From positions 19,314-83,313 of the forward strand of contig URCP01000002.1 of the NCBI GenBank assembly GCA_900546315.1: 64,000 bases of DNA, given 5' to 3'. This DNA comes from an uncultured Eubacteriales bacterium. Lineage in GTDB: Bacteria; Bacillota; Clostridia; Oscillospirales; CAG-272. Below the pieces are notes generated by a model. That model had not been told where the DNA came from and made no database searches. It saw only the letters and a list, made by a program, of their open reading frames with translations. Made by a program: the position numbers and the translations under genes. Positions within the stretch are counted from its first letter, which is position 1. Each line of letters opens with the position of its first letter. This document shows, one piece after another, positions 1 to 64,000 of this stretch.

Positions 1-393
1 CTTGCGGAGAGCGTCCTGACGGCAGGCGGAGAGGCGACCGGCGTTGAGCCGCAGTTCTTCATTGACGCCGGATATGAATACGACGCGTTAACGAGACTCA
101 TCGTGACCCGTGATATGGCTGAGAGAAAGACGAAGATGATAGAACTCGGCGATGCGTTCATAGCTTTCCCGGGCGGTACCGGCACGCTTGAGGAGATCAG
201 CGAGGTCATGTCGAAAGTCGTCCTCGGTCACACGGATAAGCCCTGTATTATTTATAATCTGAACGGATATTACGACCATCTCCGCGCTCTGCTGTCGGAG
301 ATGGTGTCGCATGGTCTCGCCGACGAGAAAAAGCTTGCGGGGATAAAATTTGCCGCCGATCTTGACGAAATAAAGGCGATACTCGGGCTCTGA
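1..393 (+). CDS. LOG family protein (TIGR00730-type, cytokinin riboside 5'-monophosphate phosphoribohydrolase-like), 5'-truncated by window start
   Basis: Frame 1 is open from base 1. The translation ...IVTRDMAERKTKMIELGDAFIAFPGGTGTLEEISEV carries the PGGxGTxxE motif typical of LOG proteins. Stop TGA at 391-393. Confidence 0.75.
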   Translation, partial: LAESVLTAGGEATGVEPQFFIDAGYEYDALTRLIVTRDMAERKTKMIELGDAFIAFPGGTGTLEEISEVMSKVVLGHTDKPCIIYNLNGYYDHLRALLSEMVSHGLADEKKLAGIKFAADLDEIKAILGL

Positions 394-404
394 CGGGGAT
401 ACAA

Positions 405-1076
405 ATGGAGTGGAAAACATATCGTGACCGTTTCTACGACTGGTCGGAGAGCACACAGATAGCGCGGATCTCGTCGCTCACGTCGTTTGGCGCGCCGTCA
501 GAGATATGCGACATAGCCGAGGATATAGGCGACGAAAAGGCGGCGTCAAGGCTCGTGAAAAAGGCTTCCGCGGCGGGCGTCAGGTTCGGTCCGGACGAAC
601 TTCTCAGACTGATGTATTTCTGCGACTGGGAAGTCATGAACACGCTTGTGGAGAACGCGTCGGGGCGGTTCACGAGCGAGCAGATAGAGGAGCTCGGGGA
701 TTTCGCCGACGACGAGGTGCTGCGCAGAGCCGCGAAAAGGAGCGGCGTCCTGATGTGGTATGAGGACGAACCGGAACCGGAAGAAGAGGAAACCGTCAAA
801 GCCGAATCGGAAGAAGATACGGAAATGAGTGAGGCGCTCGAGACACTTGAGAAGATAAGCGATAGTCTCGAGCGGATCAGCGACAATCACAAATCCGGGC
901 TTCTTGGCACGCTTTTCGGAGGAATACTGGGGGCGCTTTTCGATAGTTCGTCTGGGAGCGGCGGCAAAAATGATTCCCCGCACTACGGCTATCGCTACGG
1001 AAGATGGTATTACGGTCACGGGCACACATACGGCTGCGACCACTGCGACGACAAAGACTCCGGCGGTAAAGACTGA
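405..1076 (+). CDS. hypothetical protein with an acidic central region and a Gly/His/Tyr/Cys-rich tail
   Basis: 223-aa ORF beginning 12 nt after the LOG stop. It has an acidic stretch EDEPEPEEEETVKAESEEDTE, a short hydrophobic Gly-rich segment GLLGTLFGGILGALF, and the tail HYGYRYGRWYYGHGHTYGCDHCDD. I recognise no family. Confidence 0.5.
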   Translation: MEWKTYRDRFYDWSESTQIARISSLTSFGAPSEICDIAEDIGDEKAASRLVKKASAAGVRFGPDELLRLMYFCDWEVMNTLVENASGRFTSEQIEELGDFADDEVLRRAAKRSGVLMWYEDEPEPEEEETVKAESEEDTEMSEALETLEKISDSLERISDNHKSGLLGTLFGGILGALFDSSSGSGGKNDSPHYGYRYGRWYYGHGHTYGCDHCDDKDSGGKD

Positions 1077-1126
1077 CAGTCAGATCAAAAATACAGAAAG
1101 GTCCTCCGGACGGAGGAAATATCAAA

Positions 1127-2488
1127 ATGCGATTATCAAAGGACAAAGACATATACAAACGGATAATCCTTCTCGCGATACCGATGATGCTTCAGAATCT
1201 CATCACGTATTCGGTCGGTCTCGCGGACAACCTGATGATAGGTTCGCTGGGAGACAGCGCGATCTCCGGAGTATACATGGGCAATCAGGTGCAGACTGTT
1301 CTTCAGGTGCTGAACGCTGGGATAGAGGGCGGAATACTCCTGATTTCAGCGCAGTACTGGGGAAAGAAGGACACGAAGAGCATACAGAAGATAACCTCGA
1401 TCGGCTTGTGGTTCTCGTTGATCCTCGGGCTCGTCTTCTCGGTCATAACGACGTTCATGCCGAGACAGGTCATCTCGATATTCACGAATGTCGACGCGGT
1501 CATAGACAACGGAGTCAGCTATCTGTCGTTCCTGTGCTTTTCGTATGTGTTCTTCTCGCTGACGCAGGCGCTGCTCGCGTCGATGCGCAGCGTGGAATCA
1601 CCGAGGATAGGACTTATTGTTTCACTTTCATCACTGTTTATCGATGTGATACTGAATTATCTGCTGATATTCGGCAAGGCGGGACTTCCGGCGATGGGCG
1701 TCAGGGGCGCCGCGCTCGCGACGCTCATCGCGCGTATCAGCGAGACCGTGATCGCGTTTATATATGTGAGATTCGTCGACAAAAAGCTCAGATTCCGCGT
1801 CGGAATGATGCGGACCATAGATAAGGTTCTTCTCCGCGATTTTCTGAAATACGGAGCTCCGCTCGTCGCCGGACAGCTCGTCTGGGGCGTCAATCTGTTC
1901 TCGAACTCGATCATCCTCGGTCACCTCGGCGAGAGCGTCACCACCGCCGTCAGCATCGCGAATACCCTGAACAACCTGATGTACGTCGGAATAAACGGTC
2001 TTGCCGCGGCGGTCGGCATCGTGACCGGCAAGAAGGTCGGCGCCGGGGATATCGGGGATATACGCGAGTACTCGAACAGCGTACAGCTGATCTTCTTCGT
2101 GATAGGTCTTCTCTCCGCCGCGCTGCTGTTCGTTATCTGCGACCCGTTTATCTCGCTTTATGACATAACCGCTGAATCGGCGATCTGCTCGAGGCAGTTC
2201 ATACGCGTTCTGTGTATCACGGCGATCGGAACCTGCTATCAGTACCCGTGTCTCTTCGGGCTTGTGAAATCGGGCGGCGACGTCAGCTTCGTCTTCAAGA
2301 ACGACACGTTCGCGGTCTTTTGTGTCGTGCTGCCGCTCGCGCTTATTACCGCGTTTCTCGGCTGTCCGGCGTGGGTCGTGTTCTTCTGCCTGAAATCTGA
2401 CCAGATCTTCAAGTGCATCGTGGCGTTCTTCAAGATCCGCAGATACGACTGGATGAAGAACCTGACGACGGCGGAATCGCGCGGATAA
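1127..2488 (+). CDS. MATE family efflux transporter
   Basis: 453-aa polytopic membrane protein. The N-terminus KRIILLAIPMMLQNLITYSVGLADNLMIGSLG is typical of MATE/MurJ-type exporters. GGAGGA SD lies 9 nt upstream. Confidence 0.8.
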   Translation: MRLSKDKDIYKRIILLAIPMMLQNLITYSVGLADNLMIGSLGDSAISGVYMGNQVQTVLQVLNAGIEGGILLISAQYWGKKDTKSIQKITSIGLWFSLILGLVFSVITTFMPRQVISIFTNVDAVIDNGVSYLSFLCFSYVFFSLTQALLASMRSVESPRIGLIVSLSSLFIDVILNYLLIFGKAGLPAMGVRGAALATLIARISETVIAFIYVRFVDKKLRFRVGMMRTIDKVLLRDFLKYGAPLVAGQLVWGVNLFSNSIILGHLGESVTTAVSIANTLNNLMYVGINGLAAAVGIVTGKKVGAGDIGDIREYSNSVQLIFFVIGLLSAALLFVICDPFISLYDITAESAICSRQFIRVLCITAIGTCYQYPCLFGLVKSGGDVSFVFKNDTFAVFCVVLPLALITAFLGCPAWVVFFCLKSDQIFKCIVAFFKIRRYDWMKNLTTAESRG

Positions 2489-2600
2489 AATAAATACGGA
2501 GAATCCGGAACTTTACCTGTATAGAACTCGTCATATATACCGAAATCAGTCACATGGCGGGGTGACGGTACGGTGCTGCCCCGCGGAAAGGAATCAAGTC

Positions 2601-4898
2601 ATGAAAAAGGCGTTCATCTCTATTGTTTTAGCGGTACTTACTCTCTTCCCTCTTGCCGCGTGCGGCACGAAAGCTCCGGAAAAATCTAAAGTTGACCACG
2701 TATACAAGGCGAATGACCTCGGACTCGGAAATGTCCGCGCGGACAATATTCTCGCAAACGGGAAAACTGTCGTTGTCAGCGGGGACGAAATCCTCGACGC
2801 GGACAGTGATTCCTCACAGTATGTGGTCATAAGCGTTGATATCTCGTCCGGAACAGATAAAATAAACCCGGTGAAGCGTGTGATCGACCTTGCCGCGAAC
2901 GAAGCGGTCAGCGGTACGGCGCTCGGGGCGGACGGTAATGTGCTTCTGCTGAAGTCTGAAACGGACGGCAACGGGAAAATGACCTACTCGCTTGACCGTC
3001 TCGGCGACGATATTGTGACGGTCTGCGCTGACGTGAACTCACTCATCGAATCTGACGGGAGTGATTCCATGTTTACCGGTAAGAATACCTATTTCGGATA
3101 TCTGGCGGTCGATGGGGACGGGAAGATATATATCGGATGTGACTATGCCATCGCCGTGCTCGACCGGGAATGTAATAAGCTGTTTGAAATATCTGTCCCC
3201 GGGCGGATGGAGATGCTTTCGTCGACCGCTGACGGGCGGGTCTGGGCGTCCTTCCGCGACGATTCGTATGATGAGCAGATACGCTTCATCGATACCGAGA
3301 CGAAAAAGTTCGGTGATACGCTGAATCTTCCCGATATGAGCGTGTATACCAACGCGTATCTTTTCGTCGGTCCGGGCTATGATATCTACATAAAGGACGA
3401 CGACGCTGTACAAGGCTGGAATTCCGACGCGGATGAACCGGTCGAGCTGCTGAATTTCATGAACTCGGATTTTGCCGGAAGTTCGGTGCGCTACGCGGCG
3501 ATAATCGATGCTGACACGATGGTGTTCGGGTGCATCGACACCTTCGGCACTGAGCCTGAATACGGCGTATATCTGATGACGCGTATTCCGGATGACGAGA
3601 TACCGGAGAAGGTGGTCATCAGCGTCGCTTACAACTACAGCGGATATCCGATGCTCCGCAAGGACGTCATAAGCTTCAACCGCCAGAGCGACGAATACCG
3701 TGTCGAACTTGTTGATTACAGCCGGTTTGAGCCGATCGACGAATACGACTATGACAACAGCAAACTGCTCGAAAGAGAGCTTATGTCCGGCGTAGCACCG
3801 GATATAGTTGTGACGACTGATTTCAACGCCGCCGACGAGTGGATGGACAAGGGCGCTTTTGCTGACCTTTCGATATACATCGATGACGATTTTGAGAGCG
3901 GATACTTCGACAGTGTGATTTCGATGTGCGAGGACGGAAAGGGACGGATGCACCAGTTCATCACAGATTTCACACCGAAATTTGTGGCGGCGAACAAAGA
4001 TTATGTTGAGCCCGATCGCTGGGACATCGACGGCTTCATTGACTTTGCGTCAGACCTCCCTGAGGGAAAATTCCTGCTTGAGGCCACGTATCCGATGGTG
4101 ATGACAGACTTCACGTTATGCGCGTCGCTCGATTCTTTCATTGATTCTCAGGAATACGAGTGTGATTTTGACACGCCGACATTCCGGAGGCTTTTTGAAT
4201 ATTTGAAAAATGTTGAAAAAGTGTCTTACCGCGACACGCTCTCAGGCGATGATCTCAGGGACTACGAGCTTGACGCGTGGAAGCCTTATCGTGACGGAGA
4301 TGTTCTGCTGATCGAGACCGGAGCGTCTGATATACGTTCATATCTGCAAGTCATGACCTATTTCGGCAAGAACAAGACCAAATTCGTTGGCTACCCGACA
4401 AGTAGTCATAACGGCGCGCTGATCAAGCCCCGCACGAGCTTCGCGATAAATGAGAAGAGCGGATTCAAGGATGTCGCGTGGGAATTCATCCGCTTCGTCG
4501 CGGAAAACGGAGCGTCGGGCGGTAATTCATTCCCGGCGAATATCGGGCGTTTCGACAAGCTCTGCGCGGCAGAACTCGGGAAATACTACTATTACGAGGG
4601 CAGCGTGAGCATGAAATTCACGACGACTGATGAGAGTGAAGTCATGTCTGAACTGAAGGAAATGATCAGAAAAGGTTACTATACCGGCAATGGCGTGCTT
4701 GTAAAGGCGGATGAAGCTTGTATTGCTTCGCTGAAAGACCTCATAACCGGAGCGGGCGCGTACCCGGATGCCGGATTCAGGATCATAGGAACGATCTACG
4801 AGGAATCGCAGATGTATTTCGAGGGCGATAAATCGCTCGACGACACCGTTAAGATAATTCAGGACAGAGTGTCGACTTATCTCGCGGAGAGGGAATAA
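2601..4898 (+). CDS. large lipoprotein: N-terminal unknown domain fused to a C-terminal ABC-type solute-binding-like domain
   Basis: The ATG at 2601 gives MKKAFISIVLAVLTLFPLAACGTK (lipobox LAAC) with GGAAAGGA upstream. The C-terminal roughly 430 aa (VVISVAYNYSGYP...) resembles family-1 extracellular solute-binding proteins. The first roughly 330 aa are unassigned. Confidence 0.6.
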   Translation: MKKAFISIVLAVLTLFPLAACGTKAPEKSKVDHVYKANDLGLGNVRADNILANGKTVVVSGDEILDADSDSSQYVVISVDISSGTDKINPVKRVIDLAANEAVSGTALGADGNVLLLKSETDGNGKMTYSLDRLGDDIVTVCADVNSLIESDGSDSMFTGKNTYFGYLAVDGDGKIYIGCDYAIAVLDRECNKLFEISVPGRMEMLSSTADGRVWASFRDDSYDEQIRFIDTETKKFGDTLNLPDMSVYTNAYLFVGPGYDIYIKDDDAVQGWNSDADEPVELLNFMNSDFAGSSVRYAAIIDADTMVFGCIDTFGTEPEYGVYLMTRIPDDEIPEKVVISVAYNYSGYPMLRKDVISFNRQSDEYRVELVDYSRFEPIDEYDYDNSKLLERELMSGVAPDIVVTTDFNAADEWMDKGAFADLSIYIDDDFESGYFDSVISMCEDGKGRMHQFITDFTPKFVAANKDYVEPDRWDIDGFIDFASDLPEGKFLLEATYPMVMTDFTLCASLDSFIDSQEYECDFDTPTFRRLFEYLKNVEKVSYRDTLSGDDLRDYELDAWKPYRDGDVLLIETGASDIRSYLQVMTYFGKNKTKFVGYPTSSHNGALIKPRTSFAINEKSGFKDVAWEFIRFVAENGASGGNSFPANIGRFDKLCAAELGKYYYYEGSVSMKFTTTDESEVMSELKEMIRKGYYTGNGVLVKADEACIASLKDLITGAGAYPDAGFRIIGTIYEESQMYFEGDKSLDDTVKIIQDRVSTYLAERE

Positions 4899-4901
4899 AC
4901 A

Positions 4902-6026
4902 TCAGGCTCCCACGCGGCTGCTTTTGTCCTGGAAATCCGGCGTGGACAGCTCCTTGTGAGCCCTGAGCTCCGACATGAATTTCACGAACCGCTCGTCCTC
5001 GCGGAGAAAATCGTAGCAACGTTTCGACAGGTCTTCAAGCCTGAGGTCGCAGGCGTTGCCCTTGTAGTTCTTTGCGCTGGTTTTCGGGTCGCTGACGACG
5101 CGGTTTACCATCGGCGCGGTGTATGTGTAGTTTCCGTTGACTTCCGCGCCTTCTACTGCGTATCTGACGCTTTCGGCGAGAGCCGTTAGCGTCTTTTCTT
5201 TGTCGGCGCGCCGTGCGTGAACAACGGCAATCCATTCGTAGAATACTGACAGATCGTTCGCGTAGAAGCCGAAACGCCCGTCCGAGAAGAGAAGCTTCAG
5301 AAGAGAAATGCTGAAATTGAGCGCGGTGAGGCGTTCGTCATCAGTCGAGCAGGATTTGTTCGTCATATCCGACGCGGCAAACACGGCGCTCTGAATCAGC
5401 GCCAAAAGATATTTCTGCGTCGCTTTGACGCCTTCCTCGCCGTCGGTCACGAATGCCCGCAGACCCTCGCGGCAGCTGTGGATCGAGCCGCACATATCGG
5501 CGTATTTCAGCGCGTTTTTCGTGTCACGCAGTTCATTAAAGGTATAGCAGAGCGACATAGCGGCGTGTTCGCGGAGCTTTGAGTCGGTCGACTCGTCCAA
5601 GACGCGCTCGCCGAGCCAGATACGGCGCTCACAGACATCCTTCGGGTGCGGATAATGCGGATCCTGCCCGAGCGCGTCCATCAGATGGGACATCACCCGG
5701 CAGTCGTTCGGGAATTCCCTGTAAGCGCTCTCCCAGAGCGCGAGGTTTTCCGGCACGTCGCCGAGGTTGCGGAGCCGGAGGCTTTCGGCTTCGAGAGATT
5801 TTATACGTTCGTCGATCCGCGCCTTGTCGATACCGAGCAGCTCGTCGGTCGTGACGCCGAAATACAGCGCTATCGCCGGGAGGAGGGTTATGTCCGGGAA
5901 TCCCTCGCCGCGCTCCCACTTTCCGACCGACTGCGCGGTGATGCCGAGGTGACTCGCGAGCTCCTCCTGCGTGACGTTTTTCTTGCGGCGGAGGGAGCGG
6001 AGGGTTGAGTTCAGTGTTATGTTCAT
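4902..6026 (-). CDS. XRE-family HTH transcriptional regulator with a long helical C-terminal domain
   Basis: The N-terminus LRSLRRKKNVTQEELASHLGITAQSVGKWERGEGFPDITLLPAIALYFGVTTDELLG is a canonical HTH_3 domain. About 300 aa of helical-repeat-like sequence follow. Confidence 0.8.
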   Translation of the reverse strand: MNITLNSTLRSLRRKKNVTQEELASHLGITAQSVGKWERGEGFPDITLLPAIALYFGVTTDELLGIDKARIDERIKSLEAESLRLRNLGDVPENLALWESAYREFPNDCRVMSHLMDALGQDPHYPHPKDVCERRIWLGERVLDESTDSKLREHAAMSLCYTFNELRDTKNALKYADMCGSIHSCREGLRAFVTDGEEGVKATQKYLLALIQSAVFAASDMTNKSCSTDDERLTALNFSISLLKLLFSDGRFGFYANDLSVFYEWIAVVHARRADKEKTLTALAESVRYAVEGAEVNGNYTYTAPMVNRVVSDPKTSAKNYKGNACDLRLEDLSKRCYDFLREDERFVKFMSELRAHKELSTPDFQDKSSRVGA

Positions 6027-6156
6027 GTTCGTTCTCCTGATATTTCAATTTCAGTGACAAGCGCTTATCCTGATTCTATTATATCAGATTATCGGAGAAG
6101 AGTCAAGAACCGTAAGATATATGTATGGATTGAAAATACAACCAGTAATATATAAA

Positions 6157-6187
6157 CCCCGGCGTGACAGCTATGATCACGCCGGGG
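6157..6187 (-). terminator. rho-independent terminator downstream of the SBP gene 6196-7701
   Basis: Perfect 11-bp inverted repeat CCCCGGCGTGA / TCACGCCGGGG with a 9-nt loop. On the minus strand it is followed by TTTATATATT. Confidence 0.65.
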
Positions 6188-6195
6188 GCGTCGGT

Positions 6196-7701
6196 TTACC
6201 CTATTGATGACAGATCATCAAGCAGCTTATCGATCTGTTTTCTGAAAGTCTTCTCTTTCTTCGCGTATGTCGACGACAGATTGCCAGATTTGAATGCGTC
6301 CCAGAGTATCTGATTGCCGCCGAGGCCGAATACGTCTGAAAGGTCATACAGCATCGAACTCTTTATCACGTCCAGCATCTCGATCGCCTTGTCGTCTCGG
6401 AGGCGCTTTCCTTTGACTGTCGTCTCGTAATACGCCGGAAGCAGCGTCTGGTGCGACAGCCAAGCCGAATACTCGAGCACCGCGCCGACACGCTCCATAT
6501 CCCCGGCGCACACCGGCACCGCGAAGATCAGAGCGAATAAATCGATCTTATGGTGATAATTCTCCTGATTCTCGTCATACTTCGGATTCGGGACAAGACC
6601 GAAATCCTGCTTCATATCGCGGAAGCATTCCATCGAGGCGATGCCGCTCTGATAGAACAGAAAATGTCCGTCAGCGAAGAGTGCGCGCGGGTAATCATAC
6701 TCATTCGCGTATCCGGTCGTGTCTCCCATACCGAAGAGCTCTTCGCTCGAAATGGCGCAGTCGGTTCCGGTCAGGACAGCGGAGCACTTTGTTATCATGT
6801 CCTGTACCTTTTCGGTCATGATATTGGGAATGATCACGTTTTCCGTATCCTTTACGGCGAGGCTCACACCCGTGCCCGCGACGAGATACACGAAAGTGCC
6901 GTTGTAACTGTCGTCGGTGAGCATCCCATATCTGTCGTTCTGGTCAAAGACCGAGTCGCCGTTGAGGTCTTCCGACACCGCGGCTGTCATCTCGAGGACC
7001 TTGTCTATCGTCCACTTATTGTTCTCAACAAGCTGATACGGGTCCTCGAGACCGTACTCATCGATGATGCCCTGATTGAAGTACATGAACCGCGCCGTCT
7101 CGAGATTTCCCATCGAGATGTCGCTCGGCATCAGATACAGTCTACCCTCTATCGTAAGCTCATCCGCCGCGTTTTTGTCCCACCAGTCAGCCGTCAGGTC
7201 CGCATAGTCAAGATCGAGCATATTATAGAGACCTCCCTCGCGCGCGAGTCCGCTGAGCGTCGAGCGCATACTCGAAATGACGTCGATTCCGTCGTCGCCT
7301 GATTGGATATATCCGCGCGCGAGCTTTTCGAGCTCACCTGCCCATCCGCTTTCCCACGCCGGATAAAGAGCTTTTATCTTTATGTTGAACTTTTCCTCGA
7401 CCTGCAGGTTGCGTTTATATATCGCGTCATTCACCGGCTCGCCGTTCTCTTCCTCGGCGTAGACATACTTTTCCATGTAGCTGCTCACGTTTCCGCCGCG
7501 TATGAGATATGTGAATTCCGCTCCTCCGTAATCGAGTTCCGGAATATCCGGCTCAGGGATTGACGATACGGTTGTTCCGGTATCTGTCTCGCTTGTGTCT
7601 TCGGTGCCGGATGTTGTGTCTGTTTCGCCGCTCTGACCGGCGCAGGAAATAAGAATTGTACAGAACAGCATCGCCGCGATAAGTTGTCTGTAGTGTTTCA
7701 T
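6196..7701 (-). CDS. extracellular solute-binding lipoprotein (ABC family-1 SBP type)
   Basis: I chose the start at 7701: MKHYRQLIAAMLFCTILISCAGQ (lipobox). The annotated longer ORF would overlap the upstream gene. Family motifs shared with six paralogs in this window include IYKRNLQVEEKFNIKIKALY and DFGLVPNPKYDENQENY. Confidence 0.8.
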   Translation of the reverse strand: MKHYRQLIAAMLFCTILISCAGQSGETDTTSGTEDTSETDTGTTVSSIPEPDIPELDYGGAEFTYLIRGGNVSSYMEKYVYAEEENGEPVNDAIYKRNLQVEEKFNIKIKALYPAWESGWAGELEKLARGYIQSGDDGIDVISSMRSTLSGLAREGGLYNMLDLDYADLTADWWDKNAADELTIEGRLYLMPSDISMGNLETARFMYFNQGIIDEYGLEDPYQLVENNKWTIDKVLEMTAAVSEDLNGDSVFDQNDRYGMLTDDSYNGTFVYLVAGTGVSLAVKDTENVIIPNIMTEKVQDMITKCSAVLTGTDCAISSEELFGMGDTTGYANEYDYPRALFADGHFLFYQSGIASMECFRDMKQDFGLVPNPKYDENQENYHHKIDLFALIFAVPVCAGDMERVGAVLEYSAWLSHQTLLPAYYETTVKGKRLRDDKAIEMLDVIKSSMLYDLSDVFGLGGNQILWDAFKSGNLSSTYAKKEKTFRKQIDKLLDDLSSIG

Positions 7702-7757
7702 GTCTCCGGTTCCTTTCTCCGTTTTCGGGTGGTTGTTATGCCCGGCGCTGGTTCGGT

Positions 7758-9017
7758 TTACTTGCTGTCGCCGGAAAATCTGCGCTCCAGCGCCTCTTTG
7801 AATTTCCCGAGCGACACCTCGGACGGCGCGTAGTCCGGACGCGAACAGCACGGAATGTTTGGCGGTGTGCCGTCCGGCGTCCAGAATGGGTTCGCGTTGT
7901 CATTCTCGTATTTCAGACAGTCTGACTCGAGCGAGAAGTCCGGAATGTCGAACGGGGCACCGTCGGCGAGCAGACTTCTGTGAGAGAGGATGGCGACCGA
8001 CGCGAGCCTTGTCGCGAACAGCTCATCCATCTCAGGCTTTGCCCCGGTGCGTATCGATTCGAAGAATTTGCGGATGACGAAAAAGTCTCCGCCGCCGTGC
8101 CCGGCTTTTTTGATAAGCTCCGCGTCCTTGTCGGTGAGTTCAGGGTAATATGAGTTCTCGGCGTTCATACCTTCCGGGATCTCCCAGTCGTTGTATCTGA
8201 GCATGATCTTTCCGTCGGTGCCGCGCAGATTTTCTATCTGCCCCTTGGTTCCGCAGACGCGGTAGGAGTTCTCATGCGCGCCGAACGCGGCGCATCCGGT
8301 CACACGGAAGACCGACGCGTCGTCGTTCCGCGTCATGATGATCGCCGCGCGGTCGGCGCAGAATGACGCCGAGACGCAGTCATCCGGACGCGGTATGAAC
8401 ACCGGCATCGCGGTCACGCGGACAGGCTTCGAGCCGGTAGCGTAGCAGAGCGGTCCGAGCGAGTGAGTTATATAATATGTCGCCGGGAGGAAGTTCCTCC
8501 AGTGCCGCACATCGTCTCGGAGAGAGGCGGAATATTCGGCGTTATACAGATCCGCCGGGTGGTTGTACTCGCCCTCTGCGAACATCACCTGACCGAGAGT
8601 TCCTTCTTGGTATACACGGCGGATCTCCTGATTGAACAGCATGAACGGATAGTTTTCCGCGAGCATATAGAATGCCCCGGACTTTCTTGCCGCCCGGACG
8701 AGAGCCACTCCCTCCGCCATCGTGCCGTTCGACGTGCATTCGCTGAGGACGTGAATGCCTTTTTCGAGCGCCTTTATCGCGTATGGCGCGTGCTCGTTGA
8801 AATAGTTCGCGAGGAATACGGCGTCCATCGGATGCTCTATGAACTCGTCAAAGTTGGTGTAGCCTGCCGTCGTACCGCCGAGCTTGCCGGCGGCGGCGTC
8901 CACAAAACGCTGCGCTTTGTCGCAGACGGCGACGATCTCACCGTTGTTTGCCAGTATGTTGTCGAAGTAGTATGCTCCTCGCTGAAGTCCGAATACTCCG
9001 ATACGGATTGTTTTCAT
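7758..9017 (-). CDS. Gfo/Idh/MocA family oxidoreductase
   Basis: MKTIRIGVFGLQRGAYYFDNILANNGEIVAVCDK is an N-terminal Rossmann fold. GGAGGC SD precedes the ATG at 9017. Clear paralog of 52494-53747 (shared HWRN...Y.THSLGP motif). Confidence 0.8.
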   Translation of the reverse strand: MKTIRIGVFGLQRGAYYFDNILANNGEIVAVCDKAQRFVDAAAGKLGGTTAGYTNFDEFIEHPMDAVFLANYFNEHAPYAIKALEKGIHVLSECTSNGTMAEGVALVRAARKSGAFYMLAENYPFMLFNQEIRRVYQEGTLGQVMFAEGEYNHPADLYNAEYSASLRDDVRHWRNFLPATYYITHSLGPLCYATGSKPVRVTAMPVFIPRPDDCVSASFCADRAAIIMTRNDDASVFRVTGCAAFGAHENSYRVCGTKGQIENLRGTDGKIMLRYNDWEIPEGMNAENSYYPELTDKDAELIKKAGHGGGDFFVIRKFFESIRTGAKPEMDELFATRLASVAILSHRSLLADGAPFDIPDFSLESDCLKYENDNANPFWTPDGTPPNIPCCSRPDYAPSEVSLGKFKEALERRFSGDSK

Positions 9018-9080
9018 GGTGTTGCCTCCCAAAATTATATTTGTTCCCGATATTTCATCGGGTCATAAACATATCTGCGC

Positions 9081-9938
9081 TCAGTCAATCAGAACGAGCG
9101 CGAGCATCCCGGCGAAAGCCAGCGCGACCGAAACGAGCTCCCTCGCCCGCGGTTTTTTTGACGTGAAGAAGCAGAGTGCCGTCGACATTATCATGACTCC
9201 GCCGGTCACGAACGGATACTGCGCGGATGCCGGAAGGTGCGCGAGCGATATCAGGAGCAGGAGATTCGCTATGCATCCGAGTATGCCGTTGCCCATAGTC
9301 CCGACGATCATTCCGGCTGACAATTTTCTTTTTTCGCCGCTCCGGAAAAATGGCAGCAGCGCACAGGCGATGACCACCGTCGACGCCGCGCTGAGAACCG
9401 AGTATCCCGCGGCGGATGTTTTCTCAAACGGCGACGCCTGAAATATTTTCGACAGTACGCCCGACATGCCGTTCAGCGCGAAAACTCCGATATAATATCC
9501 GGTTCCGGAACGGCACTCATCCCTCTTTATCGTGACGCAGAGCGCCGCGGTGATGAACAGCAGACACACTATCTTCCCGGCTCTCAGGGGTTCATCAAAG
9601 AAGATGATTCCGGCGGCGAACGGAAGGACCATCCCTCCGAGCATCGAAAACACCGAGTACAGCGATAGATTTATTTTTCCGAGTGCCGTCAGACTGCAAA
9701 ACGTGAAGCTTATTGAATTCACCGCCGACAGTGCCGCCATCAGAAGCGAAAACGCGGTGAATTCGAAACGCAGTCCGTTCATGATGAACAGCACCGCCAT
9801 CCCGGCGAGACTGCTCAGCGCGGAAAACTCGAGGGTCGCGCCGGTCCCGCTTCCGCGGGCGTTCCGGTATATGTTTTTGAAGAAGAACTGTATGCTGAAC
9901 ATCGCGACAGCGGCGGTTATCATTCCGTAATAGATCAT
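9081..9938 (-). CDS. DMT superfamily (EamA/GRP-like) 10-TM permease, subfamily A
   Basis: I chose the start at 9938 (MIYYGMITAAVAMF, AAGGGGA SD). About 285 aa and hydrophobic throughout. The C-terminus LAHLPASAQYPFVTGGVMIMSTALCFFTSKKP is nearly identical in pattern to 55279-56127. Confidence 0.7.
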   Translation of the reverse strand: MIYYGMITAAVAMFSIQFFFKNIYRNARGSGTGATLEFSALSSLAGMAVLFIMNGLRFEFTAFSLLMAALSAVNSISFTFCSLTALGKINLSLYSVFSMLGGMVLPFAAGIIFFDEPLRAGKIVCLLFITAALCVTIKRDECRSGTGYYIGVFALNGMSGVLSKIFQASPFEKTSAAGYSVLSAASTVVIACALLPFFRSGEKRKLSAGMIVGTMGNGILGCIANLLLLISLAHLPASAQYPFVTGGVMIMSTALCFFTSKKPRARELVSVALAFAGMLALVLID

Positions 9939-9959
9939 CCCGTTATCCCCTTTGAAACC

Positions 9960-9988
9960 ATTATACCATAACCGCGCCACCAAGGCAA
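9960..9988 (-). promoter_or_regulatory. putative sigma-A promoter for the DMT-Gfo-SBP unit
   Basis: The minus strand reads TTGCCT-N17-TATAAT with an extended -10 (TGGTATAAT), about 20 nt upstream of the 9938 start. Confidence 0.5.
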
Positions 9989-10029
9989 TAAAAAAATCCC
10001 ACCCGATCATGGAATTTTTCTCCATATTG

Positions 10030-10058
10030 TTGAAAACCTCTGCCGGATATGGTATAAT
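10030..10058 (+). promoter_or_regulatory. putative sigma-A promoter for the divergent AraC gene
   Basis: TTGAAA-N17-TATAAT with an extended -10 (TGGTATAAT), 49 nt upstream of the ATG at 10107. Confidence 0.5.
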
Positions 10059-10106
10059 AAAAAAGCCGGGCAACATTGGCCCGGACAAAAGCAAAGGAGA
10101 ACTATT

Positions 10107-10916
10107 ATGAGGCAGACAGGTCCCAACATATGTAAATATGTTACCAGACAGTCGGACGAGCAGCTGACGACGATAAATTTCGTGCTTGAACAGAACGCCG
10201 CGGTCGACGGTATAAAACAGCTGCGGTCATGCGATATAATGTACCTGATGGTCGGCGGAAGCGGGCGGCTCGTAACCGATACGCAGAGCTTCGAGCTCAC
10301 GGCGGGAACCCTGTTCTTCACGTTCACCGGGGTTCCGTACACCATCATAGATACCGACAACATGGTATATATGTATATAAGCTACCGCGGGCGGCGCGCG
10401 TCCGAGCTTTACGGTCAGTTCGACATATCGCAGTCGAGGTGTGTATTTCCCGGGTACTCTGGTCTCGTGTCCTTCTGGAAGAACGCTATCGGGCGTGCTG
10501 CCGAGCGGAACCTTGATCTTATAAGCGAGAGCGTTCTCCTCTATTCCTTCTCCAGAATGACAAAGCCGGACGGACAGAGCAGGGAGAATCTGACTGAGAA
10601 GATGATCCATATGATAGAGACGGAGTTCACGGACAGCGGCTTCACCCTCGACTCGTGCGCCGAGAAACTTGGATATAACGCGAAGTATATCTCACGGATA
10701 TTCAGACATGGGGCAGGCGTCACTTTTTCGGAATATCTCAGGGACGCGCGCATAAGACACGCGATATTCCTGATTGAGCAGGGGGTCAGTGTTGTCAAGA
10801 ATGTCGCGATTCTCTCGGGATATAGTGACCCTCTGTATTTTTCGAATGTGTTTCACCAATCGGTCGGAGTCCCTCCGAGCGAATATATCCTGCGCCACGG
10901 CAAACAGGATGATTGA
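10107..10916 (+). CDS. AraC family transcriptional regulator (N-terminal cupin-like sensor, C-terminal HTH)
   Basis: The C-terminus LGYNAKYISRIFRHGAGVTFSEYLRDARIRHAIFLIEQG...ILSGYSDPLYFSNVFHQSVGVPPSEY is a canonical AraC HTH pair. AAAGGAGA SD upstream. Confidence 0.85.
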   Translation: MRQTGPNICKYVTRQSDEQLTTINFVLEQNAAVDGIKQLRSCDIMYLMVGGSGRLVTDTQSFELTAGTLFFTFTGVPYTIIDTDNMVYMYISYRGRRASELYGQFDISQSRCVFPGYSGLVSFWKNAIGRAAERNLDLISESVLLYSFSRMTKPDGQSRENLTEKMIHMIETEFTDSGFTLDSCAEKLGYNAKYISRIFRHGAGVTFSEYLRDARIRHAIFLIEQGVSVVKNVAILSGYSDPLYFSNVFHQSVGVPPSEYILRHGKQDD

Positions 10917-10921
10917 CCGGT

Positions 10922-12724
10922 TCACGTCTCCGCTGTCTTATAATACTTAGCCTGCGCCATATAAAACGAATTGTAATCCGGGCAGGTCTTCATCAGTTCC
11001 TCATGCTTTCCGCTCGCCGCGATGTGGTTATCTTTAATGAAAACGACGGTGTCCGCGAGAGCGGCGCTCAGCAGGCGGTGCGACACGTAGAATATCATCC
11101 GCCCGGCGGAGATCGACTGGAGCAGCCCGAAGAACTCGTCCTCGGCAAGCGGGTCGAGCGCCGACGACGGCTCGTCGAGCAGCAATATCCGCGCGTCCCT
11201 GAAAAGCGCCCGGGCGATTGACAGTCTCTGGAGCTGACCGCCGGACATTATGACGCCGTTCTCGTCGAATTCCTTTCCAAGCTGAGTGTCGACGCCGTCC
11301 GGCAGACCGGCTATGTAATCGCCCATCCCGAGGTCGGAGAGTATCGACGTTATTTTTTCTTTCTGTTCCGCGCTGCCGTCGTATCTGTCGAGCGCGATGT
11401 TTTCCGCTATGCTCATCGCGAAGACGTGCGTCTGCTGGAACACCGACGAGAACATTCCGCGGTACGCGTCAATGTCAAAATCACGTATCGGCATGCCGTT
11501 ATAGGTTATCCTGCCGTCTGTGACGTCGTACAGACGACCTATCAGGTTGAGCAGTGTCGTCTTTCCCGCGCCGTTCGCGCCGATGACGGAGTATACCTTT
11601 CCGAGATGGAATGAGTAATCAATATTTCTGAGCACCTCCGGACCGTCGTCGCTGTAGCGGAACGACACGTTCTCAAGTCTTATCTCCGCCGTGTCAGAGG
11701 CAGGGATTTCCTTTATAAGCCCGTCGCCCTTCCAGCTCTCGATGTTCGATTTCAACCCCATGAAGTCGACCCACGCGCGGATATACCTCGATTCGTTCGT
11801 GAAATACGTGAAAAAGTCCATGACGCTCTTTATCGACGCCGTCAGCTGTCCCGTCGCCTGAAAGCCCTGTGTGAACATACCGATAGTGATCTTCCCGGCG
11901 AGCACGCGGAACGCGAGATAGAGGTATATCGCGTAATCCTTTATTATCGACAATATTTCGACCGGGGCAGTCACGCCCGCGACGTAGTTGTTCAGCTTCT
12001 GTTCATTCGCGAGCAGCTCGCCGTACTTTTTCTCGTGCTTCGCGACGAGCCAGTCGTGTATGCGGAAGAAGCGTATCTCCTTGCGGAAGTCCTTGTTGCT
12101 GAAGACCCCGGCGAAGTAGTTTTCCGCGCGGAACAGCGTTTCGGAGTACATATGATTCTCAAACACGCGCTTTTCGATATGAGCCGACACAATAACCGAC
12201 GCGACCGCGAAGACGACCGATATCGGGACAAGCCAGAGATTCACCTCGGCGAGGATAATGATAGTCGTTATAAGCATCGGTATCGCGGAAAAAAGCCTCA
12301 TGACGCGGTTTGTGACCTGATTTATAGTCCCGCGGTTGTTGACCTCCGCCGCGAGAGCCGACAGGTCATGCACGGCGGGAGATTCCACCTGCGCCATGTC
12401 GAGCTCCGCCATCTTTGAGGTGCGCTCAATCCGCACGTGGTTCTGGAGGTGCGACAGACGGAAGCCGAGTGTCTCGGTTATCTTCTCGACGACACAGATA
12501 AATATCGCCGATATTGCCATAACGGCGACGCATATGATGATTTTCGTGATATTCCGGTCCCCGACGAACTCATCGAGGATTATCTTCGGGAGCCAGAGCA
12601 TCAGCACGGCCGCCGCCGCGTTGCATATCTGCGAAAAGACCGAGAGCATGAAATACCCCGGGTCAAGCCGGAAGAGCCGGGATATATATTTGAATACAAG
12701 TGAGACTTTTCCGAAAAATATCAT
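10922..12724 (-). CDS. ABC transporter, fused permease/ATP-binding protein (exporter type)
   Basis: N-terminal 6-TM domain. Walker A GANGAGKTT, signature SGGQLQRLSIARAL, Walker B ILLLDEPSSALD. The ATG at 12724 with GGGAGAA SD is preferred over the TTG at 12730. Confidence 0.85.
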   Translation of the reverse strand: MIFFGKVSLVFKYISRLFRLDPGYFMLSVFSQICNAAAAVLMLWLPKIILDEFVGDRNITKIIICVAVMAISAIFICVVEKITETLGFRLSHLQNHVRIERTSKMAELDMAQVESPAVHDLSALAAEVNNRGTINQVTNRVMRLFSAIPMLITTIIILAEVNLWLVPISVVFAVASVIVSAHIEKRVFENHMYSETLFRAENYFAGVFSNKDFRKEIRFFRIHDWLVAKHEKKYGELLANEQKLNNYVAGVTAPVEILSIIKDYAIYLYLAFRVLAGKITIGMFTQGFQATGQLTASIKSVMDFFTYFTNESRYIRAWVDFMGLKSNIESWKGDGLIKEIPASDTAEIRLENVSFRYSDDGPEVLRNIDYSFHLGKVYSVIGANGAGKTTLLNLIGRLYDVTDGRITYNGMPIRDFDIDAYRGMFSSVFQQTHVFAMSIAENIALDRYDGSAEQKEKITSILSDLGMGDYIAGLPDGVDTQLGKEFDENGVIMSGGQLQRLSIARALFRDARILLLDEPSSALDPLAEDEFFGLLQSISAGRMIFYVSHRLLSAALADTVVFIKDNHIAASGKHEELMKTCPDYNSFYMAQAKYYKTAET

Positions 12725-12758
12725 TGTCAATTCTCCCGTCGGCGATTGATAAAACCAG

Positions 12759-13538
12759 TTATTCCGCCGCTTTCACAAGCGAATGAAAATCAAGGGGATC
12801 CTCCGCCTTTTGGCACAGTTCGATCAGCGCGTCGTGGCCCTTGCGGACATCAAAACAGGCAACCCTGGCGTTTCCGAGCGTGGAATAGCTCATAACCCCT
12901 TTTTTGTCAAGATAATCCCCGAGCAGCGGGAAATCAACTGAGCTCCAATAAAAACTCGTATTCATATGCAGAAGCTCGTAACGTCTGCCGTCGGCGTCTG
13001 TCGCTACCGCGTCAAAATAAAGATCCGGGTTATCAGGAAACGGGTTGACTTCCTCATCAATCGAGTGCATATAAGTGTTGCGCTCAAGACCGACCCCGAT
13101 CAGCAGTACTCTGGCGTCTTCATCATAAAATCTGCCCCACACCCCATCAACAGGGGTTCTCGAGCGGGTGTTTTCTTCGCCGGTCACATAATCCTTCGCG
13201 CGCTTTCCGAAGACCGCGACCGAGTGAGTCGGATGCAGCGAGCGGATAGCGTTGCCGCGTCTGAACGTCTCTTTCGCGCAGATCTGCGGAAATACCCCGA
13301 TATTCGGGACAGATTCGCGGACATCGTATACCGGGTTATCGCGGTTGATCACTGCCCATGTATGAGTCGGAACAATAAGAAGCCCTTCAGGAAGCAATTC
13401 TGTATAGTAATCGAGCAGTCCTTCTGCTCCGCCCTCAATTCCGCCGATGCTTTTCAGCGAGGTATGGACAGCGACCGTGCTGTCAGGGCATATTCCGAGT
13501 TCGTCAAACATTTTTTCTACGTCTTGCCTGTTTATCAT
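12759..13538 (-). CDS. aminoglycoside 3-N-acetyltransferase (AAC(3)/Antibiotic_NAT) family protein
   Basis: The 259-aa protein begins MINRQDVEKMFDELGICPDSTVAVHTSLKSIGGIEGGAEGLLDYY...LIVPTHTW, which is the characteristic AAC(3) N-terminal pattern. Confidence 0.7.
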   Translation of the reverse strand: MINRQDVEKMFDELGICPDSTVAVHTSLKSIGGIEGGAEGLLDYYTELLPEGLLIVPTHTWAVINRDNPVYDVRESVPNIGVFPQICAKETFRRGNAIRSLHPTHSVAVFGKRAKDYVTGEENTRSRTPVDGVWGRFYDEDARVLLIGVGLERNTYMHSIDEEVNPFPDNPDLYFDAVATDADGRRYELLHMNTSFYWSSVDFPLLGDYLDKKGVMSYSTLGNARVACFDVRKGHDALIELCQKAEDPLDFHSLVKAAE

Positions 13539-13584
13539 AATATTATCTCCATTATTGATCGGCGTTCATTCCGGCTCCGCTGCA

Positions 13585-14268
13585 TCAGATCATCAATGAA
13601 TATGACTGATAGCGGTACTTTCCTCTGCCGATATTTTTTTCGTTCACGCTTCCGGTGCGCTCGGCGATTATATAGCGTGGACGGGATTTGACCTCAAGAT
13701 ACAGCTTACCTATATATTCGCCTATGATCCCGAGGCAGAGAAGCTGTACCCCGCATAAAAAACAGATTATACAGGTCATCGAAGCCCAGCCGGTGACCGT
13801 TCTGCCGGAAAAATATCTGACAAACGACCAGATTATTCCGGCAAAGCTGAGCAGAGCCACAGCGATTCCAAGTCCGGTTATCAGACGAAGCGGCTTTGTT
13901 GACAGACTTGTTATTCCGTCAAGCGCAAGCGAAAGCATCTTCACGAGCGGATAATGACTCTTCCCCGCGGCGCGTTTCTTTCGCTCATAGGCGACGCAGG
14001 AGCTTCGGAAGCCGATAAGAGGTATCATGCCGCGCAGGAAGATATTCACCTCGCGGTATCAGGCAAGTTCATCAAGAACACGCTTCGATAGCAGGCGATA
14101 ATCCGCGTGATCGTATACCACCTCCGCGCTGAGCAGACGCATAAAGCGGTAAAAGCCTCTTGCCGTCGTACGTTTGAAGAAGCTGTCACTCTCACGTGAG
14201 CTGCGCACCCCATAGACGATATCTGAGCCTGAGAGATATTCTCTGACCATATCATCCATCGTGTCCAT
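13585..14268 (-). pseudogene. GT2 polyprenyl-phosphate glycosyltransferase (GtrB/CsbB-like) remnant with an in-frame TGA and a disrupted 5' part
   Basis: ORFs 14059-14268 and 13585-14049 are in the same frame, separated only by the TGA at 14059-14061 (...VLDELA*YREVNIFLRGMIP...). Together they match the GtrB pattern DIVYGVRSSRESDSFFKRTTARGFYR...FLRG...AAGKSHY...DGITSLSTKPLR... plus 2 C-terminal TMs and IIGEYIGKLYLEVKSRPRYII. The frame is closed upstream by the TAG at 14275-14277, and the canonical N-terminal DxD domain is not intact. Confidence 0.7.
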
Positions 14269-15833
14269 ATCATCCTAACCATATCAGCCTGGTTCACTTC
14301 GCCAAGATGCGTCTGCGGAGGATCCGCGACCGCTAAGATATCGCATTTGAACAGCGCGTCGCTCCAACCGTCCCGCTGATCCACATCGGGCAGATAGACG
14401 AGATAGCTGCGAGGTGTATCCGATACTCTTGGCAGTGATAGCGAGGCTTCCGAGTTCAGCAGCATATCCTGATTCAGTGTGAACGAGGACGCCAGAAGAC
14501 CGACGTGCAGTCCCTTCGCGCCGAGACTGTCAAGATATCGCAGCAGCCCGACCACGGTCATGGCGTCTGATCTTTTCGGCGGAGACCAGCTGAAGGACGG
14601 CAGCATAGTCGGTTTTTTCAGTTCCTGTAGCGACGCTGGCTGTATGCGCGGGATGAACGGTGAAAGCGACACTATGAGCGACATCCCTGCTGCCGTCAGC
14701 GCCGTCGTATATTGCTTTGATCCATGGAGGTTGGCTTCGAGTCTGCCTGAGACAAGTATAATCATACACATGAACGCCGGAGCATACATCAGCAGATGCT
14801 GTTGACCGTGCGTCTGCACCCGGACAAACAGACAAAAACAGAGAACCGACCAGATCATCAGAAAAGCCGCGTCACATCGTTGACCCTTTGAAAACAGCAG
14901 ACATATACCCGCAGCGAAAAATAATATTAACGGTGTTATCCCGAAATACCGGAAAAGCAGCAGAATATCTTTGTCAAGTCCGATCTTGTAAGCAACATAC
15001 AGCGAACTGTAGTCGGCGAGAAGCTTTGTCGATACCAGCCTCTGGAAAAAGAACAGCAGTGTGAAGGCAAATCCTCCGACGTCGACAAAGCCGATCATTA
15101 CCGAATATAACAGCATCGGCGTGAACAGCAGTGTGATCGTCGTGATGATGAGCCGGTGTTTTGTATAGCGCTTTGCCATATACCAGACCAGCACGCAGAC
15201 CGGCAGGTATCCGAAATTCGCGATCGACGACAGGAAAATATAGCGGGAGGAACCGAGCAGACGTACGCAAACTATTGCCGGAAGTATGATAAGATAGTTG
15301 TAGTCGAGCGTCAGAACCGAGTCGAAAACGACCTTGAGCAGCCTTTTCGTTCCCTCGTTTTTCCACAGTTCGGCAAGTTCACGCGAGACAGACCAATACC
15401 CGGCGTTGTCCCAGTAGTATATGGTCGAGCTGTTTTTTGCGTATATGAAGACGAGAAGATTCACCGCCGCAAGAATCGTTGCGATAAAGCATATGTCTCC
15501 GCGGGTCACGGAACGCAAAACCGACTTTATACTTGCGAATATCCTCCTCAGAGCCGGAAGATTCAGCAGTATGAAGATAGCCAGCAGAAGTCCGCCGCCG
15601 AACAGATAGAGTGTCTCAGTTATGCCGCTCATCGTGACATCAGAGCCCTCGAGAGCCCGCGAGGTCAGATAATCACGCCATAGAAACACAATACCAGTGC
15701 AGCATACCAGGATCAGCGCGTCGGCGTACAGCGGCAGACCAATATAGTCACGCACCTGTTTGGCAGATGGCGCGAACACAAAAGCCGCCGCGGCGAGCAG
15801 GGCGGTGAACAGCAGAAGCGCCCATACAGGCAA
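14046..15833 (-). CDS. polytopic membrane protein, possibly a GT-C-like glycosyltransferase partner of the adjacent GT2; probably disrupted at both ends
   Basis: More than 10 predicted TM segments. The ORF-track start is a TTG. A good ATG at 15949 with a GAAAGG SD is one frame off and would be joined by adding 1 base in the A6 run at 15880-15885. The last roughly 80 codons run out of frame across the GT2 remnant. Function is inferred only from adjacency to the GT2 gene. Confidence 0.45.
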   Translation of the reverse strand: MPVWALLLFTALLAAAAFVFAPSAKQVRDYIGLPLYADALILVCCTGIVFLWRDYLTSRALEGSDVTMSGITETLYLFGGGLLLAIFILLNLPALRRIFASIKSVLRSVTRGDICFIATILAAVNLLVFIYAKNSSTIYYWDNAGYWSVSRELAELWKNEGTKRLLKVVFDSVLTLDYNYLIILPAIVCVRLLGSSRYIFLSSIANFGYLPVCVLVWYMAKRYTKHRLIITTITLLFTPMLLYSVMIGFVDVGGFAFTLLFFFQRLVSTKLLADYSSLYVAYKIGLDKDILLLFRYFGITPLILFFAAGICLLFSKGQRCDAAFLMIWSVLCFCLFVRVQTHGQQHLLMYAPAFMCMIILVSGRLEANLHGSKQYTTALTAAGMSLIVSLSPFIPRIQPASLQELKKPTMLPSFSWSPPKRSDAMTVVGLLRYLDSLGAKGLHVGLLASSFTLNQDMLLNSEASLSLPRVSDTPRSYLVYLPDVDQRDGWSDALFKCDILAVADPPQTHLGEVNQADMVRMIWTRWMIWSENISQAQISSMGCAAHVRVTASSNVRRQEAFTALCVCSARRWYTITRIIACYRSVFLMNLPDTAR

Positions 15834-16014
15834 GCCGAAACCCCACGCCTGAATAAGGAAAGCCTTGCATTTTACAGATAAAAAATACCGATTATTCCGC
15901 CGCCGAGCGCCGCTGCCAAGCGACCGGCGCAGTGTGCCGCGAGTTTCATTTATGATTATACCTTTCTACTGTGCTGCAATGGCAAAAGTGTATACTGGAT
16001 CGTAATTAAAGATG

Positions 16015-16046
16015 AGTCCCGTACATTGATAAGAATGTGCGGGACT
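16015..16046 (-). terminator. probable terminator of the LPXTG gene
   Basis: 13-bp stem AGTCCCGTACATT / AATGTGCGGGACT (one G-U pair) with a 6-nt loop, 8 nt after the stop at 16054. The minus strand then reads TCTTTAATT. Confidence 0.5.
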
Positions 16047-16053
16047 GCACCAT

Positions 16054-17832
16054 TTATTTGTCGTTCTTTTTCTTCCTGCCGACGGCAATGAAGGCTCCGC
16101 CGCAGATGACGCAGATTATACCGATCGTGACCGGGAGTTTATATCCGATGCCGCCGGTGTGCGGGAGCTTCACGTTCGCGAAGTTGACTGTGATGTCGCG
16201 GTCGCAGGTGAAACTATATGACTTATCGCTCTTGGCATAACCTTCAGGAGCCTCTGATTCGACAAGCTCATAGTTTCCGGCTTCGAGTCCGCTGAAAACA
16301 CAATACCCGTTATCATCGGTAGTACCTGTTGCGATTGGAGTCGCGGTTTCACCTTCAACTTTGTTGAGAATGAATGTTGCACCGGCAAGACCTTTCGTTT
16401 GGTTTTCCTGATCATACTTGAAGACCGTGACGGTATACAGACCGACTGTCACGGGAGTCTTTACTGTCGGTGTGAGCTTTGACTCATCGCTGTATGGTCC
16501 GTAGTTTATATACGCCGTGTCGGTGTATTGTCCGCTTAGCCGACCTTCCTTCGGGACCGCGTCAAAGGTCAGGACAACATCCGGCGGGGTTGTTGTTACA
16601 TCTTCAAGAGTGTAATAGCCTTTATTATACAGTTCGACAAGGTTTACTCTCAACTCAAACGTACAGCCATCTGTCAGGTTATCATATTCGACTGTATACA
16701 GGCTATTGTCAATTTCTTTCGATTTGACAGTCAGTTTGAGACTTTCTGGGTCAATACTCAGTTTTGAATCGAGCGTATTATGGAAGACGAGCATATATGT
16801 GCCGCGCTTATTTGCGGACTGGACGCGCTGTACGGACGGACCATCCACAGCCCCGGTGAATGGAATATAATCTCCGATACATTGTGGTACATTTGTGGTT
16901 ATCCTGAACGTGACCTTATTATTGTCCGCGTCGATACTGCCGTCGACCTTGATTCCGACGGAGCTTGTCTTCTGGTCGCTCTCACCGGGATCCGGGTCAG
17001 TACTGCCGGAATCCGTGAAGATGAGCTTATTTTCAGCGTCAAGCGTCGGTTTGTATCCGCTTTGCCCGTCGAGAGAGAAGGCGTTTACCGAGGCTTTGTC
17101 GGTCGCGAGGATATCTCCGGTTGCGGCGATCCCGGTGGCGTTGTCTGTCATATCAATGCCTATATTGCCGGTGAGTTTATCAATGACATTTACCGGAGAT
17201 GCTGAACGGAGGTTGGAATCTTTATTGTCTGCTTTGTTGCCGATAATAGTTGTGCTTCCGGAAACATTGATTTTGCCGTCGCCGGTCACGCGTACTCCGC
17301 CGCCGGTACAGTTTGTTACGGTTACGTCTTTCAGTGTCAGGGTTCCACCGGTTATTTCTATTCCGGCAACTGGATATGAACCTGCCCCATCAATTTTTAG
17401 AGATGCCAATGTAGTGGAACCAGAAATAGCAGTGAAAGGTGTGGTACCTTTATTCGTGATTTCGATATTTTCGGTGGAACCTATGAGCCATACATTATTG
17501 TAGTCATGCAAATCAATCGTAACGTTTTCTGGTATACTGAAACTTTTTGTGATAAAAATCACAGTATTGTTGCTCTGTAAAGCTCCTGCCAATGTCTGCA
17601 CATCCAATATTGGGTTGATAGTGTCAATACAGTCTTCCAATATCTGCTTATCAGAAATAACCGCTTTATAAGCAATTACATCATCACTTTGCGAAACTTT
17701 GAATGTGTCGCTGCTGTCAAACGGGTTCACAAGCGTAATATTTTCCTCCGCCGCGACTCCCATACACAAAATCCCTGCCAGAACCATGAACATGGCAAAG
17801 AATAAAACCGAACAAACTGCTGTGCGTTTCAT
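16054..17832 (-). CDS. LPXTG-anchored surface protein: N-terminal beta-helix-like region, pilin-like isopeptide domain and SpaA/Cna-B-type domain
   Basis: Signal peptide MKRTAVCSVLFFAMFMVLAGILCMGVAA. C-terminal sorting signal LPHTGG plus TM plus GRKKKNDK. GLAGATFILNKVEGETATPIATGTTDDNGYCVFSGLEAGNYELVESEAPEGY is a typical prealbumin-like Cna-B/SpaA domain. GGTLTLKDVTVTNCTGGGVRVTG is beta-helix-like. Confidence 0.8.
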   Translation of the reverse strand: MKRTAVCSVLFFAMFMVLAGILCMGVAAEENITLVNPFDSSDTFKVSQSDDVIAYKAVISDKQILEDCIDTINPILDVQTLAGALQSNNTVIFITKSFSIPENVTIDLHDYNNVWLIGSTENIEITNKGTTPFTAISGSTTLASLKIDGAGSYPVAGIEITGGTLTLKDVTVTNCTGGGVRVTGDGKINVSGSTTIIGNKADNKDSNLRSASPVNVIDKLTGNIGIDMTDNATGIAATGDILATDKASVNAFSLDGQSGYKPTLDAENKLIFTDSGSTDPDPGESDQKTSSVGIKVDGSIDADNNKVTFRITTNVPQCIGDYIPFTGAVDGPSVQRVQSANKRGTYMLVFHNTLDSKLSIDPESLKLTVKSKEIDNSLYTVEYDNLTDGCTFELRVNLVELYNKGYYTLEDVTTTPPDVVLTFDAVPKEGRLSGQYTDTAYINYGPYSDESKLTPTVKTPVTVGLYTVTVFKYDQENQTKGLAGATFILNKVEGETATPIATGTTDDNGYCVFSGLEAGNYELVESEAPEGYAKSDKSYSFTCDRDITVNFANVKLPHTGGIGYKLPVTIGIICVICGGAFIAVGRKKKNDK

Positions 17833-18217
17833 TTTACATAATCTGTCCTTTCGTTCTGAATATGTATCCGCAGCTCTGCCCGGTTTCTTTTTTCCGGCAA
17901 TTGAAAACTGACGGATAGTATTCTGTTATTTTTCGATATGCGTGTCGGGGTTCTTCGCCCTGATTCGTGTTTTTTCGACATATCGTTTCTGTAATATATT
18001 ATACACGCGTTCAGACAAAAAGTCAATATATCTCGTTCATATTTTTGCGTCAGCGAGCGGATTTTACATTCCGTTCATATTTTGGAGCGTATATAATAAA
18101 TATATCCGCCACCAATGAACTGTGATTGTATTCTCCGGCGATTGAGTCAATCTGATGGCGTTTCTGCCGGGGTTGTTTCGGGATTCAGAGGACAGGCTTA
18201 ACAGGACAGGAGTACGG

Positions 18218-19336
18218 CTATCTGATGCGGACCTCACTTGTGGATTCATTTGAAAGCACTGGCTGAGGATCTCCGACAAAATCCTGATGTATATCGCTGA
18301 TCGTCATGTCGCTGACAGCTGCTCCGCGGCTTATGCGTATCGCCGGTGCCTTTGTCATCTCGTTTTTCTCATGCCTGTAAACACGCTCCAACGTGATATT
18401 CCGGCAGTTTGTTCCGGACTCAAACCAGACCTGTGAATTGTTGATGACTGCCGGAATCTGATCTTCCGGCGCGTATCCTGTGCTCTTTGACACATACAGA
18501 TCCGAGAGATGGATATTTTCAAGCAGAACCGGCTTATCCTCGTGCAGCGGATAGTGGTGGGTGAATGATACCGCGAAAAGTCTGAACGCTCCGTGAACAT
18601 TCCTGATGTTTATATTCCGCACGGCGTCTCCGCGCGATAGCAGCCGGATCCCGGTGTATCCGTTCTCACAGAAGATTCCGTCAATATCTATATCCTCAAT
18701 GTCTCCCCGTGTGATCTCGCTCCTCGTCGTTCCGTTGGCGCAGAGCGCGACGTGATCGTCATTGCAGTCGCCCATGATATTGCGTATCACGCCAAAACGC
18801 GCGGGACCCTGAATATGAACGCCATCCATGTTCGGTTTCGACAGATCGTAATCAAAATGAACGTTCTCGACCGTGAAGTATCTGGCATCCGCTATATGTA
18901 TGCCATATGACGTCGGGTCACGCAGTATGATGTCACGGACAACAAGATGCTCGGTGTGAACGAGTCTTATCATCAGCACAATCAGCGAATTCGAGATATA
19001 CTTGTCATAGTCGCAGGGGAGATCCTCGACCGGTATCCATTCGCGCTCCTGTGCGGCGTTGTTGCCGTCCCAGATACCGCCCTCGATCGTGATATTGCGG
19101 TTCACGCGGCGCTCATACAGACCGTCATTGTCGAGGAGCGAGCAGTTCACGTGATCCGCGAGCCGCAGAACCGCGTTTCTCGCGACTATCAGATGCGTGT
19201 CATCATGAATTATCAGCGGTCTCGATATCAGATATCTTCCGTCCGGCACCCGGACCTCTCCTCTTTTATCGAGGAGAGCCTGGAGCGCCGCCGTGTCGTC
19301 ATGTATGCCGTCTTTCCACAGCTTTATCTCATCCAT
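18218..19336 (-). CDS. right-handed parallel beta-helix protein (GH28-related / pectate-lyase-fold glycosidase)
   Basis: The N-terminus DGIHDDTAALQALLDKRGEVRVPDGRYLISRPLII is typical of the pectate_lyase_3/GH28-related family. No signal peptide. Starts 15 nt after the SBP stop. Confidence 0.6.
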   Translation of the reverse strand: MDEIKLWKDGIHDDTAALQALLDKRGEVRVPDGRYLISRPLIIHDDTHLIVARNAVLRLADHVNCSLLDNDGLYERRVNRNITIEGGIWDGNNAAQEREWIPVEDLPCDYDKYISNSLIVLMIRLVHTEHLVVRDIILRDPTSYGIHIADARYFTVENVHFDYDLSKPNMDGVHIQGPARFGVIRNIMGDCNDDHVALCANGTTRSEITRGDIEDIDIDGIFCENGYTGIRLLSRGDAVRNINIRNVHGAFRLFAVSFTHHYPLHEDKPVLLENIHLSDLYVSKSTGYAPEDQIPAVINNSQVWFESGTNCRNITLERVYRHEKNEMTKAPAIRISRGAAVSDMTISDIHQDFVGDPQPVLSNESTSEVRIR

Positions 19337-19351
19337 ATTCTGTTTCTCCCG

Positions 19352-20794
19352 TTACTCAGCTTTTTCGGATATCGAGTTTATTTCGTTCTCGACCTTATTC
19401 CGCATCTTTGCCCATGTCGATGACCAGTTCTCAGTCCAGCCGAGTACCGCTTTTCTGAGTTCAGTCCCGCTTCCGCCGAAATCGAACGCGGTTATGAAGT
19501 CATATGACGGATTATCAAATATTATGTCGAGCATTTTTGAGGATACGTCGTCGCGCGAAACCTTTCCGTTCAGTGTGACCTCGTAGACCGCGGGAACTAT
19601 GATTTCATCCGCCATCGCCGCCATTGTCTCCATAACGAGTCCGGCCTTATCGGTGTCACGGCAGTTGAGCGGTACGGCGACTCCGGTCGGGAGCCATGTC
19701 GTGCAGGTTGTGGTGTAATAATCCTGCGACTCGTCGAATTTCGGCGTGGGGATGATCCCGAAATCATCCGCCATATCGCGGAACTTCTGTACATCGAGCA
19801 TATCACAGGTCGTGAATATGCTTCTGCTCTCGCGGAAGACGAGCAGTGACGAGCCATCCGAAAACTTGTTGTGATAGGTGACGTCCGGGTTCCCGAATAT
19901 CCCCGCGCATTTTTCAATGATTTCCGTCATCCGCGCGTCAGAAAGGTCAACCGAGAAAACGCCGTCCTTTTCGGTTATCGGATCATACCCTGCGGACGCG
20001 TACAGAACGTTGCCGAATACCGGATCAAGCGAGAAGCCGTAGAAGTCGTTCACGTCCATAGTACCGTTGCCGTCAAGATCATGAGAGGATTTCTTCATAT
20101 ATTCAGAGAGCAGATCAATCGTCCACTTGCCATCGAGCACCGTCTGATAGACATCATCAATACCATATTCCCCGGCAAGCCGCTTGTTGAAGAGGCACGC
20201 GACCGGAGACTGACTGAACTGGGCGGAGATGACGCCGGTCGTGAAATACTGTCTTCCGCCGAAAGTCATCCTGTCGTGTATTGATCTGTCCCAGAGTCCG
20301 CCGTCAAGCGTGACATACGGAAGATCTCCGAGATCAAGAAGGACTCCCGCTGAGATCATCGTGTTTATACCCTGTGACATCGCGGTTATCGCCATCTCAT
20401 ACGCGGGGTCATCGGCGAGAACTGTCTTCTGAACCCGTGACGCGACCTCGTTGCGGTCGTCGAGAGCGATGAACTCGAACGTCACGCCGAGACGCTCAGA
20501 GACCTTGACGTCCCTCTTGTGGATAGCGTCGTTTATGACGTCGCCGTCCTTTTCATCGGTGTAGAAATTCTGTCTCTCGTTCGTGCTCTGTCCGATCACA
20601 CGGAATGTGTAGCCGGAGAGATTCTCCTTCGGCAGAGTGTCAAGGTAGGACGTCGTGTCAGACGCCGTCGTCGCGTCAGGAGCGTATGACTGATCGCCGG
20701 AGGTTTCGTCTCCGGACGCTGAATCACCGCAGGAAAAACTGCCGGCGAGCATCCCGGCGAGAAGAATGGGCGCGATAAGCCTGTTTCTTTTCAT
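19352..20794 (-). CDS. extracellular solute-binding lipoprotein (ABC family-1 SBP type)
   Basis: Start at 20794 gives MKRNRLIAPILLAGMLAGSFSCGD (lipobox). Family motifs IHKRDVKVSERLGVTFEFIAL and DFGIIPTPKFDESQDYY. Confidence 0.8.
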   Translation of the reverse strand: MKRNRLIAPILLAGMLAGSFSCGDSASGDETSGDQSYAPDATTASDTTSYLDTLPKENLSGYTFRVIGQSTNERQNFYTDEKDGDVINDAIHKRDVKVSERLGVTFEFIALDDRNEVASRVQKTVLADDPAYEMAITAMSQGINTMISAGVLLDLGDLPYVTLDGGLWDRSIHDRMTFGGRQYFTTGVISAQFSQSPVACLFNKRLAGEYGIDDVYQTVLDGKWTIDLLSEYMKKSSHDLDGNGTMDVNDFYGFSLDPVFGNVLYASAGYDPITEKDGVFSVDLSDARMTEIIEKCAGIFGNPDVTYHNKFSDGSSLLVFRESRSIFTTCDMLDVQKFRDMADDFGIIPTPKFDESQDYYTTTCTTWLPTGVAVPLNCRDTDKAGLVMETMAAMADEIIVPAVYEVTLNGKVSRDDVSSKMLDIIFDNPSYDFITAFDFGGSGTELRKAVLGWTENWSSTWAKMRNKVENEINSISEKAE

Positions 20795-20897
20795 GATTAT
20801 GACCATACCTTTCGTTATAAATTACAGTTTTGCGAGAGTTAAGGAAACACTGAATTAAGGTTGTTTTCGCGGATTCCGGAAATAAATCTGATAAGTG

Positions 20898-21761
20898 TCA
20901 TACAGGAACACTCAGCAGGATTATTGAGGCGAGCCCGGCGATGAATCCGACAAGTCTTCTGCCTGTCAGCTTCTCGCGGAAGACCACGGCCGACACGAGA
21001 ACCGTCAGAAGAAGCGCGCCGCCATTTGCGACCGGATAATAGATAAGACTGTCAAGAGATCCCGCGAGAGTCAGGTTTATCTGTGAGTAAAAACTGACGA
21101 TCGCTCCGGACGCCGCGCCGAGGAGAATACCGGAGCCGCGGACTCTCCTGCCGCTTCTGCCGTGTACCGCGGCGCGTCCGATAAGAGACAGAATGAACAT
21201 CATCGAACAGGCGGTGAAAAGAAACATCATCCGCTCCCCCTTCGACCCGGAGGTCTGATGCACCTTTTCGACGACGCCCGCCAGACCGGAAAACAGGAAG
21301 CACAGCACGACCATGATAACCCATTTCCTGCCGGCTGCCGTCGCGGTTTCGCCGCGATTCCGCAGCAGCCAGACGGATATAAGCATGACGGCGATACCGA
21401 CCGCCTGAAAACCCCCAAACTTCTCCCTCCAGAATATCGGTCCCGCGAGCGACGGGATAATCATGCCGTAGAGCACGAACAGAGACGTCAGTGACATCGG
21501 CCCTGTCCGCATGGCCGCCACCGAAAGCGCCTGGAGAGAGAACACGAATACCGCGTACACCGCCGCGCACGCGAAGGTGACATATGAGATATCCTTACCA
21601 ACCCCAAGAAGAAAAGTCACAATGGCAGCCGTTCCGTAGGACACCGCGTTGAATGTGAATATCCCGCCGGCATCCGGCTTTTCCGCCTTCGCGAACCTGT
21701 TGTAAATACCGCTCTTGCAGACGCCGAGGACTATCGACAGGAGCAGGAGAACATACATCAT
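20898..21761 (-). CDS. DMT superfamily (EamA-like) 10-TM permease, subfamily B
   Basis: 287 aa, hydrophobic. Shares VEKVHQTSG and YYPVANGG motifs with 39344-40216 (MQKVHQESG, FFPVVNGG). Its ATG overlaps the MerR stop (ATGA at 21758-21761). Confidence 0.7.
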   Translation of the reverse strand: MMYVLLLLSIVLGVCKSGIYNRFAKAEKPDAGGIFTFNAVSYGTAAIVTFLLGVGKDISYVTFACAAVYAVFVFSLQALSVAAMRTGPMSLTSLFVLYGMIIPSLAGPIFWREKFGGFQAVGIAVMLISVWLLRNRGETATAAGRKWVIMVVLCFLFSGLAGVVEKVHQTSGSKGERMMFLFTACSMMFILSLIGRAAVHGRSGRRVRGSGILLGAASGAIVSFYSQINLTLAGSLDSLIYYPVANGGALLLTVLVSAVVFREKLTGRRLVGFIAGLASIILLSVPV

Positions 21762-22573
21762 TCAGGGTTGTCCCCCCTCGGTCTGACCGGGAGCTGGATC
21801 TCGGTGAGCCAATCGGACTCGTCGTCACGATTCCACGCGCCGTCTATGTATCTCTCCCGTGCCTCGCCCGCGAGTTCATAGCCGTTGTCAGCCGCCCACT
21901 TCACCGCGTACAGATACGCGTCGCGTATGTTATCATAACATCCGCGGTGCTCAACGCTTACCGCCCTTATCGGCTCGAGAGTCTTGAATTTCAGCGTCGG
22001 GGTATCGGTGCCCACGCGATCGGTTGACTGCGCGTACTCAATGAAGATATTGGTCTCGCGGTATCCGCTCTCCGGATATATCACGCAGCAGTAGTCCGGA
22101 ACCGAGTACCTGACATCCGGATTAGTCCGCTTCAGTTCCCTGCTGCACGCGGTTATGAACGAGCGTATATGCTCCACTGTCTGAATATATCCGCGGCAGT
22201 AATACACTGTGCAGGCGGGAATATCCCTGATGTGCGCGGCGTATACCTGAGGCGGCGAGTCTCCAAGCATACGGTCTATCTCGTCTATCTGTCTTCCGGT
22301 TTCCTCGATTGCGCGCACGAGCTGTTCACGTCTTGCGCGCAGCGCGTCGGAAGCGTTTTCTCCGCGGAGTATCGAGGCGATGTCGTCATTCTGCATTCCC
22401 GCCGCCTTGTACGCGAGTATCAGACGCATCGTCTCAAGCTGTTCATCCGTATAATATCTGTAGGAGGTTGAACTGTCGACGAACGCGGGCTTCAGGAGCC
22501 CGACCTTATCATAGTACCGAAGCGCCTTTATTGTAGTCTTGGCGAGCTTCGAGAATTCTCCTATGCGAAGCAT
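21758..22573 (-). CDS. MerR family transcriptional regulator with a GyrI-like effector-binding domain (BmrR-type architecture)
   Basis: MLRIGEFSKLAKTTIKALRYYDKVGLLKPAFVDSSTSYRYYTDEQL is a canonical MerR HTH. The C-terminal roughly 150 aa resemble GyrI-like small-molecule-binding domains. Confidence 0.85.
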   Translation of the reverse strand: MLRIGEFSKLAKTTIKALRYYDKVGLLKPAFVDSSTSYRYYTDEQLETMRLILAYKAAGMQNDDIASILRGENASDALRARREQLVRAIEETGRQIDEIDRMLGDSPPQVYAAHIRDIPACTVYYCRGYIQTVEHIRSFITACSRELKRTNPDVRYSVPDYCCVIYPESGYRETNIFIEYAQSTDRVGTDTPTLKFKTLEPIRAVSVEHRGCYDNIRDAYLYAVKWAADNGYELAGEARERYIDGAWNRDDESDWLTEIQLPVRPRGDNPE

Positions 22574-22602
22574 TGGTTTCCCCCTTTTCCTTTCCTGATC
22601 TA

Positions 22603-22633
22603 ATTATACACCCTCCCCTTCGGGGAGAGTCAA
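22603..22633 (-). promoter_or_regulatory. MerR-type promoter with a 19-bp spacer containing a dyad operator
   Basis: The minus strand reads TTGACT-CTCCCCGAAGGGGAGGGTG-TATAAT. The spacer is 19 nt by count and contains the inverted repeat CTCCCC-GAA-GGGGAG. It lies about 30 nt upstream of the merR ATG at 22573. Confidence 0.75.
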
Positions 22634-22834
22634 TAGGATTCCGGAAAAAAGATAATTTTTTTCATGAAAAAATGTCAGGTCGTGAATAAGAACACAAAAA
22701 AGGACGGCATTACGCAGGCGGTTCATGCACCAGATGATCCTGATGCCTTGACCACAACGTCCGGAACGAGCCTTGCTTCTCTGCCATCTGCTGCAATTAT
22801 ATATGCGCCGGTCGGTTTGTCGACAAAGCTCCGG

Positions 22835-23626
22835 TCACATCCTGTACCCTTCCCGGTATTTTCCCGGCGTCATTCCGACGACCCGTCTGAACTCCCGGCA
22901 GAAATACGCGGAATCCGAGAATCCGGCGCGCAGCGAGATTTCGCCGACCGAAAGACCTGTCGATATAAGCAGATCCTTCGCCGCCTCTACCCTCCGTGAC
23001 TTAATGTATTTTGACGGCTGTATCCCGTACTTCGCGAGGAACAGTTTCCTGAACCACACTGTAGTCATGCCGGCAAGTGACGCGAGTGACTCAACGGTAA
23101 GCCGGCTGTCCGTGAGATTATTTCCTATATAAGCCATTATCCTCTCGAGCTTGTCAGACTGTTCGGGAGACACATATGACAGGCTGAGCCCGCTCTCCGC
23201 TATCGACATTATCGCGTAAAGAGCGGAAAAGCACACAGAGAGCGAGCCGCGCAGTTCGCGTGTGCGCGCGGCGAACGCCGACGCGTAATATTGCTCGGTC
23301 TGGCTGCTGTCGCGCACTTCGAGCATGAACGGGTCATATATCTCGGTGTCGTTGAGCAGCTTGAAATTTATGCACGCCGTGTATCCGCTCTCGTGTTTCT
23401 TTATGTAATAACTCCTGTGCTCAGGGAGATAGATAAGGTTGCGCGGCGAACACATGAGGCGGGTGCCGTCGTCAAAAATATACTCGACCGTGCTCGAGAT
23501 CGCGTAGGCAAAACCATGATTCGGACGATCCGGATGATTCAGGGTCGGTTCGACATCGGGCGCCATTATCGTCACGAGATTTATATCGGTCACGATCTGG
23601 TTTTTGTCAAACAGATACTTGTTCAT
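22835..23626 (-). CDS. AraC family transcriptional regulator
   Basis: Start at 23626 (MNKYLFDK...). The C-terminus LAGMTTVWFRKLFLAKYGIQPSKYIKSRRVEAAKDLL...RAGFSDSAYFCREFRRVVGMTPGKY is the AraC HTH pair. Confidence 0.85.
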   Translation of the reverse strand: MNKYLFDKNQIVTDINLVTIMAPDVEPTLNHPDRPNHGFAYAISSTVEYIFDDGTRLMCSPRNLIYLPEHRSYYIKKHESGYTACINFKLLNDTEIYDPFMLEVRDSSQTEQYYASAFAARTRELRGSLSVCFSALYAIMSIAESGLSLSYVSPEQSDKLERIMAYIGNNLTDSRLTVESLASLAGMTTVWFRKLFLAKYGIQPSKYIKSRRVEAAKDLLISTGLSVGEISLRAGFSDSAYFCREFRRVVGMTPGKYREGYRM

Positions 23627-23850
23627 GTTTATGACCATACCTTTCGTACTGACTTACAGTTTTCCGGCGGCTTTCAGAATTCACGGCTCTGTGTCGTGAA
23701 AGCCTCAGAACTGTCTGGTCTGAAATTCATTTCAGACTCTGTCCCCTTCGGCTTGCGGATTATGTAAACAGTATATCAGTGATCGGCGCTCCTGTCAAGT
23801 ATGAAAATAAAAACGTATTTCGATTTATACAATCTGTTTCGGCTTTTCTA

Positions 23851-23879
23851 TTGATATGGCGAATGATATGTGCTATAAT
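23851..23879 (+). promoter_or_regulatory. putative sigma-A promoter of the SBP-GRE-666aa unit
   Basis: TTGATA-N17-TATAAT with an extended -10 (TGCTATAAT), 38 nt upstream of the ATG at 23917, which has an AAAGGAGA SD. Confidence 0.55.
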
Positions 23880-23916
23880 GTGACTGCAATAAATTAGCAA
23901 TAAAGGAGACACCATC

Positions 23917-25377
23917 ATGCGCAACAGATCATTGATATCAGCAATCCTCTTATTTGCAGTGACGCTCGGGACTTTTTCCTGCGGCGGACACGGCGACGTC
24001 AGCGACTCGTCGTCGGACGGGCAGACAGACTCCTCCGCGCCGGAAGAGACAAAGCTCTCGGATACACTCGAAAAAAAGAACTACTCCGGAACTGTCTTCA
24101 ATATTTATATGCCCTCTCAGCACGACTACGAATTCTCGGAAGAGCAGACCGGCGAGCGGGTAGACGACGCCGAATATTCGCGTGACCGGAAGGTCGAGGA
24201 GCTTCTCGGCGTGAAGCTGAACTACATCACCGAGCCCGGCGACTGGGCGGGCAAAGACACCTTCAACGGCAGAATCAAGCAGAGCGTCATGGCGGGGGAC
24301 GGCGAGTATGACCTTGTCGACGGAATGATCGCGGTCACCAACATGATTGTTCCGGACGGAGTCTTCCTGAACCTGATGGAGCAGGACGGTCTCGATTTCG
24401 ACGACCCGTGGTGGGCGAAGGACATGGACGAGAATCTCTCAGTCGCCGGGAAGCTCTACGGCATCTGCGGCGCGGGGCTTCTGTCAATGTATAAGTCTTC
24501 CTATATTATATACTACAATCAGAAGCTCATCGATGACTTCGGTCTTGAGAACCCGATTGATCTCGTTCTTGACGGCAAGTGGACGCTCGAAAAGATGATG
24601 TCGATGACGAAGGACATAACGACGGATCTCGACTCGGACGGAAAATACACCGAAAACGACAGATACGGTCTCGCGCTCGACAACGTCAATATGCGCGGCT
24701 TCCAGTCCTCGCTTGAGCTTCCGGTTATATCCAAGAATAAGAATGGCGAACTTGAGTATATCGGCTTCACCGAGCGTTTCGCGAACGCGGTCGACACATG
24801 GGTATCGCTCTCAGGCGACAAGAAGATGGTCTGGTGTACCGGCGGAGATGATGACCAGCGTGATGTCCGTGTCAGGATGTTCAAGGCAGACCAGGCATTG
24901 TTTGCCGGTGAGACGATACTTGAAGTTGAGGATTTTCGTGACATGGCAAGCGACTTCGGAATGATACCGCAGCCGAAATACGACGAGAATCAGCAGAATT
25001 ACCATGTCCAGATCGGCACCGGCTCCGGTATGTATTTCATCCCGAAGACCGTAAAGAATCCGGAAATGACGATCGACGTCATGAACGCAATCAACTGCAT
25101 CTCAATGGAAAACGTTGTACCCGCCTACTACGAGTACGCGCTCAAGGAAAAGTTCATGCGCGACGAGAAGAACAAGGAAGTCATCGATATCATCAACTCG
25201 TCGATGATGATGGACGTGAACTTCGCGTTCGCCTCGACTATGGGGGTGAACTCCAACACAATATATGTAGAAATCGTGAACAGCAGAAGCGATCCGGCGT
25301 CGACCTTTGAAAAGGGAAAGAAGAGGTTCGAAGCCGGTATCGAAAAGCTCACCGCGACATTCGAGGGACTCGAATAA
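23917..25377 (+). CDS. extracellular solute-binding lipoprotein (ABC family-1 SBP type)
   Basis: MRNRSLISAILLFAVTLGTFSCGG (lipobox). Family motifs EYSRDRKVEELLGVKLNYI and DFGMIPQPKYDENQQNY. Confidence 0.8.
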   Translation: MRNRSLISAILLFAVTLGTFSCGGHGDVSDSSSDGQTDSSAPEETKLSDTLEKKNYSGTVFNIYMPSQHDYEFSEEQTGERVDDAEYSRDRKVEELLGVKLNYITEPGDWAGKDTFNGRIKQSVMAGDGEYDLVDGMIAVTNMIVPDGVFLNLMEQDGLDFDDPWWAKDMDENLSVAGKLYGICGAGLLSMYKSSYIIYYNQKLIDDFGLENPIDLVLDGKWTLEKMMSMTKDITTDLDSDGKYTENDRYGLALDNVNMRGFQSSLELPVISKNKNGELEYIGFTERFANAVDTWVSLSGDKKMVWCTGGDDDQRDVRVRMFKADQALFAGETILEVEDFRDMASDFGMIPQPKYDENQQNYHVQIGTGSGMYFIPKTVKNPEMTIDVMNAINCISMENVVPAYYEYALKEKFMRDEKNKEVIDIINSSMMMDVNFAFASTMGVNSNTIYVEIVNSRSDPASTFEKGKKRFEAGIEKLTATFEGLE

Positions 25378-25396
25378 TTTGTAAGAAGGGAAATAA

Positions 25397-27550
25397 ATGC
25401 TGACAGAAAAGACACGTGAGACGATATCGCGCGCGTACAGCGCGAGAGATGAACTTTACGGGGGCCCGGATGGCAAGACCTGTGCCGTACTGCGTGAAGA
25501 AGCCGCGCGGATGTTTGACAAAGCGCTCGCGGACGGAAAGAGCGTGATCTCGGTACGCGCCGATATATTTGAATATCTTCTGCGAAACGGGAGAGTCGGT
25601 GTGCCGAAAGAAGGTTTCGCGGACGCCTGCGACTGTGAAGGCATTCTCACAGGACTCAGATGGAAGAGCGTGAGCGGATTCGGGACGCCGCGTCTCAGGG
25701 AGCTCAACCGGGAGATTTCGCCCATGCGGGAGGACAAGTTTGTCATGGCAGAACCGGATTTCGGGCATCTCTGTCCGGATTGGCGGGCGATCATTGAGCT
25801 CGGCTTCAACGGTGTCGCCGACCGCGTGAAAGAGTATGCCGGGAAGAACACAGACCTATCGAAACGTGATTTCTACATCGCCGCCGAGAAATGCTGGAGA
25901 GCGGTCGCGGAACTCGCTCTCCGCCTCTCGAACGCAGCTGATAAGACCGGACGTGAGGACGTTAGTGAGGATATGCTGAATCTTTCCCGGCGTGAGCCGA
26001 GGACATTCAGGGAAGGGCTCGCGCTTATGATCCTGACCTTCCGGGTGCTCGAGTATATCGACGGGGAGCGCACACGCTCGCTCGGCGGACTCGACCGTCA
26101 GCTCATCGGGCTGTACAGGGCGGACAGAGCGCGAGGTGTGTCAACAGAAGAGCTCGACTATTATCTCGCGGTCTTTCTATATCAGTGCTGGAGCATGAAA
26201 GTTCCGTTTGATCTGCCGATGTATATCGCCGGACAGAACGCCGATGGCAGCGACGCGTCGAACGAACTGACTGAAAGAATCATAGACGTCTATATGTCGC
26301 TTGACATATACAGCCCGAAGATTCACGTGCGCGTCGCGCCGACGACACCGGAGAGCGTGCTTCTGCGGGTGTGCGACAGCATACGCAAAGGCAACAACAG
26401 CTTTCTTTTCATCAATGACGAAGCGGTGATAAAGAGTCTGCTCCTCTGCGGGGAGACAGAGGAGGACGCGCGGGATTATGTTCCGATAGGCTGCTACGAG
26501 CCGGTCGCGTTCGGGAAAGAGGTCGGATGCACCGGCAACGGAAATATCAACATCGCGAAGGCGGTTGAGCTGACACTGAATGACGGTTCCGATCCGACGA
26601 CAGGAAAGCAGGTCGGACCGCACACGGGTGATCCGGAGAGCTTTGATGGCTTCGATGAGTTCTTTGACAAGACTGTCATACAGCTTGAATACGCGACCTC
26701 TCTCGCGATGGAGGTCGTATCCGAGTGGGAGAGACACTACGCGGAGATATATCCGATACCGCTGTTTTCCGCGACCTATCTGTCCTGCCTTGAGAGCGGG
26801 ACTGACGCGCTCTGCGGCGGGGCGAAGTACAACAACAGCTCGCTGACCTACGCCTGCGTCGGAAGCGCGGTCGACTCTCTTGCCGCAATCAGGGCGGCGT
26901 ATGACGGCGGGTTTGATTTATCGGAACTCAGAGCCGCGCTGAGAGCGGATTGGAGCGGATACGAAAAGCTCCGCGCGGAGCTTGACCGGCTCCCGCGCTA
27001 CGGCAACGGAGATCCGGCGGCGGACGATATCGCGCACAGACTGACGGCGGAGCTGTCGCGTATGCTGCTCGGACGTCCGAACGGCCGCGGCGGGATATTC
27101 AAGCCCGGGCTGTTCTCGATAGACCACTGCATACCTCTCGGCGAGTCGACCGGCGCGACACCGGACGGACGTCACGCCGGAGACCCTCTCTCAAGAAACA
27201 CCGGCGCCGTCTCCGGAAAAGATAAGAACGGTGTGACGGCGCTGATGAGGTCGGCGTCGGCGCTCTGCCAGGACAGATTCCCGAACGGAACCGTACTCGA
27301 CATAATGCTTCACCCGTCGGCTGTTTCCGGAGAGGATGGGAGCGGAATACTGCTTTCGCTCGTGAAGAGCTATTTCTCGCTCGGAGGCTTCTCGATTCAC
27401 GGGAACGTTGTTTCAGCGGAGACTCTCGAGGCGGCGAAACGCGAGCCGGAAAAATACTCAACGCTTCAGGTCAGGCTCTGCGGATGGAATGTTTACTTCG
27501 TCAACCTGCCTGAGAAGGCGCAGGACGAATTGATCCGGCAGGCAAAATAG
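25397..27550 (+). CDS. glycyl radical enzyme, PFL2/glycerol-dehydratase-like family, with divergent motifs
   Basis: Thiyl-loop-like DARDYVPIGCYEPVAFGK (GCxE). GGAKYNNSSL...DSLAAIRAA. TPDGRHAGDPLS. The C-terminus HGNVVSAETLEAAKREPEKYSTLQVRLCGWNVYFVNLPEKAQDELIRQ aligns with the Gly-radical domain, but RVxGYS is replaced by RLCGWN. 717 aa, shorter than most GREs. Confidence 0.7.
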   Translation: MLTEKTRETISRAYSARDELYGGPDGKTCAVLREEAARMFDKALADGKSVISVRADIFEYLLRNGRVGVPKEGFADACDCEGILTGLRWKSVSGFGTPRLRELNREISPMREDKFVMAEPDFGHLCPDWRAIIELGFNGVADRVKEYAGKNTDLSKRDFYIAAEKCWRAVAELALRLSNAADKTGREDVSEDMLNLSRREPRTFREGLALMILTFRVLEYIDGERTRSLGGLDRQLIGLYRADRARGVSTEELDYYLAVFLYQCWSMKVPFDLPMYIAGQNADGSDASNELTERIIDVYMSLDIYSPKIHVRVAPTTPESVLLRVCDSIRKGNNSFLFINDEAVIKSLLLCGETEEDARDYVPIGCYEPVAFGKEVGCTGNGNINIAKAVELTLNDGSDPTTGKQVGPHTGDPESFDGFDEFFDKTVIQLEYATSLAMEVVSEWERHYAEIYPIPLFSATYLSCLESGTDALCGGAKYNNSSLTYACVGSAVDSLAAIRAAYDGGFDLSELRAALRADWSGYEKLRAELDRLPRYGNGDPAADDIAHRLTAELSRMLLGRPNGRGGIFKPGLFSIDHCIPLGESTGATPDGRHAGDPLSRNTGAVSGKDKNGVTALMRSASALCQDRFPNGTVLDIMLHPSAVSGEDGSGILLSLVKSYFSLGGFSIHGNVVSAETLEAAKREPEKYSTLQVRLCGWNVYFVNLPEKAQDELIRQAK

Positions 27551-27608
27551 ACCGCGCTCAGGCGCCGTCGGAATATATTCTCTGTTATACGGGAAAGGAT
27601 CAGTATTT

Positions 27609-29609
27609 ATGAAAGAAAAACCAACCCCGCTGTTCTGGTTCTTTGACAAGGACTGTGTGCGCGGCGACCGGTGGCGGGACGACATAAGCGATCTCGGGCG
27701 GGACAGCGATGTTGACCTGCTTATAGTCAGCGGACATGACGGAGTACAATTCGAGTATCCGGACGTGTATCACGATCTGCTCGCGGCTGTGGTTTCACAC
27801 GCCCATTCGCTCGGCATCGGGATAGCGCTGCACCTGAACCCGAGTCCCGGGTTCTTCAACGCGAACACATTCGGCGGTCCGGTGCCGGAGGTCGATCAAT
27901 CGGAGATCTTCCATATATCCGATCCCGCCGCGGCGTCCGCGATAGTCTCCGACTACGAGACTGTTCTCGACGGGGACGGGAAGGCGTCCATCACTCACAG
28001 CGCCAAGTGGGCAAGACCGAAGCTCGCGCCTTTATACTGCCGTATTCTGCGCGCGTACGCGTTCATGAAGGACAGCGACGGCTTTTACCGTCCCGGGACT
28101 CTCATTGATGTCACTTCCCGTGTGAAGGTTGTCGACAACCGGACAAAAAGCCTTACCGCTGAGGCGGACTGCGGCAGGGAATGTGCCGGGATGACCCTGT
28201 TTATAATGGTCGCTCAGTATTATAACTATACCCAGGTGTTCGGCAACTCACAGTCTGAGATATTCTGCCGCGTGATGGACGGATACGCTGACATACCGCT
28301 CGATGGAATAGCGCTCGATGAGTTCGGATATCTGTATCTCGACTGCCGCGGTGATCAGCCGCCGTTCCGCGGGAGGCTTTACTCGCCGGGGATGAAAAGG
28401 CATTTCGCGGAGCGGCTTGATACGGATATTGACAGGATTCTGTTTGATATGCGCTATGCTCCGTCAGACGATGACTCTGTCCGGATACGCGCGATCAACA
28501 CGTACTTTCGCGAGCTCAGGAAACCGCCCGCGGAGAATGAACGGCTTGTGTACGAGCACGCTAAGAAGCTGTTCGGAGATGATATCTATTTCGGAACCCA
28601 CGCGACCTTTCATAATGAACTCGATAACGATGAGATCTGGCACACAGGCTGCTGCTGGTGGGATATACCGACGACCTGCGGTCATACCGACGAGAATATC
28701 GGTATGCCGGTCAGAATGGGTGTCATGCTCTCGCGCGGAAAGCCGTTCCTCCTCGATATGTTCTATTCAAAGGACGCGTCAGCACATTACAGGCACATCG
28801 CGGAGGGAGCGCCGTTCGGATGCTTCGAGCTTCATCACGCGCTGAACGACCATCTTTGGGGGCAGGACTTCACAGAATCTGATTTTCTCGTGAAGATGCG
28901 CCGCTTTGACCGCGCAGTATCGGTTGTCCGGGACTTCGTTGATGATTATCCGCGGCTTGATCTCGCGGTGATATTCGGCTCATCCGCGCAGATGAACTGG
29001 TATCCGGATGAGGGAGTGAGAAACCACTGGGACATTAACGGCGGACTCGGGATCCGGCAGATCTGCGATGAGATCTGGTCAGCCGGGTACAGATGCGCGC
29101 TGATTCCGGACTATACGATAAGCGATGGAAGGATGACATTTGAAAACGGCAGGCTGTGCTTTGGCGGATACCGGTTCGAAAAAGTCTTGTTCCTATATCC
29201 GGAATACGCCGACCGCTGTGTATGCGGATTTCTTGAACGTGCCCGTCTCGGCGGGGTTTCTGTCGCGGCGGTCGGAACGGCGGACAGATACTTTGACGGC
29301 GGGAAGATGTTTTTTGATATCCCGCGGGAGGACAGTTTTGATATAAGCCTTTTGGACAGACTCGGATGCGTAAGGTCAGGGATATCGGATGGCTGTGTTC
29401 TCCGTGACGGGAGCTTCTCGATGGTGACTGCCGGCGGAATATCGGACGGCGAGGAGACGGCTTTTGATTTTATGTCCGGCGGCAGAAGGTTCAGCGGAGT
29501 CTGCACCGGGGTTCTGACATACCGCGACAGTCAGGGAGCGTTCGGAACAATCGGCGGAAAAGTGCTTGTGGACGGTGTTGAGGCACCGTTCAAGATCATT
29601 TCGGAATAA
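27609..29609 (+). CDS. hypothetical cytoplasmic protein (666 aa), possibly a glycoside-hydrolase-like enzyme
   Basis: Long ORF 58 nt after the GRE stop on the same strand. No signal peptide and no family recognisable by eye. Segments such as GIALDEFGYLYLD are reminiscent of TIM-barrel glycosidases, but this is unproven. Confidence 0.4.
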   Translation: MKEKPTPLFWFFDKDCVRGDRWRDDISDLGRDSDVDLLIVSGHDGVQFEYPDVYHDLLAAVVSHAHSLGIGIALHLNPSPGFFNANTFGGPVPEVDQSEIFHISDPAAASAIVSDYETVLDGDGKASITHSAKWARPKLAPLYCRILRAYAFMKDSDGFYRPGTLIDVTSRVKVVDNRTKSLTAEADCGRECAGMTLFIMVAQYYNYTQVFGNSQSEIFCRVMDGYADIPLDGIALDEFGYLYLDCRGDQPPFRGRLYSPGMKRHFAERLDTDIDRILFDMRYAPSDDDSVRIRAINTYFRELRKPPAENERLVYEHAKKLFGDDIYFGTHATFHNELDNDEIWHTGCCWWDIPTTCGHTDENIGMPVRMGVMLSRGKPFLLDMFYSKDASAHYRHIAEGAPFGCFELHHALNDHLWGQDFTESDFLVKMRRFDRAVSVVRDFVDDYPRLDLAVIFGSSAQMNWYPDEGVRNHWDINGGLGIRQICDEIWSAGYRCALIPDYTISDGRMTFENGRLCFGGYRFEKVLFLYPEYADRCVCGFLERARLGGVSVAAVGTADRYFDGGKMFFDIPREDSFDISLLDRLGCVRSGISDGCVLRDGSFSMVTAGGISDGEETAFDFMSGGRRFSGVCTGVLTYRDSQGAFGTIGGKVLVDGVEAPFKIISE

Positions 29610-29625
29610 GACAGCAAAAACGGAA

Positions 29626-29672
29626 TCCCTGTTTCCATGAGTGTTTTAGCGCATGGAAGCAGGGACTTTTTT
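29626..29672 (+). terminator. rho-independent terminator after the 666-aa gene
   Basis: 14-bp stem TCCCTGTTTCCATG / CATGGAAGCAGGGA (one G-U pair) with a 12-nt loop, followed by CTTTTTT. Confidence 0.7.
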
Positions 29673-29693
29673 ATATGGTTCCGAATGGTGTCA

Positions 29694-31154
29694 TTACCCT
29701 GCCATTCCTGCGACTGTCTTCTCAATAGCTTTCTCAAACGCGGAGCGGTTCTTCGCGATTATCGAGGACAGATCAGTGCCTTTGGTCATGCCGTCACGCA
29801 TCTGGGTGTCGAGGTTGCCCCACTGGTAGATGTCAGCGTTGTCGAGCACGAAGCTGTAGACAATAAGGTCGAGCATATCCGCCGAGTCGTCGTCGCGCAG
29901 AGCCTTGCCGGTAAGGACCTTGTCATAGAAGACCGGAACTATGTACTGCTTCGAGGTCTCGGCGATTGCCTCGATTATGAAGCCGGTACGGTCCGGGTTC
30001 TCGACTATCTTCGGAACGACGATCGGGCTGACGCACCAGCCGTTCGCGTTGCAGAGATAGTTTTCCTGTGCCTCGTCATACTTCGGCGCGGGGAGAATGC
30101 CGAAATCTATCTCGTAAGGACGCACGCGGTTCGCGACGTCGAGCACCTCATAGTAGAAAAGAGCCTTTCCGTCCGCGAAATCCTTCATCATCTTCGCCTG
30201 ATCCTGCATCTGATTATAGGTGTTCTTGTCTGACAGCAGCTGAACTATCCGGTCATACGCGCGTATCGATGTCTCGGAACCGACCTCTATTACAGGCATA
30301 TCGTCGCTGTCCTTAGATGTTATCTTCTCGTTGAAGCCATAGTAGAAGAACAGTCCGCCGACCGACGCGGGGAGCATCATTCCCCACTGATCCTCATCGT
30401 CCATCTTCGCGTTTCCATTGAGGTCAGCCGAGCCTGCGACTGCCATCGAGTTGAGGGCGTCGACTGTCCATTTTCCGCTTCTTACGAGATCATATGGATT
30501 GTCAAGCTTCAGGTTCTCGTGAATTGTCTTATTGAAAAACATGACGCTTATCGCGGAGAAGGAGTTTGTCGAAATGTCGCCCGCGGCGTAATAGAGCTTT
30601 CCTCCGATCGAAAGCGTGTCGCTGAACAGCTTGTTCCAGCAGTCATTGTCGAGGTCGAGGTATCGAAGCTGGTTTAGGTCGTACAGAAGCCCCTGCGACG
30701 CCGCGCCGCCCGCGGACCTCGCCATCGGGAAATACGCGTCATAGGTGGTGTCGCCCGCCATGATGAACGTCGTCATCTCGGAACCGTAGAAGTCCGCGCT
30801 GTAGCCCGCTTTTATTCTGAATCCGCACTTGTCCTCAAGATACAGGTTGCGTGAATAGACAGCGTCGTTCAGGATATCCCCGGTTTCCTCCTCCGCGACG
30901 AGGTCGTGTATTGACCAGTCTGTGCCCTGCTGGGTCAGCATTACGTTGAACTCATAGCCGTCAAGACCGAGCTGTTCGCGCAGCTCGGGCGTCAGACCGG
31001 TGACGATGTCGGTCGTTTCAGCCTCCGTTTCTGAGGCTGTGCCGGTCTCTCCGCCGGAACCGCTCGTGGTTTCTCCGCCGGGGCCGGTGCTTCCGCAGGA
31101 CACGGCGGACGCCGCCATAAGGAGCGCGAGTATCAGGGATAATCTTCTTTTCAT
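29694..31154 (-). CDS. extracellular solute-binding lipoprotein (ABC family-1 SBP type)
   Basis: Start at 31154 gives MKRRLSLILALLMAASAVSCGS (lipobox) with a GGAGGA SD. Family motif DFGILPAPKYDEAQENY. Confidence 0.8.
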   Translation of the reverse strand: MKRRLSLILALLMAASAVSCGSTGPGGETTSGSGGETGTASETEAETTDIVTGLTPELREQLGLDGYEFNVMLTQQGTDWSIHDLVAEEETGDILNDAVYSRNLYLEDKCGFRIKAGYSADFYGSEMTTFIMAGDTTYDAYFPMARSAGGAASQGLLYDLNQLRYLDLDNDCWNKLFSDTLSIGGKLYYAAGDISTNSFSAISVMFFNKTIHENLKLDNPYDLVRSGKWTVDALNSMAVAGSADLNGNAKMDDEDQWGMMLPASVGGLFFYYGFNEKITSKDSDDMPVIEVGSETSIRAYDRIVQLLSDKNTYNQMQDQAKMMKDFADGKALFYYEVLDVANRVRPYEIDFGILPAPKYDEAQENYLCNANGWCVSPIVVPKIVENPDRTGFIIEAIAETSKQYIVPVFYDKVLTGKALRDDDSADMLDLIVYSFVLDNADIYQWGNLDTQMRDGMTKGTDLSSIIAKNRSAFEKAIEKTVAGMAG

Positions 31155-31225
31155 TTGTGCTTCCTCCAAAATTAATATATTTTTTTTCTGGTAAAAAGGA
31201 ATATCGCTGTTGACTGAAATGCTTG

Positions 31226-32998
31226 TCACTGTCTCCATCTTCGCATGTGCGTACCGCTCTCGGTACGCACAAACCCGGACGCGGAGACACCGTTCAGGAC
31301 ATTTCCGGAAATATCCGCTCCGACACAATTGATGAGCCGAAGAAGAGCCGCGCCGTTTCCACAGATATCGCCGCGCTCGGTTCCGAACAGCCTGTTGCCG
31401 GTGAAGTCCAGACCGGAGACAGAGAACGCGAACAATACCGGTACACCGGAGGTCAGAAAAGCGTTGTCTGTTATCGATATTCCGCTGTGATACGGAAGGC
31501 TCTTCGACGGGCGCGGGATATCCGGGAATATCGTTATCACCGCTTCGCTGTACTCATACGGCGTCACAAAGCAGCTGTCGGTAAAGGTGTTGTGCCGGAT
31601 AGTCACATTCCGGCAGGCTCCGGGCGCGAACCAGAAATTCGTGTCGCCCGCTATGGCTATCGCGGCTCCGGGAGACTCGAAGACGTTGTCCTCAATCCTG
31701 ACCGGCATCGGGGTCATCACGACGATCCCGCGCGCGCGGCCGCTGCCGAAACAGCAGTTTCTGATCGTGACCGACGGGAAATCGCTGAAGTTCTCTATCG
31801 CGACGCTCCCGTCCGGCATCGCCGCGAGCGCTTCCGGGATGTCGCCGTCCGGGGTTATCCTGAACGTGTCTCGGTCAAGGAGAGTGAACTCACCGACCTT
31901 TGCCTCGCCGATGTATTTCATGTTCCGGCGATCTATGAACCTGAGTGCGTGTCCTGTTTTTGCCCAATGCCGGAAATTGCTGATTCCGGGTCTTGCGAAG
32001 CTGCCGGTGAGCGTTCCGTCTTCATTTATCCTGTCAAGCCGGACGCCGACGCTGTGAATATTGACCGGATCATCCTGAAGTCCGTGGAAACGGCAGCCCT
32101 CAATCGTGAGCGCCCCGCCGCAGCCGGAGACCTGTATGCCGTAGTCGCGCGAGCAGGCGATCTTCCGCCCGATACCGCGGTTCGGCGCGATCGTTATGTT
32201 ACGGCAGGTGACGTCGCGGCAGAACTGGAACAGCAGTCCCTCCCCGCAGGAATACAGAGTCAGGTTCTCACAGATGATTCCGGTGCTGTTCTCCGCGAAA
32301 ATACCGGAATGTATATGCTTGTTGTGTCTGAGGACGATAAGATCACCGACGCGCGGCGGAGAGCCAGGCGGCAGTATATCATCGATGTACAGCCGGAAGG
32401 TGTCGTCAGACAGAGCCTCGACGCTCTTGACTTTCACAATGTCGCTGCTCCGCGGGGTTACTTTAAGAGTATCCGGGTTATAGATCGTGTGGTCGCCGTA
32501 GGTCAGCTCGGATTCTTCTCCGTCGCCTATGTCGAAGTACATGCTGTAGTCCCGGACACGGCACGGGAACAGGTTCTGATTTATCCTGACGTCTATGAAA
32601 TCCGCGCTTCTGCCGATGATTTCTCCTTCCGACACGAGCGGCTTTTCCCAGTCTATCACGAGGTTTTTCAACGTTATATTTTCGCATCCGTCTATGGTGA
32701 ACGGCTGTAGATGCCCGTAGAACACGAATGTCGCTCCGCCCCCGTCGATTGTTATGTTCTTCCGGTCCTTTATAAGCAGGGAAAGGGTGCGCTCATACTG
32801 CGCGCCGTCCGTGTTCGAGAGCGAATACTCCCGGATAAGACCGTTCGAGGCGTGGAAGCGATATACTCCCTTCTCAAAGAGATATGTGACATTCTCCTCG
32901 TTTTCCGCGAGCACAGCGCCTATCCTGTCGGTGCAGTCAGCCGTCGTGTCCGGGAGGACACCGGCGCGGCTCATTTCAAATATCCTGTTTTCGTTCAT
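31226..32998 (-). CDS. right-handed parallel beta-helix repeat protein (probable glycosidase, family unassigned)
   Basis: Start at 32998 (MNENRIFEMSRAG...), 11 nt after the GH43 stop. Repeated motifs NITIDGGGATFVF, CENITLKNLVIDW, CENLTLYSCG and CRNITIAP are typical of beta-helix enzymes. No signal peptide. Confidence 0.6.
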   Translation of the reverse strand: MNENRIFEMSRAGVLPDTTADCTDRIGAVLAENEENVTYLFEKGVYRFHASNGLIREYSLSNTDGAQYERTLSLLIKDRKNITIDGGGATFVFYGHLQPFTIDGCENITLKNLVIDWEKPLVSEGEIIGRSADFIDVRINQNLFPCRVRDYSMYFDIGDGEESELTYGDHTIYNPDTLKVTPRSSDIVKVKSVEALSDDTFRLYIDDILPPGSPPRVGDLIVLRHNKHIHSGIFAENSTGIICENLTLYSCGEGLLFQFCRDVTCRNITIAPNRGIGRKIACSRDYGIQVSGCGGALTIEGCRFHGLQDDPVNIHSVGVRLDRINEDGTLTGSFARPGISNFRHWAKTGHALRFIDRRNMKYIGEAKVGEFTLLDRDTFRITPDGDIPEALAAMPDGSVAIENFSDFPSVTIRNCCFGSGRARGIVVMTPMPVRIEDNVFESPGAAIAIAGDTNFWFAPGACRNVTIRHNTFTDSCFVTPYEYSEAVITIFPDIPRPSKSLPYHSGISITDNAFLTSGVPVLFAFSVSGLDFTGNRLFGTERGDICGNGAALLRLINCVGADISGNVLNGVSASGFVRTESGTHMRRWRQ

Positions 32999-33009
32999 TA
33001 TCCGCCGCC

Positions 33010-34482
33010 TCAGACGCTCTCGTCCCTGACGCCGAACACAGTGAAGTCGGTAACGCCGGGGCGAAGACCTTCCGGATGACCGCATATTCGCAGTCTGACG
33101 CTTTCGCAGGAGACGGGTTTGATCTCCCTGTAATCCACGTGCAGCTCGGTGTCGTTGTCCGACGCGTCGACCAGCGTTATCCATTTGTCGATGTCGTTGT
33201 CGGGTCTGCCCTCCAGTATGAACCTGATTGGTCCGGGAACAGCCCCGCCGTCATAGTCAAGCCCGATGTCCCGCCAGATTATCCGCGCCGCGCCGACAAG
33301 ATACGGCGCCTGAAGATTGACCGTCATGACAGGCGTTTCATCATCGTCCGCCGGGCGCCAGAAGGTCGTGAGGGTCCCGTCGAGCGCGTAAAATCCCTCC
33401 CTCCCCTCTGTGTGGGAGGATACCCTGACCATCGCGCGCTGTCTCTCGGTGAGCGGCAGCATTCCCGTGGCGTTCGAGACCTCCGGTGAAGAGCTGACTC
33501 CGGGGGCGTACTGCGGCGTATCGGTCACGCCGTGCGGCGCGTAAAGCTCGCCCTCGCCGTTTATCGCGAGAAGGTCCATGCCGATGAGCCTTTCGTAAAG
33601 ATGCGTGCAGGCGACCGCGATCGTATAGAACGCCCAGATAGTTCCGTCCGGTCCCTCGGTGACGCATCCGTGCCCCGCGCCGGATATGAGCTTTGAGCGG
33701 CTTATCGTCACCGGGTTGTTCTTCTGAAGCACGAACCCCCCGAGCGGTCCTTTATCTGAATAGTACGCCGCCATGCAGTAGTTTGTGTACTCGGTTCCGG
33801 AGGACGCATAGATGAGATAGTATCTGCCGTTCCGTTTGAACATCCACTGTCCCTCGACCCAGCCGCACAGCGTGTCCTGATTGTGCTCACCGAAGCGCTC
33901 CCAGACATTCCTCCTGTCAAAGCGCGACAGGATTACGGGTTCGTCTTTCATTCTTCTCGGGTCGTCGCCGTCGAGCTCGACACCGCAGGAGCCGCTTATG
34001 AAGGTGCGCTTGTGCTGACCTTTTTCCATCATGAAGAAATAGAGATAAAGTCTGCCGTCGTCATCGACGAAAAGAGCCGGGTCGACCGGGCGGAACGGCT
34101 TCCCGTCCGGCAGAATGAAGTCCCCTGTATACTCAAAATCCCCCAGCGGTGAATCCGACACGTACAGCCCGTGCGAATGCGACGTCATAAGATATCTCCC
34201 GCGGAACGGCACGACGACCGGGCTGTATTTCATATCGTACGGTGTTGTGCGGATATGCTTCCAGTTTGTGAAATCGTTCGAGACATACGCCATGCCGTAG
34301 CTCGGGTAGAGATACCATCTGCCGTTCTCATAGAGGACCGACGGGTCGCTGATCGAGCGGTAGTCGGACGGTTCCTCTCCGGTGAAATCCATTATCTGCC
34401 ACCCGTCGGTCCCGCGGGGGATTGACGGGATTGACAGCGGGTTACAGTAGGTTTTGCGATTCTTGTTTTCCATAAATTGCAT
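33010..34482 (-). CDS. glycoside hydrolase family 43-like protein with a C-terminal F5/8 type C (CBM32-like) domain
   Basis: SISDPSVLYENGRWYLYPS, VVPFRGRYLMTSHS and LYVSDSPLGDFEY fit the GH43 five-bladed propeller. The C-terminus GFYALDGTLTTFWRPADDD...ARIIWRD resembles a discoidin domain. No signal peptide. Confidence 0.7.
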   Translation of the reverse strand: MQFMENKNRKTYCNPLSIPSIPRGTDGWQIMDFTGEEPSDYRSISDPSVLYENGRWYLYPSYGMAYVSNDFTNWKHIRTTPYDMKYSPVVVPFRGRYLMTSHSHGLYVSDSPLGDFEYTGDFILPDGKPFRPVDPALFVDDDGRLYLYFFMMEKGQHKRTFISGSCGVELDGDDPRRMKDEPVILSRFDRRNVWERFGEHNQDTLCGWVEGQWMFKRNGRYYLIYASSGTEYTNYCMAAYYSDKGPLGGFVLQKNNPVTISRSKLISGAGHGCVTEGPDGTIWAFYTIAVACTHLYERLIGMDLLAINGEGELYAPHGVTDTPQYAPGVSSSPEVSNATGMLPLTERQRAMVRVSSHTEGREGFYALDGTLTTFWRPADDDETPVMTVNLQAPYLVGAARIIWRDIGLDYDGGAVPGPIRFILEGRPDNDIDKWITLVDASDNDTELHVDYREIKPVSCESVRLRICGHPEGLRPGVTDFTVFGVRDESV

Positions 34483-34490
34483 CCTTGATA

Positions 34491-35426
34491 TCAGAGTTCC
34501 TGAGATTTTGTTTCCCTGCCCGACGCTCTTTTGCGGTATTCGGACGGAGTGGAGTTCATGTATTCCCTGAAGCGGCGGCAGAACATCTTCATGTCCTTGT
34601 AGCCGACCGCCGTCATTACGCTGTAGACCGTGTCGCTTGTCCCGGCGAGCAGATCGGCGGCTTCTCCGATGCGAAGCTCCTCGATGTACTTGCCGATTGT
34701 TTTGCCGGTCGCGTTCTTAAAGACGGTGAACATCTTCGAGCGGCTCACGCAGAGATGTCTCGCGAGGTCGTCGCTGTTTATCTTGGTGGCAAAATTTGCT
34801 TTCAGATACGCCGTTATCTCGCGTATCAGGGCGTCGTCGCCGGATTCCGCTGTCTCCTCATGACCGCTTCGCATTGTTTCCGGGATTCTCAGCAGCAGTT
34901 CGGCTACGCGCAGGCGCATGATTCCGTCGTGTATCCCGGACGGAGACTCAGTCTCCCGGATCATATCGCTGAAAATGCCGAGAAAGGTGTCCGTCTTGTG
35001 CGCCTGTATCCGCCAGACGGTGAGCCCGGGATCAAAAGCGGCGAAGAAGGGCTCAAGCAATCTGTCAGAGCTGAGACTCATGATCGACGTGTCGGCGGCG
35101 TCGCTGTTTTCCATGAGAAGGCTCGGGAAGAATGAGCACCCGTAGACCACCGTGGTCGAGATGGGCGTCAGCTTCATTCGCTCAGCCGCGTCAAGAAGCA
35201 CGAGCGTTCCGGGGCTGATCCCGTGTACCCCGCCGTCCATCGCGAGCTGACCGCTGCCAGACGAGATGAAGATCACGTGAATGAGATCATCTCCGCCGAT
35301 CCAGACGGGTTTCGTGAGTATGTATCTTTCAGCCTTCGATGGGTGCTTCAGTATCTTTGGGTTCCCCTTGATACTCAGTACCTTGCTGATTGGCATTTCG
35401 TTGAGATTTATAGGTAATTTGTTCAT
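34491..35426 (-). CDS. AraC family transcriptional regulator (cupin + HTH)
   Basis: The C-terminus LARHLCVSRSKMFTVFKNATGKTIGKYIEELRIGEAADLLAGT...VGYKDMKMFCRRFREYMNSTPSEY. The stop is 8 nt upstream of the GH43 start, so likely the same operon. Confidence 0.85.
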   Translation of the reverse strand: MNKLPINLNEMPISKVLSIKGNPKILKHPSKAERYILTKPVWIGGDDLIHVIFISSGSGQLAMDGGVHGISPGTLVLLDAAERMKLTPISTTVVYGCSFFPSLLMENSDAADTSIMSLSSDRLLEPFFAAFDPGLTVWRIQAHKTDTFLGIFSDMIRETESPSGIHDGIMRLRVAELLLRIPETMRSGHEETAESGDDALIREITAYLKANFATKINSDDLARHLCVSRSKMFTVFKNATGKTIGKYIEELRIGEAADLLAGTSDTVYSVMTAVGYKDMKMFCRRFREYMNSTPSEYRKRASGRETKSQEL

Positions 35427-35596
35427 TTGACGTCAGAATCCTTCCGACATTAATATACGATAACCCCGTATGGAGTTCCGCCGCCTGCGCCAGGCGACCC
35501 GTATACACAGATTTTATCACATCATCGACCGTATGTCAATCATAAAAACGGGATTTTGCCCGCTTGACCCATATTAAAAATACAAATCACCTAAAA

Positions 35597-35632
35597 GCAC
35601 AGGGCTGACGAGATGAAACGTCAGCCCTGTGC
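35597..35632 (-). terminator. rho-independent terminator
   Basis: Perfect 14-bp stem GCACAGGGCTGACG / CGTCAGCCCTGTGC with an 8-nt loop. The minus strand continues TTTTAGG. It lies 60 nt after the natural stop of the SBP pseudogene. Confidence 0.7.
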
Positions 35633-35691
35633 GATAATTTTCTGTTTCGTCTCACATGAGGCGCTGATGCCGTGGCACACTTTATCCGAGC

Positions 35692-36470
35692 TTCTCTATA
35701 AGTTCGTTCAGCGTTTTTCAACCTCGGGAGCGTTTTTCTGATAGCAGGACGCGAAGTCAGCGCTCTTTCCTTTTCCGCTAAGCGGTTCTTTCGATCGTGA
35801 TCTGAACACACATGAGTCCGCGCCAGTCAATTGAGATGTACTCCTTCTGTGTTTTGTCATACTTCGGGAAGGGAAGTATACCGAAGTCAACTTCGCTCTT
35901 TCTGTAGACAGCGGAGTCATTATGGGGCGCGAGCTCAAAAGTGTGTGGTCATATATGATGCCGGTCCGCGTCTCGTTCCAGTCTGTGATCGATGTCCAGA
36001 TGTAAGAGCTGTCGGATTTGTTGAAAAGATTGTCCATCTTTTCAACTATCCAGTACATTTTTTCACTGTTCAGCGCGAGCTGGTACTTTCCGTCTTTTTT
36101 CAACGATATACTGATTGCAGGACGTGGGTATGCTCGTCATCTTCCACGCCGCCTGAGCTGCGAAGCCGTAGAGGCCGTTCTCATGTGGGAATATTGTCTC
36201 GATATATCCGTGGCAGATCGTCTTGATTTCTATGCCGAGATGTTCCTCGATCTTTATCGTGCACATCTCCTATGGCAACCCCGAATCCCGCGGCGGTCTT
36301 CGGAGACGCGGCAATGAGGCTTCCGCAGTCCTGAAACATATGTATCAGACCGTTCGCGGACGCCATCGACGGGCTGTTCGGCGTGAACGGATAATTTGCG
36401 CCGGCGTGTATTCACCGGACAGAAAATCCACGTTGACGGTGGGGCGTTCCGGCATATGCGCCTAGTAGAT
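35692..36470 (-). pseudogene. degraded SBP lipoprotein gene (multiple frameshifts and internal deletion)
   Basis: Own translation of minus-strand frames finds the family hallmark EVDFGILPFPKYDKTQKEYISIDW near 35840-35900 and an SBP-like C-terminal end KTLNELIEKLG* (stop 35692-35694). Other pieces lie in three different frames (ORFs 35708-36103, 36063-36266, 36181-36366). Total length is about half of an intact paralog. The 5' limit is uncertain. Confidence 0.6.
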
Positions 36471-36839
36471 CCGTTTGCTCGTTATATCAAAATCCGGAGC
36501 TTTCTTTTTTATCCGCGAATTGCAATTATGGATAAGCCATTTGTAAAAGAAATAGTTGCGTGAGTAATAGTAATAGTATTAGTATTATTTTTCTAATAAT
36601 TGATTGAGAATCGGGCGGAAGCGAAGGCTATCCGTGTGACATCGGATGCCATCCAGGTTGAGCCGCTGGTTGTCGCTCCCATTGTTTCGCTGCCAATGCT
36701 TCTTGTGCTCTTGATTATTCTGTTTGTACCGGGAAGAAAAAATACGAAAACTGAGTAACTGGGTTATAGGCTATGTTCAGAATTTTCTGTAAAAGCCTGC
36801 AAATCCACCCCTTGGATGAACCTGCAAGAAATATCTGGC

Positions 36840-36903
36840 AATTATATGCCGACGGCGATGAACTCAAGGATAGCTATCGTTTTCACGCCGTCGGCATATA
36901 ATT
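36840..36903. repeat. 18-bp perfect inverted repeat with a 28-nt spacer
   Basis: AATTATATGCCGACGGCG (36840-36857) and CGCCGTCGGCATATAATT (36886-36903), 82 nt downstream of the stop of the minus-strand SBP gene. Possibly its terminator, though no clear U-tract follows. Confidence 0.6.
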
Positions 36904-36984
36904 ATTTATTGTACCACTTCTCGCAGAACTCCCCAATAGAAAGCTCCATCTTATATGTGATGACTCATCGCCCGTTACGCGCGT

Positions 36985-38434
36985 TTACTCTCCGAAAAGT
37001 GAGTTAATCTTTTCAAGATCGCTCAGCATCTTCGACTCATACTTCGCGTAAAGTGTTGAAACATTCTTGTTGCCCTTCAGTGTCAGGTTGACGAACTCAC
37101 CCGGGAATCCGCCTATTGCGAGGAATTCTCCCCAGTCATAGCAACGTGTTGAGAGGAGAATATCGATCATATCCGACGCGCCCTCATCACGCGCAACCTT
37201 TCCCTTGAGCGCTCCCTCGTAGTACGCTTTGTAAACGTCTTCGGAACCTGACGCCAGCGCGGTCAGCACAACCGCGGTGCGTTCAAGGTTGTCTGCGGTC
37301 TTCGGCACCATCATGATGCCGCCACTGTATACGGACGAGAAACTGTAGTAGCGCTCCTGCTCCTCGTCATATTTCGGTATCGGAAGTATTCCGAAATCTG
37401 CTTCCATGTTGCGCAGAGAGAAAACGGCACCGAGATTTGTGTTTGAGAACAGACCCTTGTTTTCAAGAAACATATTGATCCTTGTCTCATCCGGAGTTGA
37501 CGTAATATGCGTATTATATAAAACCTCGGTATTTTCAAAGATAGACATGATACGCTGCGCGATACTGATCGTGCGTTCGTTGTTGAAAGAAAGCTGCGGT
37601 ATCCCATCGCTGTCTTTTGAGACATACCAGCAATTCGCACCGTGCAGCAGCTGATATGAGAAACCGGCGCTCGCGACAATACCGTATCTGTCCTCCTGAT
37701 CATATATGCCGTTTCCATCGAGATCAGCTGAGACGTTCTCAGACAGCAATGTGAGCTTGTCTAAAGTCCACTTTCCCTCATTTACAAGCCCGTACAGATC
37801 TTCAATGCCGTTCTCTTCCTGAAGCTTCTTGTTAAAAAGGATACATCCGGTGCTGTTCTTGTCGCTCAGTGTAAAATCCGAGTTCACCATGAACAGCTTA
37901 TCGCCCGTCGACAGCGTCTCTACCGAACCCTGATCCCACCACGGATCGCTGAAATCAACATACGGCAGCTGATAAAGGTCGAGGCAAAGCTCATCGGTTA
38001 TCGCACCAGAAGCGTAGTAGGCCTGCGGAAACACGGCGTCATACGCGTTGTCATTTGCCATTACCGAAGCTCTGAAGTTTGTCACGATATTTGTCGCCGG
38101 CAGATATTCTGCCGAGAGCTTCACATTGTATTTTTTCTTCAACGCCGCGGTTTCGTTCGTAGACGGCGTCGTTCAGGGCGTCGCCTGTCGCCTCCTCGGC
38201 GGAAATATCAACTGAATACGTCGTTTGCCAGTGAAGAAAGTGGAACTCGTAGCCGTCGAACGCCACGTCCGGAAGATCAGCCTGTTTCCTTGTTTCTTCG
38301 GATTCCGCGGATGTCTGCTCCGGATCACCTGCTGTTGACGGCACGGTATCATCATCTGAGCCCGCATTCCCGCAACCGGACATGGTTGATATCAGCATTG
38401 CTCCGAACAATATTATCGCGATCTTTTTTCTCAT
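36985..38434 (-). CDS. extracellular solute-binding lipoprotein, interrupted by a +1 frameshift in a homopolymer run
   Basis: The N-terminal ORF (start 38434) gives MRKKIAIILFGAMLISTMSGCGN...NDAVYERNRGVEEK, and the C-terminal ORF continues YNVKLSAEYLP... Removing one A from the A6 run (T6 on the plus strand, 38131-38136) yields VEEKYNVKLSAEY, matching the paralog motif VEEKFNIKIKALY. DFGILPIPKYDEEQERY is present. Confidence 0.75.
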
Positions 38435-38457
38435 AGCGGTATACATCTCCTTATATA

Positions 38458-39312
38458 TCATTGTTTTTCACCGTGAAGTATTTTTCTGAGCCTGTCGCAG
38501 CGATCATAGCACTTTTTCATGAACTCAACCGCGCATTCGTCTGTGGGATAGACGACCTCCATTGTGAGCGGACCCGCGTATCCGATCGATCTCAGCGCGT
38601 TCATATCGGTTTCCCAGTCTGTTGTGCCGTCGTACGGCGGAAGATGCGAGTCGTCATCCTGCGCGTTGTCGTGAATATGTGTGGTGTAAAGCCGCTTTCC
38701 GAGCGTCTTTATTGCCTTTGGCTCGTCGAGCTTTGTCATATGCGCGTGACCGAAATCCCATGTCGCGCCGACATACTCGCTGTCATAACAATCAATCAGC
38801 TCTGCGAGTGCCTCCGCGGAATTCGGGTATAATCTCCACTGCGGGTAGATCATCAGATTCTCAAGGCACAGATAAACTTTGTTCTGTCCGGCTTCGACCG
38901 CAAGCTTGTCAAGGCTCAGGCGGGAATATTCAAGCGATTTCTTCTCGTCGAAGTTGTCATTGACGGCAGAACGCGGATGGCAGGAACAGTATTTAGCGCC
39001 GAGCATCATGGTCGCGGTCAGGCATCTTGACAGCGCGGTCTCCATGGTGGGATCGATTTCCTCAGCGGATATCAGCGGATGGTAGTACGGCATATGCGTC
39101 TGTATGCACCTGAGGTCGTACTTTGAGAGCAGATCGTTTATTCGCTCAATTTCGGCTTCCCAGCCGTCGCTGTGGAAGACCTTGCTCGAGCCGAAGCCCA
39201 TCGAGACCTCCCTGAATCCCGCCTCGTGAGCGCAGCGCATGATATACTCCATGTACTCATCGTGTTGAATCTGCATGGTGCAGGGGTTATTCGTTGAATT
39301 CATAATATACAC
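38458..39312 (-). CDS. sugar phosphate isomerase/epimerase (xylose-isomerase-like TIM barrel) family protein
   Basis: 284 aa with LCLENL, ATWDFGHAHM and TTHIHDN metal-ligand-like motifs typical of the AP_endonuc_2/xylose isomerase-like fold. Confidence 0.7.
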   Translation of the reverse strand: MYIMNSTNNPCTMQIQHDEYMEYIMRCAHEAGFREVSMGFGSSKVFHSDGWEAEIERINDLLSKYDLRCIQTHMPYYHPLISAEEIDPTMETALSRCLTATMMLGAKYCSCHPRSAVNDNFDEKKSLEYSRLSLDKLAVEAGQNKVYLCLENLMIYPQWRLYPNSAEALAELIDCYDSEYVGATWDFGHAHMTKLDEPKAIKTLGKRLYTTHIHDNAQDDDSHLPPYDGTTDWETDMNALRSIGYAGPLTMEVVYPTDECAVEFMKKCYDRCDRLRKILHGEKQ

Positions 39313-39343
39313 TCCTTCTTTTGTGTTTTTTTGCCGGTATTTC

Positions 39344-40216
39344 TCACATAACGCAGATAATAATCACCCCCAGAATAAGCCCCGCAATCTGTTTCGCCTT
39401 CAATCTCTCATGGAATACAACCACAGACACCATGGCGGTCATCAGTATCAGTCCGCCGTTTACGACCGGGAAGAAGACGATGCTCGGAAGCACTCCCGAG
39501 AGATAGAGGTTGAGGCTGTGAATCATTCCGAGTGCCGCGCCGGAGAATATCGCGAGCGGCAGGGCGGGGGAACACGATAGTTTCGCTTCCGCCCGGTCGG
39601 CGCGCGGCTTTTTCCCGCGCGGCAGGGCCATGCCCGAGATCAGCGCCATAAGGATGAACGAAATCAGCAGGAACAGGCTCATTTCCCCTCCGTGCCCAGA
39701 TTCCTGATGGACTTTCTGCATAACCCCGATAAGCCCCGTGAAGAGCATCGAGCCGAACGCGAAGATCATCCACCTGAAATTGACGCCACCGCGCCTAATA
39801 TCCATCGTCAGCGCAAGCGCCAGCACAAGGATCGGAAGCAATATGATCTGCATCACCCGGACCTTTTCAGAATAGCAAATGACACTGAACACCGTCGATA
39901 TAAGAAATCCGCAGCAGGAGATGAGCGTCGTGCAGGTCATGGACCCATAAGATATCGCCTTTATGTAGCAAAACTGAGCAAGCATATTGACAAGGGCGAA
40001 TCCGACCGCGGTGACAAGCGTGAACAGCGAACAGGAATGATTTTTCCCAAAAATGAAGAACAGAAGCAGCACCGGAACAGCGCTGATATAGGTTACCGTG
40101 TTGAACAGCCCAAGATCAACCGCGCCGGATGATTCCTTTTTGCTGAAGGATTCAAACGCAGCGTTCTTTCCGGTCTCGAGGCTGACAGAGATGAAGAGAA
40201 GAATGTAGTTTATCAC
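39344..40216 (-). CDS. DMT superfamily (EamA-like) 10-TM permease, subfamily B
   Basis: The GTG at 40216 was chosen because the longer ORF overlaps the GH36 3' end. About 290 aa. Paralog of 20898-21761. Confidence 0.65.
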   Translation of the reverse strand: MINYILLFISVSLETGKNAAFESFSKKESSGAVDLGLFNTVTYISAVPVLLLFFIFGKNHSCSLFTLVTAVGFALVNMLAQFCYIKAISYGSMTCTTLISCCGFLISTVFSVICYSEKVRVMQIILLPILVLALALTMDIRRGGVNFRWMIFAFGSMLFTGLIGVMQKVHQESGHGGEMSLFLLISFILMALISGMALPRGKKPRADRAEAKLSCSPALPLAIFSGAALGMIHSLNLYLSGVLPSIVFFPVVNGGLILMTAMVSVVVFHERLKAKQIAGLILGVIIICVM

Positions 40217-40238
40217 TTGATTTTGCTTTCCCGCTCTT

Positions 40239-42101
40239 TCACGCCTTATCGATATCCGTTCTGATGAACCCGAAGCTCTCTCGGATCTCCAGCCTGATAC
40301 CAAATCTGTCGATCTCCGCTCCGCTTACTGTCTGACCGCCTATACTGTAATTTTTCGCGGTATCGGCCGCCGGATATACCACGATGGCGTGCTGCATCGG
40401 ATTTCTTACGAACGTAAGTATCTTTATGACGGACATATCCCGGTTGCAGTACTCAAACGAAGTGATATCATTCGCGCCGGTAATAATTCTGCAATCGGCG
40501 CCGATAAAGAATTCTCGGTCACGCTTATACTCCGAGATATGCTTCGCAAGGCGGTCCAGTACCTCGTCCGTCAGTTTTGTCAGGTCGCAGCTTATCCCGA
40601 GAGGTCCCGCGCTCAGGAAACCGTCAATCCACGAATAAGCGAGGCTCGCGACATTTTCCCACACACCGTCGCACGTCGTGAGGAGTTTGTCCTTCTTGTC
40701 CCCGCCATAAACCGGGCTGAAACCTGGCAGAGACCTGATCGTCGCCCATTTCTCAATCCACTGCGGCGGCATTCGCAGCATAGTATCCTTGAATATCCGT
40801 ATCCCGTCGAACGCCGACTGATTGTCGGAGAGCCAGAAGCTGTCGAACAGGAATCCGTTAGCCATCTGCATTCTCATTCCGCCCGAGGCACAGTTCTCAA
40901 GGTAGATGTCCGGGTGCGCGCTCCTCAGATCTTTAATGAACTTCTCATACCCGCGATAGTAGCTGATGAACGCGTCGCCATACGGGTCATCAAAGATATC
41001 CGCGTTGAAATCAAACTTTATGAAATCTATCCGGTAACGCTTTATGCGGTCATTCAGAAGGTCGAGGATATATTCGCGCGCCCCGGACTTCGCAAAGTTC
41101 ACGAAATACTGCCTGCCGTACTCAATATAGCAATCCTTATGCAGTCTGACCGCCTCGGACGCATCTGTGGCGCGCTCGATCTCAAACCACAATCCGAATT
41201 TCATCCCGAGTGAATGTATCATATCGGAGAATTCCTTCATTCTCCCGACAAAGCTGCCGTTCCGGTTCTCTTCCCAGTCTCCGACCCGGTTCCACCAATT
41301 CATAGCGTCGGCGAACCACCCGGCGTCGACAACGAAATACTCCGCGCCGATCCTCGAAGCGATGACGGCCTGCTCGTGAAGGGAATCATACGTGAACGAA
41401 TCGAAATTCGACAGCCATGTGTTGTATATGACCGGCATCGTCCGTCTCGGGTAGATATCGTTTATATACCTGTGCAGTTTCCAGCAGTCAAGGTCGATCT
41501 TGTTCCGGAAACCGAAATAGATTATCCTCGAAATTTCAGCTTTTTCTCCCGGCGCGAGGTTCAGGCTGAAATTGTCGGCGTCGGGTCCGATGACAACCTC
41601 CACCTGACCTTTTCCGCCGCCAAGGTCGCGGCGCCTCACGCTCATCTCCCATGAGAAGACCGCCGGAAGGTGAAAGACTATGCCGCGTCCGTTCTGATTG
41701 TTCCATATAGCGATAACCGGAGCAGCATCCAGTGTCGTCCTGACGCTGCCGACTTTAGAATACACGCCGGTCACGAGCGGCTGCCACCCGCCTGTGCTCT
41801 CATGCAGCCAGTTGTTGAACTGGGTGTAGACCTCATAGTCGCCATCTGGAAGGACAAATTTTGATTTTGCCCTCGTGATGGTCACGGGTTCTTCCGAAAT
41901 ATTGCCGACGGTATCCGTGCGTGAATACACGTCATCGTCGTTCACCCGCGTTTCGGACACGAGCTCCAGTTTCTCCGACCTGAACAAGAAGCGGGATTCG
42001 TCCCCTGTCTCCTCAAAGCCGCCGTTTCCCGGGCACCTGATCTCAAAGAGGTCAGTATAATTCCGTGTCTCAAGTTCGTTCATAAGCTTTTTTGTTATCA
42101 T
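40239..42101 (-). CDS. alpha-galactosidase-like glycoside hydrolase (GH36 family)
   Basis: AEYFVVDAGWFAD, GMKFGLWFEIE, IDFIKFDFN and ENCASGGMRMQ match GH36 catalytic-domain signatures. No signal peptide. Confidence 0.75.
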   Translation of the reverse strand: MITKKLMNELETRNYTDLFEIRCPGNGGFEETGDESRFLFRSEKLELVSETRVNDDDVYSRTDTVGNISEEPVTITRAKSKFVLPDGDYEVYTQFNNWLHESTGGWQPLVTGVYSKVGSVRTTLDAAPVIAIWNNQNGRGIVFHLPAVFSWEMSVRRRDLGGGKGQVEVVIGPDADNFSLNLAPGEKAEISRIIYFGFRNKIDLDCWKLHRYINDIYPRRTMPVIYNTWLSNFDSFTYDSLHEQAVIASRIGAEYFVVDAGWFADAMNWWNRVGDWEENRNGSFVGRMKEFSDMIHSLGMKFGLWFEIERATDASEAVRLHKDCYIEYGRQYFVNFAKSGAREYILDLLNDRIKRYRIDFIKFDFNADIFDDPYGDAFISYYRGYEKFIKDLRSAHPDIYLENCASGGMRMQMANGFLFDSFWLSDNQSAFDGIRIFKDTMLRMPPQWIEKWATIRSLPGFSPVYGGDKKDKLLTTCDGVWENVASLAYSWIDGFLSAGPLGISCDLTKLTDEVLDRLAKHISEYKRDREFFIGADCRIITGANDITSFEYCNRDMSVIKILTFVRNPMQHAIVVYPAADTAKNYSIGGQTVSGAEIDRFGIRLEIRESFGFIRTDIDKA

Positions 42102-42260
42102 GATGTTGTCTCCTTTAGTTGGTTTTGTGCTTTATGATGAAAATTGTAATTCGCATATGTAGAAATGTTCATCAATTATATGTATAATTGATTATAAGAT
42201 ATATAATTTACTGAATAGTCAGACCGGCAAAGCGCGCGGGGCACTGAATCGAAGGGAGAG

Positions 42261-43166
42261 ATGTATATGTCACTGACAATCGACAGCGAAAAGCTCACAA
42301 AGCTCATAATGTCACTCTATAACCTCATCCATGTCAGAATCGTTGTTTTCGACGAGAATTTCCATGAGGTATTCGCAATACCGCGTCGGTACAGCGCGTT
42401 CTGCGAGTCGATAAACAGTATCCCGGAGATGCGCGCCGCGTGTGACCATTGCGCCGAGATGATGTGCCGCAAATGCGCCGCCAAAGGCAGTCTGATAGTC
42501 GACACATGTCATATGGGTCTCACGGAAGCTGTCACGCCGATACATGAGAACGGGGCGATCATCGGTTATCTGATGTACGGGCAGTTCACAAACAAGCGTG
42601 ACCGGGACGCTCTTCTGAAAACGGTGACGGAAAACGGCAGAAAAGCAGGCGTGCCGACCGACGATTTTGCACGCTGCCTGAAATCCGTTCAGCATAAGGG
42701 CGACGATGAGATAACCAGCATTTCCGAGATAATAAATGTGTTTGCCAAATATGTTTACCTTGAAAATATTGTCTCTGCCAAGAAGGATGGAATGGCGTTC
42801 AGAATACTTGAGTATATAGACGACAATCTTGACAAAGACCTCTCGAGCAGCGCTTTGTGCGACGTCTTTTCGGTATCGCGCTCGCATCTGTATAAAATAC
42901 TGTCACCGTATATTTCGGGCGGGATTGCGGATCATGTGATGAACAAGCGCATCGAGCGCGCGAAGTATCTGCTACGGCACACCGAGTATCCTGTCGATGA
43001 GGTCGCCTCCATGATCGGATATTACGACGTCAGTTACTTCAGGAGAGTCTTCAAGACAAAAGTCGGGATGCCGGCATACACATATCGTATGGAGCACCTT
43101 ACAGAAATAGAAAACAAAACGTCAGACAGGTCAGATCCATGTAAAATTGGTAAGAATATTTCATAA
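42261..43166 (+). CDS. AraC family regulator with an N-terminal PocR sensory domain
   Basis: The N-terminus FCESINSIPEMRAACDHCAEMMCRKCAAKGSLIVDTCHMGLTEAVTPIHENGAIIGYLMYGQF is the PocR pattern. The C-terminus CDVFSVSRSHLYKIL...IGYYDVSYFRRVFKTKVGMPAYTY is an AraC HTH. Confidence 0.8.
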   Translation: MYMSLTIDSEKLTKLIMSLYNLIHVRIVVFDENFHEVFAIPRRYSAFCESINSIPEMRAACDHCAEMMCRKCAAKGSLIVDTCHMGLTEAVTPIHENGAIIGYLMYGQFTNKRDRDALLKTVTENGRKAGVPTDDFARCLKSVQHKGDDEITSISEIINVFAKYVYLENIVSAKKDGMAFRILEYIDDNLDKDLSSSALCDVFSVSRSHLYKILSPYISGGIADHVMNKRIERAKYLLRHTEYPVDEVASMIGYYDVSYFRRVFKTKVGMPAYTYRMEHLTEIENKTSDRSDPCKIGKNIS

Positions 43167-43292
43167 ATTCCAATTCCACTATATCAATTATAGCATATAC
43201 AACCAAACAATTCAAGCGTAAAATTGTCCGTGTAACGGTAATATCGTCCGCGGTCGGATATGATCTGTTTCCATCCTCTTCAGTTCACGACA

Positions 43293-43319
43293 GAAAAGCA
43301 CCTCGGGGAGGTGCTTTTC
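43293..43319. terminator. bidirectional rho-independent terminator
   Basis: 12-bp stem GAAAAGCACCTC / GAGGTGCTTTTC with a 3-nt loop. A/T runs flank it on both sides, and it lies between two convergent genes. Confidence 0.65.
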
Positions 43320-43371
43320 TGAAGTATGTGGTGTGGTATGTATACAGTTTATATTGTGGGAGAAATGAATT

Positions 43372-43470
43372 TTAATATGCAGGAGATACACCTTCCTCGT
43401 TTGCGGCCTCCATCTTGAACTGCTCGAGGGCAGCCTTTGCTTCGGGGACAACGATCTTGTTGGTAGACAT
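43372..43470 (-). pseudogene. N-terminal fragment of an alpha/beta-type small acid-soluble spore protein
   Basis: Own translation: MSTNKIVVPEAKAALEQFKMEAANEEGVSPAY* (32 aa) with a GGAGAA SD. It matches the SASP N-terminal half (..LVPEAK.AL.Q.K.E.A.E.G.), but the conserved GSVGGEM.K half is absent in all frames. Confidence 0.55.
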
Positions 43471-43786
43471 GTTGTTTTCTCCTTTTACAAAATATCTATA
43501 TTATCGACAGGATCGCTTCCCGATGGTATTCCGCCGGGCGGATCCGGTCTGTTTATCAGAGCCTCGACGTTTCCGCCCGGCTCTGATATTATTATCACCT
43601 GTGTGCGACGTATTATGACTGGAATTTTATAGATTAAAAACGGCGCCGGATTATCTGTGGTGGTAACATAAACAAATAGTATATGCACAGCGGCACCGTA
43701 TTGCGCGTTTTGATGAATTCCAAAAAACGATCGTAAAGAAGCGCGGGGCGGCGGTCTTCATCGAGAAGCCCGACAGAGGCGGCGGT

Positions 43787-44326
43787 ATGTATCAGAACGA
43801 GAAGCGCGAGATCGGCAGGCTCGCCGCCGGACACATAAAGCCCGGTCAGACCATACTCTTCGACAACAGCACCACAGCTATCGAAACCGCGAAATTTCTC
43901 TCCGGCATACCGGGACTGACGTTCTACACGACCAACATCGAGATCGCGGCTATAGTCTCGGCGTATCCCGGCACGGTGATGTACTGCTCGGGCGGGTACT
44001 ATTTTCCGGACTCGAAGGGGTTTGTCGGACGGCAGGCGGAGGAATTCGTCTCGCGCGTGAAGGCGGATATCTGCGTCATCGGCGCGAGCGGGATATCGGT
44101 CGACATGGGACTGACCAATCCATACCCGATGCACACGGCTCTGCAAAGGAAGATCATCGAGGCGTCGGATTTCAGACTCGTCGTCGCCGACCACTCGAAG
44201 TTCGGCAAGCGCGCTATGGAAAAGGCGGCGGACCTCTCCGAGATCGACCTCATCCTGACCGACGGCGGCATTCGTCCCGATGTGCTGGAAGAGTACGGAA
44301 AGTACACCAAGATCGAAACGACTTGA
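43787..44326 (+). CDS. DeoR/GlpR family regulator, C-terminal sugar-sensor domain only (N-terminal HTH missing)
   Basis: IGRLAAGHIKPGQTILFDNSTTAIETAKFL...ADICVIGASGIS...RLVVADHSKFGKRA is the DeoRC domain. In-frame upstream sequence (to the stop at 43664-43666) encodes only ...QRHRIARLMNSKKTIVKKRGAAVFI, the tail of an HTH domain. About 30 N-terminal residues are absent. Confidence 0.65.
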   Translation: MYQNEKREIGRLAAGHIKPGQTILFDNSTTAIETAKFLSGIPGLTFYTTNIEIAAIVSAYPGTVMYCSGGYYFPDSKGFVGRQAEEFVSRVKADICVIGASGISVDMGLTNPYPMHTALQRKIIEASDFRLVVADHSKFGKRAMEKAADLSEIDLILTDGGIRPDVLEEYGKYTKIETT

Positions 44327-44341
44327 CATGGGGGATTTATT

Positions 44342-45877
44342 ATGAAAGAAAAGAGCGAAAACACGGCGGAGTACCGCTTCCATATGCTCCGCGACCCGTA
44401 CAGACCCGGATACCACTTCGCGATACTGTCCGGGGACGGAAGACCGGGCGACCCGAACGGCGCCTTCTTCGCCGACGGAAGATACCATCTGATGTATCTC
44501 TACAGGAATCACACAAGGGAGGATTTCTGCTGGGGACACATATCCTCGACCGACCTGCTCCACTGGCGGGCGCATCCGGACGCGCTGACCGGTGTGAACG
44601 GGGATGAGGGTTGCTTCAGCGGCGGGGCTTTCCTCGACGACGACGGCACGGCTTACCTGACCTTTTGGAAGTTCGCCGCGAAGGACGGTAGCGACAACGG
44701 CGGAATAGCCATAGCCCGCTCAAAGCCGCCGTATGACTACTGGGAGCGCATAGAGCCGATAGCGATAAACGGCTGTCAGGACCCGTGGGGAACCGTCGAT
44801 ATCGAGATCGACGGCGAAATCGAACACATAGCCGCCGCCGACCCGAGCAACATCTGGAAAATGAATGGTCACTACTATATGCAGACCGGAAACCTCATCA
44901 TCCTCAACTCCTACGGCAGGGCTCCGGACAGCGAGGAGAAGTACAAGGGCGACCACACCGACCTGTTCCGCTCTGACGACATGGTACACTGGACCTTCGT
45001 GCGCCGCTTCTACGACAACCCGCGCACGAACCCGGAGTGGCCGGACGCGAGCGAGGACGACATGTGCCCGAGTTTCCTTCCGCTCCCGGACAGAAAGTGC
45101 GGCGGACGCCTGACCGACACATGGTTCCAGCTTTTCATAGCGCACAACCGCGGCGCGCAGTACTACACGGGAAAGCTCGACGGCGAAAAGTTTATTCCGG
45201 AAAAGCACGGCAGATTCTCATGGGTCGACAGCACGTGTTTCGCTCCGGAGGCTCTGATTGACGATAAAAACCGGCAGATCGCGTGGTACTGGCTAAGGGA
45301 CAATCCGTGCGACGATTTCGAAAAGTACGGCTGGACGGGTGTCTACAGTTTCCCGAGAGTTTTCTGGCTCGAAGACGGCGAACTGCGCATGGCTCCGGCA
45401 GAGGAGCTTGACAGGCTCGGATACAACGCTCAGACTGTCGCCCCGATGAAGATCACAGGTAAGACGGAAATTCCGGTGAAGAACGGCGAATCGTTCAGAC
45501 TGAAGTGCCGCATATTGATGAGCGGCGCAGACAGGGCGGGATTTTCGGTCAGATGCTCCGGAGAGACCGGCGAGCACACCGACATTTATTATGACAGAAC
45601 AACCGGAAAGCTCGTGTTCAACGCGACGGAGAGCGGCTGCGACGGTTGGAAGGCAAAGGAAGAGGCGCCGTTCTCTCTCGCGGACGGCGAGACGCTCGAC
45701 CTTGATATCTTCGTCGATAAGTCGGTCGTCGAGGTTTACGCGAACGAGCGGCAGGCGATTGTACGGCGCGTTTACCCGTCAAAGCCGGAAACCGCGGTGA
45801 AAGTGTACGCGATATCCGACGGCGCGGTATTCGGCGAGACGACAGTTTCCGAGATGGCTCCGACAAATCTGTATTGA
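44342..45877 (+). CDS. glycoside hydrolase family 32 protein (beta-fructofuranosidase / sucrose-6-P hydrolase-like)
   Basis: YRPGYHFAILSGDGRPGDPNGAFFADGRYHLMYLY (NDPNG-type nucleophile block), FSGGAF, AADPSNIWK (RDP-like) and DMCPSF (EC-like). The C-terminal beta-sandwich has DIFVDKSVVEVYAN. Confidence 0.75.
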   Translation: MKEKSENTAEYRFHMLRDPYRPGYHFAILSGDGRPGDPNGAFFADGRYHLMYLYRNHTREDFCWGHISSTDLLHWRAHPDALTGVNGDEGCFSGGAFLDDDGTAYLTFWKFAAKDGSDNGGIAIARSKPPYDYWERIEPIAINGCQDPWGTVDIEIDGEIEHIAAADPSNIWKMNGHYYMQTGNLIILNSYGRAPDSEEKYKGDHTDLFRSDDMVHWTFVRRFYDNPRTNPEWPDASEDDMCPSFLPLPDRKCGGRLTDTWFQLFIAHNRGAQYYTGKLDGEKFIPEKHGRFSWVDSTCFAPEALIDDKNRQIAWYWLRDNPCDDFEKYGWTGVYSFPRVFWLEDGELRMAPAEELDRLGYNAQTVAPMKITGKTEIPVKNGESFRLKCRILMSGADRAGFSVRCSGETGEHTDIYYDRTTGKLVFNATESGCDGWKAKEEAPFSLADGETLDLDIFVDKSVVEVYANERQAIVRRVYPSKPETAVKVYAISDGAVFGETTVSEMAPTNLY

Positions 45878-45907
45878 CAAATAAATAATAAAGAGAGGTA
45901 TTCCGGC

Positions 45908-47376
45908 ATGAAAAAGAAAGACTCATATCACTTCTCCTCGCGATGCTGATTGCGGGGAATCTCATGGCCTCCTGCGGGAACGACAGCGGAACGACAAACG
46001 ACACGACAGACACGCAGACCGACACCGAATCCGGGAGCGCAGAGGAATCGACCGGTCCGTCCTTCCCGGAAATGGACATGGACGGGAAGGAATTCACCAT
46101 TTTCGCCGAGGGCTGGGCGAGCTTCGATCCTCTCTCGATCAACGATATAATGGCGGAGGAGCTGACCGGTGATTCTCTGAACGACGCCATATACAACCGG
46201 AATGTAAAGGTTGAGAAGCAGTATAACTGCAAAGTCTCATTTCTCGAAGTTGGTGACACAATCGCCGCTCATAATCAGCTAAAGCAGTCGGTCATGGCGG
46301 CTGACCAGTCGTATGACATCGCGATCATCCGTACCTACAACTATTTGTCTGCGATAACAAACGGACTTGTCATGGATATCTCCGACATACCGAATACCGA
46401 CCACACACAGCCGTGGTGGGATCAGAATTCTCTCGACTCGCTGTCCGTCGGCGGCAAGGCTTACGCTATATGCAGTGACATCACGATGAACGACGAGAAG
46501 AGCATCTGGTGCGTGTTCTTCAACAAAAAGATGATAGACGACTACAACCTCGACGACCCGAACAAGCTCGTCGCGGACGGTACGTGGACCTATGACAAGC
46601 TCTTCACAATGGCTGAGACCGTGTCGGCTGACCTCGACGGGAACGACAAGCGCGACGAGAAAGACAGATACGGCATCGGATATATAGGCGACAGCTCAAC
46701 CCCGATCTGCATGAGCGTCGGCATAAAGATCGCCGAGAAGAACAACGAGGACCTGCCGGAGTTCTCGTTCGACAAGGGCGAAAACATTTCGAGATATCTT
46801 GAAATATTCACGAAGCTCTACAACGACGATATCGCCTACGACTGGCACACGCGTCAGGGCTTTGCGGGCGAGACGGATATCTTCACGAACAGTCAGGCGC
46901 TGTTCTGTCTCGGCGGCGTGTATTACGCTTCTCTCCTGCGCGATATGAAGGACGATTTCGGAATCATCCCCTACCCGAAGTATGACGAGACGCAGACTGA
47001 GTATATCTCGTCGGCAAGCTCGAACTTCCTGAGCGTCTGCGCGGTTCCGGTGACGAACGACGACCTCGAGAACACCGGCGCGTTCATGGAATACTACGCG
47101 TATCTCGGCTATACGGACATCCGCCCGCAGTTCTATGATGTCCTGCTTCAGGGCAAGGTCGCGAGGGACGACGAGTCGGTGAAGATGCTTGACACACTGT
47201 TCGGCACGGTGACATATGACCTCGGCGGAATATTCGATTTCGGCAGATTCGGAAGCGAAATCCTCGAGATGTGCAAAAAGGAAGACCTCAATATTGCCTC
47301 GAAAGTTGAGAAGAAGAGAAAGTCAATCAATAATGATATCGACAAGCTTATAAAGGCAGTAACCGAAACCGAATGA
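45908..47376 (+). CDS. extracellular solute-binding lipoprotein with its signal peptide disrupted by a -1 frameshift in a homopolymer run
   Basis: The ORF-track start at 45943 (MLIAGNLMASCGN) lacks a charged n-region. The ATG at 45908 is out of frame. Adding one A to the A5 run at 45911-45915 gives MKKERLISLLLAMLIAGNLMASCGN (canonical lipobox signal). Family motifs IYNRNVKVEKQYNCKVSFL and DFGIIPYPKYDETQTEY. Confidence 0.75.
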
Positions 47377-47381
47377 TAATT

Positions 47382-47411
47382 AAAAGACCGTCACGGCGTG
47401 GCGGTCTTTTT
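47382..47411 (+). terminator. rho-independent terminator after the SBP gene
   Basis: Stem AAAAGACCG / CGGTCTTTT with an 11-nt loop, ending in a T-run, 6 nt after the stop. Confidence 0.6.
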
Positions 47412-47429
47412 GACGTCAAAACGCTGTAT

Positions 47430-48272
47430 TCAATTACCGTCCCCAAACTCCACACGTACAATCCGCATCTTCATAACCCCGTCCCCAACCTTCGCCAGAA
47501 ACCGGAAAAATCCGCTGACCGACGGGTCTCTCAGATCGTTGTACCCGAGCATATACCCGCGCGAGGACACTCGTATGCCGTGGCTCCACTGTGATATCTC
47601 GCGTACAGCGTCGGAGACCGCGAAATACGCTCCGACATCCTGTATCTCGGCATCCTTTATCCACGTCTTAAGCATCAGCTTAACCGCTGACTTGTTCGCG
47701 GCGTCAAAGACGAGACGTCCTCCCGGAAAAGCCTCCGACATTGCCCGAACGAGCTTTTTCACCTGTTCGTTCAGGAAATAGTAGAACACCCCGGCGGCAA
47801 GGAAGATTGTTCCGCCGCTGCTGTCGATCTTGTCAAACCACGACGTGTCGTTAAGGTCGCAGGCAATATTTTCCTCCCTCTCGCCCGCCGGAAGCAGCTC
47901 TTTCCGCACGCTTATCACGTCCGGAAAGTCAAGATTGTACATATGACATTGTCCGTTGTCACAGCGCCGCCCGGTGTCGTCGAGCCCGCAGCCGAGGTTA
48001 ACCACCGCAGCCTCCGGATGTTCCCTCAGATACTCTCTGACCTCATACGCGAGGTCATTCTGCCGCATCGCGACCTCGAGAAAGCCGAAGCGCTGCATCG
48101 CGCTACCAGCTTTTTCCGCGAGGCCGGAAAAATCGTAGTCAATCTCGTCGATCAGACGGATTGCCGTCTCGTCACGGAACAGAGACGGAAACAGCCCGGA
48201 GCACATCTTTCGACCGTAGAGCGGTATGACGAGTGTTTCCTGAACCGTGTTCTTTTCTATATGATATTTCAT
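47430..48272 (-). CDS. class I SAM-dependent methyltransferase (TcmP / leucine carboxyl methyltransferase-like)
   Basis: ETLVIPLYGRK...AAVVNLGCGLDDTGRR...YNLDFPDVISVRKELLP fits the LCM/TcmP O-methyltransferase pattern. Confidence 0.65.
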   Translation of the reverse strand: MKYHIEKNTVQETLVIPLYGRKMCSGLFPSLFRDETAIRLIDEIDYDFSGLAEKAGSAMQRFGFLEVAMRQNDLAYEVREYLREHPEAAVVNLGCGLDDTGRRCDNGQCHMYNLDFPDVISVRKELLPAGEREENIACDLNDTSWFDKIDSSGGTIFLAAGVFYYFLNEQVKKLVRAMSEAFPGGRLVFDAANKSAVKLMLKTWIKDAEIQDVGAYFAVSDAVREISQWSHGIRVSSRGYMLGYNDLRDPSVSGFFRFLAKVGDGVMKMRIVRVEFGDGN

Positions 48273-48292
48273 AGTTGGTTTTCAAAGTCCTT

Positions 48293-49075
48293 TCATTTTG
48301 TGTCAGACAGCAGGAACGGCAGCTCCGGCATGGCGCCTGTTTCGATGACGACCGCGAGCATTTCCGCGAATCCCTTCGGGGCGCGTATCTGATACTGCAT
48401 ATGGTTATATCCGTCAAAGACCGGGAAGTTCCCGTCCGGGTACGCTTTCATGACATCCGGACGGTACTTGAAATGCTCCTCCGCGTTTCCGAACTCAAAG
48501 AACGTCCGGCGCTGGAGCTCGGCGGACAGCGGCGGGAATGGCTTGTCCTCAAGGCTGTCGGCAAGCTGACGGCGCAGATTCCCGTATCTCAGCGCCTTCC
48601 CCGCTGCGATGAAATACGGTTTGATCGACTCGTCATCACACCACATTATTTTTTTCAGAGTCCCGCCTTTTGACAGGTAAAGGCTCTTTATCGCGAGGTA
48701 CAGAAAAGGCGCCATAATTCTTCTAGTCACCAGACCAATCCGCGCGAACTGTCCTCCGTCGAAGAAGACGTGATCCACCGGTATTCCGGATCCTGTCAGA
48801 AACGCCATCGCGAGATCCGCGCCGATTGAGGACGCGACAACTAGCGCGAGCCGCTTCACGTCTTTTTCACGCAGAAAATTCTCAATCTGCCTGACCTCAT
48901 CCTCCTTGCCGAGATATTTCTGCCCTTCACAGTAAACGGTGGAGGTCGGAAGGATGCAGAAGTACCTTTCAGCGAGACATTTAGCGACAGGCGCACTGCT
49001 CGCCCCGGTCACACCCATCGCGTGGAAGAACAGTATCGCCGGAGACGATACATTGCCATATGTTTCAAACAGCAT
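48293..49075 (-). CDS. alpha/beta hydrolase fold protein
   Basis: PAILFFHAMGVTG (oxyanion region) and RLALVVASSIGADLA (nucleophile-elbow-like). 260 aa. Confidence 0.6.
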   Translation of the reverse strand: MLFETYGNVSSPAILFFHAMGVTGASSAPVAKCLAERYFCILPTSTVYCEGQKYLGKEDEVRQIENFLREKDVKRLALVVASSIGADLAMAFLTGSGIPVDHVFFDGGQFARIGLVTRRIMAPFLYLAIKSLYLSKGGTLKKIMWCDDESIKPYFIAAGKALRYGNLRRQLADSLEDKPFPPLSAELQRRTFFEFGNAEEHFKYRPDVMKAYPDGNFPVFDGYNHMQYQIRAPKGFAEMLAVVIETGAMPELPFLLSDTK

Positions 49076-49102
49076 ATCCGTTATTACTCCTTTTCCTTAT
49101 CT

Positions 49103-49594
49103 TCAGAACCCGAAAAGGGTCATTATCCCGGCGAGAATCGCCGCCGCTATCGGAGAGCATACGATTCCGCCAACCCACTTGAAGACTTTGTCGCGGGAGC
49201 TTATGTACGGCATCATATCCTCAGTTCCGGGAATGATCCACGCCTTTGTGTGCCCGACCCAGAAATCGTCTATGAATAATCGGTCGATCAGGTTGACGAT
49301 CAGCAGAATCACGGTCATCTGCCAGAACATTTCAAAAAAACCGCGCGCACCGTTCACGACAAGAACGCAGGGAATCAGGACAGCCAGATACACTACCGCG
49401 CAAAGCTTCATAAGAAGTGCGCGCCGGCGTATGTTCTTTTCGGTCGTCAGCCCAAGCTCGACGCAGCGCTCCTGAACATCCTTGTGATACAGATGAACCA
49501 TCCCGACGGCGCCGCCTCGTATACCGAACGTGCAGGCAAGAACCAGCAATATGCCGAGCAGTATACCCTCAAGCAATAAATGTATAAGAAGCAT
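49103..49594 (-). CDS. small integral membrane protein, unknown function
   Basis: 163 aa with about 4 hydrophobic segments. Tightly spaced between two hydrolase genes (gaps of 27 and 11 nt). Confidence 0.5.
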   Translation of the reverse strand: MLLIHLLLEGILLGILLVLACTFGIRGGAVGMVHLYHKDVQERCVELGLTTEKNIRRRALLMKLCAVVYLAVLIPCVLVVNGARGFFEMFWQMTVILLIVNLIDRLFIDDFWVGHTKAWIIPGTEDMMPYISSRDKVFKWVGGIVCSPIAAAILAGIMTLFGF

Positions 49595-49605
49595 AATCTT
49601 CTCCC

Positions 49606-50514
49606 TTATTCTCTTCCAAGTATTTCGACGATCCTCGAAAAATCTTCCTTCGCCTCACGGAAATACGGCAGCATACAGTAGCAGTGAACCATCCCCGGTC
49701 TCGCAGTGACCGTGTACGGCACACCTGAACGCTCACAGGCGGCGGCAAAGTCCGGGAACGCACCATAGAGCACCTCGTCCGAGCTGTAGACAAAATGTAT
49801 ATCCCAGACGCCGGAAAAATCCCCGCGCGAGCCGGATATCATGTAATCCGGAACATTTTCACTGCCGTGACGCATGAATTTTTCGACACTCACCATGAAA
49901 GCGTAGTCAATTGCGGGATCGGTTTCGTTGAGCGCTTTCATACGGGCCTTTTCCTCGTCGTTCCACGGCACCTCGCCGGGAGACACCGCGACGATATGCC
50001 TCGGCTGCGGGAGCGGAGATCCGAGCGCGCTGTTGTGCGCCGCGATGCCGAGTGCGAGCGCGCCGCCTGACGAAAAGCCGCAGGTACTGACGTTTCCGCC
50101 GCCATATATTCCGACCATCTGCCGGTAGCACTCAAAGACCATGTCGTATGTCTCGGTGATGCAGTGATCGGTGCAGAGCGGATAGCACGGGAACCAGACA
50201 TCCGAGCCGGTCTCAAGGCACAGTTTCCGTATGACCCCGATATCACCTTTGTCCGGACCGATCATCATCCCGCCGCCGAAAAAGAACAGTATCGCGCGTT
50301 TTGCCGGTTCGGGCTTTTCTCGGGCTATCAGGCACGGGAAACCGTTTATCACCCGTTTTTCATAGTGTGCCTTGTGATCTGTCGGCATGAAGAACCCGCG
50401 GTTCCTGTTCTGCTTTTCGATCACCCGCAGAAGCTCGTCCTCCGGAAGCGCGAACAATTTTTTCGTGCCGAGAGCCTTGTATGCGCCGCGAAGCAGCGCT
50501 GCCGCAATACTCAT
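49606..50514 (-). CDS. alpha/beta hydrolase (esterase/lipase, HGG-type fold-3)
   Basis: The start at 50514 (MSIAAALLRG...) avoids overlap with the upstream gene. ILFFFGGGMMIG oxyanion motif and GFSSGGALAL (GxSxG) nucleophile elbow. Confidence 0.7.
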   Translation of the reverse strand: MSIAAALLRGAYKALGTKKLFALPEDELLRVIEKQNRNRGFFMPTDHKAHYEKRVINGFPCLIAREKPEPAKRAILFFFGGGMMIGPDKGDIGVIRKLCLETGSDVWFPCYPLCTDHCITETYDMVFECYRQMVGIYGGGNVSTCGFSSGGALALGIAAHNSALGSPLPQPRHIVAVSPGEVPWNDEEKARMKALNETDPAIDYAFMVSVEKFMRHGSENVPDYMISGSRGDFSGVWDIHFVYSSDEVLYGAFPDFAAACERSGVPYTVTARPGMVHCYCMLPYFREAKEDFSRIVEILGRE

Positions 50515-50539
50515 ATATATGCCTTCTTTCTTAAAGATT

Positions 50540-51145
50540 TTATTTTCGCGCCGTGACGCAGAGCCAGCCGCGCCCGTTCTCATGTATCTGTATGTCGCGG
50601 AAACCGGTTTCCTCAAGCGTGTTTTTCAGTTCGTTCCCGTCATATATTGTCATGCCCGTGATCTTATCTGTCCACTTCTTACCCTTGACGCGGTCCCCGC
50701 ACTCGTTGCAGATGAGAAACGTTCCGCCATTCCTGAGTACCCGCCTTATTTCCCCGAAGCTCTTCCAGAGGTCAGGCCAGAAGTACACGGTCTCAAACGC
50801 CGTGACAATGTCATATGCCGCGTCAGTGAATGGCAGCTCAATGACGCTCGCGCGGACTATCTCACAGCGCCCGCCCGCGATCTCCGCGCGGTTCACCGCC
50901 CGGGCCTTCGCGACACTGACCTCAGAGTAGTCCACCCCGTTCACCCGCCCGCTTTTGTTCATGCCAAGCAGCTTCTTTATGTTCGCGCCCCCGCCGCAGC
51001 CGCAGTCAAGTATCGACGCGCCGTCGTTTATATCGAGAAATCCCAGTCCCCACCCGGCGAGGAATCTGTGCCCGATATTCATCGCGGCGACCATGATCTT
51101 TCCGCCGGAGCCGGTCGGGTTGCGTGTGTTGTCGATAAAAGACAT
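50540..51145 (-). CDS. class I SAM-dependent methyltransferase
   Basis: ILDCGCGGGANI (motif I), ...DIVTAFETVYFW..., NGGTFLI. 201 aa. Confidence 0.75.
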   Translation of the reverse strand: MSFIDNTRNPTGSGGKIMVAAMNIGHRFLAGWGLGFLDINDGASILDCGCGGGANIKKLLGMNKSGRVNGVDYSEVSVAKARAVNRAEIAGGRCEIVRASVIELPFTDAAYDIVTAFETVYFWPDLWKSFGEIRRVLRNGGTFLICNECGDRVKGKKWTDKITGMTIYDGNELKNTLEETGFRDIQIHENGRGWLCVTARK

Positions 51146-51173
51146 CGTATCTCCTCCATATATGAAAGTCGAG

Positions 51174-51189
51174 GTTAGCTTAAGCTAAC
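51174..51189. promoter_or_regulatory. 16-bp perfect palindrome, candidate operator upstream of the methyltransferase/hydrolase operon
   Basis: GTTAGCTTAAGCTAAC is self-complementary. It lies 29 nt upstream of the ATG at 51145 (minus strand). Confidence 0.4.
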
Positions 51190-51293
51190 TGATGGTGTCA
51201 CAACCGCTTCACGCGGCTGCATCTTATCCATTCTTATTATATCATCTAATTATGAATAATTCAATATTTCGGGTATTTATCCGCATTTCCGGG

Positions 51294-52316
51294 TCACGAG
51301 AAGACCGACTCAACGATTACTCGCTTATTGTCCGGATATACCCGGTTTTTCAGATACCCGAAAGCGAGATCGACCGCCGTGAATCCCTGATTGTATATAT
51401 CCTGCGTGCAGCGGTACGCGATGGTGCCGTCCGGAGTCCACTGTCCCTGCTCCGGTCGTATATCGTGGCAGAAGCATCTGACCTTGTCTCCGAGCCCGGA
51501 TTTCTTCAGCGCGAGCGAAAGAGCCGGAAGACCCATCGGAACATACAGAAGCGATTCCCGATCGCCCGGAACAACATCGGTCATGAGTGACGCCAGATAT
51601 GACGGCAATGTCTTCGGCGAATACATTCTCTCAGGGTCAAGCGGAAGCGTTACCGGGCTGTAACCGCTCATAGCGTCGCGGAATCCGTTTATTCTCTCCG
51701 ATATGTTGAAGTTCGACCCAAGCGACAGCATGAAAATATCGGGGCGATACGCGAGGTTTCTTATATATTTCATCGCGTGCTCCGCCATCCTCCGTCCGTC
51801 GCCGTATGAGTCCGCGCCGACGTAAAACGCGTTTTGTATATCGGCGTACTCCGAGAGCAGGATGACGAACCGCGACGTGTCCGCGCAAAGCGCCGAGACG
51901 CGCTTCTTCACGGCGTCCGTCGCGGCGGCGGCGATGATCACGCAGCGCGCGTCCATATATTCGGCCTCGTCGAGGTAGGACAGAACAGTCTCCTCATCGT
52001 GCAGACGCGAGTAGGCGTTGCATTTCACGACAGATTCCGCTCCGGGACCGTGTCTCGTGATCGCGTCGCCGATCCCGCGCCACATCTCCTGCCAGAAAAA
52101 CGACGGCATATCCGGGATTATGCAGTATACCGAGCAGGTCCCGGTCGGGCGGAGCTCGTTTATGCCCTTTGCCGCGCGAAGAACCCGCTGCCTTGTCTCG
52201 GTGTTGACCCCGAAACAGTGGCGGAGAACCTTCGAAACGGTAGAGCGGCTGACATCAAGCTCAGAAGCAAGCCGCGCGAGAGCCGTCTCATCATATCGGT
52301 TGTCTGACGTTTGCAT
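51294..52316 (-). CDS. LacI family transcriptional regulator
   Basis: Start at 52316 with an AGGAGG SD. The HTH is LARLASELDVSRSTVSKVLRH, followed by a periplasmic-binding-protein-like sugar sensor domain. Confidence 0.8.
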   Translation of the reverse strand: MQTSDNRYDETALARLASELDVSRSTVSKVLRHCFGVNTETRQRVLRAAKGINELRPTGTCSVYCIIPDMPSFFWQEMWRGIGDAITRHGPGAESVVKCNAYSRLHDEETVLSYLDEAEYMDARCVIIAAAATDAVKKRVSALCADTSRFVILLSEYADIQNAFYVGADSYGDGRRMAEHAMKYIRNLAYRPDIFMLSLGSNFNISERINGFRDAMSGYSPVTLPLDPERMYSPKTLPSYLASLMTDVVPGDRESLLYVPMGLPALSLALKKSGLGDKVRCFCHDIRPEQGQWTPDGTIAYRCTQDIYNQGFTAVDLAFGYLKNRVYPDNKRVIVESVFS

Positions 52317-52390
52317 ACGCTGAAGTCCTCCTTCTTGCGTTATCGGGATTATGACCAAAAATCATATGGCGTTTTTGGCTATTCAGCACA

Positions 52391-52419
52391 TTAACAAAAA
52401 CGAAACACTCTGGTATAAT
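52391..52419 (+). promoter_or_regulatory. putative sigma-A promoter of the Gfo-SBP-DMT unit
   Basis: TTAACA-N17-TATAAT with an extended -10 (TGGTATAAT), 75 nt upstream of the ATG at 52494. Confidence 0.55.
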
Positions 52420-52425
52420 ATATCC

Positions 52426-52437
52426 ATAATCGATTAT
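52426..52437. promoter_or_regulatory. candidate LacI-family operator
   Basis: ATAATCGATTAT is a perfect 12-bp palindrome with a central CG. It starts 7 nt after the -10 hexamer, at the expected transcription start, and lies between the divergent lacI-family gene and its likely target operon. Confidence 0.5.
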
Positions 52438-52493
52438 AGCACACTTCGACTGAAAAGTCAATCCTCAAAAAAACAAAAAGGAGAAAACACATC

Positions 52494-53747
52494 ATGTCTG
52501 AAAAACTCAGAATAGGCGTCTTCGGCGGTTATCGCGGAAGTTCGATGATACAGGTGCTGCTGCATCACCCGGATGCGGAGCTCGTCGCGGTCTGCGACAA
52601 ATATCAGCCGCTGCTCGACAAGGCAAAGGCGGAAGCGGAGGCGGCGGGGCTTAATATCCGCGTCTTCAACAATTTCGACGATTTTCTCGCGTATGACATG
52701 GACGCGGTCGTCCTCGCGAACTACGCGACAGAGCACGCGACCTTCGCCATCCGCTGCCTCCGCGCCGGAAAGCACGTCATGAGCGAGGTGCTCCCGAGCG
52801 AGACTATGGCGCAAGCCGTCGAACTGATCGAAACGGTCGAGGAGACCGGGCTCGTCTATACCTACGCGGAAAACTACTGCTATATGGACCTGACCTTCGA
52901 GATGTGGAGAAAATACCGCGAGGGCGAAATCGGAGACGTCACTTACGCGGAGTGCGAGTATGTGCATGACTGCGCGTCCTGCTGGCTCGACATCACGTAT
53001 GGCGACCCGAACCACTGGAGAAATCACCTTTGCCCGACCTTCTACTGCACGCACTCGCTCGGTCCGATCATGACTATAACCGGTCGCCGTCCGGTGCAGG
53101 TCGTCGGCTTCGAGAACCCGCCGATCGAGGAATTCTATCACCTCGGTCACGCGGGAGGGCACGCGTCCGGCATCGAGATGGTGACGCTCGACAACGGCGC
53201 GATTGTCAAGAGCATTCACGGTCCGCTGAAGCTCGAACCGGCTCACACCGATTACAAGGTCTACGCGACGAAGGGATATCTTGGCACATCAGGGAACAAT
53301 GTCCGCCTGTACAAGGAGGGTCCTCAGACCTGTCAGGGCGAGAACACGTATTACGAGCCGGAGAAGTTCGTCTCCCCCGACCTCGCGAAGAACAGCGGCA
53401 TGGCGTCGCACGGCGGAAGCGACTTCTACCCGACGCACTTCTTCATCGAGAAGATACTCGGCAGACCGGACGGAAAATGGGCGATCGACGTATATCAGGC
53501 GGTCGACATGGGAATCTGCGGAATACTCGCGTTCAGGTCGATCCTCACCGGGAACAAACCGATGAAGGTTCCGGATCTGAGAGACCCCGCGCAGCGCGAC
53601 GAGTGGAGACACGACAACGCCTGCACAAACGCCGCCGTCGCCGGAGATCAGGTCCTGCCCTGCTCATCCTACCCGGAGAGACCGGTTCCGGCGGAGGAAG
53701 CGGCAGCGAACCGCGCGAAGTGGCTTGAGACACATTCCGAAGACTGA
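52494..53747 (+). CDS. Gfo/Idh/MocA family oxidoreductase
   Basis: MSEKLRIGVFGGYRGSSMIQVLLHHPDAELVAVCDK (Rossmann fold). HWRNHLCPTFYCTHSLGP is shared with 7758-9017. AAAGGAGA SD. Confidence 0.8.
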   Translation: MSEKLRIGVFGGYRGSSMIQVLLHHPDAELVAVCDKYQPLLDKAKAEAEAAGLNIRVFNNFDDFLAYDMDAVVLANYATEHATFAIRCLRAGKHVMSEVLPSETMAQAVELIETVEETGLVYTYAENYCYMDLTFEMWRKYREGEIGDVTYAECEYVHDCASCWLDITYGDPNHWRNHLCPTFYCTHSLGPIMTITGRRPVQVVGFENPPIEEFYHLGHAGGHASGIEMVTLDNGAIVKSIHGPLKLEPAHTDYKVYATKGYLGTSGNNVRLYKEGPQTCQGENTYYEPEKFVSPDLAKNSGMASHGGSDFYPTHFFIEKILGRPDGKWAIDVYQAVDMGICGILAFRSILTGNKPMKVPDLRDPAQRDEWRHDNACTNAAVAGDQVLPCSSYPERPVPAEEAAANRAKWLETHSED

Positions 53748-53772
53748 TATACCCGAAAGGAGAACCATTAAT

Positions 53773-55227
53773 ATGAAACCGCGGAAGAACAGACTGTATG
53801 CCGCCATTCTTATCTCCCTGCTCACACTGAGCTCCTGCGGCGGCACAATCAGCGACACAGAGACAGCCGAAACAAACAATGACACGACAGATGAAGTCAC
53901 GACTGAAGCGGCAGAAAAACCGGAAATACCGGAAAACACGAACTACGAAGGGTACACCTTCCGTATACTGACCCGACCAGGAATGCGCCTCGACGAGGTA
54001 TACGCGGAGGAAGCCAACGGAGATATACTATCGGATTCAATCCATAAGCGCAACAGAGAGGTCGAGGATAAGCTCGGGATGAAGTTCGATTTCATCGTCA
54101 GCAGCAGCGACTACGAGACAGACGGATTGAGTCCGATCCTCGCCGGTGAGGATGAATATGACGCGATATCGACCTGCGGACGGTTAAGCTTTGTTTACGC
54201 GCAGAACAAGGCTGTTATGAATATATTCGACGTCCCATATATCGACCTCGACAAGAGCTGGTGGAATGAGGACATCGCCGACAGTCTCTCGATAAACGAA
54301 AAGCTGTACGGCGTTTCAGGCGATATCTCATACGCGACGCTTGATTCCTCGTTCGGTGTGGTATTCAATAAGAAGCTTTTCGATGACTACGGGCTTGAGT
54401 ACCCGTATGAGATGGTGCTCGACGGCACGTGGGTGTATGATAAGTTTGAGACATACGCGCGAAGCATCGGACAGGATCTGAACGTGGACGGGAAGATGGA
54501 TATCGCCGACGATCTCTTCGGCTACGGCGCGCATATGTGGATGGGCGGCGTCGAGGCGCTCTACAGTACCGGCAGCCGTGTCGTCACGACCGACTCCGAA
54601 GGGTATCCGAGGCTTTCGTTCTACAACGAAAAAGTCGTCGATATATACGACAGGTATACGGCGCTCGTAAGAAGCTCAGAGTGCTGCCACTTACAGCCAA
54701 TGGGCGACGACTATCTGCGCGCGTTCTGTTCCGGGCGGGTTGGCATGGCGGACACAAACATACGCAGTATGATTGAGGGGCATTTCCGCGACGCGGATGT
54801 CGATTACGGATTCGTTCCGTTCCCGAAGTATGACGAAAACGTCGAAAAGTACTACTCGTTCGTCGACGCAGGTCAGAGTCTCTGGGTTGTGCCGGTGACC
54901 GTCTCTGACTCCTCCCGCACAGGCGTCGTGCTTGAGACGATGGCATATCTCGGTCAGAAGTATATAATCCCGGCTTATTACGACGTCACACTCCAGAAAA
55001 AGTATATGAGAGACGAGATGTCAATAGAAATGCTTGAGATTGTAAAGGATGGAGCAACATTCGACTTAGGATACTACAACAGCGAGCAGTTCGGCGGCAG
55101 CCTGGCGAACCCGGGAGCCGATTTGATGGCGAACAAGACGATGACCATAACATCGCTCTACAACAAATACGAGCAGTCGGTGAATACGCTCATCGACAAG
55201 TCGATGATATTCTACCTTGAGGACTGA
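53773..55227 (+). CDS. extracellular solute-binding lipoprotein (ABC family-1 SBP type)
   Basis: Start at 53773 gives MKPRKNRLYAAILISLLTLSSCGG (lipobox) with an AAAGGAGA SD. Family motifs IHKRNREVEDKLGMKFDFI and DYGFVPFPKYDENVEKY. Confidence 0.8.
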   Translation: MKPRKNRLYAAILISLLTLSSCGGTISDTETAETNNDTTDEVTTEAAEKPEIPENTNYEGYTFRILTRPGMRLDEVYAEEANGDILSDSIHKRNREVEDKLGMKFDFIVSSSDYETDGLSPILAGEDEYDAISTCGRLSFVYAQNKAVMNIFDVPYIDLDKSWWNEDIADSLSINEKLYGVSGDISYATLDSSFGVVFNKKLFDDYGLEYPYEMVLDGTWVYDKFETYARSIGQDLNVDGKMDIADDLFGYGAHMWMGGVEALYSTGSRVVTTDSEGYPRLSFYNEKVVDIYDRYTALVRSSECCHLQPMGDDYLRAFCSGRVGMADTNIRSMIEGHFRDADVDYGFVPFPKYDENVEKYYSFVDAGQSLWVVPVTVSDSSRTGVVLETMAYLGQKYIIPAYYDVTLQKKYMRDEMSIEMLEIVKDGATFDLGYYNSEQFGGSLANPGADLMANKTMTITSLYNKYEQSVNTLIDKSMIFYLED

Positions 55228-55278
55228 CAATGTTCCGAGAGGCATCCGGAGGAAAATACTATTTACTACGCACTTATA

Positions 55279-56127
55279 ATGACCGCGGTGGTCATGTTCG
55301 GCTTTCAGTTTCTTGTGAGCCAGAAATTCGCGAAGCACACGGGGAGCGGCGCGCGCGCCGCTCTGATATTCCAGATCGGAAGCAATGTCTGCGGTCTCAT
55401 CGTCATATCCGCCGTTTCGATGATACGAAACGGTGGTGTGACGTTCGGCGGCGTGAGCCTGTTCACGCTTCTGATGGCGACTCTGTCCGCGTGCAACTCG
55501 ATCGCCTACACAATATGCAGTCTGAAATCGCTCGGACGGATAAATCTTTCGCTCTATTCGGTCTTTTCAATGCTCGGCGGCATGGTTCTGCCGTTCATTC
55601 TCGGAGTCTGCTTCTTTGATGAGGGAATGAGCTTCGGGAAGCTGCTGTCTGCGGCGCTCATCACGGCGGCGCTCGCAGTCACCATTAAACCCGGCGAGGG
55701 AAAGGCGGGCGTCGGATACTATATAGGCGTATTCGTGCTGAACGGAATGAGCGGCGTCATATCGAAGCTCTATCAGTCCGCGCCGTTCGAAAAGGCGGAC
55801 GAGTACGGATATATGCTGCTCTGCGCGGCGGTTTCCGCCGTTATCTCGGTGGCGGCTCTGCTCTTTGTGAAAGGTGAGTACAAGAAACCGGACAGAGCCG
55901 CGGCGGGGGCAATGGGCATCTGCGGAACGCTGAGCTACGCTGGCAACCTGATTCTTCTGATCGCGCTCGCGCACGTTCCGGCGTCCGCGCAGTATCCGCT
56001 CGTGACCGGCGGAGTCATGGCGGTCTCGACTCTGTTGTGCTTCTTTACCGACAAGAAACCGACTCACCGCGAGCTCATTTCGGTCGCGCTCTCGGTCTGC
56101 GGGATATTCGCGATGATACTTATCTGA
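55279..56127 (+). CDS. DMT superfamily (EamA/GRP-like) 10-TM permease, subfamily A
   Basis: 282 aa. LAHVPASAQYPLVTGGVMAVSTLLCFFTDKKP parallels 9081-9938. In-frame upstream codons ..TIYYALI also match the paralog N-terminus MIYYGMI, but no canonical start codon is present there. Confidence 0.7.
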   Translation: MTAVVMFGFQFLVSQKFAKHTGSGARAALIFQIGSNVCGLIVISAVSMIRNGGVTFGGVSLFTLLMATLSACNSIAYTICSLKSLGRINLSLYSVFSMLGGMVLPFILGVCFFDEGMSFGKLLSAALITAALAVTIKPGEGKAGVGYYIGVFVLNGMSGVISKLYQSAPFEKADEYGYMLLCAAVSAVISVAALLFVKGEYKKPDRAAAGAMGICGTLSYAGNLILLIALAHVPASAQYPLVTGGVMAVSTLLCFFTDKKPTHRELISVALSVCGIFAMILI

Positions 56128-56573
56128 CTTTAATAATCCCCGTCGAAAACAAATAAAAACAGCGACTGACAAAATACGGCTGAAACATAGCCTTATTTTG
56201 CCAGCGCCGTTTTATTATTCATTGACCATGTCAACCTTTTTCCATCCTCGTACATTTTTTATACACATTCTTTTTGCTATTTTGATCACCTTTCCTGCCT
56301 CCTTAGTCCTCAGCTTTGATGTCTTGACTAATTGTGGCATATTTCCCATGAGTTGGCAAGGTGTTCCGGCGTTTTGCCTTATGTATTTTTCGTGACCTTT
56401 TTCGGTGGTTTTCTTTTAGCATAAACAACGCTCGGAGGCAGGGATACCGAGCATATCCGATGCTTGTTCGAAAGACGAAGAAGTGTTTTTCATAAGTGCG
56501 CACAAGGATTTGATAAAACCGTATCTCTCACTGTTTCTGAATATTTATATATTGTGCGTTCGGCGTTTCCGAC

Positions 56574-56593
56574 AATTTCAGATATCTGAAATT
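56574..56593. promoter_or_regulatory. 20-bp perfect palindrome upstream of the cas3 promoter (candidate regulator binding site)
   Basis: AATTTCAGATATCTGAAATT is self-complementary. Its end lies 40 nt upstream of the -35 hexamer. Confidence 0.45.
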
Positions 56594-56633
56594 GGTAATG
56601 ATGACAAAATCTGAGCGCTATTCAAGGTCACTA

Positions 56634-56662
56634 TTGACAAACTTCATAAATAGTGTTATAAT
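56634..56662 (+). promoter_or_regulatory. consensus sigma-A promoter of the cas operon
   Basis: TTGACA-N17-TATAAT, with both hexamers at perfect consensus and the spacer counted as 17. It lies 35 nt upstream of the cas3 ATG at 56697. Confidence 0.7.
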
Positions 56663-56696
56663 ATAGACATAAAAACTGTTGAAAGAATATTCGAAA

Positions 56697-59039
56697 ATGA
56701 CAGCACACTTTAATAAACAAACCCAATGCGAGCAATCTCTTACAGATCACAGTCGTCACACGGCAGAGCTTACCGGATTCCGTCTTGCCGCTGTCAGATT
56801 CCGTTACACAGGGTATCTTACCGGACTTCTGCATGACCTTGGTAAGGGGACTGAACGTTTCAATGCTTATATACATGCTCCTGATGAGTACAGGCGCGGA
56901 GAAATCCACCACGCGCCTTCCGGCGCGATTTTTGTTTATGAGCGCTGGTATCTTAAAGCAAAGTCACCTGTCGAAAAGCTCGCGGCGCAGATCATCGCCA
57001 TGGTCATTTACGGTCATCACGGCGGACTTATGGATGTTATCGCCCAGAACGGCGAGGAGCTTCTGAAAAACGCCCTCGGGCAAGACAAGCACGCGCTCGG
57101 ATATGACGAAGCCGTTGACAATTTTATCGCCGGGACGGTGGGGACTGATGAGCTCGACCAGCTTTTTAACGAAGCGGTCAAAGAGTTTTCAGCATTTTTC
57201 GGAAAGCTCGCGGTGAACTTCCGCAGTGATCGGAAGTTTATCATGATAAGCCTGCTCGCGAGACTCATACTGAGCGCGCTGGTTGATTCGGACAGGTTTG
57301 ACAGCGCCTGCTTTGAATATTCTGCTGATCCCTTTGCCGCACGCAATGATCCTGACTGGAGCGCGGCGCTCGCAGCACTTGACAATAAGCTCGCGGGATT
57401 CCCGTGTGCAAATGAGATAGACCGAATCAGAAAAAAGATCTCGGATGAGTGCTTTACCGCGGCCAAAAAGGACGGCAATGTCTTCCGTCTGACTGTCCCG
57501 ACTGGCGGCGGAAAGACTTTTTCGAGTCTCAGATTCGCGCTCGAACGCGCGGTTTCACACAAAAATGTCAATCGTATTTTTTATGTCATTCCGTTCAACA
57601 CGATACTCGACCAGAATGCGCGGGACATCCGCGACGCGCTCGGAAATACTATAGATATTCTTGAGAACCACTCGAACGTGATATTCGACGCCGATGATTC
57701 CGATGGATTTGAGGAATATACCAGACTCACCGAGCGCTGGGACGCTGATCTTGTCCTGACTTCTATGGTACGCTTCATGGACTCAATCTATGGAAAGAGC
57801 AACACCGATGCACGTAGAATGTCGGCGCTGATCGGATCGGTTCTGATATTCGACGAGGTGCAGGCACTGCCGATAACCTGCCGGGTTTTATTCGAGTGCG
57901 CGGTCGACTTTTTAATGGAGTTCTGCGGCTGCACTGTGGTTCTGTGCACAGCGACTCAGCCTGTAACAGACCTCGATAACAAGCCGGAGGAGATAACAGG
58001 CGATGTTGAGCGGTTGTTTTCTTCAATGAAGCGGGTGAATATCCATGACGAGACACAAAAAATGCTCTCAGCAGAAGACGCCGCCGAACGGCTTTCCGGA
58101 CTTATCGGAAAGTATGGTTCGTTGCTGATGATAGTCAACACAAAGCCGATGGCAAGAAAGCTCTACGAGTTAATGAAAGACCGTGTCACGAGCGTTCATC
58201 TGAGCACCGGAATGTACCCGGAACACCGTCTGCGGCTTATCGACCGGATAAAATCCCGCGACAAATCGAAGCCGTTCTTCTGTGTCTCGACTTCACTAAT
58301 TGAAGCCGGAATAAACATCAGTTTTCCATGCGTCGTAAGAAGTCTCGCCGGACTCGGGAGCATATTGCAGGCGGCTGGTCGCTGCAACCGGAACGGTGAA
58401 AGTGAACGCGGAGAGGTCTTCGTCTGGCAGCTCGATGAAAATTTAAGAAATCTCCCGGAGATAAAAGCCGCCGCCGAGATAACACGCGGACTTCTGGTTG
58501 ATGAAGAAAATATCGGTTCGCTTGAGAATATAAACATATATTTTGAGCGAGAGAGAGACAAGCTTCCTGAAATGATCTCGAAATTCTCTGACAAGCGAAT
58601 AGGAGATTTCAAGAAGCTTGTTAAATTCCCGCTGTCTGCGATAAACTCTGAGACGACGATTTTCGATCTGCTCAGCACAGGTTTCAGAAGGAACTCTGCA
58701 AAAAATGAATTTGCTTTGAACTCCGCTTTCCGGACGGCGGGCGAGAATTTCCATGTGATCGACAGTCTGACTCGCGGAGTTCTTGTGCCTGAAGGGCGCG
58801 GAGCGGAGATACTCGCGGAGCTCTGCGGCGAATTATCCTACGACAAGACAAAACTTCTGCTGCGTGAAGCGGCACAGTACAGCGTGTCGATTTACAGCGG
58901 AATGTTCAACTATCTCAGAGAACAGAAGGCACTGATATACCTTGAGAATGTCGGTCTGTACGCGCTTCGCGACGGATGGTATGACGATGAGACCGGAATT
59001 ATGACGGCAGCGGGCGAAATGAGCTTTCTTGGATTCTGA
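56697..59039 (+). CDS. cas3: CRISPR-associated helicase/nuclease Cas3 (type I, HD + DEAD-box helicase)
   Basis: HD domain SLTDHSRHTAEL...GLLHDLGKGTERF. Helicase motif I TVPTGGGKT, motif II LIFDEVQAL, then TATQP. The ATG at 56697 is preferred over the TTG at 56679. Confidence 0.9.
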   Translation: MTAHFNKQTQCEQSLTDHSRHTAELTGFRLAAVRFRYTGYLTGLLHDLGKGTERFNAYIHAPDEYRRGEIHHAPSGAIFVYERWYLKAKSPVEKLAAQIIAMVIYGHHGGLMDVIAQNGEELLKNALGQDKHALGYDEAVDNFIAGTVGTDELDQLFNEAVKEFSAFFGKLAVNFRSDRKFIMISLLARLILSALVDSDRFDSACFEYSADPFAARNDPDWSAALAALDNKLAGFPCANEIDRIRKKISDECFTAAKKDGNVFRLTVPTGGGKTFSSLRFALERAVSHKNVNRIFYVIPFNTILDQNARDIRDALGNTIDILENHSNVIFDADDSDGFEEYTRLTERWDADLVLTSMVRFMDSIYGKSNTDARRMSALIGSVLIFDEVQALPITCRVLFECAVDFLMEFCGCTVVLCTATQPVTDLDNKPEEITGDVERLFSSMKRVNIHDETQKMLSAEDAAERLSGLIGKYGSLLMIVNTKPMARKLYELMKDRVTSVHLSTGMYPEHRLRLIDRIKSRDKSKPFFCVSTSLIEAGINISFPCVVRSLAGLGSILQAAGRCNRNGESERGEVFVWQLDENLRNLPEIKAAAEITRGLLVDEENIGSLENINIYFERERDKLPEMISKFSDKRIGDFKKLVKFPLSAINSETTIFDLLSTGFRRNSAKNEFALNSAFRTAGENFHVIDSLTRGVLVPEGRGAEILAELCGELSYDKTKLLLREAAQYSVSIYSGMFNYLREQKALIYLENVGLYALRDGWYDDETGIMTAAGEMSFLGF

Positions 59040-59055
59040 AAATGGAGGAGAAAAA

Positions 59056-59820
59056 ATGAAATATCCCAACAGGGTGTCATATCTGCTCTACGGCAGATAC
59101 GCGCTGTTCACAGACCCATCAACACGCGTCGGCGGAGAAAAATCCACTCTTTCTGTCCCGACCTATCAAGCACTGAAGGGCATAACCGAGAGCATCTACT
59201 GGAAACCGACGATAACCTGGATAATCGACCGCGTACGGATTTTGAATCCGATCGTCACCGAGTCAAAGCATATCCGACCGATAAATTTCACGGATTCCGG
59301 CAACACGCTTTCAGTATACAATTATCTGAAATCGCCGCGCTATCAGGTAGAGGCGCATTTCATATTCAATGAGTTCCGACCGGAATATGAAAACGACCGT
59401 AACGAGGACAAGCATTTCAAGATAGCCGAACGCATGATAGAGCGCGGAGGCAGACGCGATATTTTCCTCGGTACGCGCGAGTGTCAGGGATATGTTGAGC
59501 CCTGCCGCTTCGGCGAGGGAGAAGGCGCGTATGACAAAACCGGAAGCATAAATCTCGGACTAATGCTGCACGGCTTTGATTATCCGGATGAGACGGGACG
59601 CGATATGCTCGGCGTCAGGTTCTGGCGTCCGACGATGACCGACGGAGTGATAGACTTCATAAAGCCATCGGAGTGTGATCGTCGGCTCTGCCGCGACATA
59701 CGACCGATGAGAAAGAAGAATTTCAAGGAGTTTTCGGGGCTTGAGGAAGAAGCGCTGAGAAAGATTTACGAGGAGGTGGAGGAAGATGAGCTGGCTCGCG
59801 TCATTGAGCGAGACCTATGA
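59056..59820 (+). CDS. cas5: type I-C CRISPR-associated protein Cas5c (Cas5d)
   Basis: MKYPNRVSYLLYGRYALFTDPSTRVGGEKSTLSVPTYQALKGITESIYWKPTITWIIDRVRILNPI is the Cas5d N-terminal signature. GGAGGAG SD after the cas3 stop. Confidence 0.9.
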   Translation: MKYPNRVSYLLYGRYALFTDPSTRVGGEKSTLSVPTYQALKGITESIYWKPTITWIIDRVRILNPIVTESKHIRPINFTDSGNTLSVYNYLKSPRYQVEAHFIFNEFRPEYENDRNEDKHFKIAERMIERGGRRDIFLGTRECQGYVEPCRFGEGEGAYDKTGSINLGLMLHGFDYPDETGRDMLGVRFWRPTMTDGVIDFIKPSECDRRLCRDIRPMRKKNFKEFSGLEEEALRKIYEEVEEDELARVIERDL

Positions 59821-61624
59821 TAATTTCTACGGCGGCGCGTATGAACAGACCGGTGACCGCATAGTCCCGGTGGGATTTATCACAAAAGATGTGCTTTTTA
59901 CGGTGCTTCTTGACGCTGACGGAAATTTCCGCGGCGCGGTCAGGAATGAGAAGAAGACGGTGCGGATTCCGTCATCGCCCGATGCCGCCGGACGCACCGG
60001 ACCGCCTACACCGTTTCCGCTTTATGATGAGCTCAGGTATATGGCCGGCGATTTGTCAGAAATGATCGGGCTTTCGTTTGAATCGTATTTCGAAAGCTAT
60101 ATTGCCGCGCTGCGTGATTGTAGTCAGGCGGAAGGCGCTCCGTCAGTACTCGGACTTCTGCTCGGCTATCTCGAGCGAAAAACGCTTGCAAACGATCTTA
60201 AAACTGCCGGGCACATAACCTACAAGAAGGATTTCGGGTCAAAAAGCGCGCTTGAAAAGCTGTACAAGGGTATGGTCGAATTCCGTATCTATGACGGCAG
60301 TGAACATGATTATATCGGAATAGCCGATATGCCTGATGTACAGAAAAACTGGTCGAAGCGGCTGGTCGACTCTATGGGGAACTTCGGGCTTTGCTGCGCG
60401 AGCGGCGAGGTGACTGCAATAGCTGACAAGCACCCTAAGCTGTTCGGAAACACAAAGCTGATCTCATCCAAGGACGCGCAGAGGGTATTCCAGTACAGAG
60501 GGCGGTTCACTTCATCCGAAGACGCGTGCATGATCGGATATGAAACCTCCGAAAAGGCGCACAATACTCTGAGATGGCTTATTGGCAGACAGGGCTGCCG
60601 GAAATTCAGCCTTAATTTCGTCGCGTGGAGCAAGGAATGCTATGACGTCATTCAGCCGGATGCTGACCTTGAATTTCTTGGTATTGAACCAGAGACAAGG
60701 ATTGACACGGCGGAGGATTACTCGAAATTCATCTCCGCGAGACTCGCGGGGTATCAGAAAAAGCCGGCGTATGAACCGGCAAACCATGTCATTTTGATGG
60801 GACTTGAGGCGGCGACACCCGGCAGAATGTCGATAAATTATTACGAGGAGCTCGGCGGCAGGGAATATCTCGACCGGCTCGGAAGGTGGTACGAAAACTG
60901 CTTCTGGCGGATAAGCTGGTTTGACAATGACAAAAAACGGCGCACCGGCATGCTCACGCCGAGCCTTGAGGCAATCGGTAACGCGGTATTCGGCCGTGAT
61001 GAGATGATGTCAGCAAAACGTGACGTTCGAGACGAAAAATCCGGCACAAAACAAGTCAGGCACTTCTACCTGAATATGCTCGCCTGTATTTCAGGTGGTC
61101 GTCACGCGCCGGTCGGATATACAATGACGGCGTATCACCGTGTTCTGAACCCGCAGAGCTTCAGGAATAGAAACGGCAGCTGGCAGAGAACGGATTGGAT
61201 TGATTGCATGGGAGTCACACTCGCCATGCTCAAAAGCGCGGACACAAAGGAGGAATATAACGTGGCATTAAACGAAAAAGAGACCGACCGGAGCTATCTC
61301 TATGGGAGACTGACCGCGGTCGCTGATATTATCGAGTCAAGAGCTTTGTACGAGACAGACAGCGATCGTATGACAAACGCGGTACGGCTCTTCACTGTGA
61401 TGCAGCAGCGTCCCGCGACAACATGGCAGAATCTCGAACAGAAACTGTCGCCGTACTTCGGGAAGCTCAGCGCGGCATCACGCGCGTGGTATAAGAGGAT
61501 GATTGACTCGATAATCGAGCTTGGCGACGATCTTATGGGGGATAACTCGCCCCTTTCGCCGCGCTTTATTGAAGGTTATCACAACCAACGATATGTTTTG
61601 CTAAGCAAAAAGAAGGAGAACTGA
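59786..61624 (+). CDS. cas8c: type I-C CRISPR-associated protein Cas8c (Csd1)
   Basis: 612-aa large subunit located between cas5c and cas7c. The N-terminus MSWLASLSETYDN...IVPVGF is typical of Csd1. Confidence 0.85.
   Translation: MSWLASLSETYDNFYGGAYEQTGDRIVPVGFITKDVLFTVLLDADGNFRGAVRNEKKTVRIPSSPDAAGRTGPPTPFPLYDELRYMAGDLSEMIGLSFESYFESYIAALRDCSQAEGAPSVLGLLLGYLERKTLANDLKTAGHITYKKDFGSKSALEKLYKGMVEFRIYDGSEHDYIGIADMPDVQKNWSKRLVDSMGNFGLCCASGEVTAIADKHPKLFGNTKLISSKDAQRVFQYRGRFTSSEDACMIGYETSEKAHNTLRWLIGRQGCRKFSLNFVAWSKECYDVIQPDADLEFLGIEPETRIDTAEDYSKFISARLAGYQKKPAYEPANHVILMGLEAATPGRMSINYYEELGGREYLDRLGRWYENCFWRISWFDNDKKRRTGMLTPSLEAIGNAVFGRDEMMSAKRDVRDEKSGTKQVRHFYLNMLACISGGRHAPVGYTMTAYHRVLNPQSFRNRNGSWQRTDWIDCMGVTLAMLKSADTKEEYNVALNEKETDRSYLYGRLTAVADIIESRALYETDSDRMTNAVRLFTVMQQRPATTWQNLEQKLSPYFGKLSAASRAWYKRMIDSIIELGDDLMGDNSPLSPRFIEGYHNQRYVLLSKKKEN
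61262..61624 (+). CDS. cas11: candidate internally translated small subunit Cas11c (in frame within the cas8c 3' end)
   Basis: AAGGAGG lies 8 nt upstream of an in-frame GTG at 61262. It would give a 120-aa helical product (VALNEKETDRSYLYGRLTAVADIIESRAL...), consistent with the published internal-start mechanism for type I-C Cas11. Confidence 0.5.
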   Translation: MALNEKETDRSYLYGRLTAVADIIESRALYETDSDRMTNAVRLFTVMQQRPATTWQNLEQKLSPYFGKLSAASRAWYKRMIDSIIELGDDLMGDNSPLSPRFIEGYHNQRYVLLSKKKEN

Positions 61625-61625
61625 A

Positions 61626-62540
61626 ATGGAGAATATCAGAAACAAAATTGACTTCGCGCTCGTATTTACCGCGACAAAATGCAATCCGAACGGCGACCCG
61701 CTCGACGGCAACCGCCCGCGCACCGACATCGACGGCTTCGGAGAGGTATCGGATGTCTGCCTGAAACGCAAGATCAGAAATCGCGTGCTCGACATGGGCG
61801 GGAATATCTTCGTTCAGTCGGACGACAACCGCGGCGACGATTTCCGCTCACTCAGAGACAGAGCTGACGGCTGTGAGAAGCTCGTGGAAGCCTCAAAGTC
61901 AGGAAACAGAGATAATTACGCGAAAGTGGCATGCAAGGAATGGTTTGACGTCAGAGCCTTTGGTCAGGTGTTCGCGTTCAAGGACAGCAAGAAGGCAAAG
62001 AAGAAGTCCGACGAGGATCAGGACGAGGGTGAGAATTCCGATTCGGTATCAATCGGAATCCGCGGACCGGTCAGTGTGCAGATGGCTGTGAGTGCCGATC
62101 CGGTCGACATAAATATGATGCAGATCACTAAGTCGGTAAACCTCGAGACTGGCGACGACCCAGACAAGCGCGGCAAGGACACGATGGGAACGAAATATTT
62201 CGTGGACTTCGGAGTATACACGACCTTCGGCTCGATAAACGTCAAAATGGCTGAGAAAACCGGATTCACTGTCGAAGACGCGGATACGCTCAAAGAAGCT
62301 CTTCGCACGCTCTTTGTCAACGACGAGACCGCGGCACGCCCGTCAGGCTCAATGGAGGTCGTGAAGCTCATCTGGTGGACACATAACAACGAGATCGGTC
62401 AGTATTCGCCAGCGAAGGTACATAAGCTGCTGAATGTCGAAAAGAAGCCGGGCGTGACCACACCGCGGAGCATTGAGGATTACGATATAGCGGTCGGAGA
62501 GCTTCCAGGACTCGCTTATGAAGATGTCGCTGTCAACTGA
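61626..62540 (+). CDS. cas7: type I-C CRISPR-associated protein Cas7c (Csd2)
   Basis: MENIRNKIDFALVFTATKCNPNGDPLDGNRPRTDIDGFGEVSDVCLKRKIRN is the Csd2/Cas7 signature. Confidence 0.9.
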   Translation: MENIRNKIDFALVFTATKCNPNGDPLDGNRPRTDIDGFGEVSDVCLKRKIRNRVLDMGGNIFVQSDDNRGDDFRSLRDRADGCEKLVEASKSGNRDNYAKVACKEWFDVRAFGQVFAFKDSKKAKKKSDEDQDEGENSDSVSIGIRGPVSVQMAVSADPVDINMMQITKSVNLETGDDPDKRGKDTMGTKYFVDFGVYTTFGSINVKMAEKTGFTVEDADTLKEALRTLFVNDETAARPSGSMEVVKLIWWTHNNEIGQYSPAKVHKLLNVEKKPGVTTPRSIEDYDIAVGELPGLAYEDVAVN

Positions 62541-63180
62541 CGATTATTTACAGATTTCAGGGATAAAGCACTTCAGATTCTGCCGGAGGCGCTGGGCGCT
62601 CGTTCATATTGAGCAGCAGTGGGACGAGAATGCGCTCACTGTCTCCGGGCATCTGATGCACGAGAGGGTGCACGACGACGGATTTACCGAAAAGCGCGGG
62701 AGAATCATCCTCTCGCGCGGAATGCCGGTGAGGTCTGACCGGCTCGGAATTACCGGCGTCTGTGATATGGTCGAGCTAATCCGCGACGATGAAAACGGTA
62801 TATCAATACATGGGCGCGAGGGAAAATACCTCGTGAATCCGGTTGAATACAAGCACGGAAAGCCTGACGACGCTGATCTGTGGCAGCTATGCGCGCAGGT
62901 TATCTGCCTTGAGGAAATGTTCGTGACCGATATTCCGCGCGCGGACATATATTACGGCGGGCTTCACGCGCGAAAGACCTATGAGATCACTTCTGAGCTC
63001 AGATCCGAGGTGGAAAAAGCCGTTGAGGAGATGAATTCACTCATGAAGCGCGGATATACGCCCAAAGTCAAACCGCAGAAGTTCTGCCGGAGCTGCTCGA
63101 TGTACGAGATCTGCCAGCCCAGACTGTCAAAGCGCGGTTCGGCGTCGGAATATGTGAAGGGGGTGCTTGCCGAAAAATGA
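62518..63180 (+). CDS. cas4: CRISPR-associated exonuclease Cas4 (RecB-like, 4-Cys cluster)
   Basis: ISGIKHFRFCRRRWALVHIEQQW...VEYKHGKP...QLCAQVICLEEMF...CRSCSMYEICQP (one Cys plus a 3-Cys Fe-S cluster pattern). Confidence 0.9.
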   Translation: MKMSLSTDDYLQISGIKHFRFCRRRWALVHIEQQWDENALTVSGHLMHERVHDDGFTEKRGRIILSRGMPVRSDRLGITGVCDMVELIRDDENGISIHGREGKYLVNPVEYKHGKPDDADLWQLCAQVICLEEMFVTDIPRADIYYGGLHARKTYEITSELRSEVEKAVEEMNSLMKRGYTPKVKPQKFCRSCSMYEICQPRLSKRGSASEYVKGVLAEK

Positions 63181-64000
63181 AAAAATTGCTCAATACACTC
63201 TATGTCACAATACCTGACGCTTACCTGCGGCTTGACGGCGAGTCTGTTGTGATTTGCGGCGAAGAGGATGTGATCGGCAGAATCCCGCTTATCAACCTGC
63301 AATCAATAGTTTGTTTTTCATATAAGGGCGTGAGTCCGGCGCTGCTCGGAGCTTGTGCCGAGCGCGGGATAGAGGTCTGCTTTCTCAGCAATCACGGAAG
63401 ATTTCTCGCACGGGTATGCGGACCGGTTCACGGGAATGTGCTGCTCCGTGAGGCACAGATGACACTGTCGGTCGACGACGGGAGATCACTTGAGGCAGCG
63501 AAGACCTTCATCGAGGCGAAGATATACAATTGCCGCTGGGTCATCGAACGGACGCTGCGCGATCATCCGCAGAGAGTTGACGAGGACGCGCTGCGGGACG
63601 CGATAGAGCAGCATAAGAAGTGCCTTGAACAGGTGCCATCGGTGTTGGATAACGGTGAACTTATGGGAATTGAGGGATCTGCGGCTAAGGCGTATTTCGG
63701 AGTGTTCGATCAGATGATCCTGAGAAATAAGGACGCTTTCAGATTCGACGAGCGGAACAGACGACCGCCGACTGACCGTGTGAACGCGTTGCTGTCCTTC
63801 ACATACACGCTTCTGACAAATGAGATCTGCGGAGCGCTTGAGAGCGTTGGACTTGACCCTTATGTCGGATATCTGCACAAGAAGCGTCCCGGGAGATGTT
63901 CGCTCGCGCTTGACATTCTCGAAGAATTAAGAGCCGCTTTTGCGGATAGGTTTGTTTTGTCACAGATAAATCTCGGCGCGGTGAACGGTGATGATTTCGA
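63177..64000 (+). CDS. cas1: CRISPR-associated endonuclease Cas1 (type I-C), 3'-truncated by the window end
   Basis: Not in the ORF track because there is no stop in the window. Own translation from the ATG at 63177 (ATGA overlap with the cas4 stop): MKKLLNTLYVTIPDAYLRLDGESVVICGEEDVIGRIPLINLQSIVCFSYKGVSPALLGACAERGIEVCFLSNHGRFLARV... is a typical Cas1 N-terminus. The frame is open to base 64000. Confidence 0.85.
   Translation, partial: MKKLLNTLYVTIPDAYLRLDGESVVICGEEDVIGRIPLINLQSIVCFSYKGVSPALLGACAERGIEVCFLSNHGRFLARVCGPVHGNVLLREAQMTLSVDDGRSLEAAKTFIEAKIYNCRWVIERTLRDHPQRVDEDALRDAIEQHKKCLEQVPSVLDNGELMGIEGSAAKAYFGVFDQMILRNKDAFRFDERNRRPPTDRVNALLSFTYTLLTNEICGALESVGLDPYVGYLHKKRPGRCSLALDILEELRAAFADRFVLSQINLGAVNGDDF

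Follow-up and report, generated by a model that had tools for sequence, protein, structure and literature searches.

Seven lipoprotein genes from an uncultured gut Clostridium belong to a large family of CUT1-type binding proteins encoded apart from sugar ABC permeases

In CUT1 importers (TC 3.A.1.1), such as MalEFGK2, RafEFG/MsmEFGK and AbnEFJ, the gene for the solute-binding protein (SBP) is adjoined by those for two BPD_transp_1 permeases, as in an Enterococcus locus (L140). The msm, raf and abn operons also carry cytoplasmic glycoside hydrolases (GH) and local regulators alongside the SBP, and GH32 and GH36 cassettes usually accompany CUT1 systems of the msmEFGK/rafEFG type. Elsewhere, the Bug (TctC-like) proteins greatly outnumber the membrane components of the tripartite tricarboxylate transporters (TTT). 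In Bordetella these SBPs have multiplied into many paralogues, most of which have no assigned function (PMC11452294). It has also been reported that the orphan SBP MppA of E. coli uses Opp membrane components (OppBCDF) encoded elsewhere (PMC3173086), and a translocon encoded elsewhere has been proposed for the LT-SBP of Bifidobacterium (PMC8110962); in both cases extra SBPs broaden the specificity of a shared translocon.

The window analysed here, a stretch of 64,000 nucleotides from an uncultured gut Clostridium, encodes seven lipoprotein SBPs, paralogues of about 480-500 aa each, all within sugar-degradation cassettes. They are SBP_A, an orphan CUT1-like lipoprotein (6196-7701, minus strand), SBP_B (19352-20794, minus), SBP_C (23917-25377, plus), SBP_D (29694-31154, minus), SBP_E (36985-38434, minus), SBP_F (45908/45943-47376, plus) and SBP_G (53773-55227, plus), the last chosen for a structure model. 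Six of the seven are 27-33% identical to one another over nearly their full length; SBP_F, left out of that comparison, is 30% identical to SBP_G in the family alignment. The seven genes claimed in a sequence-only reading are thus all present, in place or nearly so, with the frames of SBP_E and SBP_F corrected. The ORF of SBP_E is broken in two at an A6 run (38131-38136), where there is a +1 frameshift; this break is also called in a contig 99.88% identical (L054). In SBP_F, the ATG at 45908 is in another frame than the body ORF, which runs from 45943, owing to a -1 frameshift at an A5 run (45911-45915); if this run gains one A, MKKERLISLLLAMLIAGNLMASCG is regained, whereas the gene as assembled is without a proper signal peptide. 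The same reading gave all seven a lipobox and shared motifs. A hydrophobic leader ending in Cys can indeed be found in each, together with RN..VE.K and DFG.(I/V/L)P.PKYDE.Q..Y, although the leader of SBP_F is disrupted by the shift of frame.

The fold of these proteins had been left open to refutation by structure prediction. It is upheld by the AlphaFold model of SBP_G (pLDDT 85.6), for which the best 50 Foldseek matches in the PDB are all CUT1-type (MalE-like) ABC SBPs or MBP fusion constructs, the SBPs being mostly sugar binders (Lmo0181, YesO, AbnE, GacH, RafE, UgpB, CbpB). The family profile also matches AbnE (E=7.9e-10), and on this modelling the paralogues have an SBP fold of the CUT1 type. 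They share this fold and lipoprotein tethering with the SBPs of CUT1 importers, but are about 60-100 residues longer than those of MalE/RafE type, only marginally reach or else miss the thresholds of Pfam SBP_bac_1/8, and match no NCBIfam model.

As in msm, raf and abn operons, the SBP genes sit with those for cytoplasmic GH32, GH36 and GH43 enzymes and local regulators, and gaps inside the cassettes amount to tens of bases. Cassette A continues from SBP_A with a GFO/IDH/MocA oxidoreductase that has a GH109-like C-terminus (7758-9032, minus) and MP_A, a polytopic DMT-type membrane protein of 331 aa (9081-10076, minus; 55% identical to MP_G), and an AraC-family regulator is divergent from it (10107-10916, plus). 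In cassette B, the genes for a GH28-like beta-helix enzyme (18218-19336, minus), which has orthologous operons, SBP_B and the EamA/DMT carrier MP_B (20898-21761, minus; nine predicted TM segments) are joined by that for a MerR/GyrI-like regulator (21758-22573, minus), the end of which overlaps the start of MP_B by 4 nt, an arrangement also seen in L056 and L058. Cassette C has a divergent AraC regulator (22835-23638, minus) and, directly 3' of SBP_C, a cytoplasmic glycyl-radical enzyme with PFL-like and Gly_radical domains (25397-27550, plus); cassette D has a beta-helix GLAA-B-like enzyme and a GH43 enzyme (31226-34482, minus) and an AraC regulator (34491-35426, minus). A xylose-isomerase-like TIM-barrel enzyme (38458-39312, minus), the EamA/DMT carrier MP_E (39344-40210, minus; 31% identical to MP_B), a GH36 alpha-galactosidase-type enzyme (40239-42101, minus) and a divergent PocR-AraC regulator (42261-43166, plus) make up the rest of cassette E. 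SBP_F is accompanied by a DeoR C-terminal-domain protein (43787-44326, plus) and a GH32 fructosidase-type enzyme (44342-45877, plus), and SBP_G by a divergent LacI regulator (51294-52358, minus), a GFO/IDH/MocA oxidoreductase (52494-53747, plus) and, 51 nt 3' of the SBP gene, the EamA/DMT carrier MP_G (55279-56127, plus). No signal peptide was found in the GH32, GH36, GH43, GH28-like, GLAA-B-like, GFO or glycyl-radical enzymes, and cassettes C, D and F encode no membrane protein. Like the DMT sugar porters (GRP family, PF06800; RhaT), the carriers of the window are polytopic, with about 285 aa and 7-9 segments in a crude hydropathy scan, and are encoded in sugar-utilisation operons; they nevertheless reach a single model, the generic EamA one, with scores close to the threshold, which does not place them more narrowly in GRP or RhaT. 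Some distant homologues of MP_B also match PF06800.

What distinguishes these cassettes from CUT1 operons is the lack of adjoining permease genes. A six-frame scan of all stop-to-stop ORFs of at least 70 aa revealed neither a BPD_transp_1 permease nor a MalK/MsmX-type ATPase in the window, in agreement with the earlier claim that it holds no importer membrane or ATPase gene; the same HMMs score 149-172 bits on the canonical Enterococcus (Firmicute) locus. The sole ABC protein of the window (10922-12730, minus) is, as had been said, an exporter-type half transporter, MsbA/HlyB-like and not an importer component, and its end is now placed at 12730. Permease genes immediately outside the cassettes would have pointed to an artefact, and there are none in the window or in the 8.9 kb beyond its position 1, read off a 99.98% identical contig; this flank has no CUT1 importer, only exporter-type ABCs and a BPD_transp_2 gene accompanied by a 265-aa ATPase. 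The absence extends to the family at large, which comprises 6,850 clusters at 50% identity (E<=1e-30). We surveyed 199 family genes in 121 non-redundant loci (about 1.4 Mb, window included) and found a sugar ABC permease near none of them (0/199; 0/7 in the window), nor any MsmX-like ATPase or sugar-type BPD_transp_1 permease; potBC and metI were the sole BPD_transp_1 ORFs. It had been presumed that two permease genes normally adjoin the SBP genes of this family; this is mistaken, being true only of CUT1 SBPs generally, and this very large family is an orphan everywhere sampled. What does recur, in about 120 loci of uncultured Clostridia, is a module of regulator, SBP and catabolic enzyme, with AraC as a neighbour in 22 loci, GFO_IDH_MocA in 11 and GH2 in seven; no membrane neighbour recurs across these loci. 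An ORF in L127 that looks like an ABC-SBP fusion was rejected, since it reads through from an NBD that is cut off ahead of the H-loop.

Most likely the transporter fed by the orphan SBPs is encoded at a distance or has yet to be recognised. We consider the chances to be about even that the SBPs are regulator-controlled specificity modules which dock on an ABC translocon whose genes lie elsewhere. The seven would then be surface-tethered, CUT1-type oligosaccharide binders acting as interchangeable modules, each in a small operon of its own, together with enzymes that process glycans in the cytoplasm, and each under a one-component regulator dedicated to it (AraC, PocR-AraC, LacI or MerR) that would set when the SBP is displayed. 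The loaded SBP would dock on a distant translocon, presumably made up of two BPD_transp_1 permeases and an MsmX/MsmK-type ATPase and common to many SBPs, and the DMT carriers of four cassettes would be autonomous secondary transporters of a related small solute or product, not obligate partners of the SBPs. Fructans or sucrose (GH32 cassette) and alpha-galactosides (GH36 cassette) are candidate ligands. The basis for this is the SBP fold, the leaders, the operons with signal-less enzymes, the lack of permeases nearby and the autonomy of DMT carriers in relatives; since the cassette enzymes are without signal peptides, their substrates need import, which favours a role in transport. The precedents of MppA and LT-SBP, the recurrence of the regulator, SBP and enzyme module, and the usual company of GH32 and GH36 cassettes with CUT1 systems speak for it as well. 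Both the existence of a distant CUT1 translocon and the docking of the SBPs on it are what we infer from such features. With one translocon-adjacent member per genome, some such genes would be expected among the 199, yet there were none; the putative shared translocon was not seen in the 1.4 Mb around them, and this counts against it; where a cassette has its own DMT carrier, a second, ABC-based route is also not strictly needed. MppA and LT-SBP likewise have genes apart from the membrane genes, but they are single orphans alongside a known home system from their own family, whereas here the whole family is orphan, with seven paralogues in one window and no home system found. The Bug proteins, as orphan SBPs, resemble the present family in the size of their expansion; they differ in belonging to another SBP fold class with the secondary carrier TctAB as partner rather than an ABC transporter, and to the Gram-negative periplasm of another phylum, with carboxylates and not glycans as substrates.

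A distant translocon, DMT or other carriers, and capture or sensing were the alternatives put forward in the sequence-only reading, and they are still the right candidates, although its premise on adjacent permeases was wrong. Transfer of ligand from the SBP to a secondary carrier, here the co-operonic DMT/EamA protein, would constitute a novel type of SBP-assisted secondary transporter, and we regard it as unlikely. In its favour, SBP and DMT share an operon in four of the seven cassettes, where genes overlap by 4 nt or lie about 25-105 nt apart, in three gene orders and with two DMT subfamilies, and none of the window's four DMT genes lies outside an SBP cassette. The modules GFO-SBP-DMT and MerR-DMT-SBP-GH28-like recur in relatives with 64% DMT identity (L053, L056), and the SBP gene of L056, lying between the DMT and GH genes of an operon that is without it at 49-52% DMT identity, looks as if recruited into a carrier operon. 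Those orthologues with 49-52% identity keep the regulator-DMT-GH28-like operon without an SBP (L057, L058, L059), and DMTs of the MP_G type (49-58% identity) share no operon with an SBP: they are solitary in L050-L052, and in L049 cotJB and catalase genes lie between the DMT gene and two SBP genes. Such operons argue against obligate coupling and for carriers that work autonomously; coupling may be facultative, with high-affinity capture added to an autonomous carrier. Against it too, cassettes C, D and F are without a DMT gene, the SBP-selected loci (L001-L041, L060-L139) have no window-type DMT within 3 kb of an SBP, the three SBP-DMT pairs outside the window all coming from loci chosen with DMT queries, and there is no SBP-DMT fusion among the homologues listed (all of 444-561 aa or about 283 aa). 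TRAP, TTT and the proposed TAXI-GltS systems have SBP and secondary carrier in one operon, as do four cassettes here, but the SBP here is of ABC/CUT1 and not DctP, TAXI or TctC type, the carrier is a DMT with orthologues also in operons without an SBP, and neither fusion proteins nor translational coupling were seen. DMT carriers are not known to be of the elevator type. The SBP-associated carriers found so far are of that type, and the TAXI-GltS pairing was recently inferred from evidence of the same type, genomic context (PMC12344293).

Alternatively, the SBPs might have lost their transport role and serve in surface capture or holding of glycans, or as sensors presenting ligand to membrane kinases, which we think doubtful. 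It would accord with the lack of a nearby transporter partner for any of the 199 members, and in L020, L023 and L034 family members have a multi-TM histidine kinase at a distance of about 1 kb, but this makes such kinases rare neighbours (3/121 loci). Non-transport SBP-like lipoproteins (LpqZ/FecB in mycobacteria) and SBP-activated sensor kinases (Pseudomonas) have been described. The adjoining regulators, however, are soluble one-component AraC, LacI and MerR proteins whose ligand domains (AraC_binding, PocR, Peripla_BP_4, GyrI-like) are cytoplasmic, indicating that it is the imported ligand that is sensed; the cassette enzymes are all cytoplasmic and require an import route regardless, and the window encodes no secreted glycoside hydrolases, to which surface capture could be of use. 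Docking on a membrane partner not recognised as an importer, be it an ABC half transporter with an exporter fold or a polytopic protein yet to be characterised, is very unlikely. Exporter-type ABC genes do adjoin family members in L038 (SBP-SBP-ABC-ABC), L075, L127 and L100, one lies near cassette A, and unannotated polytopic proteins flank SBPs in L008/L012 (409/375 aa) and L011/L037 (249 aa); yet four or five adjacencies per 199 genes come close to the density at which exporter-type ABC genes occur in Clostridia anyway, itself a rough estimate, and no unknown membrane protein recurs in more than 3-5 loci. That permease genes beside the SBPs were lost by misassembly or binning is scarcely credible. 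The window does derive from metagenome assemblies and has homopolymer frameshifts in SBP_E and SBP_F, but the same gene order is found in several independent assemblies at 90-100% identity, the permease-free layout holds in 121 loci drawn from a wide range of studies and assemblers, with contigs of 180-770 kb included, and within the cassettes the genes are just tens of bases apart.

Two further genes of the window should be noted. The SBP pseudogene claimed at 35692-36470 is real, as an eighth family member, but very decayed: it has many stop codons, and tblastn gives fragments only, at 35781-36100 (minus strand), which keep DFGILPFPKYD. The lipoprotein at 2601-4898 (plus strand), said earlier to have an SBP-like C-terminus, does match SBP_bac_8 (E=2.8e-13, ORF residues 403-648) and has a lipobox, LAAC. 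This protein, LP766, belongs to a different family than the seven paralogues; its N-terminal ~400 aa give no significant Pfam match, with weak hints only of DUF5074 (the best, E=0.0016, below the cut-off) and Reg_prop. Its length, 765 aa here, is kept at 765-768 aa in other assemblies.

ORF listing and Pfam scans of the window show a series of small sugar-utilisation cassettes from about 2.6 to 56 kb, with a type I-C cas operon after them. Seven genes of the window encode paralogous substrate-binding lipoproteins (SBPs) of 477-501 aa, here called SBP_A to SBP_G after the surrounding operons, cassettes A to G: SBP_A (6196-7701, minus strand), SBP_B (19352-20794, minus), SBP_C (23917-25377, plus), SBP_D (29694-31154, minus), SBP_E (36985-38434, minus), SBP_F (45908/45943-47376, plus) and SBP_G (53773-55227, plus). 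Pairwise identity among SBP_A, B, C, D, E and G is 27-33% over nearly their full length, and SBP_F is 30% identical to SBP_G in the family alignment. The sequence-only reading had described these paralogues as sharing a lipobox and motifs, and both features are found: the motifs RN..VE.K and DFG..P.PKYDE.Q..Y are common to all seven, and in 7/7 a hydrophobic leader with a cysteine at about residue 20-23 constitutes an export signal and lipid anchor. This leader is intact in SBP_A, B, C, D and G; frameshifts disrupt SBP_E and SBP_F.

An AlphaFold2 model of SBP_G, made from a 14-sequence alignment, has a mean pLDDT of 85.6 and a pTM of 0.83, with disorder only in the leader and the linker. In a Foldseek search of the PDB its top matches (E ~1e-14 to 1e-12) consist entirely of CUT1-type SBPs and MBP fusion constructs, with Lmo0181, YesO, AbnE, GacH, RafE, UgpB, CbpB and cyclodextrin- and maltodextrin-binding proteins among the sugar binders. 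A profile of the family (the seven SBPs and their relatives at other loci) also reaches AbnE (7.9e-10) and Lmo0181 (1.7e-8) by sequence. Matches to the Pfam models SBP_bac_1 and SBP_bac_8 (cut-off 27 bits) are marginal: three of the seven pass (SBP_D, the SBP_E fragment and SBP_F, at 27.4-32.3 bits); SBP_A scores 24.7 bits, below the cut-off, SBP_B, SBP_C and SBP_G have no match, and no NCBIfam model matches the family. On the predicted structure, the seven proteins are assigned to the SBPs of the MalE/UgpB class, with the two-lobed periplasmic-binding-protein fold. That they bind saccharides is suggested by their GH32, GH36, GH43, GH28-like, GH2 and GFO neighbours. They differ from the SBPs of TRAP, TTT and TAXI-GltS transporters, which are of the DctP, TctC or TAXI class, and the Pfam scans of the window found no DctQM, TctAB or GltS gene.

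Cassette A has an AraC gene divergent from MP_A, a GFO/GH109-like gene and SBP_A, and cassette B runs MerR-MP_B-SBP_B-GH28-like, MP denoting a membrane protein of the DMT/EamA type. Cassette C has an AraC gene divergent from SBP_C, a glycyl-radical enzyme and an unknown protein of 666 aa; cassette D consists of AraC, GH43, a beta-helix protein (GLAA-B-like) and SBP_D; and in cassette E, a PocR-AraC regulator is divergent from GH36, MP_E, a TIM barrel and SBP_E. Cassette F comprises a DeoR C-domain protein, GH32 and SBP_F, and cassette G a LacI gene divergent from GFO, SBP_G and MP_G. No enzyme in any cassette carries a signal peptide, and their substrates must therefore be imported. Cassettes C, D and F are devoid of membrane-protein genes.

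When the window was scanned with HMMs in all six frames (stop-to-stop ORFs, 70 aa or longer), neither a BPD_transp_1 permease nor a MalK/MsmX-type ATPase came to light. The sole ABC protein of the window, at 10922-12730, is MsbA/HlyB-like, in keeping with the earlier description of a single, exporter-type ABC protein. A missed permease was sought among the 260-320-aa ORFs adjoining the SBPs, and none is BPD_transp_1: they encode EamA/DMT carriers, Cas proteins, a MerR regulator, a TIM-barrel enzyme and an LCM methyltransferase, and one more of them (48293-49075) lacks a Pfam match and has a single predicted TM segment. In the 8.9 kb past window position 1 there is no CUT1 importer; the genes there are an Rrf2 regulator, a PALP enzyme, three ABC genes of exporter type and a BPD_transp_2 gene accompanied by a 265-aa ATPase. 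The window is 99.9-100% identical to ENA contigs of different samples, and its gene order is kept in four further assemblies; together with the flank lacking a CUT1 importer, this makes it very unlikely that the absence of permeases is an assembly artefact. Proteins identical or 98-99% identical to those of the window belong to clusters with 150-290 members, drawn from gut assemblies of humans and animals. In the SBP_G cluster (at least 90% identical) one member is named '[Candidatus Flemingibacterium sp.]' and others 'Eubacteriales bacterium'.

Beyond the window, a search of 1.84 billion representatives with the family profile retrieved 6,850 clusters (50% identity) with E<=1e-30. The family occurs in gut, rumen, termite and digester Clostridia, all its named members come from uncultured Clostridia, and in the GTDB representative genomes scanned, which do not include the source species, the best match is 53-54% identical. 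Genomic contexts were gathered from two SBP-homologue look-ups, 37 loci of species-representative genomes and 80 loci of JGI metagenomes, with about 12 further loci obtained through DMT look-ups; six-frame HMM searches of these contexts covered the family, AraC, the window DMTs, CUT1 permeases (seeds MalFG, UgpAE and YcjOP) and MalK/UgpC. The 121 non-redundant loci, which amount to about 1.40 Mb, contain 199 family genes. In a canonical CUT1 importer operon the SBP gene lies beside two BPD_transp_1 permease genes; in contrast, two such adjacent genes were found within 3 kb of 0/7 window SBPs and 0/199 family genes, and there was no sugar-type permease anywhere in the 1.40 Mb. The only BPD_transp_1 ORFs in the 121 loci are potB/potC (L023 and L034; NCBIfam) and metI (L049), so that the CUT1-HMM matches at these loci, which represent potABCD and metNIQ, were rejected as sugar importers. 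No MsmX-like ATPase occurs in the DNA sampled, the best NBD matches being PotA, OppF-like and exporter NBDs. The same HMMs scored 149-172 bits on a positive control, a canonical SBP-permease-permease locus of an Enterococcus lactis plasmid, which came from a tblastn search of a plasmid collection that matched only distant canonical SBPs. With none of the 199 genes near a sugar permease, the assumption of the sequence-only reading that SBPs of this family normally sit beside two permease genes is therefore wrong; the orphan state is the rule for the family.

All ORFs within 4 kb of the 199 family genes were also clustered. The recurrent neighbours are AraC regulators (22 loci), GFO_IDH_MocA (11), an unknown 350-aa protein (8), GH2 (7) and an 800-aa FAD oxidoreductase (5); membrane proteins are each limited to 5 loci or fewer, Rnf subunits and MatE heading the list. 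Tandem arrays of family genes are frequent, with up to four in 14 kb (L100, 285-14080), three each in L084 and L018 and the order AraC-SBP-SBP-AraC in L003; in these arrays no transporter gene separates the SBP genes. The frequency of such arrays suggests that the copy number per genome is in the dozens.

The membrane proteins that do accompany the SBPs in the window are MP_A (9081-10076), a polytopic DMT-type protein, and the EamA/DMT proteins MP_B (20898-21761), MP_E (39344-40210) and MP_G (55279-56127). MP_B, MP_E and MP_G score 35.1, 49.6 and 29.2 bits against an EamA cut-off of 28.2, and a relaxed-threshold scan gives two matched stretches in each; MP_A has no Pfam EamA match and is assigned through its 55% identity to MP_G, MP_B and MP_E being 31% identical to each other. 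A crude hydropathy scan predicts 7-9 TM segments, as against about 10 TM and 280-300 aa for the EamA class. Judged by these sequence features, the four are classed as EamA-like members of the DMT superfamily. Within the window the linkage of SBP and DMT is striking: each of the four DMT genes falls in an SBP operon, and three gene orders occur. A 64% identical relative of MP_B (L056) has the same MerR-DMT-SBP-GH28-like order as the window, and at 64% identity to MP_G (L053) an AraC gene and the divergent GFO-SBP-DMT module are retained. At 52% and 49% identity to MP_B (L057-L059) the operon is AraC- or MerR-DMT-GH28-like with the SBP absent; the DMT is solitary at 58%, 50% and 49% identity to MP_G, and at 52% two family SBPs lie 1.5 kb upstream, with unrelated genes between. 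Judged by these SBP-less operons and solitary genes, the DMT carriers are autonomous, and the comparison argues against obligate coupling. The SBP looks like a later addition to pre-existing carrier operons in this lineage.

How, then, would the ligands enter the cell? The reading we favour, with confidence that is evenly divided, is a hub-and-spoke arrangement in which specific SBPs borne on cassettes use a membrane core that is encoded elsewhere and is common to many of them. Each cassette would provide, under the control of its regulator, a substrate-specific SBP and the cytoplasmic enzymes for that glycan; the putative core would be a CUT1 permease pair with a common ATPase, serving many SBPs. 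The CUT1-type fold, the need for import, the lack of a nearby partner and precedents for orphan SBPs all fit this arrangement. Such precedents are MppA with Opp (PMC3173086) and the Bifidobacterium LT-SBP (PMC8110962), and shared MsmK-type ATPases are likewise reported (PMC4519317). The weakness of this reading is that the core, CUT1 permeases and ATPase, was found neither in the window nor in the 1.4 Mb of related DNA. Alternatively, the SBP might hand its ligand to the DMT carrier in a facultative coupling. A comparable pairing of an SBP with a secondary carrier, TAXI-GltS, has recently been published from genomic context (PMC12344293); our literature searches yielded no account of an SBP-DMT system. 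Against such coupling, linkage between SBP and carrier across lineages is kept only at 64% DMT identity and lost at 49-58%, no SBP-DMT fusion occurs among the listed homologues, and in the SBP-selected loci the 3 kb around family genes contain no DMT of the types seen in the window; we regard such coupling as unlikely. It is a shade more doubtful that the family as a whole is uncoupled from CUT1 permeases, in genomes lacking a BPD_transp_1 translocon, with glycans passed to another carrier class, here the co-operonic DMT/EamA proteins.

An unrecognised membrane partner is improbable, with a small residual chance. Exporter-type ABC half transporters adjoin family genes in L038, L075, L100 and L127, and another lies near cassette A; by a rough estimate these adjacencies are at about background frequency, and a hidden partner of this type was rejected on that ground. 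A 1,116-aa 'ABC-SBP fusion' (L127, 64-3411), a stop-to-stop ORF that joins an exporter-type half transporter to a family SBP, was also rejected as the read-through of a truncated NBD: the NBD ends before the H-loop, and after some 25 codons of read-through the frame enters the SBP at its own Met and leader. The ORF represents a truncated gene or a chimeric contig and no fusion; in L075 an intact homologue of the half transporter is a separate gene, 70 nt upstream of an SBP. Non-transport roles in capture or sensing seem possible, if rather unlikely. In three MAGs, multi-TM histidine kinases of about 640-665 aa (HisKA and HATPase_c, 5-6 predicted TM) lie about 1 kb from a family SBP (L020, 261-2180; L023, 2587-4497; L034, 2916-4910), a possible hint that some lineages pair an SBP with a kinase for sensing.

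Neither orphan SBPs nor translocons that serve several SBPs are new. What appears to be undescribed, our literature search having found no description of it, is a CUT1-like family of such great size whose sampled members are all orphan (199/199); it sits in minimal cassettes of regulator and enzyme and, in one lineage, is repeatedly co-operonic with DMT carriers. Sugar uptake of gut Firmicutes is usually predicted from counts of complete ABC operons, which would overlook a system of SBP cassettes. Should many SBPs use one translocon, the substrate range of a strain would be set by the SBP genes it carries and expresses, the cassettes would be minimal, portable glycan-utilisation loci, and permease-based annotation would under-count the glycans usable by these uncultured Clostridia. 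Were the partner something other than an ABC transporter, the family would represent a new mode of transport. On either reading, the cassettes offer testable ligand-binding proteins paired with enzymes of predictable specificity (such as GH32, GH36, GH43 and GH2).

SBP_E is interrupted at 38131-38136, where a poly-A run of A6 instead of A5 shifts the frame by +1 and splits the gene; with one A removed it reads ...RNRGVEEKYNVKL..., in agreement with the family consensus, and gene calls on a contig of 99.88% identity show the same split. In SBP_F, the ATG at 45908, the start proposed earlier, has a good ribosome-binding site and lies in a different frame from the body of the gene. At 45911-45915 the run is A5 where A6 would keep the frame, and one A added to it would yield the leader MKKERLISLLLAMLIAGNLMASCG; the run is unchanged in a 100% identical second assembly. 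These single-base changes in poly-A length could represent slipped-strand on/off switching of individual SBPs, fixed pseudogenisation or a shared assembly error. The SBP pseudogene reported from sequence alone does exist as a decayed eighth copy, of which only fragments are left at 35781-36100 (minus strand), 'DFGILPFPKYD' being kept among many stop codons.

The long lipoprotein at 2601-4898 (765 aa), for which an SBP-like C-terminus had been proposed, has an SBP_bac_8 domain there (E=2.8e-13) and belongs to another family than the seven paralogues. For its N-terminal 400 aa or so Pfam gives nothing significant (DUF5074 comes closest at E=0.0016, and Reg_prop has E=0.068). The protein is kept at 765-768 aa in other assemblies; three extra genes, one a TetR regulator, follow it in three assemblies and are absent from the window and L048.

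The module of GFO/GH109-like, SBP and DMT genes occurs twice (7758-10076 and 52494-56127), in the orders MP-GFO-SBP and GFO-SBP-MP. Between cassettes A and G the DMTs share 55% identity and the SBPs just 33%; apparently the module was duplicated as a unit and the SBP diverged fastest. At 25397-29609, directly 3' of SBP_C and with an AraC regulator, lies the 717-aa glycyl-radical enzyme (PFL-like and Gly_radical); the 666-aa protein after it has no Pfam or NCBIfam match, and no radical-SAM activase is found among the Pfam-scanned window ORFs of at least 100 aa. Several unrelated genes separate cassettes A and B (12759-17832): an aminoglycoside N-acetyltransferase of the AAC(3) type (12759-13538), two membrane proteins without family match, one of 154 aa and one of 595 aa with 11 TM (13585-15833), and a secreted SpaA-domain protein (16054-17832). 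The type I-C cas operon looks complete and runs from 56679 to 63180, towards the window end, with Cas3 (56679-59039), Cas5d (59029-59820), Csd1/Cas8c (59786-61624), Cas7 (61626-62540) and Cas4 (62518-63180); cas1, cas2 and the array would lie beyond position 64000. Finally, a small acid-soluble spore protein of 32 aa, encoded at 43372-43470 (minus strand) and assigned to PF00269 where the matching contig's genes were called, indicates that the source organism is a spore former.

Follow-up and report, generated by a model that had tools for sequence, protein, structure and literature searches.

The window analysed here, a 64,000-nucleotide (64-kb) stretch of DNA from an uncultured Eubacteriales bacterium, carries two sets of three genes, each encoding an enzyme of the Gfo/Idh/MocA fold (GFO), a sugar-binding lipoprotein (SBP) and a membrane carrier of the DMT/EamA superfamily (DMT). 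This raises the question of whether the three proteins act together, and by which chemistry. A preliminary description of the locus had proposed a compact module for the import and DgpA-type oxidation of an unusual glycoside. We rather favour, at a probability of roughly 55%, that each triad is a substrate-inducible operon through which one glycoside would be taken up and then cleaved in the cytoplasm by redox-assisted hydrolysis.

First, ORF calls placed both triads where the preliminary description had them and with the permuted order it reported, triad 1 being transcribed as DMT-GFO-SBP from the minus strand and triad 2 as GFO-SBP-DMT from the plus strand, with intergenic gaps of 22-56 bp (Table 1). 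The GFO1 ORF spans 7758-9032 but its likely start is at 9017, because a 419-aa database protein is 100% identical; the DMT1 start agrees with the family consensus MxYYG, and a 340-aa ortholog in locus L081 suggests the start at 52316 for the LacI ORF, which extends to 52358. Pairwise BLASTP alignments, all full-length, bore out the proposed paralogy, with 34% identity between the GFOs (E 3e-61), 33% between the SBPs (E 3e-71) and 55% between the DMTs (E 3e-92), and the oxidoreductase motifs IGVFG, VAVCDK, HWRN and THSLGP were found in GFO1 and GFO2 alike. Since the three pairs diverged differently and have closer orthologs elsewhere, a recent block duplication is argued against.

Second, Pfam confirmed the two divergent regulators, AraC for triad 1 and LacI for triad 2, each of which would turn on its own operon. 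Promoter-like sites precede the first gene of each triad. The one of triad 1 lies 22 nt ahead of the start of DMT1 and faces an AraC promoter-like site (10030-10058), while two divergent sites lie between LacI and GFO2 (52391-52419, plus; 52433-52461, minus). Between and overlapping these two, the palindrome ATAATCGATTAT may be a LacI operator. A strong terminator-like signal, a hairpin beginning 9 nt past the SBP1 stop, follows triad 1. Both triads have the appearance of three-gene operons, each with its regulator in divergent orientation.

Table 1. Features of the two triads and of the other SBP and DMT loci in the window.
Feature	Coordinates	Strand	Description
Terminator-like hairpin	6157-6187	minus	closes the putative triad 1 operon; 12-bp stem, 9 GC pairs, T-rich tail
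SBP1	6196-7701	minus	third gene of triad 1; 501-aa lipoprotein, MalE-like sugar-binding fold
GFO1	7758-9017	minus	second gene of triad 1; GH109-like NAD-dependent enzyme (predicted), Gfo/Idh/MocA fold
DMT1	9081-9938	minus	first gene of triad 1; 285-aa multi-pass membrane carrier, DMT/EamA superfamily
Promoter-like site, triad 1	9960-9988	minus	TTGCCT-17-TATAAT with extended TG
AraC-family regulator	10107-10916	plus	divergent from triad 1; Pfam HTH_18, HTH_AraC, AraC_binding
Third DMT, then SBP paralog	19352-21761	minus	DMT 20898-21761, SBP 19352-20806
SBP paralog	23917-25377	plus	precedes a glycyl radical enzyme gene; locus without transporter gene
SBP paralog	29694-31157	minus	AraC-GH43-beta-helix locus, without transporter gene
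GH36, fourth DMT, TIM barrel, SBP	36985-42101	minus	DMT 39344-40303; xylose-isomerase-like TIM barrel 38458-39312; frameshifted SBP paralog 36985-38461
SBP paralog	45943-47376	plus	after a GH32 gene; locus without transporter gene
LacI-family regulator	51294-52316	minus	divergent from triad 2; Pfam LacI, Peripla_BP_4
Candidate LacI operator	52426-52437		perfect palindrome ATAATCGATTAT
GFO2	52494-53747	plus	first gene of triad 2; second GH109-like NAD-dependent enzyme (predicted)
SBP2	53770-55227	plus	middle gene of triad 2; 485-aa lipoprotein, SBP1 paralog
DMT2	55279-56127	plus	last gene of triad 2; 282-aa EamA carrier

Within the window the argument against chance is modest, two such triads arising in 1.0% of random gene orders (7 SBP, 4 DMT and 2 GFO among about 52 genes), and other genomes give stronger support. 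Among 80 species-level genomes, 46 had the DMT and GFO genes side by side and on one strand, the median gap between them being 25 bp, and 20 of these 46 pairs also had a divergent AraC gene. Seen from the regulator, 21 of the 80 had an AraC homolog upstream of the DMT and in divergent orientation, with a GFO downstream in 20 of the 21. The DMT-GFO pair is therefore the conserved core, the DMT being the evolutionarily fixed partner of the GFO, and makes up a widespread module that was hitherto uncharacterised. DMT1 itself had at least 1532 homologs, from Clostridia MAGs wherever a source was named. In contrast, no SBP was present in any of the 80 reference-genome DMT loci; therefore the DMT functions without it. 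Only the window's own species and two others (L172/L173 and L169) had the full AraC<>DMT-GFO-SBP arrangement, and SBP-GFO pairs without DMT recurred in about nine metagenomic loci. Thus, the suggestion that the triad functions act together is supported for the DMT-GFO core and, in fewer lineages, for the SBP-containing combinations, whereas the claim that all three functions are retained is not supported: the SBP is a lineage-specific add-on to the core. GH4 genes occurred in 14 of the 80 DMT-GFO loci, and neighbouring genes were heterogeneous, pointing to no substrate.

Both GFO1 and GFO2 match Pfam GFO_IDH_MocA. By comparing a profile built from 33 family members with PDB chains, we found full-length matches (profile positions 2-365) to the GH109 structures 2ixa (Elizabethkingia NagA; E 5.8e-26) and 6t2b (Akkermansia AmGH109A; E 4.4e-24), whereas all other Gfo/Idh/MocA structures scored E 2.7e-14 or weaker and the alignments inspected covered their N-terminal (Rossmann) part only. 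GH109 also gave the best PDB sequence matches of GFO2 (2ixa, 4e-11; 6t2b, 2.4e-10). The catalytic residues of AmGH109A are Tyr226, His259 and His404 (PMC10755693). They align with Y156, H190 and H312 of GFO1, the last inside a GHGG loop, and the family alignment A2 shows no variation at any of the three; the three catalytic motifs were present in 45 of 58 family sequences checked, including both window enzymes. GFO2 carries the motifs AENY, ECEYVH, YCTHSLGP and SHGGSDF. The lysine motif EKP of the dehydrogenases (HVYCEKP in DgpA) is replaced by SEC or SEV in the family, and by MEV or VEV in GH109. Nearly all GFO homologs carry a precomputed match to PF21252 (Glyco_hydro_109_C), although in the window it is under the Pfam cut-off for GFO2 (17.9 bits) and none is listed for GFO1. 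Finally, the top Foldseek match of the GFO1 AF2 model (pLDDT 93.8) was 2ixa, over the full length.

Foldseek E-values, however, are nearly the same for GH109 as for 1,5-anhydrofructose reductase and levoglucosan dehydrogenase, and the fold would also suit an ordinary NAD(P)-dependent sugar dehydrogenase or reductase whose substrate is a monosaccharide imported by the DMT. Such a pair would be analogous to Bacillus subtilis glcU-gdh, in which the gene of a DMT-superfamily sugar carrier shares a transcript with that of an NAD(P)-dependent sugar enzyme. We consider this quite unlikely, given that the EKP lysine is absent, that the GHGG histidine is conserved and that only GH109 matches the full-length sequence. 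Gdh belongs to the SDR family rather than to Gfo/Idh/MocA, and GlcU to PF06800, which weakly matched one of 22 members of the window DMT family (E 0.0025).

The preliminary description had instead suggested that the GFO could be a DgpA-type enzyme. Like DgpA of Dorea or BT2158/BT2159 of Bacteroides, which first oxidise C3 of the glycoside, it would then release a 3-keto-glycoside for other enzymes to cleave and reduce. DgpA does share the Gfo/Idh/MocA Rossmann domain and was among the PDB matches (6.8e-14). TIM barrels of the xylose-isomerase type, which share their fold with DgpB/C-type lyases and may be lyases or isomerases, were found in 16 of the 80 DMT loci and in the GH36-DMT-TIM-SBP locus of the window, so that a multi-enzyme oxidative route is possible in some lineages. 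But the DgpA match was limited to the Rossmann domain, the C-terminal domains being unmatched, and the NCBIfam models for glycoside and disaccharide 3-dehydrogenases scored 13-22 bits against cut-offs of 650-750. Furthermore, no lyase, reductase or TIM-barrel gene belongs to either triad, and the 20 minimal AraC<>DMT-GFO operons have no lyase or TIM-barrel gene either. Given an invariant GHGG acid/base histidine, no EKP lysine and GH109 as the sole end-to-end profile match, the DgpA-type assignment is not supported, and a glycoside 3-dehydrogenase of the DgpA or BT2158 type appears fairly unlikely. The proposed chemistry is supported in spirit, in that glycoside cleavage by the closest characterised relatives passes through a 3-keto intermediate, which is transient.

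GFO1 and GFO2 thus look like distant, cytoplasmic relatives of the GH109 NAD+-dependent glycosidases, with which they share the fold and the C-terminal domain. Their identity to the GH109 structures is just 19-20%. They also differ from GH109 by a conserved C-terminal tail (PFW...IPCCS.PDY) and by the fixed DMT partner. GH109-type enzymes act outside the cytoplasm, and the match starts at residue 19 or 43 of the GH109 chains; by contrast, no signal peptide was found on GFO1, whose Rossmann fold starts already at residue 8, so that the enzyme would be cytoplasmic. In F. sacchari, 11 of 31 annotated GH109/177/179 proteins carry TAT signals, and the 31 showed no activity on expression (PMC11535203), which speaks against the GH109 assignment. 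Cytoplasmic redox-assisted hydrolysis through a 3-keto intermediate is known from the GH188 NAD+-dependent sulfoquinovosidases SqgA (PMC10755693), and the related families GH177 and GH179, as well as GH4, are comparable. GH188 structures were among the Foldseek matches (E about 6e-21) with no match at sequence level, and GH4 has another fold and requires Mn2+. In the proposed GFO reaction, bound NAD+ would transiently oxidise the C3 hydroxyl of the sugar, a tyrosine would abstract H2, the glycosidic bond would break by elimination, and water would re-add before the ketone is reduced back. Overall, a single enzyme would probably achieve hydrolysis, making a separate lyase or reductase unnecessary.

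The glycoside would most likely be brought into the cell by the DMT. DMT2 matches Pfam EamA and DMT1 only Multi_Drug_Res below threshold, EamA being matched in 18 of 22 family members, and a crude scan gave 7-9 hydrophobic segments. Many DMT/EamA carriers are exporters of metabolites, and the DMT could likewise expel an aglycone or other toxic product once the glycoside, entering by the SBP route, is cleaved. SBP-GFO pairs without DMT fit with this, as uptake may then follow another route, while in most DMT-GFO loci (46 genomes) the operon offers no uptake gene besides the DMT, and the resemblance to GlcU/RbsU, although weak, is to a family of sugar uptake. Neither line is decisive, and we regard export as unlikely.

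As to the SBPs, both are lipoproteins (SBP1 has the lipobox LISC and, after it, a linker of low complexity; SBP2 has the lipobox LSSC). SBP1 scored 25.1 bits against SBP_bac_8, under the curated cut-off of 27, and SBP2 had no Pfam match in spite of its identity to SBP1; the top Foldseek matches of the SBP1 model (pLDDT 87.5) were oligosaccharide SBPs of ABC importers. The seven SBP paralogs of the window are about equidistant from each other, SBP1 being as close to the one at 45943-47376 (32%, 1e-70) as to SBP2; therefore the pairing is not triad-specific. No CUT1 ABC permease was found beside any of 123 SBP genes or anywhere in the 2.19 Mb examined, using a search that detected the E. coli malFG positive control. 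The SBPs thus belong to a large family of "orphan" MalE-like lipoproteins, never encoded beside the expected ABC transporter in these data. Other orphan SBPs share a translocator, such as E. coli MppA with OppBCDF and the Bug/TctC proteins of the TTT family in Bordetella and Rhodoplanes (PMC3173086, PMC5994714, PMC11452294). There too, many paralogs are encoded apart from the membrane components, each having a catabolic or regulatory context of its own, but those of the window are CUT1-type proteins of Gram-positive gut Clostridia. Most likely, the SBP would catch the operon's glycoside on the cell surface and hand it to a translocator whose gene lies elsewhere. This would probably be a shared ABC permease, an assumption, as the source-genome data span 64 kb.

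Alternatively, SBP and DMT might form one transporter, in which a secondary carrier from the DMT superfamily would depend on a binding protein, a third such class after TRAP and TTT. Each of the window's four DMT genes has an SBP paralog no more than two genes away (p = 0.04 for random gene orders), the permease is missing as described, and the full triad is retained in at least three species. Against this, the SBP is absent from the reference DMT loci, an EamA-like carrier adjoins the SBP in at most 1 of 86 SBP loci outside the window's own species, three SBPs of the window have no DMT nearby, the modelled SBP fold is that of ABC-importer SBPs, and we found no comparable system in the literature. 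We hold such a carrier to be very unlikely. In the locus of the third DMT, a MerR regulator is encoded upstream and a beta-helix protein downstream.

By combining open reading frames with Pfam searches, we could confirm both gene triads of the preliminary description, with their positions and their permuted gene orders: DMT-GFO-SBP for triad 1 and GFO-SBP-DMT for triad 2, where GFO1 and GFO2 are the Gfo/Idh/MocA-fold enzymes, SBP1 and SBP2 the sugar-binding lipoproteins and DMT1 and DMT2 the EamA carriers. The divergent AraC and LacI genes, one per triad, were found as described. Intergenic gaps are 22-56 bp in both triads, and a promoter-like site 5' of the first gene of each triad faces the promoter-like site of the regulator itself. 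The -10 regions of the divergent AraC/triad 1 sites form an inverted repeat, so that this control region is nearly symmetrical. Between the LacI and GFO2 promoters lies the perfect palindrome ATAATCGATTAT, which we infer to be a plausible candidate operator for LacI. Pfam assigned GFO1 and GFO2 to GFO_IDH_MocA, DMT2 and 18 of the 22 DMT-family members to EamA, and SBP1, with a weak match only, to SBP_bac_8; NCBIfam gave a family-level assignment for none of the six triad proteins. A hydropathy scan counted 7-9 hydrophobic segments, and we judged the carriers to fit the DMT (EamA) superfamily, whose members have about 10 TM helices and two EamA repeats. Searching the PDB with the DMT sequence returned no match, hence no relative of solved structure.

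Features of the two triads, of other loci in the window and of loci in other genomes or contigs (coordinates of the latter are their own)
Feature	Coordinates	Strand	Remark
DMT1	9081-9938	minus	triad 1
GFO1	7758-9032	minus	triad 1, ORF; 7758-9017 also used
SBP1	6196-7701	minus	triad 1
Terminator-like hairpin	6157-6187		12-bp stem, 3' of SBP1
AraC gene	10107-10916		divergent from triad 1
-10 inverted repeat	9960-9974, 10044-10058		15 nt, 93% complementary
LacI gene	51294-52358		divergent from triad 2
Palindrome	52426-52437		candidate operator
GFO2	52494-53747	plus	triad 2
SBP2	53770-55227	plus	triad 2
DMT2	55279-56127	plus	triad 2
Other SBP paralogs	19352-20806, 23917-25377, 29694-31157, 45943-47376		
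Frameshifted SBP paralog	36985-38461	minus	signal-peptide part 38051-38461, body 36985-38142
Additional DMT genes	20898-21761, 39344-40303		
Glycyl radical enzyme locus	23917-30233		enzyme gene 25397-27550
ABC exporter-type fusion	10922-12730		
Aminoglycoside 3-N-acetyltransferase gene	12759-13538		
SpaA-type pilin-like protein	16054-17832		
Type I-C CRISPR-Cas set	56679-63180		
L081, region 3' of DMT2	5106-7863		same species
L080, free-standing GNAT	8599-9189		
L085/L086, Gfo/Idh/MocA-SBP array	6683-16242		
L159, AraC/SBP pairs	8368-14273		human-gut metagenome contig

Pairwise alignments bore out the paralogy proposed for the three protein pairs, with identities of 34% for GFO1 and GFO2 (E 3e-61), 33% for SBP1 and SBP2 (E 3e-71) and 55% for DMT1 and DMT2 (E 3e-92). 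Such unequal divergence led us to reject a recent duplication of the triads as a block. Moreover, GFO1 has orthologs of 52-86% identity elsewhere compared with 34% to GFO2, two other loci (L010 and L102) have separate GFO2-like genes, and SBP1 is equidistant from its six paralogs in the window, being as close to the copy starting at 45943 as to SBP2. As judged from these comparisons, the two triads are not a recent duplicate.

The preliminary description had suggested that the enzymes could be DgpA-type, after the glycoside 3-dehydrogenase of Dorea, and this was not supported. First, the EKP motif with its lysine, typical of true dehydrogenases and present in DgpA (HVYCEKP) and in the structures 3ezy and 3v5n, is replaced by HVLSECT in GFO1 and HVMSEVL in GFO2, which both lack the catalytic lysine. 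Second, the DgpA match is confined to positions 1-149 of the family profile instead of covering both domains, and the models NF058561 and NF058563 reach 13-22 bits where their cut-offs demand 650-750. Third, neither triad operon encodes a lyase (DgpB/C or a TIM-barrel eliminase); TIM barrels are found in 16 of 80 related loci.

GH109 is the closer fit. It ranked first in single-sequence PDB searches with GFO1 and with GFO2, and a 33-sequence profile of the family aligned over nearly its whole length with the GH109 structures 2ixa (Elizabethkingia NagA, 5.8e-26) and 6t2b (Akkermansia AmGH109A, 4.4e-24), whereas all other Gfo/Idh/MocA structures, DgpA included, scored 2.7e-14 or weaker and, in the alignments inspected, matched only in the N-terminal (Rossmann) part. 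The catalytic residues of AmGH109A are Tyr226, His259 and His404 (PMC10755693). The PDB chain is offset by 25 residues; once this is corrected for, their counterparts in the alignment are Y156 (EGEYNH), H190 (YITHSLGP) and H312 (GHGGGDF) of GFO1 and Y156 (ECEYVH), H187 (YCTHSLGP) and H306 (SHGGSDF) of GFO2. All three positions, that is the Tyr of C2 proton transfer, the His of the THG motif and the His of the GGHGG loop, are invariant in the 33-sequence alignment. The His404 equivalent lies within the GHGG loop of the enzyme family, a loop named the GH109 signature by Teze et al. 2020, as cited in PMC10755693 and PMC11535203. As in GH109, which has MEV or VEV at the EKP position, the lysine motif is replaced in the window enzymes, here by SEC or SEV. 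With respect to NAD+, what can be seen is the Rossmann fold with its glycine motif, and the best Foldseek match of the AF2 model of GFO1 (pLDDT 93.8) is 2ixa. However, dehydrogenases score almost as high, so that the fold alone does not decide between GH109 and a dehydrogenase, and our assignment relies on the sequence profile and motifs, not on Foldseek.

Several features set the enzymes apart from known GH109 members. Characterised members are secreted or periplasmic and carry a signal peptide, which is not a formal criterion of the family; by contrast, GFO1 and GFO2 have none and open directly on the Rossmann strand (MKTIRIGVFG and MSEKLRIGVFG). The C-terminal ~45 residues of GFO1 form a family-conserved tail (consensus PFW..DG..P.IPCCS.PDY.PSE) with a Cys-Cys pair, for which the GH109 structures have no counterpart. 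Identity to the GH109 structures is 19-20%, and the GH109_C domain (PF21252), with precomputed matches on homologs, reached 17.9 bits in GFO2 against a cut-off of 27, with none listed for GFO1. Because of this low identity and the score below the Pfam cut-off on the window proteins, we call the enzymes GH109-like rather than proven GH109 members. Their clade comprises 424 clusters (50% identity, E <= 1e-30).

We then surveyed the DMT family in one genome per species and obtained 80 loci, all from Acutalibacteraceae, Oscillospiraceae or Clostridia MAGs. A gene of the GFO family directly adjoins DMT on the same strand in 46 of them (median gap 25 bp), in the order DMT>GFO in 40 pairs and GFO>DMT in six, and 20 of the 80 loci have the exact layout of triad 1, with an AraC gene divergent from DMT>GFO. 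SBP homologs were found near DMT in none of the 80 loci by tblastn and phmmer, and the triad as a widely conserved three-gene unit was rejected on this ground. The full AraC<>DMT-GFO-SBP arrangement occurs in one species (L172/L173; identities to the window proteins of 68% for DMT, 82% for GFO and 61% for SBP) and in another (L169; GFO 86%), and triad 2 is carried by L081, from the window's own species (98.5% nucleotide identity). At DMT identities of 62% and below, SBP is gone from the locus (L168 and L174). The proposed retention of the three functions stood for DMT-GFO, and for the full triad in these two species, not for SBP in general. The GH109-like enzyme is the hub of these loci, DMT-GFO is an old, widespread pair, and SBP is attached in particular lineages. 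Among random gene orders with the window's gene counts, two triads appeared in 1% (p = 0.01), which is suggestive only; this and the other within-window permutation value (p = 0.04) are of modest significance and were not relied on.

The triad SBP, lineage-specific in itself, belongs to a far larger family of orphan SBPs, which is heavily expanded. The window alone, in its 64 kb, encodes seven paralogous lipoproteins of about 490 aa with 27-35% mutual identity, all seven with a lipobox and a low-complexity linker, and tandem arrays elsewhere reach five copies (L085). The AF2 model of SBP1 (pLDDT 87.5) matches the proteins that bind oligosaccharides for CUT1 ABC importers (the MalF/MalG type), and CUT1-type sugar SBPs and MalE fusion proteins make up nearly all of its best 50 Foldseek matches; the predicted MalE-like two-lobe fold and lipoprotein tether would suit a CUT1 binding protein. 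By scanning metagenomes with the SBP1 subfamily, and looking up seven contigs with SBP homologs separately, we collected 123 SBP genes in 86 loci (L081-L166, 865 kb), often arrayed in tandem or standing alone as divergent AraC/SBP pairs (L085 and L159). None of the 123 has MalF/MalG-type permease genes alongside, and neither the EAA-loop motif nor phmmer with MalF and MalG revealed such a permease in the window, the 86 SBP loci or the 80 DMT loci (1.26 Mb), 2.19 Mb in total, while E. coli MalF and MalG were detected by the same tests. Three window SBPs lie in loci devoid of a transporter, one beside a glycyl radical enzyme, one with GH43/beta-helix genes and one after GH32.

Which membrane partner could these SBPs have? 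One reading is that the orphan SBPs of about 490 aa feed secondary carriers such as the neighbouring DMTs instead of an ABC importer, as a third class after TRAP and TTT. This would explain the absent CUT1 permease beside 123 SBP genes and across the sequence searched, and the four DMT genes of the window, including the two outside the triads, are all in operons with an SBP paralog. However, SBP occurs without DMT in nearly all 86 SBP loci, adjoining a GFO of this family in about nine of those without DMT, and DMT occurs without SBP in all 80 reference loci, so that the two do not show the obligate co-occurrence of binding protein and membrane component known from TRAP and TTT. As SBP and DMT are both common without their supposed partner, we consider it unlikely that they work together directly, and we give the idea of a third class very little credence. 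In the literature, we found nothing specific on an SBP-dependent DMT carrier or on this orphan family. By analogy with MppA/Opp and Bug/TTT proteins, precedents for orphan SBPs that share a translocator (PMC3173086, PMC5994714, PMC11452294), the most economical reading is that the window SBPs would be an orphan set sharing a translocator encoded elsewhere.

In the mechanism that we propose, the regulator would sense a glycoside or a glycoside product and DMT would import the glycoside, with SBP adding its capture at the cell surface by way of a further translocator. The GH109-like enzyme would then hydrolyse it with bound NAD+: transient oxidation at C3 would be followed by elimination, hydration and finally reduction. 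As the enzyme has no signal peptide, its substrate must be imported. Of the oxidative glycoside-cleavage module first envisaged, the notion that the genes work together remains, and a 3-keto intermediate is probably part of the chemistry; the DgpA likeness and SBP as a general partner do not remain.

Weak hints point to an amino or acetylated sugar as substrate, by analogy with GH109, which is specific for GalNAc, and from recurrent fusions of close enzyme relatives to one particular GNAT acetyltransferase domain. This domain is N-terminal in P0364, P0395 and P0426 and C-terminal in P0389, P0435 and P0446. A free-standing copy lies in a GH92-GNAT-TIM barrel-DMT operon (L080), and another relative (P0451) is fused to GH43. 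The neighbouring genes were too heterogeneous to be decisive: they encode glycoside hydrolases (GH4, GH36, GH78 and GH92), esterases including BD-FAE, GDSL, AXE1 and SASA types, and sugar-modifying enzymes (TIM barrels, an FGGY kinase, an arabinose-isomerase-like protein and an aminotransferase-like protein).

Should the enzymes prove to be GH109-type glycosidases of the cytoplasm, abundant and mostly uncultured Oscillospirales of the gut would routinely hydrolyse glycosides inside the cell with redox assistance, and this chemistry would not be restricted to a few mucin degraders that practise it as an extracellular speciality. The regulator-carrier-enzyme module is compact and easily expressed and screened, so that its substrate can be sought directly by experiment. 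The observation that intrigues us most is the lack of ABC permeases in the surroundings of these SBPs. Many sugar loci of these bacteria have a binding protein and no transporter; when carbohydrate uptake is predicted from genomes, or a 'Gram-positive PUL' is called on the strength of a complete ABC system, these organisms would therefore be mis-scored.

Additional observations were made around these loci. The L081 strain, 98.5% identical over LacI-GFO2-SBP2-DMT2, diverges from the window directly after DMT2: it has an SBP1-like gene (76% nucleotide identity) and, as judged by eye from the translation, an apparent ISAs1-type transposase, where the window (56128 onward) has a type I-C cas operon (cas3, cas5d, csd1/cas8c, cas7 and cas4). 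Tandem Repeats Finder detected no CRISPR array within the window. In a GH36-DMT-TIM barrel locus, a frameshift splits one SBP paralog, which would be a pseudogene unless the sequence is in error; its signal-peptide part and its body are in different frames. The AraC-controlled locus of the glycyl radical enzyme (PFL-like and Gly_radical domains) also encodes an SBP paralog and two proteins of 666 and 198 aa without Pfam match. In L159, consecutive divergent AraC/SBP pairs follow each other with no enzyme or transporter in between, and it looks as if each SBP there were an independently regulated specificity module. In L085/L086 and L088, a different Gfo/Idh/MocA gene (359 aa) is followed by five tandem SBP paralogs of 497 aa, directly 3' of a V-type ATPase operon. 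Finally, an ABC exporter-type ATPase/permease fusion and an aminoglycoside 3-N-acetyltransferase gene lie beside the AraC gene of triad 1, and a SpaA-type pilin-like protein is encoded further away from it.
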